A DNA stretch of 64,000 nucleotides from the NCBI GenBank assembly GCA_965285935.1, contig OZ260661.1, positions 49,972,001-50,036,000 on the forward strand, given 5' to 3'. This document shows, in pieces, positions 1-64,000 of the stretch. Below the pieces are notes generated by a model, which saw only the letters and a program-made list of their open reading frames with translations, was not told where the DNA came from and did not search any database. The stretch's first letter is position 1; every line of letters starts with the position of its first letter. The stretch is from Ophelia neglecta (taxonomy: Eukaryota). A program made the translations under genes and the position numbers.

Positions 1-14
1 CTCGCCCTATGAGG

Positions 15-720
15 CAGTGCTGCCAAAAGTCTGACTGGAAGCAGAGAAATTTGAGTTGTAAAGTATCACAGAAGAAGGTAGAATATTCCAGATGCAAATG
101 GAGTAAGACTAAAAGGAATAGACCAAGGCGTTGATCCTATATTGGAGGGAGAATTATTGAACTAGTTTCTATTCTTCGAGGGGATCAACCAGGAGGGCAT
201 GCATGTAAAGTGGTGAAAGGTGTACAATTATAGAGATAAAAAAAAGGCCCTGTGCCTAATATTGTTGCCTTCCGAAGACAATTTCTGGGGACATCTGCAT
301 CTAAGATATGATATAAGTCCTCTGGAAAGTATTTCATATGCTGATATAATGTGATGCACCAGTAGGGAATGGTGGCGTGTCATTATTCCAAAAATCCATT
401 GGGCTAAAGGTCCATTGGTCTGAAAACCCATTAGTCTGAAGGCTCATTGGTCCAAAAATCCTTATTCGGAAGGTCCATTGCTGATCTATTTAAAGGCTAT
501 GTGCAAGGTCTGACAATTGGCTTTAAAATAATGTTTAAACATCGATTAACTCCCAATGTTGGCAGCAGCAGTTAAATTTGATCCAGCAAAACAAGGCTTC
601 CCTATTTCAGGGAACCTTTGTACATATTATTTTATCCTGATTTGAAAAGCCAATTCCAAGGTAAATTAAATAATTTGACGAGATGCTCACTGTGGATCAG
701 TAGGCTATCAGTAAGGCAAA
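15..720 (-). mobile_element. Decayed CR1/L2-type LINE ORF2 3' fragments
   Basis: Minus-strand translation RINALVYSF*SYSICIWNILPSSV (about 65-140) resembles the SFFPR..WNxLP end of CR1/L2 ORF2. YLGIGFS and IVRP-like remnants lie at about 500-680. Stops and frameshifts present. Confidence 0.55.
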
Positions 721-1440
721 GTCTTAACAAATATTTCGGCCTCTGTTTACACATAATTTAAACACATAATTTAAATTAGTCCAATTTATATAACATAATT
801 ATATAGGCCTAATGGTAGATATAGGCCTTAAACATACGTTAGAATTATTTAAAAAGATTTCATTGTTCAAGAATTTTTTTAAAAAAAACACGCAATATAT
901 TAGTAATTAGAATATTACTGAAACATTTGTCCAAAATATTTTAATAATTTCTTTGAAATACAAAATCACAAGAATAAAACATTACACACAAATATTTTAA
1001 GGATGTTTGGGGAAACATTTAAAGGACGTTTAGGTAATATTTTAGAGTTACAAATGTATTTGGGTAGGCCTTAAAGTTACATTAGAATTGTTTAAAACTT
1101 TGTTTATCGATCACGAAAATATAAAATACATGCAATATATAACACATTTGATCCCATATTAAATATGCGTTACATCTGAGAATGAATTTATCTTAAAGTT
1201 TATAATAGGTTTTCAACGTATTGGATTTTTGACTTCTTCTGGGGATTTATCTTCGGACTGAAGGGTTTTTGGGCCAATGGGTCTTCAGCCCAATGGTTTT
1301 CGGACTAATGGGCCCTTGGACTCATGGTTATTCAGACCTATGGATTTTGGGACTAACAATGTAATCTTCGGACCAATGTTTTCTGACCAGTGAGAGGCAC
1401 TGGCTTTTGGACTAGTGGGCTTTCAGAATATTGGTCAGTC
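371..1440. repeat. Inverted arrays of ~15-bp tandem units (Foldback-like arms)
   Basis: 371-480 carries units like GAAGGTCCATTGGTCT. 1250-1440 carries their reverse complement (TTCGGACTAATGG, TTCGGACCAATG). Confidence 0.6.
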
Positions 1441-1689
1441 CAAAAATTACCTTTTTTACTATACACTGCCGCCAAAGCAAACAATCTGTTTTCATATCCA
1501 AATAAAGCCAAATATTTTTTCATTTAAAAAAAATCTACCCCCACTTCCCAAAGCAGTACATCATAAAATTTATGTCGCTTGAGAGTTTCATACTACTTTA
1601 TGTACATAACCGAACTTCTCGGTTAGAATGCAAGCCCGGATAGAAATGATCAGTAAAATTGAACATCGACCTTTAACATCGCAATCATC

Positions 1690-4600
1690 ATGGCGGATAA
1701 TGAGGAGGTAACATCCAATGATGGAGAATCTAATCAACTTGTGGCTTCAGGCACCGAGGAAAATAATGGTGGAAATGAAACGGTATGAAAGCTGATTATA
1801 GAGATCACAAATCGCTTCTGTTTTTGTCAGTAGTGTTAGTTTAATCACCTTTAATTTTGATCCGGTGGTTAGGGTAGTGCCTCTGGTGCATCATGATGTG
1901 GGTTGCATACGCTGAGATGCGCATAGACTTGATCGCTGCATAAATGAATGCATATTAACTACAAACACCACATCCGGTGACAAAATATGGGTTGTCGTGA
2001 TTAAGATCCAACTGGCATGAAATGAAATATTGGAAATTGATGGTTCCCATTCTTTTGATTCCAAGTGACGACAGTGGGATGCCAAACCTCACTCAGAAAT
2101 CTGTATGGCCCATGTTGTGTGGAAGTTGCAGCTAAGAGTTTTAATTTTTAATGTATTTAACAGAATGGCAAAAAATGAAAAAAAAAAGTGTTCCTGGTCA
2201 CTGCATAGGTTCCCCACATCACCAGACTAAAAATACCTTTAAGACCTGGGACCATCATTGAAATAATTTGTTTTGTGATCAAAAATGCCATAGGCTGTCA
2301 GAGTTTTTAAACAGAGTGGAAGGGATTAGGGTAGTTGGTCTATGTGAGGCCTGTGTTGAGTTTGTATTGTAATGACAGCCTATGCAAAATGCTCATGAAC
2401 ACTATAGGCATCCTTCTAACAATATTGCTAATACAGGGAAAGAATTTAAGAACAAATCTTTTACTGGTCCATAGGGCCGTTAAATTTTAAAATCAGCAGG
2501 CCCTGTTGAAATTCAGCATGCCATGAAAATTGAGATGAAAATAAGCAGTCAAAATATGTACTGTCCTGCCAGATCTGGAGGGTAAAATTCTAATATATAG
2601 GGTTGCCACTAAAACAACAGGCCTTTGGCCTATGGCTCATGCTTATTTCTTACCCTGTAACATAAATATGAAAGGAAAACCTGTGAGGTATTTTTTTCCA
2701 ATTCAACCTGGCCAGAGGCAAGGTAATGTTTAAACATTTTGACCCTATGAACTTTAAAATTTATTTAAAAATAAAGACATTTTCAAGTTGTTTTTTTTTG
2801 AAGAATCAGAAACTTTGTCGAATATTTTCTTGCAAAGACTGCAGTGTCTTTATGGTAGAAGTTGTTTGGAACATTTTACCAGCTTGGATTATCACAGTTG
2901 ATTTATTTCAGGTGGAAGCAGATAACCAGCAAGTCGAAGGAGCGGGGAACCCTGCCCCTGCTGGTCAAGGAGTCGGGTACTGGCCAATGATTAAAACTCT
3001 TCTAGTACGAATGGTAATCATCTACATGATCAGCAGTTTTTTTCGCAGAACACCACCCACTCCTAATCAAACATCACCTGATGGAAAAAATATGCCACCA
3101 GCAATTGCTGCGCAAAATCTTTTCCCCAAGGAACTTCCGATGGTAAGTCATCCATTTATAATTTAAAAACATTTAGATTTTACAGTGGAACCCCTGATGA
3201 AAGACCACCCAGAAGTGGCTAAAATGGCTCTTTTTGCAAAATGGTTTGCTATACCGGCCATATATTTTAACCCCTGATGAAAGACCACCCCTCTTATACC
3301 ACTTATTAGGTGGTCTCTCATGAGGGATTTCACTATACTCTGAAAACAGCATGTTATTTAATTGGTATACATTTTATTATCTACTTATATGGTTTTTATT
3401 ATTATGGAGTTTCCTAGATCTTATCCTTTCAATATTATCAGTTGTCCTTTTTTCACTGATCCTCCCTCTGCTCTTCATTGGTGCATTGACTATGCTTACA
3501 TGAAAATTACATGTCATCTGCTCGAGTTTATACATTCATCTGTGACTGTAATAAATCTTAGGGTAAGTCTGATTTGCCTTGTAATAGGTTCACCGTGTGT
3601 CTTTATGGCCAGGATTAGTGGAATTATCAATGTGGACACGATTAAAATGACAGAAATCTGCTGAATCCTAGTTGGTTGATGCAACTGACTACAAACACAG
3701 GTGTCCTACTTTCAGTACTTTGTCTTGTGACATTTTGTAGGACTCACATGACCATCTCTGTTGTCCCAATGGCCTTAAGTGATTGTTGAATATAATGGTC
3801 TCTGTACATAAGTAGCAACATTTCTTGCCTTAAATATCAACAATACCAGGTAATAAAGTTGTTTTTTTCTTTTGAAAATGCTGACAGTATTTTATTCATG
3901 GCTAACGTACAAGCTTGGTCTGGAAAATTCCCCAATACTGAGTATAGGCTTGCCCAGGAGCAGAGGGAGGATGATGCCAAATTGCAATTTACCGTAGCGA
4001 CTAAAATGATCTAGATAAAAGTTCACAATTACATGACTGGACTCAGAATTATCATCAACGTTTGGTGTCATTTTTTTCATTGGTTTGGGAATAACCACCG
4101 AATAATCTGTTATTTAAATGGACATCTTTTATTTCCAGGATATGTATGTCTATATAAATGAGCAACAGAAGTTTGACGATTTCGACAATAAAGATGCATT
4201 ATTATGGCTGGAAGAAGAGATGAAGTATGCTGACTGGGTGGGTGGTGAAAATGGAGATGGAAGTTATGAGAAATCAAGTGAGATAAAAACTCCTGAGGTA
4301 CACACATTTAAATTATTTTGTATTAACAAGGAGAATGATAGAGCATTATGTCAATCAACAACAAAGTGTGGTTATTGATTCTTGACTTATACTTTCCCGG
4401 ACATGTGAGTAATTTTAGTTTATGAAACTCTCTTCCCAGGCTGTTATGAACAATGGCTCCATCTACCTTCATGTTTACTTTGTGGCGGCTGGTAATTCTC
4501 CCAATCCAAAAGATAAGGAAAGGTACAATAGGCTGAAGACTGTGCATAAAACAAAGCGTAAGTCATAACCCACACTGACCTGATGAATGTGGTGTTAATG

Positions 4601-7600
4601 AATCCTTCATCATAGTGCCAAGGTGATATCTTATTACAGCATCTCATAAAGACTTGAAATAAATATAAAGCTTAGGTGGCAGAAATTAGAAAACATTATT
4701 GCATGTGACAGTATATAAGTCAAACAACAAACACATTGTTCCTGCTAATCATCAAGAAGTCATAAATTACAGCCAATGATAACTATACGTGGTCTTCACT
4801 TATAAGCCTACCCCCAATTGCCTGAAGTAGAGGTAATGATAACTGTCATTGAGAAACATATGTCATACTGTAATCTGAACCAGCTAACAGGGAGGCTGCA
4901 GGACCTTAATATATTACCAGTGATACCTCCAAGACAATGCATGTGGAACTTCATTACTTTATTTCATTATATCTTTCCTTGATTCCTCCAGAATTGAACA
5001 AGTTTAAGAAGAGGAAATTTCACACTGTTACTAACCTATTGACTGGTAAAACAGAAGCTCATCCAGATTTAATCAGGGTGAGTGGTGCAGGAAAACTTTG
5101 AAAGTGGACAGATATTGTTGTGTGAACATTCATTTTATCTGTGGAATGCCTTTCGCGTTGCATTTAATGTTATCCATTATGCTTTTTAGTTGCCAAACGA
5201 TACAAAGGTAGAAATAATTTCCCACTGGCATCCTAACCTTACAATCAATTTGATTGATGATCACACTCCATGGACAAGAGGAGCTGTGCCTGCCCCTCTG
5301 GACGAGTGTAAGTGTTTGGTCTCAGAAAAAAATAGACATGCCATGTATTAAAAATGTATTTTTTGTCATAGCCTGGTTTAAATCATTATTTGATTGTTAT
5401 GTTCTGTGTTTTTGTCTGTTTCTAGTTATTGAATTTGAACCCGGCAGTAACAGCTACTACCCTATACTATACTTCAATGACTATTGGAATCTTAATGTTG
5501 AATACCAACCCATCAATGACACTACCAAGTAAGTCAGAAATTATAGATCTTCTCTGTTCACGTTGTCAAGAAAGTATTTTTTTTTTTACATTCCAAATAC
5601 TAACACAAACAAGTCCCCTAAGCGTAATCTTACCCAAGATGTTGTATTTTTCAGAACCCTGAATTTCACTCTTACTTACTCACCAATGTCATTATTTAAA
5701 TGGCAAATGTATGCTGCACAGACAATGCGGAAAAATTGGTACTCGTTTATGGGAGATGGCTTTATGGAGGAAAGTGATGAGGATCAAGACTCATTAAAGG
5801 TTTGTGGGAAAAGAAATTTGATGGCAAATAATATTTAATGGCCAGGATACAAAAACTTTTATTGTATTTTAAAATTTATTGATGATGATTGTCATCATAA
5901 AAATTTACCGTTACAGCAAACATTCCTGGACACCAATCCCATACTGCTTGGCTTGACCATAGTAGTGTCCATTGTTCACAGCGTGTTTGAGTTTCTTGCT
6001 TTCAAAAATGGTAAGGTGTTAACAATTCCTAACAATTTGCAATCTTTCTTCAGTGACTCCAGGTGTTAAGATTATAGAGTCATGAGATATTTTGGTGTGA
6101 TTTCAGATATTCAGTTTTGGAGGAACCGCAAATCCCTGGAAGGTCTTTCTGTACGCTCGGTGTTTTTCAATGTGTTCCAATCATTGATAGTATTGCTTTA
6201 TGTCCTTGACAATGAAACCAACTTTGTTGTGCGTGTCAGTGTTTTCATTGGTCTAGGCATTGAAATATGGAAGATTCACAAAGTCACAGATGTAAAGGTG
6301 ATGACATTTTCAGAATTACATTTGTCAAAATCTTGATTTGTTGCAGATTATGACTTTGTTGTGTCTATTATACACATTAAAAGAAAGCTTAATTCAAGCA
6401 TAGTTCAAGAGTCATTTAATATGGAAGTTTCCTTTTTAATTGTTCTCCATTTCACTTACTGGTTTAACACTTCTGATGTTCTAGATTGACCGAGAGAACA
6501 AACTTTTTGGAGTGATTCCTAAAATAAGCATCCAGGACAAGTCAACATACTGTGAGTCAGAGACAAAGAAATTTGATAGGGTAAGAAATCATTTGAATAG
6601 AATTGATTAGATTCCATCCTAATCCAAAAAATTCAGCCATATACTTGTAAATGAAATAATTGAAGACAAGGTAGTTAAAAACAATTTGGGATATTAGCAA
6701 ATTGTATGCACATAAATGTTCCATTAAGCAGTTGTTGAATGATTGTACAAAAATAAGTTGAACATTTTGTCAGCAAATAAGATTCAGTGATTGCTATAAT
6801 TATGTTTGTGATGTTTTTTTTTCATCTGCAGTTGGCCTTCAGATACCTGTCTTGGGCCCTCTTTCCCCTGCTGGGGGGATATGCTGTATATTCCCTGTTT
6901 TACCTAGAACATCGTGGCTGGTACTCATGGGTGCTCTCCTTAATGTATGGATTTTTACTAACCTTTGGTAAGTTAACAGCTCTACAAGGACAATAGTTGA
7001 CAAACTTAGTTTAAACAATATTCATGCCCACTGAGATAGTTATGTTCACCATTATTGGTCAAATTTTGTATACTTATGCATTTGATCATGCAATATGTTG
7101 AATAATGATAATTTCCTAGGAATTAAAAAATTAGTCTACTATTTTGCCAGACTAAACACTTATTAGAGTTTTATATTTTTAAAGCTGCTCTATTGGAAAG
7201 AATAGAAGGTGTTCCGATTCTAAGAGCACTTTAAATAGATAATAAATACAGGGTGCCTTATGCTATTAACAACCTTACAGGTATTACTCTCCATTCATTC
7301 CAGGTTTCATTATGATGACACCACAGCTGTTCATTAATTATAAAATGAAGTCTGTAGCACACTTGCCCTGGAGAATGCTCACCTATAAAGCCCTCAATAC
7401 TTTTATTGATGACTTGTTCGCCTTTGTCATCAAGATGCCGACTTTATACCGTATAGGATGCTTTAGAGATGGTAAGAAATAATAGACGTGGAAATCAACT
7501 ACATGTAAAAATGAACGTTAGAATAAAATTCTTTTCTGAAATTAGGGCATGCCTGGATGGTCTTTTGACAGGTGTCTGAAATCTGAAATTCTGTTTCTTT

Positions 7601-8171
7601 TGATCATGTGATATTGTTTGAGTTCCAATTAACGAATAATCCCATGTCAGTGTCCTATACCTGATACGTTGATTTGGTACATCCGGGTGTGTTCTGGGAG
7701 AACATTGCTTTCTAAAACTTTGTCTCATAACTGGGATTAATATATAAATCATAGGTTTTGTGATTGAATGTATCATCGGCTTTGACTGTTCTTGCTCATT
7801 CTGCCTAGGAAAATCTTCTATGTCACACATAAATCATTTCCATTTTATTGGCCTTTTTGCATTGGTATTTCTGTATGGTGAACTAACATTGATTTAAGAA
7901 TTTCTGTTACTTTTCTTCAGATATTGTGTTCCTCATATATATATATCAACGGTATATATATCGCATTGACCCAACCAGAGTCAATGAGTTTGGAACTTCC
8001 GCAGAAATGCTCGATGAGCATGGCAATCCAAAGCCTGTTGAAGAGGTCACTGAAAATGGGACTGCCATTGAAGGCCCCGAGAAGTCTGATGGAACTAATG
8101 CTGTGCAGAATCCCAAAAATGCCACAAATAAAAAGTCTCCCAAAAGTAAAAAAGAAAAGAAAAATGATTAA
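1690..8171 (+). CDS. CLPTM1: Cleft lip and palate transmembrane protein 1 (putative lipid scramblase), 14 coding exons, 662 aa
   Basis: Exons 1690-1782, 2912-3142, 4139-4297, 4440-4557, 4992-5077, 5190-5307, 5426-5528, 5655-5799, 5917-6010, 6107-6297, 6485-6580, 6832-6967, 7304-7471, 7921-8171. All introns GT-AG and phases consistent (1989 nt). Family motifs: NNGSIYLHVYF, ISHWHPNLTINL, VHSVFEFLAFKNDIQFW, LEGLSVRSVFFNVFQS, TPQLFINYKMKSVAHLPWRMLTYKALNTFIDDLFAF, YRIDPTRVNEFG. Confidence 0.96.
3183..3335. mobile_element. TA-target MITE (Tc1/mariner-pogo type) in CLPTM1 intron 2
   Basis: TA-CAGTGGAACCCCT...AGGGATTTCACTA-TA imperfect TIRs; internal duplicated AACCCCTGATGAAAGACCACCC. Confidence 0.65.
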
Positions 8172-9416
8172 CTAATGTCAATAGATGTTATTAAGATGAA
8201 AGTGACATAATTTATTCCCTTTTGGTTTTTCAATTTTATAATTTCTGTTTTGATATTGTGTTTAACACTTCTTGTTTGGGTTGAATGGTTTTTCCTTTTT
8301 TACCTCAATCTTATTGGAACTTAAAAACTTTGAATGAAATTTCATACTAGGGAAGAAAGCAGTTAAAAGAAAGATAATGACTCAACTTTGTTCTGGGTTT
8401 AGCATAAACAGTATAGATTATGATATGCTAATAGATATAAAAAGAAAATTGCAACATAGGTTTTATTAAATGTTTTTTATATGTTGTAACCTAAGGTATT
8501 TTGGTGAAAAGAACTGGTAGAATTGTCATTTTCACCATAGAGTATCAAATAATGAGGGAGGGTGGGTCAGAAAAAAGTTGCTTTCCACACGCCCCAGAGA
8601 AAAACTTCTCCAAAGCCCTTAATTAAATTTGCCTGCATCAAATCCTTGGGTTACAGTAGACTATATTGCATTTCCCATATTACTTGGGTTACAGTAGTTT
8701 CATTTATTGTATTTCCCCATTTGTTGGGTAACTGTAGAATGGTTTAATTTATTTCCCCAGTTTCTAGTACAAAGTTGAAAATCTGAGAGCAAGATGAGTT
8801 ACACAAACTGCCAATATTCCAGTTAAATGATGTTTTCATGATTTTAAAATTCAGTACTGTAGTTATTCTAGAAGTCGATACATTGGGCTTGTCTTGCCTT
8901 CATTCGTTGGTATGGGTATATTCTGTTTGCTTCTCCACACCCTCTGGCCATGTAAGACATCGGCAATCTATACATGTATCTGAACAAATATCCCCCACCC
9001 CCATTATTTTGTTTCAATTCCCAAAATTAAGAAAGCCTTGACTTATTTGAGTAGGCCTAACAAATAGAATGATTTGGAGGCAAATGGAGTAGCATTACCA
9101 ATAAGTGACCAACATATACCAAGAAAGATGGTGTATTAGTAATATAATTGCTGTAAGGCTGATAAATTATTTCACAATTTGACCCCAGTGTTTGCCTCTC
9201 GTCAGCAATGTCATTCTTGTCCCGGTCAAATTGCCCTACAGCACATAGCAATGTTTTTATAAAAATGTTCTCCTGTTAATCTTTTATTAATTAAATAATA
9301 TTGTGAGATTCCACTATGTGCTTACAGTGATATTAATAATTTATAACTTGTAGACATCAGGAATTGTCAGTTGCATATCTGACATTGCTGGTTATCTAGT
9401 AAAGATTGAGAATTCC

Positions 9417-9467
9417 TGTAACATAGTGATATTTCATATGTAATGTAACATAGTGATATTTCATATT
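9417..9467. repeat. Tandem duplication in the CLPTM1 3' region
   Basis: TGTAACATAGTGATATTTCATAT occurs twice with a 27-bp period. Confidence 0.8.
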
Positions 9468-10854
9468 ACATGTATATTAACTAGATAATAAAAGTACAAC
9501 TGTGAAATAAGGCACTTGCCCTTCTTGACCTATTCATGATAATGATCACAGTAACTAACTTGTTCAGTTCATTAATTCAATATTCCCAGATTCAAGTTGT
9601 TTCACTTGAAACTAAAACTTTAGGTAAAATTCATATATTGTGGCGGTCTGATATAGTATTATTAGTGTTAAATTTAGGATGAATTGAATAAAATTGTTTA
9701 TCTCAAGACCGTGGTAACCAGAACATAGTTACCAACTTGCCTGTAACTAAAAGTTAGGTAATTTTAGTAATGTCTATTAAATATGAAATCAAATGTTAAG
9801 TTGTAAAATACTATGTACATACCATTATACATGTATTGAATAGTTAGGAAATGGACCAGTAAATCTGTATATAGCTGCCAACTGTCAAATAATATACAAA
9901 TGCTACCATTTGTTGTACTGTATTATGAGCAAAGGCCTATTATAAAATTGAATACTGGCAATCCTCTTTTCTGATTTCCACCAGATTTGATCCAGTTGTT
10001 CATCCATCCCTTTACCAAGCTGTCATTCTAGTGTAGATCTATTGTTTACATGTACTGTGTTTCCATGTTATTGTCACCACAACACATTCACAGTGGAATC
10101 AGGATAGGTGATCTGTCACAATGCAATTTGCTTTTTTGACTCATCTCTCTGTAGGTTTTCATTGTAATTCATTCTATCATCTCAGAATGTTAGACATAGT
10201 AACTTACACTTTTACTTGATAACCTACAGAAGGGTTCCCAGGCGGGACATGGTTACAATGAGTATATACCTTGTGTGACCATTTATTTCATAGATATAAA
10301 CATAGATCTATGTGGTGTACTGGTACAACGGCTTATAACACATTGGAATCTGTTGAGTATGTATCAACATAGCTGCCTGTGTCAGTGAGGTTATATATAT
10401 ATTGGCAACTTTTTGGCTACAGCTCAAGATGATGTCACTGTTATTCAAGTCTTTTGCATGCTATACTACCAGACACGGGTCTGTTTAAAAATATTTCTGT
10501 TTATAAGTGGCTGTAATTATAGCCATGGACATTGATGAGATGGTAGTTGTACATAGTAAGGAGGTTGTATTTAATCACACAAAAATATGATGTTTGTAAA
10601 GTTGATATCTTTTGTTATGAAATTTGTGAAAGTTCAGTGTGTTAGTTCGAATTGGCCAAGTATTTTACTGCATTTTTCATTCTTTTCAGATGGTTAGAAA
10701 CAAAGTTTGGTGTGATGGCAGACTTTTCATTTGATTAATATTTTTTTTAACGCCATATCGTTTGTCACAAGTTCTGTAATGTATTTTGCAGTCAAAGTCA
10801 TATAATGATCATGGGTACTGAATGTTTTTAATGTAGTGATAAAATAATCTGAAG

Positions 10855-10880
10855 AATAAAATTTTAGCTCGCATTTTATT
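10855..10880. terminator. Convergent AATAAA polyadenylation signals (CLPTM1 + strand, SARS2 - strand)
   Basis: AATAAA on + at 10855-10860 and TTTATT (AATAAA on -) at 10875-10880, about 200 nt downstream of the SARS2 stop. Confidence 0.45.
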
Positions 10881-11075
10881 CCTGACAAAAAGTTCATTTG
10901 TTACAAAAACCCTGTCCTATATATCCAAAGACTAATTGCCTGCAATATATTGTTGGTATGATTTAGTTACATTTTAATGTTTACTCACACAAATGTATGA
11001 TTATAGCACACTAATATTTTTTAACTAGTTAAGCCGAGTAGATAGGAAAACTTATTATACTAGTAATATATTAAG

Positions 11076-14000
11076 TTATCTTTTCACTTTTTTCTTATAG
11101 TCTTTTGTCCATTTTATAGGCTGCATTTTGGAGGCCTGTGCTTGTCTGTCAAGTATTACATTGTCCTGCAGATGTGGCTGAAGCACCCTTGGAATGGAAA
11201 ATGTCCCATCCTAGAAAAAGAAGATTGATAAATACATTTTGCATTAAATCAGCTAGTCAGGAGAGTTTATCTAAATGACAGAAGGCTATTTTCAAGTGAA
11301 ATGTACCAGTACCTCTTTTTGATGGCCTTCCAAAATAGCCATTATCAACCTAGGAACTGCTGCAGCTGTCCCATTTACCTGAAAAGATTGTGAATATCCT
11401 GAAGTAGAATGAAATGATTATCCAAACTGTGTGCAGCCAAATTGAGAAGAATGCCAAACATAATGTTTTACTTTTACCGAACGGCAAAGGAAAGAACCAT
11501 GACATTTTTTTTCAATGATTTATGCAATAAAAATAAAAACATATTTTATGCAGACCCATTGATTGTAGTATACTGAAAAACCGATATATCTTGTGTGCCC
11601 TTTATTTCACAAATTTTATAAGGGTCAAAACCTTAAAGGAACACTCACTGTGTGACAGTACTTTGTCGGGCCATCTTTTTGTTGATACCTAATGTTAAGC
11701 CGTCTGCTCTGGAAGTCGGTACAGTTAGATGTACTCGAAATCTGTAATGTAATGACATACATTTGCCCAATATCTGATAAGCTTTCAATCTGAATACATT
11801 TGTAGCTGCCAGTAAGTGGGATATAGATCTATGTTAGATTTGTAAATTACTCCTTAGTACAGCCATTCAACAAGCATGCCCGTTAAATCTGGAGTTTTAA
11901 CAAGGCCCATCACACTAATCAGATAGACTCTAATGCATTGTCATTTTTTATTAATGTAGCATCTGTGTGAAAGTGATTTAAATATATGTTTTAAAGATGT
12001 AGGATCAATTTAAGCTGGAAAAATATAAGTAATACCCGGTAACTTTGACGTAGCAATAGCGCACAGTGTGAAAACTTGTTATGCCTAATATGGCGACACC
12101 AGACGGAGCACTAGTAAACATCGGTATAAACTACTGGAAAAATGCCCTTTGCTATTCTGACACCCTACTTAAGTTACTTGGCATTTCATGGTAACCATGG
12201 ACCCTTGGTAAAGTTGCAAACATTTGCAACAATATGAACAGATCCAGTGCAGTGTTCAGTATGCGACCTGCCATGTTTTAATAAAAACAATGACAGTCAC
12301 ATGACCACACGCACCACTGTCTAGTGTCATACTATACTTTAGCTCATTAAATCATAGCTACTTCGATTAACATTGAATGGTGTCAGATTAGTTAAATTGT
12401 CAGATAAATTCAAATGGCTATATCAATCAATATATTAACTGTGCATATACAGCTGAGTTACTTTTAGCTAAGAAACCATTTATTGGTCCTTCCACTGCCT
12501 CTCAGCAGTAATGTACCGTATCAACACTTCATAAACTCACCTCACCCCATACATCTTTGGCTGGCATTAATGTTTCTATGTCATATTTTCTGTGAGCAGG
12601 AGCACCAAGTTCTTCTGTAGGCATGTCTAGTATTCTGGAAAAAAAGCAGGATTCCAGTGCTTTTCTAAAGGTTGAAGATTTACCCATTTAATTTCATTGG
12701 GGAGACATTGCAAATCTCACCCTTCCTAACAGCCCCAATATTATTGAAGCCCAAAATGATTTGTGTGAGTTCAACATTTGCTTTTTGCCTCACCATTCCA
12801 TTATTGCAAGGAATTCTTATCAAAAACTCTTGCCATATTGATCAATCTGGTTTGTTTTATTGAAGAGGATAACAACTTCTTATTGACTGACCGGAAATGT
12901 AAACCCAACGATTGAAACATATTTTTCTGCAGCAACAGAAACTCATCCATAAGGTTCTGGCTACTTGTTGTGTCTTCTTCGCTTTTAGTCACTCCAAACA
13001 TTTCTACCTGAAATTTTTTTTTCTGTATAAGGACCAATTGAGCTAGATGGCAGAAGTTAACCTCTAGTAATAATAATAATAATTATTATTATACAATTTA
13101 TTATTATTATAAATATAATTGTACAGGGTGGCTATGCAGGCATCCAAACCTTTCAAATAGTCCAAGTGCATAATAAATAGATTCCTTCTAACCACAGGCA
13201 TGAAAACGCCCACATGGTGCCTATGTGTTTTTAAGCGCCAAAAATCCAAATCCTTCTAACGACATCCTTAGTTATTACCCAAGCATTAACAAGATTTGGT
13301 AGAATTTGTTACTGAAACCTTTGTGAATTGATGAACTCTGTAAATTCCCTTTTCTTCGTCCAAATCAGAGGTTTCTGCACGATAACACCTGCTTACTGTC
13401 ATAAACCTGAAAATGCATTTACAATGTAAGCAGGGTAAGAAGGGTTAATAACTATTGATAAACAAACAATTATCCTGCTTAATTTATGTTCACAGGCCTT
13501 AAATTGTAAGGTAAATTTAAATGGTAGAACCACATATTTACTTGGGCAGCAAATCATTTCTAGACTACTTTGTTTACAGACACAAGTATACATGACCGTG
13601 ACCTAATTTCACTGAATAATATATAAAAACTTTTAAAATTTTGGCTACTAACACAAAATCTTTACTACTAATTCCATAACAGTGTATTTACTAATCATAC
13701 TAGCTTGCTGCTGAACGGTTGGTTCTAACCATGAAATAGGTGTTCCCCGAACTTGTCTGTCAGTCAATCCAAGCAAGTCTATATGTATATAGGCATGTAA
13801 CTATGATGGCATACGTAGGCCTATTGATGGTAACTAAAGTCACAATATTTCTTGCCTCCATTTAAATTCAATATTGTGTATATTTTGATATACTGTATGG
13901 CGAGCCTGTTATTTTTATCTCTGGCTTATTGTTATTTGCTACTGACCGATGCACAAGTTTTAAAGTTAATTTTCTCCTCACAACCTATAAATAATATTAC

Positions 14001-17000
14001 TCTTCATATTACTCTTATTCATGGGAATATCACAAATTGACAACAAGGCATTAATTAACACATACCCACCACTTACTGGTAGGGATGGACCATGTGTTTA
14101 ATGAACAGTTCACCACTGAGGAGCCAAAGCTGGGGTTATACGAAAAAGGTACCACAAATCTGTTTTGGGATTTAAACAACCCTCTGCCATATCAGTTATG
14201 ACAACTAGGCCAACGCTGTCGGGGGGCCGACAGCAAAACTTTTTTGGTTTGAAAATGCATCGAGACGCAAATGATTTTGATGTATCATTGCAGAGAACTT
14301 CAAAAAAATATCTGCAGATAAATTTTAGGTATTCATTTCCTCTCATAACATGGTACATACAGACTAACTACAACGAAAATCTTATGAATGTTTCTTTTGA
14401 CATTTTATCTTGGGCACCTGACTTTATTTTTCAGCCAGGTGATAGGTATGTTGCCCTTTTTGTTTGGCTGTGAGCAATGGCAAAACAAATTTTACTCTGT
14501 TTTTTTGTGATACACTTAATTTGTTGAGCATGTATACATATGATACTAAATATACATGTATGTTGACATACAGTTCCTTCCTTGAGAAATGAGAATTTTT
14601 ATCCTTACCTAAGAGGAAGTTCTTCTTCTAACAGCAAGCTGTTCATCAAGTAACCTTTAATAAACCAAAAATGAATGTTCTTCAAGTGAATTATTTGGTT
14701 TAAACTAGAGCAATTTCCGATTTCTCGCACTCTCTCTCCATGGTTCTCATTTCAATGATGTACCTCTTAAACAACATCACAGTTGACATGAAGGATTTGT
14801 CTAGTAGTTACAAGTACCTGCGATCGGTATTTCTCCTGTGCCTGCCAGACATACCTGGCCATGAGAGTCATTTAGTCTGTATACCTGTGTCCTCTCTCCA
14901 GAGCTACTGAATCCACAGCCTTCCTGAAGTCAAATCATCATCAAAATGTTAACAATTTTTCAGTGAGAAAACATGGGCAGATATAATTGGCTCTCCCACA
15001 AAAAAAAATTCACTTCAACAATGTATATAGGAAAGTAGAAAATTAAGCAATAATACTTACAATAACTGCAGGGTGAACCAGATCAGGGACAGACAAAAGC
15101 TTGAACCCCTTGGTAAAAAAAAAATTAAACATTGTGCAGAAAGCTACACTAAATTACATAACATTATGATTTCATTATAGGATCCTTTTATATTAGTTAT
15201 CAATGAAGCAGTGTTTTCTTCGAAAGCAGATCAACAAAATAATATATGTATATATATTTGATGCAATTCAAGAAGAAGACGACTGATCCAAAGTTTAAAA
15301 AAATATTTATAACAACTCCCCAGGAATGTCTAATTTTACCTAATTCTGTCATTTTTTACCTTTCCATATCAGAGAAAGTTGGTTGGTTGGTGGGTTGTTT
15401 GGGGTTTTAAGTGGCTTTCAACACTTATTGGTCATATCGCCACAGTGCCTACTTGTGACAGCTGGCTCAATGCCCTCTTTAGAGTACTGCCTCACTGGAG
15501 TACCTGCCGGAGACACCAGACAGGGAACCCCACCCAGTCACATTATACTGACACTGAGTTGACCAGTCCTGATACTACCCTCGGAATACCGGGCACCTGG
15601 CAGGGGAGCTGTCAGTACCTATTTTATTTTTTGCATCTTGGGTTTGACGTGATCTAACTTTGAACCCCGATCTACCACTTGGGAGGTGAAGCCTTTATAC
15701 CACTTGGTCACGCTTTGATGTCCATGTCAGGAAAAGAAAGAAGCATGTGCCCATAGGCCTGGGGCCTATCATTTTATCAGTGGGCCTGTAAGAAATCCAC
15801 CCTTCAGGCCTAGCAAGCCTGTACATATTTTGGCAGCACACTTTGTTGCTAATTTCTAACAGGGCCTACTGATTTTGAAAGCTACTGGTCCAGCAGAAGT
15901 TTTATTCTTATTTATTTTCCTACATATGCATGTCAAGCATGAAATTAAATTACAGGTAGGGAACATCATCACACAATCCTCAGCACTCTGCCAAGTATGT
16001 CATAAAATGAAAAATGTCAAATTTCCAATGAAACCACAACTCCTCATCAAGACCTCCCTGAATACAGTAATATGAATCTTCTCTTTGCCTTGCCTTTCAA
16101 ACTGTTTGATCTCTGGCTGGTTCCTTGTATATATTTAGACTATTGCCTATTGGCTGGTTTGCCATTTGCAATATTTGAAGTCTTAAAGAAAAGTGTTTTA
16201 AAATGTAACATAAAATATAACTGACTGTAGAACGGTTGACCCATTTTGTTGGTATTTCTGGTGGAAGCAAACAAATTGTTTTGTTTGACTCACTGATAAT
16301 GCTTGAATATCCGATTACCTTATTTCTAAGGGTTCTGGTTGCAAACAGGACGATTGCTTGCTCCAGCTGGGCTAGAAGACCTTTGAAGTAATATGTCCTT
16401 GGTCCCGTAGTATGACCAACATCACTTGAAAGATAGAAATATTTAGAAATACTCATTATTGCAACCTTGCTTATTTATCTGAGAAATGCTGCAGATATTT
16501 TCACACCTTTTTAATATCATATATATAATTCCAAGGTACCTAGTCCGCAATAAATCAAATTTCTCTCCAAGTTCTATGACTGTTTTAGGTTTGAAATCAA
16601 AGTTCCTCTTCTCTCCAACAGTGCCAATCAGCCTTGCACATGATTCATCACCAACAGGCTAAGAAATAAATGAGCTGTCTGAGATGTTAAGTTACCTTAC
16701 ATAATTTATGTCCATGCTATTGGTCAGAGGGGTGATTCATCCACAGCGGACACTTAAAATGGCTTATGCCTGTCAGAATGCTAGAGTTCCTTCTATATTA
16801 TAAGAAGGAAAAATTTTGAATTTTTTTGTATCAATTTCAAAATAAAACACCAATCATTAGCAGAGTTTATCAAGATATATTCTTAGGGTGCTATTTTAGT
16901 ATAATTGGGTAAAATTTGATAAGTCATGTCAATATGGTTATGTGTTGTGCACAAGAAAAAATGAGGTTATAGTTTGGATTATCTTCAAATACTTACAACA

Positions 17001-17059
17001 GATGGGTGAACAGTATTACAAACTGGGTAAGATTTTCCATCAGCATCTTTTCCTGAGCC
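11076..17059 (-). CDS. SARS2: Mitochondrial seryl-tRNA synthetase (class II aaRS), 5' end not resolved
   Basis: Minus-strand exons 16997-17059, 16540-16658, 16319-16424, 15061-15108, 14818-14923, 14609-14654, 13319-13406, 12892-13007, 12541-12634, 11649-11741, 11313-11378, 11076-11210 (TAA), all GT-AG. Motifs: NTVHPSVPVGDES, LAGTGE (TxE), motif 2 [38 protein letters not shown], motif 3 [19 protein letters not shown]. Catalytic residues are intact, so this is SARS2 rather than the degenerate paralogue SLIMP. Confidence 0.93.
15378..15713 (-). mobile_element. tRNA-derived SINE with Meta/MESC-like core and (AACC)n tail
   Basis: Reverse complement of the 47826-48155 copy; core GTGTCAGTATAATGTGACTGGGTGGG; B-box-like GGGGTTCAAA. 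Confidence 0.8.
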
Positions 17060-17277
17060 CTGTGAGAGAATAATAATAGCAATATTAATATAATCCAGAG
17101 TCTAGTATAGAACATATAATTCACAGCAGCAATAATAGTTATAACAATAAAAATAATAATAGGGAGGATATGACTATGCGTGCAGATATATGTTAATGTA
17201 AGATGTGCTAAACAATATTTCTTAACCAGATACATCCTGTTATTCTCAGATAAAACTAGCACAAATTGATTAATATA

Positions 17278-17435
17278 CAGTGAAACCTGTGTTTGCGGTC
17301 ACCTGTGTAATAAGGTCACCTGCCCATTAAGGTCACTTACTGCCTGTGTTAACTGACCTGCCTATTAAGGTCACCTGCACAATGTGGTCACTTATTTCCA
17401 GTCCCTTGACTGACCTGATTAGATAGGTTCCACTG
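17278..17435. mobile_element. TA-target MITE with CAGTGAAACCTG-type TIRs
   Basis: TA-CAGTGAAACCTG...TAGGTTCCACTG; internal TAAGGTCACCTG repeats; homologous to 20188-20495. Confidence 0.75.
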
Positions 17436-17579
17436 TCTTCCATTTTATATAACTCACAGTTAAAAAAAACTGTTTTCATAACACAGTTCTTAACCCGATA
17501 GAAATGCAAAGTTCCCAAAAGAGGAATTCACAGCAACACCGGCAAACCAAAACTGCTGTACTGTCTCCGAGTCTATGAA

Positions 17580-17880
17580 TTTGTCCAGGGGGAATGACAC
17601 CAACCACTGTCTTTCTCAGCTACTGGGCTTTGGATGCTTTCTGGGATTAGTAAGGTCTGCCTGCAGAAACTGTCTGGTGGATGATAATATTGTCATACAC
17701 CAGTTGTATGCAATAACCATTGTTTTAGGCACAAGCACTTGGGCATTCCAAACATAATCAAAACTTTCTGGGACTCCTCGTCTTCAACTGATACCTTATG
17801 TGTTCACCAAAAAGGAATGACCAGTTCCATTTTTTGGTGCTTCGTCTTATTCCATACATGCTGAGCTTGTGGCAGAACTA
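17580..17880 (-). mobile_element. Decayed CR1/L2-type LINE reverse-transcriptase fragment
   Basis: Frameshifted minus-strand remnants HKLSMYGIRRSTKKW, VSVEDEESQKVLIMFGMP, FLQADL and QWLVSFPLDK correspond to the RT motifs KL..YGI.G...WI, SGVPQG and LQ.DL..W.M.F..DKC. Confidence 0.65.
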
Positions 17881-18148
17881 AGTATGTTTCACCTTGCCAT
17901 TGATATCAAGTTTGTTATTTACTTATTATTTTTGCAAATTATTTACACCTAAGGAACTCCATGGTAATGGGGATTGATATGTTTAGGACTTACAGCTGAT
18001 CAACCAGCCAGGATATCTTTGCTTAATTATTATTTATGTACCAGAACAGAGATTCCCAAATTTGGCTATAAAGAATTCCCAAAACATTTTAAACATTTTT
18101 ATCCCTATTTTATCCCTGGATACCGGTTGCAAAAAGGGTTTCTGCTCT

Positions 18149-18440
18149 TATCAGCCCTGGCCAGCTATGTTGGCGGGCTGATATATGCGTCACCTCTGTC
18201 TGTCTGTCTGTCTGCACCAAAATAGTAGTATGAAATGAAAATATGTTTCGCCGTCTCCACAGGTCCCAGTTTTTGATCGATTGCCTTGTGTATAACAAAC
18301 ACTGCCAAATTGATATAGAAGCAGCTATCGACTTCCGGTTGACATCAAAGTGTTCTCCAAGCCGTGGGAAAGAAAAGAGTCACCAGTAGCGATGAAATCC
18401 AGAGCATAATATATACCGCTAGAAATTCCAGTTCCTAGAA
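18149..18440 (+). mobile_element. Helentron-associated (HINE/DINE-like) non-autonomous element
   Basis: Subterminal inverted repeat TATCAGCCC (18149-18157) / GGGCTGATA (18175-18183), followed by a (TCTG)n microsatellite at about 18195-18214. The 3' boundary is approximate. Confidence 0.55.
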
Positions 18441-20187
18441 ATGTTGGTTTTTAAAATATTGAACGTAGAATTCTAAAACTTTGCAGACTTTGTCCTGGGC
18501 TACCATCTGGTGTAATGTGGGTTCATACTTATGTGCAACAACACAAGTAAGGCCAAAATGAAAAAAATGAAAACGCCGAAAATCTCATTTAAAAAGTCAA
18601 TATGTTATCAGCACCAACAACTCAAGTGCTGATTCTAAATATGTAACTACTATTGAGCTGTGACCATTTTTTCTAGGTCAACTGGAGGTCACATTTTCAC
18701 CCATTTTACCTCAAAATCGTATCTCCCTTTGTTTCAGGGTCACGGCCTAGAAATTTCGCAAACTGTGATCACCTTGCTAAATGGAGCGACTATATTAGGG
18801 CCTTGAAAGTAACACAGTTTTTCGATTGGATGCTTCTTTTTTGAGAGTATACATAATTTCCGGTTTGGAGGATCCATATTGATGGAAACGACACCTCCTA
18901 CGCTGTGACTTGACAATATTATATCCATAGACATGATCCAAGTTTTCAACATGATTTTAATTATATGATTTGCCTTTTTTCGTATGTGAAAACATATTTC
19001 TCCCAGGGGAGGGGGAACTAAGGGTGGAGAGGAAGTTAAAGGGTAAGGATGGGCTGGTTTTTTGACACCCCCCCCCCACCATTTAAGGGTTCAAAACTTG
19101 TTTGACACATCCCTGCCCCATAGAGGCCTGCAAAACTTTTTCGCCCCCCCCCCTGAACATAAATGTACAATCCCTAATATTATAGTAAGGTAAACTATGG
19201 TCTCACTTTTCACAACTATTATATTATCACAATGTTATCATTCAATTAGTATCGATTCGCTTTAGGATTCGTACCTTCAGAAAGAAAGGTGGTATAGTAA
19301 AATCTTGTGAGTAGCCTGACACTGCAATCCGCCTTACAACAGCCTGAAAAGGCATGAGCCGGCTAGGTCCCCACAATGTACACATCTTTACTGGCTTTTA
19401 CATTACAGGTGCTCATGGACAGGGCTTAAAAATGACAGGCAGAACAAAGGATGTTTCGATGCATTCCAAATATAAGGGTTTTTCAGTTATCTTCATTCGA
19501 TGATTGTAACAATCGAATGTAGCTACAGCAAGATCATTTTTGTCTGCTTGCGCTGTGTGAAGAACAATCGCGAAGCAAGATCTCAGACTTACGGCTGATT
19601 TGTGAGGGTCCCGTGTCTTGCTGAGGTGAGCTGCCAGCAGCTACTGCCGGCCTAAGGGGTGGTTAATAAAAAGACATGGGGATGGATCGGGTGGGGATGG
19701 CGCAAAACGTTGCGGTGTGGGTGGGGTTTGGCGGGGTTGGGGTTGGGAGCGTGATCAAAGACTTATATATAACACCATCAAACGGGGGGAGGGGGGGGGG
19801 GATTACGACAAATGGAATGGGGGGGGGGTGGCAGAAATTAATTCGATACCAATCAACCCCTAGCTTTAAAACAAAGGAAACACCCCTATTGTTTAAAAAT
19901 TATTTTTTGATGGGCCGTTTGACTGTGCATATATAAAAATGGAGGTTAAATATGTGGGGCTTGATTGGGCTTCTCTTAGACCTGGTGACTTTGTAAATAT
20001 AAAATTCTAGGCTCTGGGAAATCCCTAGTGATCCTTATATACCGAGGTGAGGAAAATAAATATGCCGGGGGGATACAGGTCAGAAGGTGCACACTGTCTT
20101 TAGAAAGAGATGAGTATGTACAACTTATGAGATTTTGCCTTTGCCTGAGAGCTTTTTCAATAAAGATACCAGTGCTGGCCTCTAGTA

Positions 20188-20495
20188 CGGTGAAACCTGT
20201 GTTTGTGGTCACCTGGTTATATTGTCATCTGCCCCTTTTGAATGTGCATAAACTGATAAATGAAACTTGAGGTTAATTACCGGGCAAAATTTAACCCGGG
20301 AGGATGGGGAGGGGGGAGGGCAGCTATAATCTGATGAGGAGACACATAATTGGCAATATTTTAAACAAAAGTCCAATTAATCCTCATTAATGCCTAGCTG
20401 TGTTAACTGACCCGTCTATATTAATTAAGGTCGCCTACATAATGTGGTCAGTTCTTTCCAGACCCTTGACTGACCTGATTACACAGGTTACACTG
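20188..20495. mobile_element. TA-target MITE of the 17278 subfamily, interrupted by a ~150-bp insertion
   Basis: GTGAAACCTGTGTTTGTGGTCACCTG left end and TGTTAACTGACC...CCCTTGACTGACCTGATTA...CACTG right end match 17278-17435. Confidence 0.7.
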
Positions 20496-21511
20496 TTATT
20501 TGTAAAAAGCTAATGGCCTTATTATTGGAGCCGCCCGGTACATGCATGGGGATCATTGTGTGGCAAGATCTCAATATGCACCCCCCCCCCCCCCCCCCCG
20601 GTGCTCATAATCCACTGGGGGGAGTCCAATTTAATTTCAATATGTTTCTTTTATCCCATCAAAGCACCCGGTAGACATATTTTGTTTCATTGAACTACAC
20701 GCTTTCAAGTTCATCATAGGCTAGCGGTAACTTAATTCACAATGCTAGTGATAATACAGAAGAGTTTGGGTGGCTGTAGATAGGAGCGTAGCCAGGAAAT
20801 GTATGAATGTTAAAAATTACACCGTGGTCAGAGATGAACTTATATACCAAATAAATCTCTGCCGCAGTCTCCCCGCACAGACGGTTTCAAAAGTTCGATA
20901 AAGTTGTTTGACCCCCTTATAAACGTGCATAACTCTTAATACATGCCCGGTTTTATTACATTTATTTCCGTCGATTAAACGGCCTACTAAACCGCTCAAT
21001 TTGTATGTATATCATGTATTCTAACATGCTTTTAAGTAGTAAAATTTCAATGTATTACGATCTGGAGTTACAAATAGGCTCATGTAGATCCATTCGACGG
21101 TTAATTGGGGTGTTTATGTTGATGCCGTCCGGATGTTATTACTTATACCAGATATTTTATTCTGAAAATTTCCTCTTATAAAAACGTTAGTTTTACTATT
21201 TAAATAAAGGCTCAAGATTTTAATCCTACAATATCTACACTATCGATCCTCTATGAATCCCACCCCCACCTCCACAGTAATTATTAGCCCAACAATTACA
21301 GTCTTCAGCACACGTGTATAGTCCTCCAAGCCCTTCTGCTTTTGAACGCAACATGGCAAATGCCAGCCTCCCATGCCCATTGTTTACACGCAAAAAGCGT
21401 CCAGTGTTTAGGGAAAACAGAGACCACAAAGGAGCAAGCTTCACCGGTGTTAATACACTGAATATGAGCCAATTGGTCAACTTTGTTGTGACTATGATGA
21501 CTGGTTCTTAG

Positions 21512-21751
21512 TGATTCACACTTCTAAAGGCGGTAAATGCGTCACACCAAATTATGTAAAAGTACTTAGTCAGCGCTATTGGGGTCTTATAGCTGGGCTT
21601 CAGTAACTGACAGTAAGTTTTTATGAAATGCTCGTGACTGATGATTCACTTGCTAGCTGAAAGTGAGGGCGTCAGGTTGGTTGCACTACTGTTAGCAGCT
21701 GTTAGTACACCCAGCTACCAACAGAAGCCATCCTGAAATAGGATGACGTCA
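21512..21751 (+). promoter_or_regulatory. MEN1 proximal promoter/5' UTR with clustered bZIP-type sites and a possible non-coding first exon
   Basis: TGATTCA 21512 and 21642, TGCGTCA 21538, TTATGTAA 21552, TTAGTCAGC 21566, TGACGTCA 21744. A donor gtaagt at 21613 has candidate acceptors at 21724 and 21741. Confidence 0.35.
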
Positions 21752-21769
21752 TATTCGTTCAATTTCAAG

Positions 21770-24700
21770 ATGGCGGGGATACGCGAACGGGATAAACAAC
21801 ATTTCCCTCTGCAAAGTGCACAAGATGTGGTGGATTTATTTCGTGATCAGCTCGAATATGGCACGGAACCGAATCTTGCGTTCTTGTCGGTTGTATTGGG
21901 AACGATTGAACACGCACTGACAGTGAATCGGGCCATACCGCTGGACTTCAATTTCGAAAAGGGTATCGAGCCTATCTTTCCGGTAGTGCAACTGTCAACC
22001 GTAGAAGCGCTGTATCACCGATTTGTCACACAGATCCTTAGTTCCGTTGATCTTACGCTCTACGACAGTAAATATGCCACTAGAGGATTAGTCAAAAAGG
22101 TGTCGGATGTAATCTGGAACACATTGGCTAGGAGTAATTATAAGGACAAGGCTCATTTGCAGAGTCTTTTTAGCTACTTGACAGGTAGGCATTAAAATGT
22201 TTACAGCTATCTTGCGGCTTTCTCACCACGTGGACGGTGGTGAAGCCGCAAAGTTAACCGCGATTTTATTGAATTGTGGGAATCTTGTCAATATTGACTC
22301 ATCTTTGTTGTTTGGTTGTATTGCTATAAGTTTGTTGAAGGCAGAGGAACTGACAGCCTATGTTGAGACAGGATTTGTTCAGCTAGTCCGAAGCTGGATT
22401 GGGCTGGGCAGACATTGTAATCATGGTTGCGCACCAGTTTGCCGACTCAGCCGCTCGCGGGTAGGGGCGCTTTCGTAGACAAACAACTCATTAACATATT
22501 TAATGTATTCTTTTGCGCAGCGATTTTGTGGCCCTAGTGATGGCAGCACAAATAGGTTACTCGGTGCACAGTTGTTTACTGGGTCGTGTACGAATTAATT
22601 TGAGTAGTCGCTTTCTGAATGGGTTAGAGCTGTATACCAACTTGCCAAAATTTGCAATTGTCATACAGATCCGGGTACAGGTCTCGAACATTTAAGATTA
22701 GCCTCGTTAAATGTGAACTCTACTCAACCAACAACTTCTTGTAAATAAGCATTTGCAGCCAAAGTCGTGTACCTATTAAGTTGGGAAGCAAACTTATAAT
22801 TAACAACCTTTTTTAAAGAAAAAAGTTAACTTGGATATTTAGTAAGAGCAAATATTCCATAAAGCAACCATGTGAACAGGTGAATGCACAATGCCACAGC
22901 CAATTTAATAATTAATCCAGAACTTTGCAGTTAAAAAGAATTTATGCATTGTTTTGTTTTTTTAAAATTTGTTTAAGGCACAAAAGACTTGTGAATATTT
23001 TATCATATAGAGCAATAATTATTAATAGACATATTCAAATTTGCCTGTTCAAATGGACAACAGGCATTGCATGTATAGACTCCATATGTAACTCTGCCCT
23101 TTTGTGTTTTTTGGTTTGGGGGTATCATATTATGACCCAGAACACCTTACACCTGAGTATCGTTGAACCCTGGGTCACCAAGGAAATTATGGTCAACCTC
23201 AAGGCATGCTATAATTATATTTTAGGTCTGTCCATACAACTTGTTTAATTAATTAAATTTGGATAAAAAGGGATGGGACCCTGGATATTAGTGGGCATGC
23301 TCACCCAAGCGTCAGATATGGGACCCTAAAAGAGCATAAACTTTAGAAAAATCCGACCACAATAGAGCTGAAAATACCGGTAAAATGAGCTGTTTCATGA
23401 AACAAGTCAAATTGAGTGGTTGGTTCTTAAACAAGGGTCAGAAGGAGTGGTTTGCTCGAAAAACGAGGGTCTAAAAGAGACCTTGCTTCATTAACCAGGG
23501 TCTACACTGCGGAGCATACCTGTATGGCAGTATATATAAAGAGTAATAAGAATAATACTAGTATGATATTTCTTTCACTAGCATATATTTTGCTCCAAAG
23601 ATTTATGTTTTACTTTATGAATTAATTCCCTCATTTGAGAAAATAGAAATAAGAACAGAGGGCTTGTATTCAGAGTTTAATGTGTACTAGCTCCAGGGTT
23701 CACTAATCGAGCTTCAGACTAGTGCTAAAGTGTATTAAGCCAATATTAACAACAATATAGGTTGTCAACATTAACTCTACATATTATTAACAGAATAATT
23801 TTTTTATCATTATCTAATGATTATATAAATTCATAGATCAATATGTCTATGTTGTATTGCATGTTTGTTTACCAAATCATCTCACATATGGTCGCATTAA
23901 ACAACAGGGGATTACTTCAGCGCTTGGTAAAAGTATCGTGTATCTACATTGTATGTACCAGTTGTTATAAATGCAAATATCATCAGTGTCGCCAGGATAT
24001 CTACTTGTATAAACTTAATTTGGTAAGGTATTTCTTTCACATTTTGGGGTGATGTATTTATGGATATAATTATAATCTAATGCTAAGCCATTATGTGACA
24101 GTCACAACAAGTTTTTCTCTACAATTGTTCTTTTTTGTTTTGCCCATTGTTTTTGGTGATGTGTGCATTAGTGGTCCTCTCTTGATCTAGGTAGGCCTTC
24201 ATTGTTCACAACAGAGCTCATATAGTATTAGTGAAAATTAAGTTGATGTGTGTATTCAATTGGTCGAGAACAATTGCTAAGAAAATGTTTTTGTTGGGAC
24301 ATTGTAGGATGCAAGCTGGACTGCTATGGTGTTGCATTGGGTGTTGTATGTGGATGCCAAATACTGGGATTCAGTGATGTACAGCTGGCACTTTCCGAAG
24401 ATCATGCCTGGGTAGTTTTCGGGAAAGATGGAGAAGAGACGTCTGAAGTCACATGGCATGGTAAGACTTTTTGTGGCTGCTCCATTAAAGTTAGTAAGAG
24501 GTTCCATGAAGTTTGAAATGATAATATAATAGTTGTCTGCAAATAAGTATTATTGCCTTACACAATTATTCTAGGAAATTGGATTAGGTATTGCTTTTCT
24601 TAATACATTTTAGTCTGTCCGCTGACTCAGGCTGGTTTATAAATACAATTGTAAGATTGAAGAGTGCTTTTTTGAGTTTTCATATTAATGATAGTAATAA

Positions 24701-27700
24701 ATGTTATCAACACTCCGTTTGATTGAAGGTAAAGGTAATGAAGATAAGCGAGGCCAGCCCATTACCAATGGAGTAGCCGAGAAGAGTTGGCTTTACTTAA
24801 ATGGACAGCCAGTAGTATGCACTCGGCAAATGGAAGTAGCTTCAATGGTCTCGGGAATCAACCCAGCAATTAATGCCACGATAGATAGTGTTGAAATGGG
24901 ATCAGTACAGCAGGTATTTAGCTTTATGCTGGGTCACACAACAAAAACGCTTCCCTGAGTTTGCCACAATTTTATCACGATACATGTATATCAAGATTTC
25001 TGATTGTAAACTAATTTTAAAATTTTGCCCTAGTCTGTTAGTTATGTAGTACAGAAGCCATGGTCAGTTTCTCAAACATTTTTTTCTTTTTATGAATAGC
25101 TGCTTATACTTTATTGTCCTCAAGAACCTAGCATGAGCAACAATTACCAACAGAACTGAATGGAACAATAGCAGTAGTACAGAAGCCATGGACAATTTCT
25201 CAAAATTTTTTTTTATAAATGGCTATTTATACTTTATAATATGATATACAGTAATACCTGGAGTTACCACAAACTTCCCCTTAAAACTTGGAAGCCCATA
25301 ACTGTGAATTTATTTTCTTTGCAGGAGTTGCTTTGGCTTCTCTATGATATGGGTCATCTAGAAATGTGAGTATTGAGCAAAACAAAAAACTTGTGACTTG
25401 TAGACTTCACTGTTTTTATCTCTTTCAAGCTGCTTTGGTACATTAGTTTCTGGTATTTCAAAGAGTTATTTAGAAATAGTTTTAAGTTCACCAATGTATG
25501 GCTATTGGGCATATAAAACAAAAATTAAAATCAAGGTATAAATGAAAATCTGTGAGTGATGGGTTCGACCCCAAATTGTGCCTTTTGATGTTATTTTACC
25601 TCATTCAACAAAGCAGAACAATTTGAGATTTCTTCACCAAATTTTATGTTTCTTATTTCCATGTCTGCAATAATATTGACGTCATTGAATCAAATTTGTT
25701 GGTACTGAAGACTTTTGCATCGCTAATATCTTGTTGGCATTAGCTTCGAGTGGTATTTGAACCTATTGAATTGTTGTGCATTTCACAGGTATCCTATGGC
25801 TATTGGAAATCTGGGTGATTTGGAAGAAATTTCTCCGTCAGCAGGACGACCATCTGCAGAAGTTTTGTTTTACAAAGCTATTAACTCCAACCGCAAGTAC
25901 TACAGCAACATGCATGTGTATCCATACACCTACTTAGGTGGATACTACTACAGGAGAGGGATGTTTAAGGAGGCCATGCGCAACTGGTCGGAGGCAGCCC
26001 TAGTGATCAGCAAGTAAGTTCAGGGACATTAACTATTAATGTAGACTGGTAACCCAATGAATATGACTTGGCAAAGAAGAAAATACATGTATGTATGTGG
26101 GGACAAATGTATGTCTGTCTGTGTATATATCTGTGTTGCTGGAAAGAATTGTATGCATAACTATATGAATGTGCATATAATTTAACATGTGTACTGCATG
26201 AATTGTTGTCACTGTAAGTAATGGGGCCCTAGATTGCATCCTCTTGTAATGTATCAAATGTATGGCTGCATTTGTATGTATAGGATATGTACAATATAAA
26301 ATTATCTGTGGTCAGCTGTTTTTCAGGATATTAGACATATTTCCACGACACATTCACTAGTTTCTCTTGTTCCTCAAATGTTAGACAAAAACAAATTTTC
26401 TTTTGCACCATTGGTCATGGATAATTGCTTTCTGATGAAGCAGTACCATCTAGCAAGGTGGAAGATACTCGTCAAGACGTGTTAATGACATGTACTTTGT
26501 TCTTTTTGGCTTTGGGCCCCACTCCTCTTAGTATTGATTATGTTGTGTTTTTGAGTAGGGTGTAAGGCAGGACATATTCCTCAAAATGCAGATCAATCGT
26601 CCACCATTCATAAGAATAATCATGCTTGTGAAATACACTGAATTTGTTTGTCCTTTCTGTGTGTTAAATAACTACAATAACTTGATTTTGGACTAAAATA
26701 TGTTGTGTTTTTTTCCAGGTATAATTATAACCGTGAAGATGAGGAGATATACAAGGAGTTTCTTGAGATTGCCAATGAAATAATTCCACACATAGTCAAA
26801 ATGGCAGCTGATTGCCAGCAGTCCCTGCACCATTCAATAAACAATGGAGATTCTCTGTGTGAAGCATTTAGTCGGGCGGCAGCCCCCATATTAAAAGACT
26901 CTGAATGTTATTCAATGCTGCTTAAGTTTTATGATGGAATCTGTGAATGGGAGGAAGGAAGTTCGACCCCTGTTCTTCATATAGGCTGGGCTAAAAATCT
27001 GTGCTTCTGCCTATCAAAATTTGACGGACTGGCAAGGGAGAGTCTGAAAGTTCACTGTCAGGGGGAGGCTTCTGATGAAGAATCAGAAAATGACCCGGAT
27101 GAAGAATCAAAAGAAAATTCTGTGCAGAATTCTGTACCCCATATTAATGATCAAGCCGATGATCTCACGGAGAACACACAAAAAGAGAAAGAACATAAAC
27201 ACCCGGGTAGACCCAAGAAACGCAAGCGACCGGCTGAACCAGAAATTAATCACAACGAAGGAAACAAACTGTCCTATTCAGATTCTCACAGATCTGTGGA
27301 TGATAAATCTCAGATGGATTGCTATTTGTCCAAAAATCAGTCAGAAGAAGAACAAATCAAGTCTACCATCGAAGAATTGGCATCCAAGGTTGGTGAAGAA
27401 TCTCAAGGAGAAACTCCCAATCCAAACATAGCAGCCTTGGCGCAGGCCTGTGGTGAATCTATCCTCAACCCAGAATATCTTCTGGGAGTAGGAGAACCTT
27501 TCACCACCATCACCACATCTTCATTTACAACCACGACGGACTCCAAGGTTGACTTCCACGAGTTCCTAAGTACGAAAGCAAATAGCAGCCCCTTTCCCGG
27601 CATGAGTATGGATTCTGTGCTGACAGCTGACAGTCCGGCAGACATGTTAGTATGCAAGTCAGGGACAGTCAGCGAAGGTGTACTATCAAATTTAGTCCTT

Positions 27701-27943
27701 GATACAAAAAACCCAAATTCCAAAGTGGACTGCACAAAATCAACTCCAGCAAATTTGAACCTTCGCAGTGCCAAAATGATGGGGTTGAAGAACTTGCTGG
27801 TGGCCGAGAAATTAAATGTGAGTGCCATCAAGCTCCAACTAACTGCACAATCCCAAGTTCATCTCAAACACAGCAAGGTGAGTGGCACCAGCGGCTATGG
27901 TTTTGGTATGCCTCGGAAGAGAACACGGAGAGACAGGGAATAA
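21770..27943 (+). CDS. MEN1: Menin, 6 coding exons, 747 aa
   Basis: Exons 21770-22184, 24308-24460, 24729-24913, 25325-25365, 25789-26013, 26719-27943, phases consistent (2244 nt). Motifs: [122 protein letters not shown]. An in-frame upstream ATG lies at 21743; the caagATGGCG start at 21770 fits the known N-terminus better. Confidence 0.96.
23270..23545 (+). mobile_element. Probable non-autonomous DNA transposon in MEN1 intron 1
   Basis: GC-richer island with internal inverted GACCCT/AGGGTC motifs in an AT-rich intron. Ends are approximate. Confidence 0.35.
25046..25237. repeat. ~65-bp imperfect direct repeat in MEN1 intron 3
   Basis: GTAGTACAGAAGCCATGG...TTTCTCAAA...TTATACTTTAT at about 25046-25113 and 25174-25237. 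Confidence 0.75.
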
Positions 27944-30900
27944 AGATAGCATTGTTTGGAAAGACCCAATATAGAAGACAAACACTTGAATTAACTTATT
28001 TTTATGTTGTCGAACGCTCTGTTGCCATTAACCTTAAGGGATAGCATTATCCAGGATGTAGTAGTGTTGTTTATTAGAACTATCTTACTAATAAGTAGTA
28101 TGGATCTATTAAGATTCGGTTATTCTAGAAAAGTGCTTGCTGAAATGATCTTAGTTTATTTGGTGTGTTATACGTAGAACCTGATTCAGAGCACATTCGT
28201 TTTGATTGATAAACTACAATCCACAGACTAGGGCGTTCCAACCATTTATGTTGTACATTCATAATCAATATCCAATTCATTCTTCTAGGGTGTTAGGGCC
28301 AGGCTTTATTGTGTTTAAAATTGGGTTAGCCTATTTGTGTATAGGCAGATATATGATTACTGGTACGTAGCATTATTAATGGTTTGTTTATCATTTTGAT
28401 CTCAAGAGTTCATTCAAAGCACAATAAATAGGCAGGCTTCAGAAAAAAGTAATAAGTACCCCATTAGGTTAAGTTTACTCAAATTAGGTGTTTTAATGTA
28501 ATTGTTCATGAAAAAATCCACATTTGCTTCATAGATGTGTTCCATATTATAGAAGGATAGATGTGTTCCATATTATACAAGAAGTTGAGACTATCTCGAC
28601 TGGTAGTGTGAAGGCCAATGCATATGTTGAAGTTTAACAGGGTTTCTACATAACATGCCAATTTATTATGTACATGTAGGTTAGTTAGACCTTGTGGGTG
28701 TATATTCCTATTGTTAATTGATAAGCAAAGAACGCGAGATATTTTCTTTCTCAATTTGAACCGGTGAACAGAGTTTTATATGCCTGTACAGCTGACAGAG
28801 CCGTGGGGCATGTTGAATTATATTTTTGTGTAAGAAACCATGGACTGAACAGTCCATGGTTGTTGTTAAGCCATCGTGGTTTTGAGGGTTCAAACATGTA
28901 CATAAACAGCTTGCTATCCTAAAGCTACCGGTAATGTAAATATGTATAAATGTCGTGTTTTACCATGTTTACTGTAGTGTTTGTCATTAAAGTACATGTA
29001 GCTTGTAAATAAAGCATTATATTTATAAGAAATGTTGCATTTAAAACTCATGCCGGTATTGCATTTGAAAGTAGTTATGTGGTTAAGTTAAATATAAGCG
29101 CACTGCCTACATTTCACTGTAGCACTACTGGTATCTTAGGCTGCTGTTGTACTGTGAGGTATTCTGTGAGGTATACTGCTAGATCAGCTCAGGTCTGACA
29201 TCTGTGTTAGACCTTATGCAGCTTTACTGGAAGAAAAGGTGTATGATATAAAGTTCCCCGAGTCCAACAATTAAGAGAAATAGTCTTAAGAATTTGATAA
29301 TTACTATACTTGATTTGAAATGAAATGGGTATTTTATACAAATTTGGAGTTATTCATTAAGGCAGCCACCATAAATTATATTTTGCACAAACTGTTAGTT
29401 GTATTCATGCCATATTTGTGGAATGTTTCATGCGTTATCGACCAAGCGTTTTTCATGTGGGATCAGAGTGGGACGTTAAGTGGACAAATGCAAAATAATA
29501 GGCCTGGTACTTGATGTGAACTCTGCACTAACTGTATTGATATTGTACTTCTTGGATTACTTTATAAGTCGCACGTCTCTTCTTAAACCACTCACAGCTT
29601 TTATATCTATGCAAATATTGTTCAGCACTGATTAAAATTTGTGCTATGGTTTCTTTGTCCAAGCCAACCACTACTGAAGTTAAATTGCAAATATTCGGTA
29701 TTATCTTTGTATAGCTTTTTTTGATGGCTGCTTGTATTTGACCTTCATCTTCAAGGTCATATATCAATCCAGATAAATGTATAATAATGTTCAACATATT
29801 AATAATGTTGAAATCACAAATCGAAAGTTTCAGTTTAGATTTTAAAACGAAGTAATTTTAGAAATTGTGTGTTGGTAATCTTAATTTTAATTCATTGTTT
29901 AGTTATTTGATGCACATAAAGGTTTCGGATTTAACAATCTATTGATAGATTTTCAACTTTGTAGCTAGTTGAATTGACATTGCTATAAGTCATTTGTATA
30001 TCATGGTATTTACAGGTAGAATGGAAGAAAAAGTCATGTAATGCTATTTCCAATTTACTTTTCTGTGCCAGTTTGTGTTTGGCCATTGCAGTTAATTTGA
30101 ATTTATTATCTTAGGCGTCAGTGTGATAGCATGTAGTTGTATACATTTTATACACTGTTGATTGTGCTATTTAATGACGCTATTCACCAATCCATTCTTT
30201 TAAAACTCAAATAAGTGCCAAGATATGCTTTTTGGTTATTGTGACCCGTTGACTGTGCTTTTCTGTACCAGACAGGTGACTATGCATGTAGATATTCGCC
30301 TAACCTGCCAGAAATGGCAGGCACCAGATCCAACAATTCTGTTCCAAATCTGTTGTAAAATACTGAACAACTTGAGCTTGTTTAAAACATACTTTTGTTC
30401 AAATAAAAGTTTAATTTATCAAAGCCATAAATATTATAAAAAAATAAAAACAATTCATGAAACCCAAGAAGTTGTTTTTTGAAAAATGTGTATAAATAGT
30501 TTCAAGTATTGTGAGGACATAAAAAAATGGCATGTCTGGGCACAGTTGTATTGAAAATTGTATTAATTTACATTTATTTGCTACCACTTAATGTTTTGAA
30601 GCCTTTTACTTCTTTATCCTCCATTGTCTGTCAAAAAAACATTCTATATCCAAGTTCATGTGCAAATTTTAAGACAATTGTATGTCGTAACATGTTGCAT
30701 TTGGGGTGCTGTGCATTTCATATCATTGGATTTAAAGTGCCCCTCAATTGTATTTACCTGCAAAATCACATGTTCACAAGGATTGATGTCTAGTGTGATG
30801 GCCCGTCAGGTTTGAATTAGGCTTGAAGGATGGTTTGAAGTATCTCTCTTTTTTATCTAGTCCATGACCTGCTCTTATATAAGCAGTCACCAATGTATCG

Positions 30901-32065
30901 TGCTAGCATTTTCCTTGAATTATCCAAGGCCTTAACTTAGAAATATTTACCTGTATACATCAGAAAAGTTTCTGAAATTATTGAATGTGCTGAAGACACT
31001 AATTATGGTAAGTTTTGGCAAGCAGTGTTGAAAACTTGATCGAGGCATGTATTGTACGAGTAGAAACATTATAACTTTCTTTATTGTGTAGGTGGCAATA
31101 AATTCTGAGATTCAAATATTGAAATTATTTTTTGAACCATCAATCTGTGACAGTGAGTCACAATCCAGGTTATGGGTGGAATATTAATCAGTTGTATCAA
31201 CCATAATCAACATTTCCTTAAATTACCTTTCCTATAAGGTATTGAGATGAATTGAAATAGTTCATTGAAACTTGGAAATCATTGTTTGCCCCACAAATTT
31301 AAACAACCTGGGATAGATCTACATCAGGCTGGCTGCTATTACAGCAGGGTTTTATTTAGTTCGGTACATTCAATTGGAGATTACAAGAACAATGTTAATT
31401 ATTTTATGAATGTCTTGTTAAAAATAAGTGGAATTTTTTTTATTGAGGACTTTGGTAAAAACACATAATAAGGTACATTTGACACCTGTTTCACCATGGA
31501 TAGTACTTAATTCATTAATAATGGTAATCATGGCTTAAATTATAATATATTTTAAATGAATCAATAGATATAAATGTTTATGATTTGTAGTCTCTGATTT
31601 GGTCTGCACTTGAAACATATCCACTCATGAAAAAAATGTTCTTGCTTAGAAATACTAGTTTTAGGTCTGATTAGAATAAAAAAAAGTTGTTTATAAATAC
31701 AATGTGTGTTACTTATCTACTGCATAATAAATTATAAGTTAGCCTCTTTCACAACTTTTCTAGATCTAATCATAAAGCAGCTGTAAATTTTTTTCGAGTT
31801 TTATTAGTTCAATCTCCAGTTTGATTCAGTCTCCAGAAGAGTGAGATGCTCTGAAAATCCACTGGCACGGCCAATTAACCCTGTAGTTTAATAATTTAAA
31901 CACAATTACTTACGTCCCAGATAAGTTGTATGGATTTTCAAAATACTTTACACAGATTTGTTCAGGGATTGAATCTCAAGGCAGTGAGATGCCAGTTCAA
32001 CTATAAGTTGCTTGGTTCTTATTTTCATGTAATTGGCACTGCTAGACTTTCTAATAATAATATAA

Positions 32066-32067
<2 letters not shown>

Positions 32068-32101
<34 letters not shown>

Positions 32102-32130
32102 TATATATATATATATATATATAATATATA
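32068..32130. repeat. (AT)n microsatellite
   Basis: About 30 AT units with one interruption. Confidence 0.95.
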
Positions 32131-32280
32131 GATCTCTATTATGAAAAGAGGCAGGATATTTTTTTCTCATAGGGCCATACAGGCTATTCTTATCCTTAAA
32201 TGGAAATCCAAACCCACAAACTAATATAGTGATATTTGTATTAAACACTGGAACCCCAACGGCTGAATCGAACACAAATC

Positions 32281-32545
32281 ATTATTAATTTTTATACATC
32301 TATGGCCATACATGGGCTCCCAGGCTCGATAAGAAACTGCCTCTGCCTTACAATTACTTAAAAACTTAACAGTCTAACCAGCACCCATCAGCCACACGGC
32401 ATGTCAGGTTCAGACATTAGGTGTTTGGGGGAGAAACCACTCTCTCACACACAAGTAAATGATGTCTGACAAAGGGTTTTCTTGCCAGGATTTGAACCTA
32501 GCCAATGCTGGTGACAGTCCAGCCTGTTACCACCTCATCAAGAGG
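32281..32545 (-). mobile_element. Degenerate tRNA-derived SINE (second family)
   Basis: Minus strand has a B-box GGTTCAAATCC at about 32488-32498, an A-box-like stretch upstream, and an AT-rich tail at about 32281. Confidence 0.45.
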
Positions 32546-34418
32546 TTCCTGTTTGCTTCAACGCTACTTTAACTTGTGTGTTGTGCCCTTCCATGGCAGT
32601 TCTGTAAACATCTACCTGGTACCATGAAAATGTTCATGCCATTAGGTTATACACAATACTACTGCAGGTCACTGTTTCGAGATTACATACAGGCCTACAC
32701 ATTAGTAGTCTTGTAGTATAATATCCAAGTTTGCTATTCATTTCATACCCATCTTGCACACCTCTATGCCATCAGAGCATACTCAACATTATACCCATTT
32801 GTTTTGTACATAGAATGACTGAAATGACATGCGCATGCATTACTTTCATAATGAATTATTGAAACTAGGATCATAATGAATGTAATATGGCTAAATGAAT
32901 ATTCCAGTTTCTGTAAATACTCTTGCAGTCCAGTATATATAGAATCAGGCTTTGCAAAGAAATTCTAGCCAAATCAAAAGACTGGTAGTCTAAATAGGCA
33001 ACCAAGGTCACCATAAGATTTCTTGGTTAGGACTTCCTTTCTTGTGCCTTCAAGTCCTTCACTGCAGTTGACAAGATATCTGGTCCAAAATACCTTTGTT
33101 TACAAAAAAGTCAGCAGTAAATGAGTTAAGCTACAAGAATGCATTGCAATTTTAATGTTAAATAATTAAAATTATCTTTCTAGTCATTTTGTCATATTAT
33201 GCCAATTTATTTGAAGATATATTTCATAGAGGGGTGTAAGGAAGTCATGGGGTAGTCATGTAAGATTGGGCTAGCCGGCAGTTTTTTGAATTTTCTATAT
33301 ACTTTTGTATGTACATCGATTTACTTTTTGACCACTGCATATTTTGACAAATGAGCTGCACTAACCCAATCTTGGGCATTAGAATAAGCATAATTTATTC
33401 ATTTCATAGAATGTACAGGTTGAGTGGTTTTGAAAGTACATGTAGTCTGCAGAGTTAAGATCACAAAAAGAAAATTAAGTATAGTATGTGAACAAAATAT
33501 AATAACAGAACATATATTTTAAACACTGTTTTTAGTAAGAGAAAGTCAGCTAATTTTCAAATATTTCTTGGCAAAAACTGACACAAATTAAATTGTTTGT
33601 TCATTTTTCTTTGGCTTAGTCCAGTGTGATTTAATATCGAACAAGGTACATTTCACTACTTTAATTTCTTTACTCTGACACTTGACTTGTTCAAAATTTT
33701 ACAATAATAATGCATTTTCTGAAGTATTCTAAGGTTGTATGGAATTTTTGTGGCAATTTGTTTTACAGTACTATATATTACAACTTGTTGTAAATATTCT
33801 CTCATTTTTTATTAATATCAAACAGTTTTCATTAAAACACAACAAATAAGTCTGGATGAATCGTACGCAACAATACACTCACTTTAAACAATTTAACATC
33901 AATAATTCTCAATGCAATTTATAATCACTCATTAATATCCAAAGCAGGGCCTTTTACAAATACAAAGTTTAATGATTTATGTCAAACTGTGCAATTAACA
34001 ATTTTTCATACTTCAAATCAACTACTCTTGTTTTATTTATACAGCTACAAATATAATATTACTTGTCTATAAATACTCAAGGGAAACATTTATATGGCAA
34101 ATATTAAAAACATAAATATCACAGATATCAAAGTGTTAAGTTCTTTTAACAGGAACCAAATCTAAACAAACTGACCAAGACTGCCCAATTTCTTCCCAAC
34201 AAGAAATGCATGCTTACTAGTTAACTAGGCATGAGAAGCGGAGCACAACAAACACCGGTGAAGGAAACATGGCTTGATTACCTACAAGCTGACAGCATTA
34301 ATGGCAAGAAGTCATGCTATGGCATGACCTATTTTCAGATTGTACTTATGTCAATGCTGCAAATATGACTGTGCATCTATGGAGATATATATCCAAACCA
34401 AATAGTCTAGTGAAGATC

Positions 34419-37400
34419 TTAATGTGGGTCATTGATATTTTCTCCTTGCTCACAGAAATCAGGTTGGAATGTGTTGTTTTCTTTATCTGCGCTTGGAGAG
34501 GCCACCTCCTCCATACTGGACACCCGGTGGACTATCTGAGCATGCTCTGTAAGAAGTTCAGCAAGCTCTTTTTTCCTTTCCTCAGCAGACTTCTAAAAAA
34601 CAAAGTATCATATTTAAAAAAAAACAGCAACAGTTAATTGATATACTACCAGATATTTTATATTTTTTCTTTGTCAATGGACTTGAACTGAAAGCGAAAT
34701 AAAAGTCCAAAGAAAAGGGCTTAATTAGTATAAGTGGATTGTGGTAATTATTAATTTGTGTTGTCTGAATCTCCAAATTGTTCCATTCCTGCCATCCTTG
34801 TACATTTTCATTTATAGTAAAGAACAGCACAAAATAGGATTCCCAACAAGTTTGATGAAACTAATAACAATAATCATAATAATGATAATTATTATATGAT
34901 AATAAGTAATGTCAGTTGAAGCATTGAAGCTAATAAGCATGTAGCTGAAATACTAGTAGTTTACTAGTCCAAATTTTCTATTTATTTATCAGACCTTGTA
35001 GGGCCACTACTAGACCAATAACAAAGTGTTTGTTAATGACATGAAGCGATATAGCAGATAAAATGAGGAGACTCGGAAAAGGAAAGCTAAAATTAATAAG
35101 CATTACAATATCCAACAATTTTGATCAGTTTTTGACTTATAGGCAACCCATGCATTGTTAAGTTGAGCCTAGAAGTCATTCATGCTCACAAAGCACACAA
35201 CAATCTCTGACAAAGTGTTGCTAACATATTTCATTCTATTACTGTAATAGTAAAGAAATAATGTCTATTTAAAGTGTGTCAGTGCCATTTGCCATGATAA
35301 AAAAAAGCCTGGATCAATGTGTTCTCCAGTGTCTTTCTAGTACAGTTGACTGGATAAGTAACAAGTACCAAGTTTAATGGCTAAATGAGCACCCCTGAAT
35401 TTACTAATATAGTCAACTTGTGGATTGACACCAACCAAGGGACTGAAAATACTGGTCTGATTATAGAGGCAGTCTGTTGAGAAAGGTTATTTTTACACAG
35501 AAAGTGTACAGTATCTCTTGACAGTATGGTATCCATATTTAGTGGTATGAATAGGCAGGTGGTCTGAATATAGAGGTGGTCTTTAAGGCAGGTTTCACTG
35601 AATTTGTCATGTGGAAAATAACCTCCTACCATGCAGTGGCTCCACATTTTGCAAACCATGTTGGTTTTTTTTTTGCTTTAAGGGCATTGGATGCCTATTT
35701 TATTGATTACCGGCAGTCAGTTCTTCTGAGGGGCCTGGGCTTGTGTGCCTTCCTTCCGCCCTAACTAAATGTATGGGTGTGATGTTTATATCCACCTCAA
35801 GCCCACATGAGCACAACTCACTGTCATATGCCTACCACTCCTCTGTAATCTCAGCAGTACTTTAATTCTAGTGTGCCAAAAACAATTTTTTTTCTTTTTG
35901 GCCTCTCTGTCCTACAGTTCTCTGATTGTTTTGACTTCTATGCTGATGGAGAGATTGCTTACATTGGTATCAATGTCAACATTAGTCTTTGTTTGTGCCA
36001 TCTAAAAGGTGTTCAGCTCATGTTTCACAGAACCAACCATACAGATTGATAGTCTTGTCCACATCCTCTTTCATAGCTGCTAAGTACTGCATGCATTTTT
36101 CTTCTATCAGGTTATTTGTTCTAACTGCAGCAACTGTCAATTCATTACAGATTAGGAAGTACCAGTTCATGTAAACACAACCTACAAATGGTCACAAATA
36201 ATTAAGCCTATCTTACCAATCTTACCTATTTAAAAAAAAAGATTTTATGACAGAGAGTTTCGAATTCCGTATCTGTCACCCCTGAGCATTTGATTCATAT
36301 GAATACCCCAGTAGACCTACTCAGTCTTCAAGTCTCTCACTATTTATTAATCATCTTCTCAAAAGGCTGAACAAAGGCTGACCACCCAATGGGATTATCA
36401 GCCTTTGTCTTCAGCCACTTTAACTGAATCATAACTGGCAAGGGTCTGGTCAGTGGTTTAACTTTTTTCGTTTCCCTTTCTGGCACTCCCTCTTGTACCT
36501 TTCCCTTTCTGGCAATCCCTCTTGTACCTACCATATACTAAACTGACCATTGGTAAAGAGATGAATCATTAGCAACTAGCATTTTGATGGCTCTATCAGT
36601 ATCAATACCGAGTGAAGAAACAAAAGGCCTAGGGAAAAATCTAAATTACACCTTAGTATATTTCATATTTGAGTGCAGAATACGACTTTATTCGGTTGTT
36701 TTATTCAGTAAAATAATTTTTGGATCTTTCTTCCAGGGCTACTCTGAGAATAAAGTACAGTTGCCAATAAAATCTATTACTAATTAATTAATCACAATTT
36801 ATGCAGAATAAGTATGGGAGGGCAAAGCTTTTCCTGACTATAACAATATTTCTCCCAAGGTCCAGGGGTCCTTCAGCCCCTGCCCGATACAGCAAAATAC
36901 ACAGGTTAACATCTTATCGTAGTGGTCAGATATGACTGATTAGGGGCAAATATGTATATGTTCACAATATCCAATGTCCATGTTAGAACGACCAGTAATG
37001 CCTAAAGGTGTTTGCTCATGGCAGCAAGGTAAAGGGTGGTAGGGGACTTTAAGTGGCAGTATATCCCTAGTATAAACTACGGTGATATCTGCAAACAACA
37101 GTCAGACAACAGAGTGAGACCATTATTGGGTGCTCTGTAAGCAATTTTGTCACCTTGGTTCCAATACCGCTTCGACTGGCCTTTGTTGGTTTTAAAGAGA
37201 ATGAAACCTGTGCTTTGTGAGGTGTGCAAAATAGTTTCGGCAGCAGTTTTGGGCTCGTGTAACAAATCTGGGTGCCAGCAGGGTGGTTTCATTCTAATTT
37301 TTTGCAGCTTCATGTACAGTGAAACCTGTGAATTAAGACCACCAAAGGGACTTGGAAATGCTGGTCTGATTTCAGAGGTGGTCTGTTTATACAGGTTATA

Positions 37401-40400
37401 TAACATTGAAAGTATACAGCATGGTCCTCACATTTGTGGTCTGAATTGACAGGTGGTCTGATTAAAGGGGTGGTCTTTAAGGCAGGTTTCACTGTATATT
37501 TAATTTATCGCTCTTCCCTAGGCCATAATAAAGTGAACTAGGTCTTTGAATCATCTTTCTTATTTTATTGCTTCTAGCTCTTTTTAAACAGTATAGAAAT
37601 CAGGTAAGATGAACCCCCAAAATCAATTTTCTCCACAGTTTTTTCACAGCTGTCAAATCATGTCATATAAGAAACAGTTCACTTAGTACTAACTTAGCAA
37701 ATTATGTTCTGTGTTTGAAGGAACCTTCATGAAGCACTTAATATAACTTGTCAATAAAAGCATAGTATATAGGTGCAATACTAAATACAGGTGGAATATA
37801 TGCTTTGCAGAAACTAAGAAGCAAGATGCTACATGCATGATCACTCCCTTAGCTCTCCAATCATGTGTTTAGCTAACCAGCTTTTGGCATTCTGAAGGAT
37901 TGTGTTAGATAATACTGACATATAATAGTCATATAAATGTATATTGTAATAAAGCATATCATGCCATTTATGAAGCATAAAAGAAATGTTCAAAAAGGCA
38001 ATATTTCACAATAAGCAAGACCTCAGAAGACAACAAAATAACAACCACAGAAAAGGTACTGGTCTCCAGTCTAGATAAACAGCAAACAGGTGCAAATGTG
38101 TTTAGTAACAAAATAATTTGGAGGAATACTCAATTGCTTAAAGAATACTAAACCATGTGACTATAAGACATACCAGTAAATTCGAAAACAAAATTGGCAG
38201 TACAAGTCTTTAATATCCTTAACAATGATTCAGTGGTTACAACCCTATCTTTTTGATTTTGATTTTTCTTCTTTTCAGAACATTCAGAGTATATTAAATG
38301 TCTACATGTCAAATGAAAGGATGATATCTGGCCAAGATAAATTCACTAGTTGTAAGATTTTTACATATCATGAGAAGCAGCAGCAACTGATTGAGTACTC
38401 ATCAAAATTATCTGATGCAAGCAAGCTTTTGGAAGTAACTTTAGGATGTTTTTGATATCTCATACGAGATGTATCAGTTCAATTTACTCACGGTTAAATT
38501 TTTTAATTGCTGTTCAGAATTTCTAGATTTCAGGACTCTCTCTGTGATAGACACGCGTCGGCCGGCTTGGGGTTCAAACTCTTCTGGAATCCCTACAGTT
38601 TCTTCAAAATAAGCATTTGTACGAGCAAGTTAGTTCTGCAGTTCCATATCGCAGCAGACAAAGCAATGTTTGTACAGCAACACGAAAAAAGGGCCATTTT
38701 ACATAGAAACCTAAATTTCACACCATGCAGTGAGATATGAACAGTGCTCCTTTTGTTTTAAGGGAGTAAATTGTGGGAGTGGGGGTCTACTACTAGAGAG
38801 TTCATTATTACTATCTGAAATAAAGGAACGAGATGGGGGATATAAAGGGGTCACAGTGGAAAAAAGAAAATCTGAACTACTCTGAACTCTGATAGAAGGA
38901 CAATTAGATATGTATTATAAATATCCCACAGTGCTCATAAATGCTGTGTATTTTTGGGGAAAAAACACATGAGATATTAAATTTGCTTGGACCTATAAAA
39001 CAATAATCTATCCTAGAAAAGAAAGAAGATAAAATATTTGTCAGACATTAACTTTTCAATTCTAGCCTTTGCAATGTAATTACCTACACCAGTATGACTA
39101 TTTAGGTCAAATCAACAGTGAAAAGAAACCTACCGGTAACTTCTTCTTCATTTGCACCTTCATCTGCTACATCAATTTCTACTGGTTTTTGCTCCCCAGC
39201 TTCATCTTCTAGTTCTATACAAATTTCTGAATTTGATCCTTGCTTCTTTAACATAACATTTGGTTCGAGTTCTTCCCCAACACTGGGATTTGTGTTAAGA
39301 ACATCAGCATTAGAAGCCTTTTCAGTCTCTTGTCCTTCACTATTCATTTTGTCTTCTTCAAGTTTTTCAGTAATTGATTCTGATAAATATTCCTGATTGT
39401 TGTTGCTCAGAGTTATCATTGATTCATTTTCTTGACGTATTTCTCTTTCTTGTTCCAATTTTGTGTTTTCTTCCTGTGAGGATTGAGTGTCCTTCCCAGA
39501 GGCCTCAGGGTCTGCTTTTTGTAGGACAGTATGGTCTACATGGGGTAAGGCAACATCCACTTTGTTCTGCCGCACTAAATTTAAGATATAGAAGATTCAA
39601 GGCATGTTGCAGATTATAGCTTTTAGTCAGAATATCACTGTGTTGTGAAGCATAAAACTATTGTATTAATACGTTAAAGACCACCTACCAGGAGTTTGGG
39701 ATAAGTCGGCCTGTGATCTGGAAGCTAGGGGGGTGCTTGTTGGGGCTAATGGAGTTTGCTGTGAAGTAGAGAACAGAAACAATTTTTTTTCTTTGCATCA
39801 TCAAAGATTTGACATTGTAGTCTGCTGCAAGCGTAACAGTAAAATAATACAAGACATTATTAATATACGGCTTCAATTTTAATTGCAGCCTCAGATAATA
39901 CATGTATTTAAATGATTCTTATGGTACTTCCAGATAGTTCAGCCAAAAGCTTTGGAAGGGGCAGTGTGTCAAGCAGGAAAATAGCATGATTGATTCAGTA
40001 TCTAATCGTAGGTTCAAGACTTCAATATGCCAGGCCATGTTTGTCAGCTTTAAATTTCTCAATTTTTTTCATTGACCATCATGCTGATTTCAATTGCAGT
40101 CAAAAAAGCTGTCATTTCTACTACATCATTCAAGGCACCATGTCTTTTCCGCCATGCATGCTGATTGGGTGTGCCTATATTGCATCTTTAGAGGTATAAG
40201 CACAGAGTTAATTGTTTTCTAACATGTCATGCTTCAGTGCTTAACAGATCCTCTTATGCGTACACCATAATTTTTGCAACTTTGAAAGGGATTGTTAATG
40301 GGGGGAGTGTACAGCACATATCACTGAACACTTTTGCCTATCCCTAATACTCAGCAGGGCCCAGTCTGCTCTTTTATCAGGAGGAAGGAGGGGGGGGGGG

Positions 40401-43400
40401 GCAGTTTTCAGGCATCTCCCAATACCTTTCCTCTTGTGTGCACAAATCAGAGGGGGATGTCCACCAGGGTGTAGGGATGGCTGTCAGGCAAAAGTAGGTT
40501 AGTTAGTTTGGTATCACAGGTGACTGACAGAAGGCATCTCTGTCACACCGCAAAATGAAATATTAAGAAATACTTTAAAACTTGACAACAACAAAATTTA
40601 ATGATAATTTTAGTGGATAAATTGGATATTTTTATTCCTTGACCCAATCTAGAAGATTACACTATTTTGTTACACCCTATTCCCATTGGTTATAAGCAAA
40701 CATTGCAACTTCCTGTCCATCTTCCTGCACAATGTGGAGGAAAAATATGGAGGTGTGAAAGTGAAGATCTGTTTAAAATTTTTAAGTCAGATACTATAAA
40801 ACAGGCCCCCAATATTTAGCTTTTCTATAATAATTTCTGCATGAGACAAACTGCCAATTAACAGCCCTAGGACAATAGCCCCAGGACTTGTTCAGTCTGC
40901 TCAGATCACCATTATAAGCTAAAGTATTGCAGATTTTCTGGGCCTAGCTTTTCACTTCAGCATGCATTTATATTCAAAACAGTGCCCTCCCCTCTTTCAT
41001 AAGACTATTGTTTGGAATTCATTATTAGGTAAAGAAAAAATATCCTGGATAAGACAGCCCCTGCAATGCTATGGAAATGGGTTTAACAGGCCATATTTTG
41101 TGAGCTTTTGTGTCTCCAGTAACTGACATTTTTGTTTGCTAAACATTGACATTTTTTATTACAGTGACCCTTAGCCTTACAGGAAGGGTAGATTACAATA
41201 TAAAGGATTTCAAACTATTTGGTAATGAGTGCAATGTTTACATATTTTATCTTCAAAGATAACTACCTGGCAGGTCCAAGAAAACATTTAAAAATATCTA
41301 GAGAGTTGAATTAATTCAGAGAAAATATACTTATTCCCTATGGCTGCTATGGCATTTGCTTGAATATCTTAAACTAACACATTTTCTTGCAAAAGTTTCT
41401 GTGCTGCATGGACACTATTTACTTTAATTTCTACAGATTCTGTATATTAGTCAAGTAAATGAGGCCCAATAATAGCAGAGATGACATGGTTACATTGATT
41501 AAGATGCCACATCACAATACTTGCCACTGAACAGGTATAGTTTTGAAGCAGATACATAACAATCAAATTTTTCTTTTTGCTTATAATAACAAACAGGAGT
41601 TTGTGCTTGCAGCAGAAGTGTATCATCCATTCTTAAAACATCCAGACCCTGGAGAACTAACATTCAGATAAATCAGCTGTATCTGATGTGCTTACCTACA
41701 TAACCTGTGGCACATTTCAATGTAACAGTATAATACAGATGCATCTTATCATTATTATATTTTGATGCTGTAAGTTAACTTACCAGTACTTCTCTCCTGC
41801 GGCCACCAGATTTCTCTCTAAACAGCTGATACTGCACACTCGCAGAGGAGTTTTGCTTTCCCCTAGTAACTGACTGGGATAAATGTCCAGCTCCTGGGGA
41901 AGCTATTATAGAACTGTCTGTAACAGAAAATAAATCCTAGTATCTTATTTATATACAAAGTTAAGAAATCACAGTGCTTTACGTTAACTTGTACACCTAG
42001 AGTGTGACCAATTCAAAGGCTACTAAAATATCAAGTATTGTTGAATATGAGAGACATTTGATGCAGCATTTACGTCATACCCTTACAGTATACAATCGTT
42101 TTGTAAAAACAACAGATCTGGAAACAGGTACTTGAGAGCCACTTGAGATAACACAGAACAAATGGTTGTGTTAAGCTGCGACAGGTACAAGTTGGTATCT
42201 TCATCACTGTGTAGGCAAAACCGATGACCAAGGGTCAACTTCTCACCTGACTCAAGTTCTCTGAGATTGGTGGTGTCTGAGTTTATATCATTGTCATGTA
42301 AGATGGTTAAGGCACATATCACTTCAAATAGCAAATACTTGAAAGCACATACAATGTCAATGACAAGTAAGACTTCATACTGCTAAGAAGATTATGGCAA
42401 TGGCAAATCATTACACTTAAATAATCAAACAATTCAGAATACTAGGATTACCTACCATCCAAGGTAGAGGTTGTTAGAGATTCTAAATATCCTGTATTGT
42501 GTGAACATTGTCATTTTATCCAATATTGGTGTTTTGATGTTAACTATTGAAATATTACACTTGTGCAAAAAAAAATTTAATTGCTTTTCACACAAGTGAA
42601 CCATTTATCAATAACATTTAAAATGCATGTGACACATGTTGATACCAAGATCACATGGGCCAGGGTAGGAAACCATGTATATGTTTATATACATAAATCT
42701 ATCAATATGACCTTCAGTGGAGATTGATTAGGGGTCTGAATTAAATATCCACTAAAATCAAGTCCAGAGATGGAAAATCCTGCTCAGGATTGTGTATACT
42801 GGGTTGGCTGCTACCATATGTGTTCATTGAGGAGTTCCAGCTTATTAATTAAACTATGGTTATTTAAATTAGAAAACCAACTATGGCATTCTGGTAAAAC
42901 ACTTGGTTTCCAAAATGATCCAAGGAAATATTGAAGTCTTTGTTAAATAGAGACTTTTTAGAGGCCCATGCTTTGATAGATGGCCATGATGCCAAACACT
43001 ACATTGTGTTATTGATTCATTGTGTAATCAGTTTCTACATAAATCAAAATGGCTGAGATAAAGTATGAATACAAGCTGAAATAGCAGCTTTAGGACGTAT
43101 CATCAAGTATCCAAACCAATTAGATTATCAAGGTAACAATGAAGAGAATACCTCCTAAAAGAAGGATTTGGCAATCAATACATGTCAAAAAGTGTTATGA
43201 TACATATAATGTTCAACAACATGCATATCAATATATCAACCAGTTAGTTGTTTATTCATAGATCATTTTCACAATTAGCAACAAGGAATACATATTGCAT
43301 TGCACATGTACATAGATATACAAATAAACCAATGGAAAAAAAACCATAACACACATAAATTGAAAGCTAAAGACAAACTACTGGTTCATATTTTTTACAA

Positions 43401-46400
43401 CTAGAGAACGGTAAATTATGGCTAAGCAGAACAAAAATGATGAAAGACTAAGTGGTAGAATCAATAAATTGAAGAGATCACTAAGGAAGAAGATACTCTA
43501 AAGCATGGTAAGTTGGTTACTGAACTACATTGACTGGTAGAGCTAAGTGATAAACAGAGTGCTGAAAGAAGTCGGGACAACATGGGCTGAAAAGAAAAGA
43601 AACACACTATAGAAATGTGACTTTAATATCAGAGTTAGCTTGGGCAATTAGAATCCTGAGCAAACTAGTATCATCACATGGGCAACTAACCACAAGATGA
43701 AAACTAACGATAATGAAATAAACAAATTGTACCAGAATTTTGCAAAGAAAAAATGTTTAGTGTAATATTGAAAGCTTTAATCATAATTGCAAGTGTTATT
43801 CACAAAGAGTTGGTAAGTACATGTAATTCCATGCCCACTGCCATGGCAGGTATTGATGTAGCCATCACCTGGGATATGGATAGAGTTTGATAAAACATAG
43901 GCTAGCATTCCTGGCAAGCATCAATGATGGAAAGCCGGCTATCCCATCAATATTTACACAAGTTTTTGACTTATTTTGTTGCCCGATCCTTTGTGTCAGT
44001 TAATTCCAGAAAACCTACGTCACACATGTCAAAGTTATAAAGGGCCCTCTCAGCTGTTATCAGGTCTGCCAATTTCATGCACATCAATTGCAGTGCATAA
44101 CATTTTAAGTGCAAACCACAAGCACAATGAAGTTTTCAGGTAATGACTATAGTTACAGTTTCTATATTTCCATAACAAACAGCTCAGTCTTCTAAGGTGT
44201 AGACCTAAAAGCATTTTGACAGACCTGACAGTGGATCCAATTATCTGAATACCAGTCTAGGTAGCATTCTTACAGCATAAATGGCATAAGCAACAATTCA
44301 AGAGCACATATTTTTCAAAATAAAACCTAACTCAGTTTAACTAAACTTACCAGAATATGGATTGATATCCCTTCCAAGTAACTGCCCGTCTGTCGGTTTA
44401 TGTGGCTGGTAGCTCTTGAAGAAATATGGAGCTGGTACGTAGGGCCGGTGACTGTAGCCAGTGGCTGACGTTCTTGGCCGTGGTGTCTGGGGAGTAGGGA
44501 AGGATGCAATAATCTCTGCCTGCTTGGGGTTGCGGTAACTTCTGTAAAATAAAAAAACCTAGAATACCAGTCCAAGAAAATGTTTTACAATTGCAATTAT
44601 GCAATGGAGAAGGACAAAACACTACAGTAGAAATTTAAGATGGAGAACTTTTGATTGAATATTAATAATGTGTTCTACCAATCTACAAGAGAATAATCAA
44701 CATGACAACCCTTGAGGAGAAATCAGATTCTATTAGCTGATTGACTTTTCCTGAACAACATGTTTCCAAAAATAGTTTAGATGAATTGCAGAACAAAGGG
44801 TACATTGAACCCAATGTTCAGCTATAAGTCTGTGTTACTGATAGTGAATGTTCTTTTAAATTACCAATAAATAAAACAAGATGTCCAAAGACATGGTGCA
44901 CAGCTCCACACAGGAGGAATCCAAGATATACAGTGGTGTACACATATTCTAGCAGATGCACATACAGGCCATCAGTACAGAATGATATCTGATCATCAAC
45001 ACCAAATGAGAAATGAGAGAATCATGAAGGTAGAGAGGTTTAGCAACAGAAAATGTCCCAATGAGAAACAATGGTAGATGTATCTTTGTTAAATTTACTG
45101 ATGAAGCAGAAATTATCAAATTTATTTTTAGATATATGTATTAGCCATTAAGCCAATTGATATATGATATAAGCAATCAATATAGGATTAGATATGAATA
45201 GCAAAATTACAATACCAAGTCTGACTGTGAAGAATTTTGTCATAGTAGGCTATTAGGCTTTTTATATAGAATGGATACCTAAGGAAGAATATATGCAATG
45301 ACCATAATATTCACTACACTGGACACTTTCCCAGGTAATACCAAAATTGTGTTTCATGTTGAATATGTATTCGGCCATAAATATAACTAGACATCAAGAT
45401 AGGGCAGGCCTAGTGTCATAGCATGAAAAATACTTACTGGTAAGTCTACATTTGCATTTACATATCTATAAAAGTAAAGTGTTGGTAAAAAATAAAATTG
45501 CCGTGCAAGTCTCATCCTTCCATCTATCTACATACAGTGTTCTTCCTCTGTACCAAGTTTCGATAAAATCCATCCAACAGTGTAAAAGTAAAGAGATTAC
45601 TAGTTATAGCACTGATTGACTGCATGATAGATTGAAAAATGAGTGGGTGTATAAAAAGGAAACTGGTTCATGGCACAGAGCCATAAACATAGTATAGTGA
45701 TCACAAAATGCACATCTATGTCCCCTGGAGATCACTCGAGTGCAGTGAAATATGGTTGCAATCCATACACAAGTTTCGTAGATCTGCTCCAGAAAGGATG
45801 TTTGGATTAAAAATGCAAATTGGTTGTTAATTCTACACCAATAGGGGGGTCAAAGTGCAGCTACTCCAAATGGCACATCTAGTACAGCAGTGGAATACTC
45901 AAGTGTAATAAATAGAGCAATCTGTCCAGTGGTTTAGGAATGATGGATGGTCAGAGGGATGGTCAGACGACGCTATTCCATATCCTCTTACATACATACC
46001 GTAGCATGGGCAAAAACCTGATTAATGAAATAATACAGTGCAGCATTTAAAAAAGAAATTTAAAGTGCCTGCGGATAAGCCTTTTATAACAGTTGGCAGA
46101 TGGCAGGAACAAGTTCAGAAGACCATCAATCTGTTGAGCTCAGCTAGCTTCAGTAAGCTGAGCTAAAACACACAAAGCTACTACATCTGTGGGTACCTGC
46201 AGCTGAGATGTAACCATTTATCAACAGACTCTAAAGCAGTTTTGGAACAATTTGGGTTTTTGCAAGAAATGTACTTGTTCAAAATTCTCACCTGAGGTAC
46301 TATATACATGTAATGTTTTACGTTCTAGCAAACATTTTCATAAATAAAACCCATTTGACTGATCAAAACAAACTGCACATTTCCAGACCTTCCCTCTGTA

Positions 46401-49400
46401 TTGGCAATGCTTTTTTATAGGTGTTATTGATCCAGCAACTGGATGCAGTGACATTAATTGCAAGTTTGTTCTTTATGACCAACATGTAGGTTTAAAACTA
46501 TGTGGACTAAAACTTTAGGGTTGTGCATTTTATTAACTTGAAGGAAAATAAATCAACTGATACTAATTAATGATTTTCATATAATGCAAGATTTGGGAAA
46601 TGAGGGGATCAAAAGCAACATTAAATATGTAGTCTTTTCACAAATTAAATTTATATATTGTACCTGCCTTAAACCTGCCTTAAAGACCACCTCTATAATC
46701 AGACCACCTGCCAATTCAGACCACTTATATGAGGACCATGCTGTATGCTTTCATCTATAACCTGTGTAAACAGACCACCTCTGAAATCAGACCAGTATTT
46801 TCCAGTCTCTTTGGTGGTCTTAATTCCCAGGTTTCACTGTATAAGAATTCAGCACATGAAATGATGAGCTGAGTACAGATCAGGTATCAAACTGGACACC
46901 TAAAAAATGTTGCCAAGACTAAGCTACTGTTCATGGCTGACTACACGGCTTGTTCTTCACCAGGAATGGCTGTTGAAAAGCATAATGCTTAATTAAACAT
47001 GCTGATCAATCACAAATCCTGAAAAAGTAACTTTTTGTTTGCAATGCCAATTCCAATTAAACAGCCTGTCACTTTTGTGAATGGAGTGGCAATCAGTTCT
47101 CGGCACTACAATCGCAGCCAAATCATTGTGTCACCTCACCTTCAATAATTAAACTGTGCGTGACTCAATTTAATCAATGCACTGATTGGTTATCCTTTTT
47201 TACCATTACCAACAAGGAATACTACCGAAAAAACTCATTGTAATTTTAAGTTAAACAACCTAAAAATACAGTGATTCTGGGAAGAGAAACACTTAAATAA
47301 AAAATGTACAAGCCTTCTAATACCATTGTGATACAAGTATGCATCATGACCCATATCATGGCTTCACTCCACCATTCATATACACTCAGTGTTATAAAGG
47401 TGAAAGTTCTGACAGTCAAACTGACAAGTATGTTGACCCAATAGCTTCAATACCCAAGTTTTGAAGCACATAGTGGCTAGTCTTATAATACTGTTAGAGT
47501 AATGTGTTTGTCTATGCTACTCGCTGCAGTACATTCAACCTATACATAACACCTATATTTGAAACTGTGTGTGTCCAGGCAACCAGCTTTCAGTTTCACA
47601 GACCCCTGCCGCTGTGTCTGCAATACCCGCGAAGTGTATAAAACATCTCTCCAGCCAATACCCTGGGCTTCTTTCTGCTAGGTATATATAAAGGGGGTAG
47701 TCATTTACTATGGGATCAGAAGCCAATCCTTGCACTGTATTCTGTGAAAATTTTATACCCCCCCCCCCCATCAAAAACCACATAAATTTTTACCCCCCAT
47801 CCCTGTCCCTTCTCCCACACCACCAAGGCGTGGCAGGGTGGTTTGGGTGCCCATCTCGCAAGTGTTAGATTGGGGATCAAGTCCAGATCATGTCTAACCC
47901 AAGACGTTAAAAAAGGTACTGATAGCTCCCCTGCCAATCACCCGGGATTTCGGGGGGTAGTATCAGGACTGGTCAACCTGGTGTCAGTATAATTGTGACT
48001 TGGTGGGGTTCCCTGTCTGGTGTCTACGGCAGGTACTCCAGTGAGGCACCACTATAAAGATGGCATTGAGCCAACTGTCACAAGTAGGCACTGTGGGGAC
48101 ATGACCGATAAGTGTTGAAAGCCATGTAAAACCCCAAACAACCAACCAACCAACCCTCTGCCACATGTTTAAATCACATTTATTTGTTGTTGAAAAAAAA
48201 CCTTCCCCCCCCCTCCCCCCTCTGTACATCAAATGAACTAGTGCCGAAAGACACTGCTGAAGTATAAATAGTAACAGCATTTTCAATAAAAACTTCAAAG
48301 GTAATTAGAAAGTGGTTGTTACATTGAAGAAAAATGAATACAAATAACTATAAGCTTTTTCTTCACATTTTTTTCAACTTATGTAAAATAATTTACTTAT
48401 GATGGCATTTGTTTTATTTACCTCCCTCCCCCCCCCCCATAGGAGGGTGTTATAATTTTGGGATAACCCCCCTCCCCCCAACACACACACACATATCTGA
48501 TAGTGTGTCTTCTACCACATCCAAGGATTTGCACCCCCCCCCCTTCATAGTAAATGACCAACCCTAAGTTCCCATAGAGGGAAAACTAGTTGCCAGGCTC
48601 CCTGAGCATTCACCTTGTCATCTACTGAGGTAAACCCTCTTATTCCTCATGCAGGCATTTTTTCACTTATTCTGTGAAAATATTATATAGTGTGTAAAGC
48701 ATGGAATGCACTCACTGCTTGAGGACTGCTTCAAACTATTTTGCATAAAATACAGATATTATGTGTATGTATATAATATTAGTTACCCTGGTACCATGTT
48801 ACACCTTAGGTTGAAGTCAGGGTGTCTGACACAAAGCACATGCACTCCTGTCAAGTGCACAATGCATTCCTGAGGGGTATGTATGTACATCTATAAATAT
48901 GAAGGTAGTAATGCTTATTCTAGATCATTATCTGACCTTGTTTATGGACATCAAAGTTAAATTCTATCATAATGTGTTGCATGAATTAACTGTATATTTT
49001 TATTTATACTTATGCCCATAAATATTTCTAAATTCTATATGTAAAATAAAGTCAGAATAAAGAAGGACTACAATACCAAAGGCCAAATTTGATGTACATG
49101 TAACTATCAGCTTTGCAATTTTAAATTCCCAATAAGCTCACTATTCACAGTTTAGCTCTATGTATCAAGATTAAGAAGGTGATTCACATATATGACACAT
49201 TTCATTGTTGTTATTGCAAACAAATATAGAACACATTTTTATTGTTGTTAAGGCAATCAAACATCAGTTTAACCAAAAGTTGAAAAGCACTTAAGGCACA
49301 TAATTCTGGTGATTTATTAAACAAGAAACTCTGTGTTATTTGACACAATAGTTTTGTTGTATCACTCAAATACATTTCCAATTACAATGGCAGCAAGACA

Positions 49401-52400
49401 TAAAACACTAAGTTACATATTTCAAAATGTGTTGTAAACAAGCTTTTATCCGAAAAAGCTTGTGTATATTATGTACAGGAACATCTCAAATTTCCAATGT
49501 GTGGCATATTGGTTCAAAAGATATGGCTAGTATAACTAGGTCCCTCAGGTTTTTTTTCTAATATAGAATTACAAATGTGCCCATAAACCTATATCTAAAA
49601 GTACATCATATATTGTTACCTGAATAGAGGATATTTTAGTCATTTTAACTGCATGCTGAAAGCAGTCTTGAGGTTCTACCATATTGATATTGAATGAATC
49701 AATTCTCCCACAATTAATTAATTACGATTTTAAGTGGACGAATTAATTGGACGCAATCAGGACTGGGCTAATTATTTGATGTGAATCTGAGCCACTGCAG
49801 CTGTGCAAAAAAGTAGCACTTGAATGGACCCTGAAACGAGGGGAGATATATACGGCCGAAAAATACGAATGTTAGCGGAAAAAAAAGATAAAGATATTCC
49901 AACCTTCCTGTAATAAACCACTTGAGAGCTCATGAGCATGAAAAGAATTAAATGTGTTGTTTTCTTAGCATTTCTCGGCATCATATTGCTGTTGTTGTAG
50001 TGAACGAGATGCAGCCAAGTTCTGCTCGCTAGATACAATAGTGGCCTGCCACCTGGTGCACACTTTGGCATCTGCACTGTAAGTATTTGTAGTGTGACAT
50101 TAATAAAATACAAGGTGTGAAACATTACTTCTGGACCATGGGATGGGGTGGCCGGTATAAATTTATTTTGCCACCGCTAACATGGCTACCGGTACATTAA
50201 TTTATACTGTGAAGCAAGGCGGGACACCGTGAGGTAGCCTATAGCTGTATTAGGTATTTCAATAAATGGCGGCCAGCCTTTTCGTATTCTGACATTCTTG
50301 AGTATATTGACCATTTGACAACACTTTTGGAACTGAAGTGTACAGTTCATATTTACAATACATTCAAGCCTATCTGTTACAGCAAGGAAGTTTTATATTA
50401 GGTTATTATGGATATTACTGAGGCAAATTTTTTTTTTACAGGAAATGAGGCCAAATAAACCCCTTTCCCCCTGAAAGTGCAGGAATCATCTGAAGTGCAA
50501 AGAAATACAAAAAAGTAACCTTAATTCTAAAACTAAAAATTGTTTCTGAGTAAACCTTGAAAAAAGGTCAAGACCAAATTTGACAAAACACATGGATTTG
50601 CAGTGAATGGACATTGGTGTGCTACAGGGTGGCACAACATGGGAAAGATATGACCTGGGAATTCAGTGAAAATTGTCCTGTCATCGGAGGGAGTCCCTTC
50701 ATTGGAGGGTCCCTACATCGCAGGGACCACTGTATATCCAATATGCCAAACATCCCGCCCAGCATCCACCCCTCCCCATCCCACCAACTAACCCCCAATA
50801 ATTTTTTCCTGAACGAGTTTATAAATTCTATCATCCAGTGAAATGAAATGGACATGAAATGGAGATGGTACCCCCTGCCACCTTCCTCCCTGCCCCTACT
50901 CCCCCCCCCCCCCCTTTTCCAACCTTTTCAGCCTCCATGTATTAAACTTATACATGTATAATTAACAATGACAGCAAAGCTATTTGTAATACTTACATCA
51001 AAATAATTAATCCAAATCACTCCCAAGGTCTCAGTACACATACACTGTCATCAGTATATAGACATACTACCCTAGATTGCCAAAATTCCTGGTTATCCAT
51101 TAGTGGCCCTTGCCTGAATACTTAGACAATCCCAGTGCAGATATGAATGTTCTTATCAGTGATTACTAGACCTTACTTACATACTTAAATTATTTTAACT
51201 ACCTGTTAGGTCATTCAAAATGAACTAAGATCATTTTTAGATAAATGGAGTGGCCTATAGGACTGATGGAAGTTACATGTAAATAATATGTGAGAGCATC
51301 AGTATGAATAATGTGGAGAACACAAACAGATGCCGCCACATGTAGCTTAATAATGCATGGATTATATAAACAATTTGTCAATTTATTTACCAAAACAAAG
51401 TTTCGCAAAGAAGTTCAAAACACACAAATTTGCCTGAAATGGTGAGAAAAGCAAACAAAAACAAAAAACAAAGTTTAAAAATTTTCCTGAAAAAACATTC
51501 CCCATGCAAAAATTGTTATTCCTCTAAATAAAAGAAACTACCTGAAATGGCAAGAAAAACAGAAGCAAAATTTCCCAAAAAAGTATGACTAATAAAGGCT
51601 GAATTCTTCATTTATGTAATTTGACCAAGCTTAAAAATGACTAACCCAAGTCAAATCAGGGAAGTAAATTTGTTTTGATAAGTGTGGTTTACTATATTCT
51701 TAATGTGCTTCTAGGTTCTTGCCAATAATACAAATGCTGAAATAATTAATGTATCAAGTAAAATTCGTGGTGAAGCTAATATAATGTCATATCATACCAC
51801 ATTACGATCCACTGTATGTGTGATGATACAACCTTGCAACAATGTATGACAAGTAGCTACTTGAATAACTGACTGTTTTGTCAATGCATATTTGAATTTC
51901 CTATGGCAACAGGTACACTCAGACACTAATTCAGATCCACTAACAGAGACAATATGTTTGAACATATTTTGTCATTTTAATTTGGCAGAAAGCATGTCTG
52001 AGTAAATTCTCCAAGGGGATTTTCACCGGTGCAAGACCTAGAATGCTGCACTCTGGGTTCCAAAATCTGGGTTTCAAAATCTGCTGGGTACTCAGGTTAC
52101 CATGCAGCTTGCAAATATCCTATTCTTGGTAGGCAATAAGATTATCACACTTGCCTATACAGTGATCTGTTTCTTCGAGTTGGCATGTACCTGCAATATG
52201 CCACTGCAGGAATAGTGCCTTAGGCTAGGCTGTGATCTGAGTGAAATCTGTTTCCAGTGACACCAAGCCACTAACAAGAACTGTCTTTCATAAAAGACAA
52301 GGAATTGTACTTACTTAGATAGGAGATTTCTTGGACACCACTCTTTTATACAACATACATGTACAGGAGTCAAACTGGGCATGTCCCTTTACAAGATTAG

Positions 52401-55400
52401 TTTATCACTTGGTTGCCTTGATAAATGTTCACACTGACAAAGTTTATGTAAAAGAGACATTCCCATACTCAATGAATGTCAACTAGCAAAGTAATAATAG
52501 CATAAGTTCAGAAGAAATATTCTTTGAATCACACAGCTCCTTCTTTGGACTTGGATTCAGTACTGGCCTTATAGCTGACCAGGGCCAATACAATAGACCA
52601 CATTTTCCAAACAATAATTTCTTGCTTGGTTTTGTTGACTAAGTAACAGCTTGTAAGCTTAATATAATGAATATCTGTTGAAATTTAATGCATGTTCACT
52701 GATTACAATAAGGTATTACAGAAACCAATACAGTTTTGGCTATAATTATATAATTTGTATATCACTTACTTTACAGTAAATCCTGTGCTCTGTCTTCCTT
52801 TACTTCCAGAATGTGCAATTCTTTTCTGGGGAAGAAGGTTGAGCAATGCATCCACATTTCCCTGCAAATTAAGGTATGCACCAATCATGCAATAAGATTG
52901 TATTACTGGTAATTCCCAACTGAAATCATTAATTTTTTACAAGCATGTGTACTGAAAAAAGTGCAGTGCATAAATATGTATCCAAAATTGTGGCTGCCAA
53001 ATACAGGAACCATTATTGTACAGCCATAAAATACCAATTAATTACACAGCAAAGAATTAGCATTCATTATTTCTTCTAGGCCATTAATAATTCTCAGTCG
53101 TCTGCTGGTTCAAAACGTCAATTCTGACTAGTTAACAAAGAGGCAAATCTTCTTCAAACATTTCCCCATGTAATCCCAGCAGTTGATATACAGGTGATTT
53201 ATCTTATGTTGAAATCAATACCTGTCCAAGTCTCCACAATGATATTATAAAGACTGAGGAACCAGCAAATTCCAATCAATATAATCCTAAAACATTACAG
53301 GTACTAAGGTTATTTCCTACCAAGGAAGCATGTAGAAATTGGGTTTTCTGGCCATTTTTCTATGTTAGGTATGGCTCAGATATCAACAAAAGGGCATTTA
53401 CTGGTACCTTCATCTATGAACATAATACTTTGGTAAGCAGGCTTTAAAGGAAATTTCAAAACAAAATCATCGAAGTACATTGTCAAAACTTTGAGCATGA
53501 CAAAAAATTAGACTTTTTAAGTAACTAAACCCCTTTTATTCACATTAATGACACAAACGCTGTTGAAATATTCTTCATCAGGGAATATATAGCATGGAGT
53601 ATATGGGACAAATTTCCGGAAATATCATTGCCTTCTGGTGTAAATGATATTACATGGCTGTATGTCCAAAGGTAAATGACATTATTGAAGCTTATGTTGG
53701 ACTACTAGACTGCGTGTAGTTATACTTGGCCATCCTAGTAAACCTCAAGGTAAACTAGTCCCATAACAGATGAGGGGTATAGGCCAAATCTCAAAAAAGA
53801 TGCCTCAGTCTAGTAAGGGAAATAGTTAGCTTCAAACCTGACATACATCAAGACTGCCAGTGGATTGTACAAATAACTCTTCCACTTTATATTCATTTCT
53901 AAATGCCCCTGTAATAATAAAGCACTGTATGGTAGGGACAGTGTGTCATTTTGGTTCTCATGCATAACAAGTTAGGCATTTGTTGACCAAGTTATGTTAC
54001 CCAATATTTTCACTTGATTTGTTTGTGCAATAAAATTTGCCCTAAGCAAGCTTGTCTAGTAGAAAGTAGTTGGAGAAAGCTGAATACATACCCTGCAAAC
54101 CTTCTTATAGCAATCTACAATGCCGATTAATTCCTTCTGAGTGATTGAGGCCTGGTGTAATTCCTCGGCCAGTACATCATCCAGAAGAGACAAACTTCCT
54201 TGGTCCAATTCTCTTTCATCTGGAGCCAGGTATTCAAAATGAGTCACACCAGCATTGGTAGATGCTGTGAAGTGGCGGGCATTTTGTCTGAAGTAAAATA
54301 CAGAATGTTACTTTGCCACTTAGTTTCTACTGCAAACAGAAAATGTCCTTTTGACCATTACTTTGACCATGAATGATATCAAGTTTACTACTTAAAGCAT
54401 CTTGAAATGACAGACAGCTAGTCTAGTTATTGCAAGCTTGGCACTTTGCGTTATTGATTTCCACAAATTTAATGTTGCTTGTGCCAAATTATGATGTAAT
54501 TACTTAGTAAGTTCCCAGAAGTCAGGCTCCTGGTAGTCTGGATAATTCATCCTGGGGGAAATGACGGTTGATTTTGGAGTGTTCGGTTTCTGAAAATTAA
54601 AATTTACAATTGTGAGCTACTGATTACAGTTTTTTCTATTTTTAAGTACCTGTTAAGTAGCATGGTAATGTAATAGAATTACATTTAATGTTTATATGAA
54701 TTATTAAGCACATTCATGTCAGGTAACATATACTATGGTAAAGAGTTATTATGAAAACAATCATAGAACCTCTGCTATGATAATCTATCATAGAACACAG
54801 GAACATGATATAAAATGTACTTTACCTTGAGAGGGTTTCCAACAAAGCCTTTCTTGTCCTCCTTGATGCGGAGCAACTCCACTTTTCTCTGCCGAGGGAC
54901 CAATGGGTAGCGAGACATTGGCATCGCCGGCATATTTGGAATGTTAGGGTTGAGGAGTGGGTGGTGATGAAGAGGAAAAGAATGCATCGTATTAGCTGTA
55001 TTTTGAAAGCTGTTCTGCACTTGTCCCGAATAGGGCTTTTCTGGCTAAGCATGTAACAGAAATGAAAGCTGCAGTGAAATAATATCAATTTTACTACTTT
55101 TGCAATTGTTTTTCTTATCACTGAGGCACAGTGGAAACATTGTTCAAACTCAAATAATTTACTATTAGGTAATTAACCACAGTGACTTCAGATAATTAGT
55201 TTCAAGTTCATTAACAAACACATGTATTTATGCTTGCCACACTTATTCTTAAAGCTTAACTAAATGATAACAGCCTCACTCTTTGGCACGGATTCACCCA
55301 AAATGTGAATACACAATCTATTAAAAGTGATACTTTATTGTTTTGAAACACCGGTTATATCAAAGTGAAAAAACAAACATTAAGTTATGCCCCAATTGCA

Positions 55401-58288
55401 TTCCCAGGGTCAGGGTGAAACTGCAGTGCTACCTGGTAAGTGAAATTTAAAATGTGACCTAGTTAAATCTACTAGAGAATGTACCGGTACACAGATCTCC
55501 TGAAATAAGGAGACTTCCTCAACTCATTAGATAATATTCTCCCTTTTCCTTGAAAATGGCTCACTTTTATTATTAACATTTTTTAAAATTCAACTTATGA
55601 ACTTGGCATGTGTCACCTTATTTACTTCGATTTTACCTTTGTGCACACACAATGTCACAACAATTCACTGATTAAAAAAATGTGAAAAATTCTTCAAGAT
55701 ATTGCAAATGTGAAAAATGTACCCCTTGGGCAATGTTAGGTGAGAGAATACAGTTCTAACATGAGGCTGTTGGTGTAGAGGGGCCATGTATTTTCCTTTT
55801 TAATATTCCTAAACTTCCAGCATCAGGAATAACATACAAGTCATTATTTTCAGTAAATTTCACTGCAAGCCATTTTTCACGCTATATTTGTTCTTGACAC
55901 TTTATGGTTAAAAGAAACTAAGATCAAAAAGAAATATTGGAAAATTTCTGACACAACCTTTACACGAGCAAATTTTCATTGAATATACCACTCAAATAAT
56001 TAAAATATTTTACTAGGCATGGATTTGCCAAGGTTCATTATTAATAGTAAATATTGTCAATAGTATAAATTTACTCTATATGTAAAAATAGGTATTGCTA
56101 CTGCTTATGTGAATGCAGAACATCTACACAGTCATCCATTGAGACATTTATGTGATGATTGACATGCAAGACCTTTTCAAAAAATTAAAACTAAATCATT
56201 ACTCTCTGCCATATGTTCAACATTGATTTATTTACAAAGTGATTTCTAAATCTCGCAACAACACTTCATGCATTGCACCGTCACCCGACATGGCTTAATT
56301 TTGTTAGAATCTGGTCTCCAAAGTAAACTCATACCTCCACAGGCAGATGGCCAAATAACTAATCGATCCAATATGAACACTAAGAATGATGGAATAAAGA
56401 AATTAAGTCATTTTGAGGTTTGTTTATAAGTGGTGAACATTCAAGAGATCCACAGAGAATTAAATCGATGGTCATTTTAACCCCTTTTCTTCTGAGATTT
56501 TTGTATCTACTATAAATCACTGCGATGAAACTATAGGAAATGAAACCATGAGAAATGGGGCCCAAGTAACTTTTTCTTTCAATATAATGAACAAGGAATT
56601 ATTTGGACACTGCCATCTGCACACAAATACCACAACATTCATTCATCAATTTATTTTTTAGTTTGCTGTTAAGATTGTGACCAAAACATCATACAGTATT
56701 TTCTTAAATCTTACAGATACTTCTTTTGAGGTAGTAGGGGAAGGCTCTGTGTTACATTCATTAATTCTTTGCTGAAATAAAAAGGCAGTAAAACTTGATC
56801 TACAGTTGTTTGTCTTATCCCATGTGCACAGCACATTCTCCTCAGACTGACATATTGACTTTATTGATACATGTCCAAAACATGTATGTCTATGGATTGA
56901 ACACTTCTGTTCAGGTAAAGAGGAAACTACTACATTGGTTCCAAACTACTTCAATGACCATATATTTATTTACGACAGGGTTATAAAGGTCCAGGTTACA
57001 GTGAATGAACAACAGCACACAGAGCATATATCCTCTGCTACTCAAGGTGTCATTTGTTGGAAGGCTCACTTTGGAGAGGTCGAACAAGGAAAACTCATTG
57101 CAAGAGTCCATTGAAGATTACAATGAAGTAATGTTGAACAAAGAACGCCAAACACTGAACGCCGGACGGACAACAACCTGACTACTAGCACATATAATGC
57201 CTCCATTGGAGGCCTAATAGGATGTCAAAAGTTAAAATCTGTAAATACTGGAACTGGTTTTTTGCATTAACCGTATCTAACCATATTGTCATATAGTAGA
57301 GTGATGACAGGTGAGGATAAAAACTTACATATCTACGTTGTTCAGTGGGCGTCCTGACCCTACAAGACGGCATGCCCCTACCTCTTGCCAGGGGAGGTAC
57401 GGCATGCTTTACTCCCTGTGGGGCATGACGGCTTTCCTGTCAAAGCAAAAAAATTTCATCGCATTGCATCATCCATAGCTACTTAATGTTTACAAAAATT
57501 ATGAAGGAAAAATGAGCAAACAAAGATTAAAAGATATCTACAAATTTTAAAGAATTCTAGTCAAATTTATTCTCATGGCTTGCTTGATCCTTGATCACCC
57601 CAAAGCGAAGCTCATTGTTCATAAGAAGGAGGAGCATTGTATCTATCGAGGCAAATTGGCTTTAATAACAATGAGACATACAGGTTGTAAGAATGCATTG
57701 ACAAGTTCTTTAATATGTACTTGTACAACTTGACACACATATAACATCTTAACATATTTGAAAAATTGTGGGTAAAATGGGTTTTGAAGTGCATATAAAT
57801 GTAAAAAATTCTCAACCCACACCCAACCACCTTGATCTAAAAGAAGATGCATCTTGTCGCATATTTGGGTTGTACCCTTAGTTTAAGGGTTGGCCTTTTT
57901 TCAGATTTTTATAATTAAGCCTTATTTTGGAATAACAAATTAAGGAACTTTGTTTTACTAATACAAATCCCTTAATTTGGCACAAAGGTTCGCTTTTTTC
58001 TAGATCTAAGAAAAGGCGGTCTTCTATTAGAGCAAATACGGTATACAAGATTTCTGCAGTGACTTAATTTTTCTTAATTGTAACAGCTGTATTATAATAT
58101 CCACCTGCACCTCAATCACAAATATCAAGTTAGAAATGTTAACATACTGAACCAAGAAATATGCCAGTGAGATTTCTAGTAGGTCCTCGCGGTGGCCGTG
58201 TTGGCATGGCATTGGTAAGAGGAACATGCACCAGGGGGAGCTCTGCAGTGGGCTGAATGTTCCTCATATTTTTGTCTGCTGACAACAT
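34419..58288 (-). CDS. Uncharacterised protein of about 624 aa (Pro-rich N-terminus, short helical core, acidic low-complexity region, C-terminal helix), 11 predicted coding exons
   Basis: Exons 58148-58288 (ATG), 57329-57436, 54826-55044, 54504-54589, 54101-54287 (in-phase alternative donor at 54092), 52770-52861, 44351-44541, 41784-41917, 39134-39566, 38492-38601, 34419-34592 (TAA). All have GT-AG boundaries and the phases chain into one stop-free 1875-nt frame. No family recognised; small extra exons may have been missed. Confidence 0.75.
35410..35600. mobile_element. MITE of the 37317 subfamily (left end degraded)
   Basis: Ends with GGTGGTCTTTAAGGCAGGTTTCACTG, as does 37317-37494. Confidence 0.7.
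35690..36170 (-). mobile_element. Decayed LINE ORF1 remnant
   Basis: A coiled-coil-like stretch, then IREL*DREAKKK..IVFG and a later KPRPLR, matching the E.E.RK.NII.FG and RPRP motifs of CR1/L2-type ORF1. Confidence 0.45.
37317..37494. mobile_element. Complete TA-target MITE
   Basis: Perfect 12-bp TIRs CAGTGAAACCTG / CAGGTTTCACTG flanked by TA on both sides; internal GGTGGTCT repeats. Confidence 0.85.
44874..45990. mobile_element. Fragmented Helitron/HINE-like remnants
   Basis: AAACAAGA-type start, ACCAAGTTTC..AAAATCC motif and GGATGGTCAGA repeats typical of non-autonomous rolling-circle elements. Boundaries are uncertain. Confidence 0.3.
46671..46839. mobile_element. MITE copy, inverted relative to 37317-37494
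   Basis: AAACCTGCCTTAAAGACCACC...GGTCTTAATTCCCAGGTTTCACTG-TA, a close reverse complement of the 37317 copy. Confidence 0.85.
47826..48155 (+). mobile_element. tRNA-derived SINE with Meta/MESC-like core and (AACC)n tail
   Basis: A-box-like TGGCAGGGTGG head; core GGTGTCAGTATAATTGTGAC..GGGTTCCCTGTCTGGTGTC; ends GTTGAAAGCCATGTAAAACCCCAAAC(AACC)n. Three copies in the window. Confidence 0.8.
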
Positions 58289-61273
58289 GTGGGCCTTTCT
58301 ATGTCACCAATGTGACAGACAACTAAAATCTGTCGAGATCTGCAAGAGTAAAATATGGGGTAGAAGTCAGGTCTTACATATTTACAAAATTACAATACAC
58401 TGTAACATATTCAGGAAAACATTATAATTTTGCCATACAAGGACAAAGAACAGATATCCAGTAAATTTTTACTCTTTTAACATCACCTGTGCAAACCAAG
58501 ACAGGAGGTGGAATAAAATATGTAGTGATTGCTGCTTTTACAGAAAGAGCAATAATACACAAATCATGCTGGAACCTAACTGTTTAAGTTGCTATAATTT
58601 ATATTAGTTAACTCCTAAAAGTTAATCATATGAAAATCTGGCTCTAAATATCTTGCAGCCTGCTTCAGCCTGCTTTCCCCTTGTGTAAATGTATTCCTTT
58701 TTATTAATTATTTTTTTCCTTCAACATTGTCAATGATCTGTTAAAAAACCTTCGTAAACCAACAGGTACATTAAAAAATGGTGGGCTAATAATCCCAATT
58801 TCCATTGAAATGCAAACTTTAGAGTAAACATCAACCAATAACCTGACTTGTTCACTTGCTCAAGCTGTTCGTTGTTATGCCAACATCGTTCCCACTTTCT
58901 CTCGCTCGCTGGAATTGGTGGTCAATTTCCATGAGAAAACACCCCGCTTTGTCATGCTGCTAGCAAGCTTCGAGAAACACATCCATAATTCTAGTTCTGG
59001 TCCCTGTTTTGAACCAGGGGTAGCTGAGAGAGTGCCCGTTTTGTAAAACTAGCTTAAACCTTTTGATAACTTTGTGTAAAAGCTAGACTTGGTCCAGACA
59101 AGATCAAAACAATTAAATTATAATACTATTTAAAACAATAATTCTATACATTACTAGTCGAATTATTGCACAAGGAAAACACATCACGTCTTCTTCACTT
59201 ATACATGCACTTATTAAAATATAGTAAATTGTGTTTTCCAATGGATATTTGTAAATAAAGTCTTTAACATAAATTTAAACTTGTGATGATTTCCTACATT
59301 AAGTCTTAACCTACTTAAAGGAAAAAAAATCCTAAATATATCTATGAGGAAGGCATGCTCCCACACCCTTTCAGAGGGGGCTCTGTCACCATCACAACTT
59401 GCCAAATCTAGATCCCTGTTGGCCTTCCAGGAACAAGGATGGTCTGTTAAATGCGATTCCAAAAATATGTAAATGTCTACCTGGTCACAATGTGTTGCCA
59501 TAAGTAATCAAGGAATTGTCTATACGCATGACGAGGTGTTTGTATGAAACTGAATAATTGGAGCAGTCGAGCTTACATCACCACCACTGATTTGTGACTA
59601 CTTCACTAGGTGAAAACACCACAGGCTCAGCACTAGTTTCATGCTAAATTCAGCATTTTCAACGCTCCATTGTCAATTAACTATCTGATATAAATAGGGA
59701 ATATTATGGGATTCTGATTCTTTATGATAAAACGAACATGACAGATGAAAACCTATATGATTTTGGTCGAGTTTAAAGCTTACAGAGCAATTCTTATTTG
59801 ACTCTTAACATAGAAAAGATAGCAGCTTGACGGCAACTTCACCGAGCGCTGGACAACGTAGTGACGGCCACACGTATTTGTGATTGGCTGAGCACCATGC
59901 CCGACAGCAAGAATTATGATGTTATAAACAAGCCAATATGTCACCTAGATAGAATCCCTGACTGCAATATGCACGCCCCAATCCAATAATAAAACACCAA
60001 GATTTAGTTGCTCATTCTCTGTATATGTTTATTCTCCACTCGCAGCCATTTAAGTACAGATAATTGACAACTGAAATGGGCAAATTGTCGTAACTTCTCT
60101 TTCCATACACAGCTCTGTACACTTAAGCTTGCACTTGATGGTGTCATTTGACACTTGTAACTTTGGTGTATGTGTCCCATCATTCACTGAGTACTTTGAC
60201 AAGCATAAAAGCCAAAAAGGCTTACTGAAAACCCCTTTTGATGTTGAAGGAAACTAGTCAAATTTATTTTGCGGTAACTTTCGAAACATTTTTGCTCTCA
60301 GGCATATACATGTATCGGGTAATTTTGGGAAAGCCCTGAATGACACCCCTCCGCCACCCCCCCCCCCCCGCCCTCCGTATCCTCCGCCCAAGCCTCCCCC
60401 CCTTCCGTTTAAGAAAGCCCCCACTCCACTCACTCACTATACCTGACGAGTGCCCTGGTCCAATGTTTATATTGTTACACTGTTTATATGTAGGGATCTG
60501 CGTGATGTACTTATAAACATAGCGTAAGATGAATGAACAGCATTAGGATCATCATTGGGAAATCATTGTTTGGTTGATTTGAGATAACGAAAACTAAACC
60601 ACACCTACGTTACGTTCACATGAATATTCCTTGACGTAAAACATACAAAATCTTTTCCCGGTCACGTTGGAAGCTCAATGATTTACGGAACCACTTTACT
60701 ATGACGTCGGTTAGCAACTGTATATTTAGTCGGTGAGCAAGGTAGTTTGATTGTATTCACCAGGAGGCAGCACATGCCTTGATGTCTATTTTTGAGGCAG
60801 TAGTACGCACTGGCCATTGGGGGGGGGGGGGGGCGGGGGTACGTGCAGCCGTTGTCCCTTTGCAGGTTAAATCAGCAGGTGAAGGAACCCGCATAACTGT
60901 TTAACACGGGCATTATTTGTACCGATTAAACGTTTGTCATACCTATAGGATGAATTCTACTCCCATATCATACCAAAAAGGGGAAAGTGTAATGAAATGT
61001 TCCTTACACGATATATAAACAAATAAAATTTTCACTACAACTGAATTTCTTTAGTGATACAATTATGACCGCATCACCTAGGAATATTTATTCAGTTACA
61101 TGACTGGACAAATGAAACACTGTAATCACAGCACTGTAAAACCACAAATTGTTCGCAACGATTTAACTGCATGGCAAATTCCGGAACTGAAAACAAAATA
61201 CAAACATTAATAGTTGCCAGCATTGTCATTTTACAATACATATAATATAGTTTATTTGATTCTAATCCCAAAC

Positions 61274-61550
61274 TGTGGCAAAGTGGTTACAGTTTCATTT
61301 ACGTCAAACCCAGGACGTAAAAATAGGTGCTGATGGCTGCCTGGCATTTCAGGGGAATATTCAGGACCAATCAAGCCAGTGTCAGTATGTGATTGTGTGG
61401 GGTTCCCTGTCTGGTGGCTACCGCAGGTATGCCAGTGAGACAGCAATATATAGAGTAAGAGCTGACTGTCACAAGTAGGCACCATGGTGAAATGACCAGA
61501 TAGTGTTGAAAGCGATGTAAACGTACACTCGAACAACCAAACAGCCATCA
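61274..61550 (+). mobile_element. Third, more diverged copy of the Meta/MESC-like SINE
   Basis: Shares GTGTCAGTATGTGA, GGGGTTCCCTGTCTGGTG, ACTGTCACAAGTAGGCAC and GTGTTGAAAGC with the other two copies. Confidence 0.75.
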
Positions 61551-62772
61551 ACTAAATCTTAGCAGAATAGCATTATTTAAGAAAATGCAACATTAATGAT
61601 AGAAAATATATTTTAATCCAAGTCTTCATCTACCAGATTTTTTAATTGGTCCTTTTTGTGTATACTTTGGGATGTTGATTAATTGTGGAGGTGCGAAGGC
61701 TATAAAAATGCAGCGTTCATGGTTATTTCTGAGTGGCAAGAAGCAAAAAAAATTGAAAGCAGGGCTATTGCTAGTGCTCAGAGTTAATTTTAGGGTTGGG
61801 AAAATGGTTAGGTACAGGTTTTTATATGTTGTGACCTAATCTTGGAATTTGCCTACGCAAGGCTCTGGGCCTCCAATGTTAATCAAAAGCCACACTTTGC
61901 GTATATAACAAGTATGTGCAGGTCGAATGTCCAAACTAAGTAATTCAACTCCAAAATATAGGTGCATATTTTTATTTGTTAAAAAACATACAGCAACTAT
62001 TATCATTGATTTCATGTACACTGGAAATTTTCTAAAACATAATATTATCATATAATAGATTATTACGAAATCACAAAGTTAATGTTTTACACCATGAAAC
62101 AAAAGGAGATCGATACCAAAAGGAAACCGAAAATGACTACTGGTATGTGTTAAATGAAACTTTACCCAAATTCCTATTAAGTTTACACAAGAAAAAGTAT
62201 TGGGTATGTACATGTATTCAATCCACTTTCAACTTACGCCCATCAGATTATGAGTTTATTTGATACTACTTGACTCACTGGAAACTGTTGAAATGATACA
62301 GTACAAGTACATTTGTTTATAAACTTCTAGTCTTGAAGGATATTATGGGCTGTCAATGTTTCCGAGGAAAATGAGCTTGTAAAACACACATACACGGTAT
62401 ACACTCATTCAAATAAATATTTCCAGTAATTTAAGAATTCAGGCCTGACTCTACAAAACAGAGTTTGTATAGATCTATTGGATAATCTTTCAATTCCAAA
62501 ACAATGCTATACACATACACCTCTTCAAACCAAATCACACATATGCCTTTCATGCATTCATTTACACAATAAATCTGGACCTACTTGGTACTATGAAAAC
62601 ATTAATTTTTTTTCTGCTTTTTGAAAGATTGTTTAAATAGGAATAAAATTTTGAAGACTTTTCTAGGAAGGCAGGAAAAGACAGGCAGATAGGTTGCATT
62701 TTCCTTCCTGAACTTGGTGAATTATTAAGGAAATGAAAATTGAAGGAAACCTTAATCACATATTCTATCATA

Positions 62773-63866
62773 CTACTCGATTAACTTTTTGGATTTGAAA
62801 TATCTTCTGAGGTATAGAACCTGCCATGTAGCCAGTCCGAGCAAACAACACATGGAGAAAATACTGAAGTAAAGCACTCTGGAATGAGTTGATTCTGAAA
62901 TAGAATGAAAGCTATTAATTTCTTGCTCAGTGCAAATTTTGTGACATAAGGAGATACATCAAGCCTTGAAATACTTCTATGTACCATTCTTATTCTGTAT
63001 ATTAATATGTCACTATAGTAAGCCAAGAATAAAGACAGGTTTCTTAAGGCTAATCCATTCAAAATCATCTAAAGTTGTCCAAAAAAAACCCCTTTAACTT
63101 ACCATTTGTATCTCTCATTTCTTCTTCTCTGGCCCTCATGTAGGCAAAATCATTCACAATAGATTCAGAAAGGTCCTCTAACTTCTTTAGTTCCACTTCA
63201 AGAGGCTTCAATTTTTCAGCCTTTGCGATCTTAAAAAATTATGAAATACAATGACTAGACACAGTAATTCAATCACTGCTAATGTCTTCAAAAGTCCATT
63301 TTTGTTGACAATACCCTTCCACTGCAAAAGTAGGCTTTTATAGGCAATGAAAAGAGTCGACATTAAAGAGTCATTCAATTAATATGGCAACCGTCAGGCT
63401 ATTCCATAGGTGGCTAAACATGTTACCTATGGAATGTGGTACCCATTGATAAATTAATACAGTTCAGTCAATATTATGCAGTTTACTCATAACATCCCAG
63501 CTTTCATACTTACATCAGCATAATTTTTTGCTTCCACACCATGTTTCATGTTTAAGAACACTTCTCTTTCCCCACCATGGCCTGCACCTGTTTTATGATA
63601 GAAGAAAGGGATTCCATTCAAATGTAACCAATAATAATATCTTTGAAAATGACTCAACATGATAATGAAAGTTGTCTTTCTAACACTTAATATAATTCCT
63701 AAAGAAATAGGAAAAAGATTCTTCAAAATAGTTTAATATATCTACCATCCTGCATCCTACTTTCAAAGCAAACTTCAAACATGTCATATTCTTCAGTTGT
63801 GAAGGCAAATTTCCCTCGTCCAGCTTCATCTTTGTTGTAAAGCACATGGCCTTTAGAGTCTGTTAC
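62773..63866 (-). CDS. TMED10: Transmembrane emp24 domain protein 10 (p24 delta/TMP21), exons 2-5; exon 1 lies beyond the window
   Basis: Exons 63746 (or 63761)-63866 [36 protein letters not shown]; 63514-63587 [12 protein letters not shown]; 63103-63229 [42 protein letters not shown]; 62773-62894 [40 protein letters not shown] with a C-terminal KKLIE dilysine retrieval motif. Confidence 0.96.
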
Positions 63867-64000
63867 CTGCAATACAATTTTGATTTCATTATAATTCTAA
63901 AAAGTGAGGTGTGGAGTAAGTCAATAAGATGTACTGTCGGTTCCCTTGATCTGTAAATACTTTTTATATCTATTGGACTGTTCAGTGTGTTATCATACTA

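What the first reader, a model, noticed from the sequence alone, without database searches (positions are those of the whole stretch)
34419..58339. Hidden 11-exon orphan gene (~624 aa) that the ORF track mostly misses
Seen: eleven minus-strand exons with GT-AG sites chain in phase, without stops, from MLSADKNMRNIQ... to ...GENINDPH*. The protein has a Pro/Arg-rich N-terminus, one compact block that may be folded (DYQEPDFWELTK...THFEYLAPDERELDQGSLSLLDDVLAEELHQASITQKELIGIVDCYKKGNVDALLNLLPQ), a Glu-rich spacer of about 145 aa, an RRVS PKA-type site and a terminal helix (SAEERKKELAELLTEHAQIV). Inference: I recognise no family. The composition plus nearby X-box-like motifs would fit a lineage-restricted ciliary or sperm protein.
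Basis: partly seen in the sequence, partly recalled or inferred. Interest (0 to 1): 0.7.

Follow-up and report, generated by a model that had tools for sequence, protein, structure and literature searches.

The report
Unnamed disordered protein shared with starfish
This stretch holds a single-copy, 11- or 12-exon animal gene whose protein has unnamed relatives in sea stars, sea cucumbers and a freshwater mussel, so it is not an orphan; it is predicted to be a mostly unfolded scaffold that likely works on microtubules, but the starfish counterpart is not expressed like a beating-cilium gene and is not limited to sperm.

Summary
The gene is real; the orphan label is wrong. The minus-strand exons chain without stops into 653 aa (12 coding exons) or 627 aa (11; exon 9 unresolved). 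The product aligns end to end with uncharacterized proteins of three sea stars, two sea cucumbers and a bivalve (E 1e-44 to 1e-14). A profile built from homologs alone hits 9 of 2933 window ORFs, all predicted exons. Homologous loci keep intron phases, and exon 5 shows dN/dS about 0.06 between two of them. No Pfam, PDB or fold match. About ten short motifs are conserved in a basic, proline-rich front part, then an acidic arm and a terminal helix; AlphaFold finds no folded domain. The RRVS site is not conserved. The ciliary reading is only weakly supported: one non-canonical X-box-like site lies 583 bases upstream, but the sea-star ortholog is transcribed in ovary with almost no enrichment in motile-ciliated cells (log2FC 0.10 against 2.4-3.1 for foxj1, tektin-1, RSPH9). 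Best guess: an old, unnamed disordered scaffold of microtubule or centrosome type. No RNA of this species was available.

The parts
58871..58884 (.). X-box-like 14-mer GTTGTTATGCCAAC, one mismatch from GTTGYYATGGCAAC, 583 bases upstream of the first ATG; function untested
   Evidence: only site with at most 1 mismatch in the window; this variant 145 times in the genome against 2 for the reversed control; all sites with at most 1 mismatch 14307 against 309; patterns recalled or chosen after seeing the site
58148..58339 (-). coding exon 1 (acceptor 58339, ATGs at 58288 and 58267; aa 1-47); an untranslated exon upstream is inferred
   Evidence: (iE 5e-5)
57329..57436 (-). exon 2 (aa 48-83), conserved VPPL..RG and RTPT motifs
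   Evidence: iE 2e-5
54826..55044 (-). exon 3 (aa 84-156), conserved VELLR..E...GF motif; the front part is alternatively spliced in sea stars
   Evidence: iE 9e-5
54504..54589 (-). exon 4 (aa 157-185), poorly conserved
   Evidence: needed for frame; L008 has an exon at this place ending in the same phase; no profile hit
54092..54287 (-). exon 5 (aa 185-250), most conserved: R.FTA..N.GV.H.E.L strand-like motif and two helices ending in G..DCYKK.C; donor corrected from 54101 to 54092
   Evidence: iE 5e-12
52770..52861 (-). exon 6 (aa 251-281), L..LLP motif
   Evidence: 11 of 30 residues identical to the bivalve; weak profile hit iE 1.9
44351..44541 (-). exon 7 (aa 281-345), SYRNP and VPAPYFF motifs
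   Evidence: iE 7e-10
41784..41917 (-). exon 8 (aa 345-389), IIA.PG.G motif; end of the basic part
   Evidence: iE 0.016
39689..39758 (-). exon 9 (70 bases), uncertain: may be skipped if the next acceptor is 39566
   Evidence: 54% G+C against 29% in flanks, strong donor; no homolog support; the crude acceptor score favours 39566 over 39574
39134..39574 (-). exon 10 (aa 413-560), acidic arm holding one conserved I.LE.E.E.GE...V.ID hairpin motif
   Evidence: two short strands, pLDDT under 50; iE 0.002
38492..38601 (-). exon 11 (aa 560-596), holds the non-conserved RRVS site
   Evidence: needed for frame; 3-4 of 37 residues identical to homologs
34419..34592 (-). exon 12 (aa 597-653, stop TAA), conserved terminal helix with L.EH..I
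   Evidence: pLDDT over 90 in the bivalve model; iE 9e-5
34032..34037 (-). AATAAA, candidate poly(A) signal about 380 bases after the stop
   Evidence: read from the sequence; untested

Best explanation
A single-copy spliced gene encodes a 627-653 aa member of an unnamed protein family shared by molluscs and echinoderms, predicted to be mostly disordered, which likely acts as a scaffold on microtubule-based structures (centrosome, basal body or cilium base) rather than as a part of the beating axoneme. Shown: exon chain, homologs, conserved intron phases, purifying selection, two-part charge (front about 350 aa pI 9.9-10.4 and 8-12% proline; rear 200-290 aa pI 4.1-4.7, in 7 of 7 proteins). Predicted: disorder with two middle helices and one firm terminal helix. 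Inferred: the short conserved basic motifs would fold on binding along an acidic polymer surface, the acidic arm would project away from it, and the terminal heptad helix would dock a partner, as in projection-arm microtubule-associated proteins (general knowledge, recalled). The gene itself I put at 0.97; the confidence given is for the mechanism.
For: Gene. Single copy: exon 5 has 1 match in the genome and the bivalve protein's 2 of 2 matches lie in this gene. Architecture: charge; 496 of 606 residues under pLDDT 50; helix 546-592 firm. Microtubule or cilium link, all weak: X-box-like site; slight bias of the sea-star ortholog to the two ciliated cell groups, epithelium cluster 1 (16.6% against 7.7%) and follicle cluster 5 (12.4% against 8.1%); centriolin-like behaves alike in cluster 1 (log2FC 0.16); Atlas first hit for the bivalve protein is a ciliary microtubule inner protein at 0.76, a lead only.
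Against: No direct evidence of microtubule binding or of localisation. The ortholog's expression resembles that of menin in clusters 1 and 5, so it may be a broadly expressed gene. The site fits the published X-box consensus on neither strand, and an X-box alone did not predict RFX control in flies (PMC2375033). Atlas scores of 0.76-0.78 are below what shuffled proteins reach a third of the time. A basic, proline-rich disordered part fits nucleic-acid or membrane binding as well. The AlphaFold alignments are shallow (17-22 rows), so a fold could be missed.
Confidence: 0.4

Rival explanations
1. One reading: a structural protein of motile cilia or sperm tails (microtubule inner or outer-surface protein) whose short motifs pack on the doublet.
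For: Short motifs in a disordered chain are how SAXO/MAP6-type proteins bind (10.1101/2022.09.29.510157); X-box-like site; Atlas lead; some densities in sperm doublet maps are still unassigned (PMC11779644); testis was not examined.
Against: Sea-star ortholog log2FC 0.10 in the motile-ciliated cluster against 3.10, 2.40 and 2.48 for foxj1, tektin-1 and RSPH9, and it is not listed for cluster 2 where all three are. Family profiles find no PDB chain at E under 0.01, although the library holds doublet-microtubule entries such as 8snb, 7rro, 7ung and 8otz (control; 8snb as the sea-urchin sperm doublet is recalled). The motifs are not repeats.
Confidence: 0.17
2. A nuclear or RNA-granule disordered protein: the basic front binds nucleic acid or chromatin, the acidic arm acts as a chaperone or activation region.
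For: Same charge layout; many SP/TP sites (5-10 a protein); broad low expression including germ-cell nests (26.7% of cells against 12.5%); Atlas rows for the sea-star protein include an SRRM1-like cluster and Dendrin at 0.75-0.78.
Against: No nucleic-acid-binding Pfam domain; Atlas scores are at chance level; the conserved residues are largely hydrophobic and aromatic (F, Y, L, C), which suits protein surfaces.
Confidence: 0.22
3. A cortical or membrane-proximal adaptor (actin, junction or organelle surface) that gathers partners through its linear motifs.
For: Proline-rich motifs and a terminal coiled-coil-like helix; the weak PDB matches of the terminal helix are BAP31/BAP29 coiled coils (E 0.012-0.98).
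Against: Those matches are generic coiled-coil likeness; Foldseek rows to actin have E over 2 on a low-confidence model; no WH2 or other Pfam motif.
Confidence: 0.17
4. A pseudogene or a chance chain of open frames in this genome.
For: No transcript of this species was seen; exons 4, 9 and 11 have no profile support.
Against: No stop or frameshift across the chain; 9 of 9 profile hits on exons; synonymous sites saturated while 64% of non-synonymous sites are kept against L008 (pS 0.81, pN 0.36); single copy.
Confidence: 0.03

Closest known systems
Uncharacterized proteins LOC117289532 (Asterias rubens), XP_071796390.1 (A. amurensis), LOC110988504 (Acanthaster), LOC119720636 (Patiria), HOLleu_08837, BSL78_01535 (sea cucumbers), CHS0354_015753 (Potamilus)
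   Same: End-to-end homology (E 1e-44 to 1e-14), same motif order, same charge layout, isoform breakpoints at the window's junctions 2/3, 3/4, 5/6 and near 7/8.
   Different: Only 24-33% identity; linkers and the acidic arm differ in length; the RRVS site is private to the window's gene. None has a described function.
SAXO/MAP6-type microtubule inner proteins; CIMIP4 (TEX33, PF15400)
   Same: Mostly disordered chains that carry short binding motifs (passages; CIMIP4 only as an Atlas lead at 0.76).
   Different: No Mn-type repeats seen, no Pfam or PDB match; ortholog not co-expressed with axonemal genes.
Tau/MAP2/MAP4-type projection-arm microtubule-associated proteins (recalled)
   Same: A basic proline-rich half next to an acidic half.
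   Different: Order reversed (basic part first), no tubulin-binding repeat by Pfam, terminal helix instead; resemblance of layout only.
Lophotrochin and trochin (PMC7441323)
   Same: Invertebrate genes known by conserved motifs of no described family; a precedent for such genes marking ciliary bands (passages).
   Different: Those motifs are limited to spiralians and lophotrochin carries DUF4476; this family includes echinoderms and has no DUF4476.

Membership tests
Unnamed mollusc-echinoderm family (LOC119720636 / CHS0354_015753 group) | Full-length, collinear sequence homology | tested here: met
   (261 bits against a homolog-only profile)
Unnamed mollusc-echinoderm family (LOC119720636 / CHS0354_015753 group) | Shared intron positions and phases | tested here: met
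   L008 and L009 share both ends of exon 5; L008 also the donors of exons 3 and 4; isoform breakpoints match
Unnamed mollusc-echinoderm family (LOC119720636 / CHS0354_015753 group) | One-to-one orthology | tested here: inconclusive
   single copy here; copy number in the other genomes and synteny not examined; 7-row tree joins the window with the bivalve on long branches
Orphan / lineage-restricted gene | No homolog outside the lineage | tested here: not met
   homologs in sea stars, sea cucumbers and a bivalve
Known doublet-microtubule proteins (SAXO/MAP6, CIMIP4, tektins) | Sequence or profile match to a family or to a chain resolved in axoneme maps | tested here: not met
   library control
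FoxJ1-type motile-cilium gene set | Strong enrichment in motile-ciliated cells with foxj1, tektin, RSPH9 | tested here: not met
   tested on the sea-star ortholog in one ovary atlas only: log2FC 0.10 against 2.4-3.1
RFX target genes | X-box fitting the consensus RYYNYY N1-3 RRNRAC, conserved between species | tested here: inconclusive
   one mismatch on either strand; conservation could not be tested without a related genome
Sperm-specific proteins | Expression limited to testis or sperm | tested here: not met
   ortholog detected in ovary somatic and germ cells; testis level not seen
A-kinase anchoring proteins | RII-binding helix and conserved PKA site | tested here: not met
   no such Pfam family listed at E up to 1; RRVS not conserved
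Microtubule-associated scaffold (works-like claim) | Binds microtubules or localises to centrosome or basal body | not testable with these tools
   needs localisation and co-sedimentation

The most novel reading that the evidence does not exclude
An undescribed family, at least as old as the split of molluscs and echinoderms, of RFX-controlled disordered scaffolds with about ten new linear motifs (for example FTA..N.GV.H.E.L, G..DCYKK.C, VPAPYFF, L.EH..I) that builds a part of the basal body or cilium of marine invertebrates and was lost or changed beyond recognition in vertebrates, insects and nematodes, which is why model-organism cilia catalogues miss it.
Probability: 0.2. Interest if true: 0.6.

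Novelty: new member of a known kind. Interest (0 to 1): 0.3.

Why it matters
The gene model is sound and adds a member to a family that databases list only as uncharacterized and that has no Pfam entry; the motif map given here is enough to define that family. It is not a new gene birth. If the family proves centrosomal or ciliary and absent from vertebrates and ecdysozoans, it would be a component that standard cilia catalogues cannot contain, and the sea star Patiria offers a direct test. Absence from those groups was not shown: my searches were too weak for it.

Tried and rejected
No RNA holder listed for the stretch; the three runs are DNA contigs of one sample. Their other haplotype shows no indel in an exon among those listed (12 of 66 rows shown, 12 of 16) and two exonic substitutions among the rows shown (41830 changes a residue; 34551 is a third codon position by hand count): too few to use. 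Word-based search with exon 5 alone found 0 of 39 candidates, which shows how easily the family is missed. Dropped hits: P0003 and P0010 (repetitive, 2 of 10) and P0012 (46-aa cluster member that does not align). Pfam: nothing at cut-off. PDB by sequence: best E 0.012, BAP31 coiled coil. Foldseek: nothing at E 0.001; VIA-align was not run, the models being mostly low-confidence. Atlas: no answer for the window exon or P0007; leads under 0.8 for two homologs. Complex prediction of two copies of the bivalve terminal helix: no answer. A bivalve-type 11-residue extra exon between exons 5 and 6 was sought in the window and not found. A shorter acceptor inside exon 3 was tested at a misplaced coordinate and stays untested. 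The PKA/AKAP idea was rejected on conservation. A tektin control locus has no X-box within 1.5 kb of its matched exon, so the motif test is not calibrated. Papers: 0 hits in main texts for six gene ids and for five accessions and one motif; supplements of PMC10396339 and PMC8370769 hold neither the id nor four peptides, but files may be cut or coded otherwise. Earlier notes of this scan: four look-ups, nothing.
Full report
1. Observation. The window is animal DNA of about 36% G+C from a 762-Mb assembly. All quoted peptides lie on the minus strand. Reading the sequence I rebuilt a GT-AG chain of 12 coding exons from 58288 to 34419 without a stop. Each of the 12 exons is richer in G+C than its flanks, and the high-copy repeats seen in read depth fall in introns.

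2. Homologs. Pfam found nothing on single exons, and a word search with exon 5 found 0 of 39 candidates. A full phmmer scan gave 10 hits; 8 are unnamed fragments that look like the same exon read through into its introns (42-50% identity), 2 were repetitive and dropped. Their profile found a 616-aa uncharacterized sea-star protein, which aligns with the joined window product from residue 8 to 640 (E 6e-49, 27%). Its core found Acanthaster, Patiria, Holothuria, Apostichopus and the bivalve Potamilus, all named uncharacterized or hypothetical. The window product matches 11 of 11 isoforms tested (best E 1e-44 to 1e-14). A 7-row tree joins it with the bivalve, on long branches, so a mollusc or other spiralian source is likely but not shown. 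The gene is therefore no orphan: homologs span protostomes and deuterostomes.

3. Gene structure, tested independently. A profile of 11 homolog isoforms, without window sequence, hits 9 of 2933 six-frame ORFs of the window at E up to 5; all 9 overlap predicted exons (1, 2, 3, 5, 6, 7, 8, 10, 12) in order, 8 of them under 0.02. Exons 4, 9 and 11 are not hit; 4 and 11 are needed for frame. Two homologous genomic loci share the phase-2 acceptor and phase-0 donor of exon 5, and L008 also the donors of exons 3 and 4. Isoform breakpoints in sea stars and the bivalve fall on window junctions 2/3, 3/4, 5/6 and near 7/8. The product is 653 or 627 aa, seven less if the second ATG is used, as homologs suggest. 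Over 63 codons of exon 5, L008 and L009 differ by dS 0.33 and dN 0.021; against the window pS is 0.8 (saturated) and pN 0.36-0.38. The gene is single-copy. No transcript of this species could be examined.

4. Anatomy. Conservation is confined to about ten short motifs in exons 1, 2, 3, 5, 6, 7, 8, 10 and 12. In 7 of 7 proteins the front 340-400 residues are basic and proline-rich and the rear 200-290 acidic. AlphaFold on the bivalve protein (22 rows) gives mean pLDDT 42, a firm helix only at the end (546-592) and two weak helices in the exon-5 region; the window's exon 5 alone gives the same two helices at about 70. There is no sign of a globular domain, with the caveat of shallow alignments. 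No Pfam, PDB or Foldseek match.

5. The ciliary or sperm idea. For: one X-box-like site at 58871-58884, the only one in the window within one mismatch of GTTGYYATGGCAAC (pattern recalled). That motif is strongly enriched in this genome (1356 strand matches against 4 control; 14307 against 309 with one mismatch), about one site per 53-105 kb, so a site in a given kilobase is a 1-2% event by my arithmetic, and more in promoters. Against: it fits the published consensus on neither strand, and X-boxes alone did not predict RFX control in flies (PMC2375033, passages). The direct test came from a Patiria ovary atlas (PMC13407887; passages; supplement rows; marker file cut in cluster 14). The ortholog LOC119720636 is listed for 2 clusters: motile-ciliated epithelium cluster 1 (log2FC 0.10, 16.6% against 7.7%) and follicle cluster 5 (0.50); in germ-cell nests it is in 26.7% against 12.5% of cells at log2FC -0.59. 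In cluster 1 foxj1, tektin-1 and RSPH9 stand at 3.10, 2.40 and 2.48, and menin at 0.39; IFT88 is not listed there. So the ortholog is transcribed, is not sperm-only, and does not behave as a motile-axoneme gene in this one tissue, while a general ciliary or centrosomal role is not excluded. The family is also absent from chains resolved in doublet-microtubule structures that the library holds (control), though some densities remain unassigned (PMC11779644, passages).

6. Mechanism. I commit, at 0.4, to a disordered scaffold on microtubule-based structures: basic motifs folding on an acidic lattice, an acidic arm projecting from it, a terminal heptad helix docking a partner. Every step of this is inferred from layout; none was tested. 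Rivals are a nuclear or RNA-granule protein (0.22), an axonemal or sperm-tail protein (0.17), a cortical adaptor (0.17) and a dead gene (0.03).

7. Comparison and novelty. It is a member of an existing but unnamed and unstudied family. It is not a member of SAXO/MAP6, CIMIP4, AKAP or lophotrochin groups by the tests listed (10.1101/2022.09.29.510157 and PMC7441323 seen as passages). No main text in the library names six gene ids, five accessions or the core motif; supplements and subscription papers are outside those searches. Absence from vertebrates, insects or nematodes is not shown. Verdict: real gene, corrected model, not an orphan, function open; interest 0.3.

Noticed in passing
window 2687-8171 (+), 21737-27943 (+), 62781-63229 (-): Neighbours: CLPTM1 (PF05602), Menin (PF05053) tail to tail with the gene, and the last exons of a p24/EMP24-family gene upstream (PF01105). 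Useful synteny markers for finding orthologs.
   Followed up: partly
window about 9000-17800 (-): Exon-like frames that resemble a mitochondrial seryl-tRNA synthetase (recalled; Pfam gave no hit on the two frames tried), head to head with Menin.
   Followed up: no
G000:C1:306406/306957, 8154946/8155497, 19496908/19497459, 30989114/30989664: Perfect X-box words occur in pairs about 551 bases apart at several places, which suggests a small repeat element with X-box-like ends; it may inflate the genome-wide X-box count and could spread RFX sites.
   Followed up: no
window 58787-59014: The stretch around the X-box-like site has one 69%-identical match at G000:C1:69812014-69812243: an old repeat or a copied promoter piece.
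   Followed up: no
window 35428-35784, 37213-37569, 46312-46975, 47640-48303, 50296-50959, 59592-60255: Very high-copy interspersed repeats in introns and upstream (summed depth 1e4-4e5 against about 30); related copies at 15334-15657 and 61252-61551.
   Followed up: no
window 54826-55044: The front of exon 3 corresponds to a 47-68 aa piece that sea stars and sea cucumbers splice in or out and that the bivalve models lack; the window's gene may have the same short form.
   Followed up: partly
window 41830: A second haplotype changes a residue in exon 8 (Tyr to Ser), in a non-conserved stretch.
   Followed up: partly
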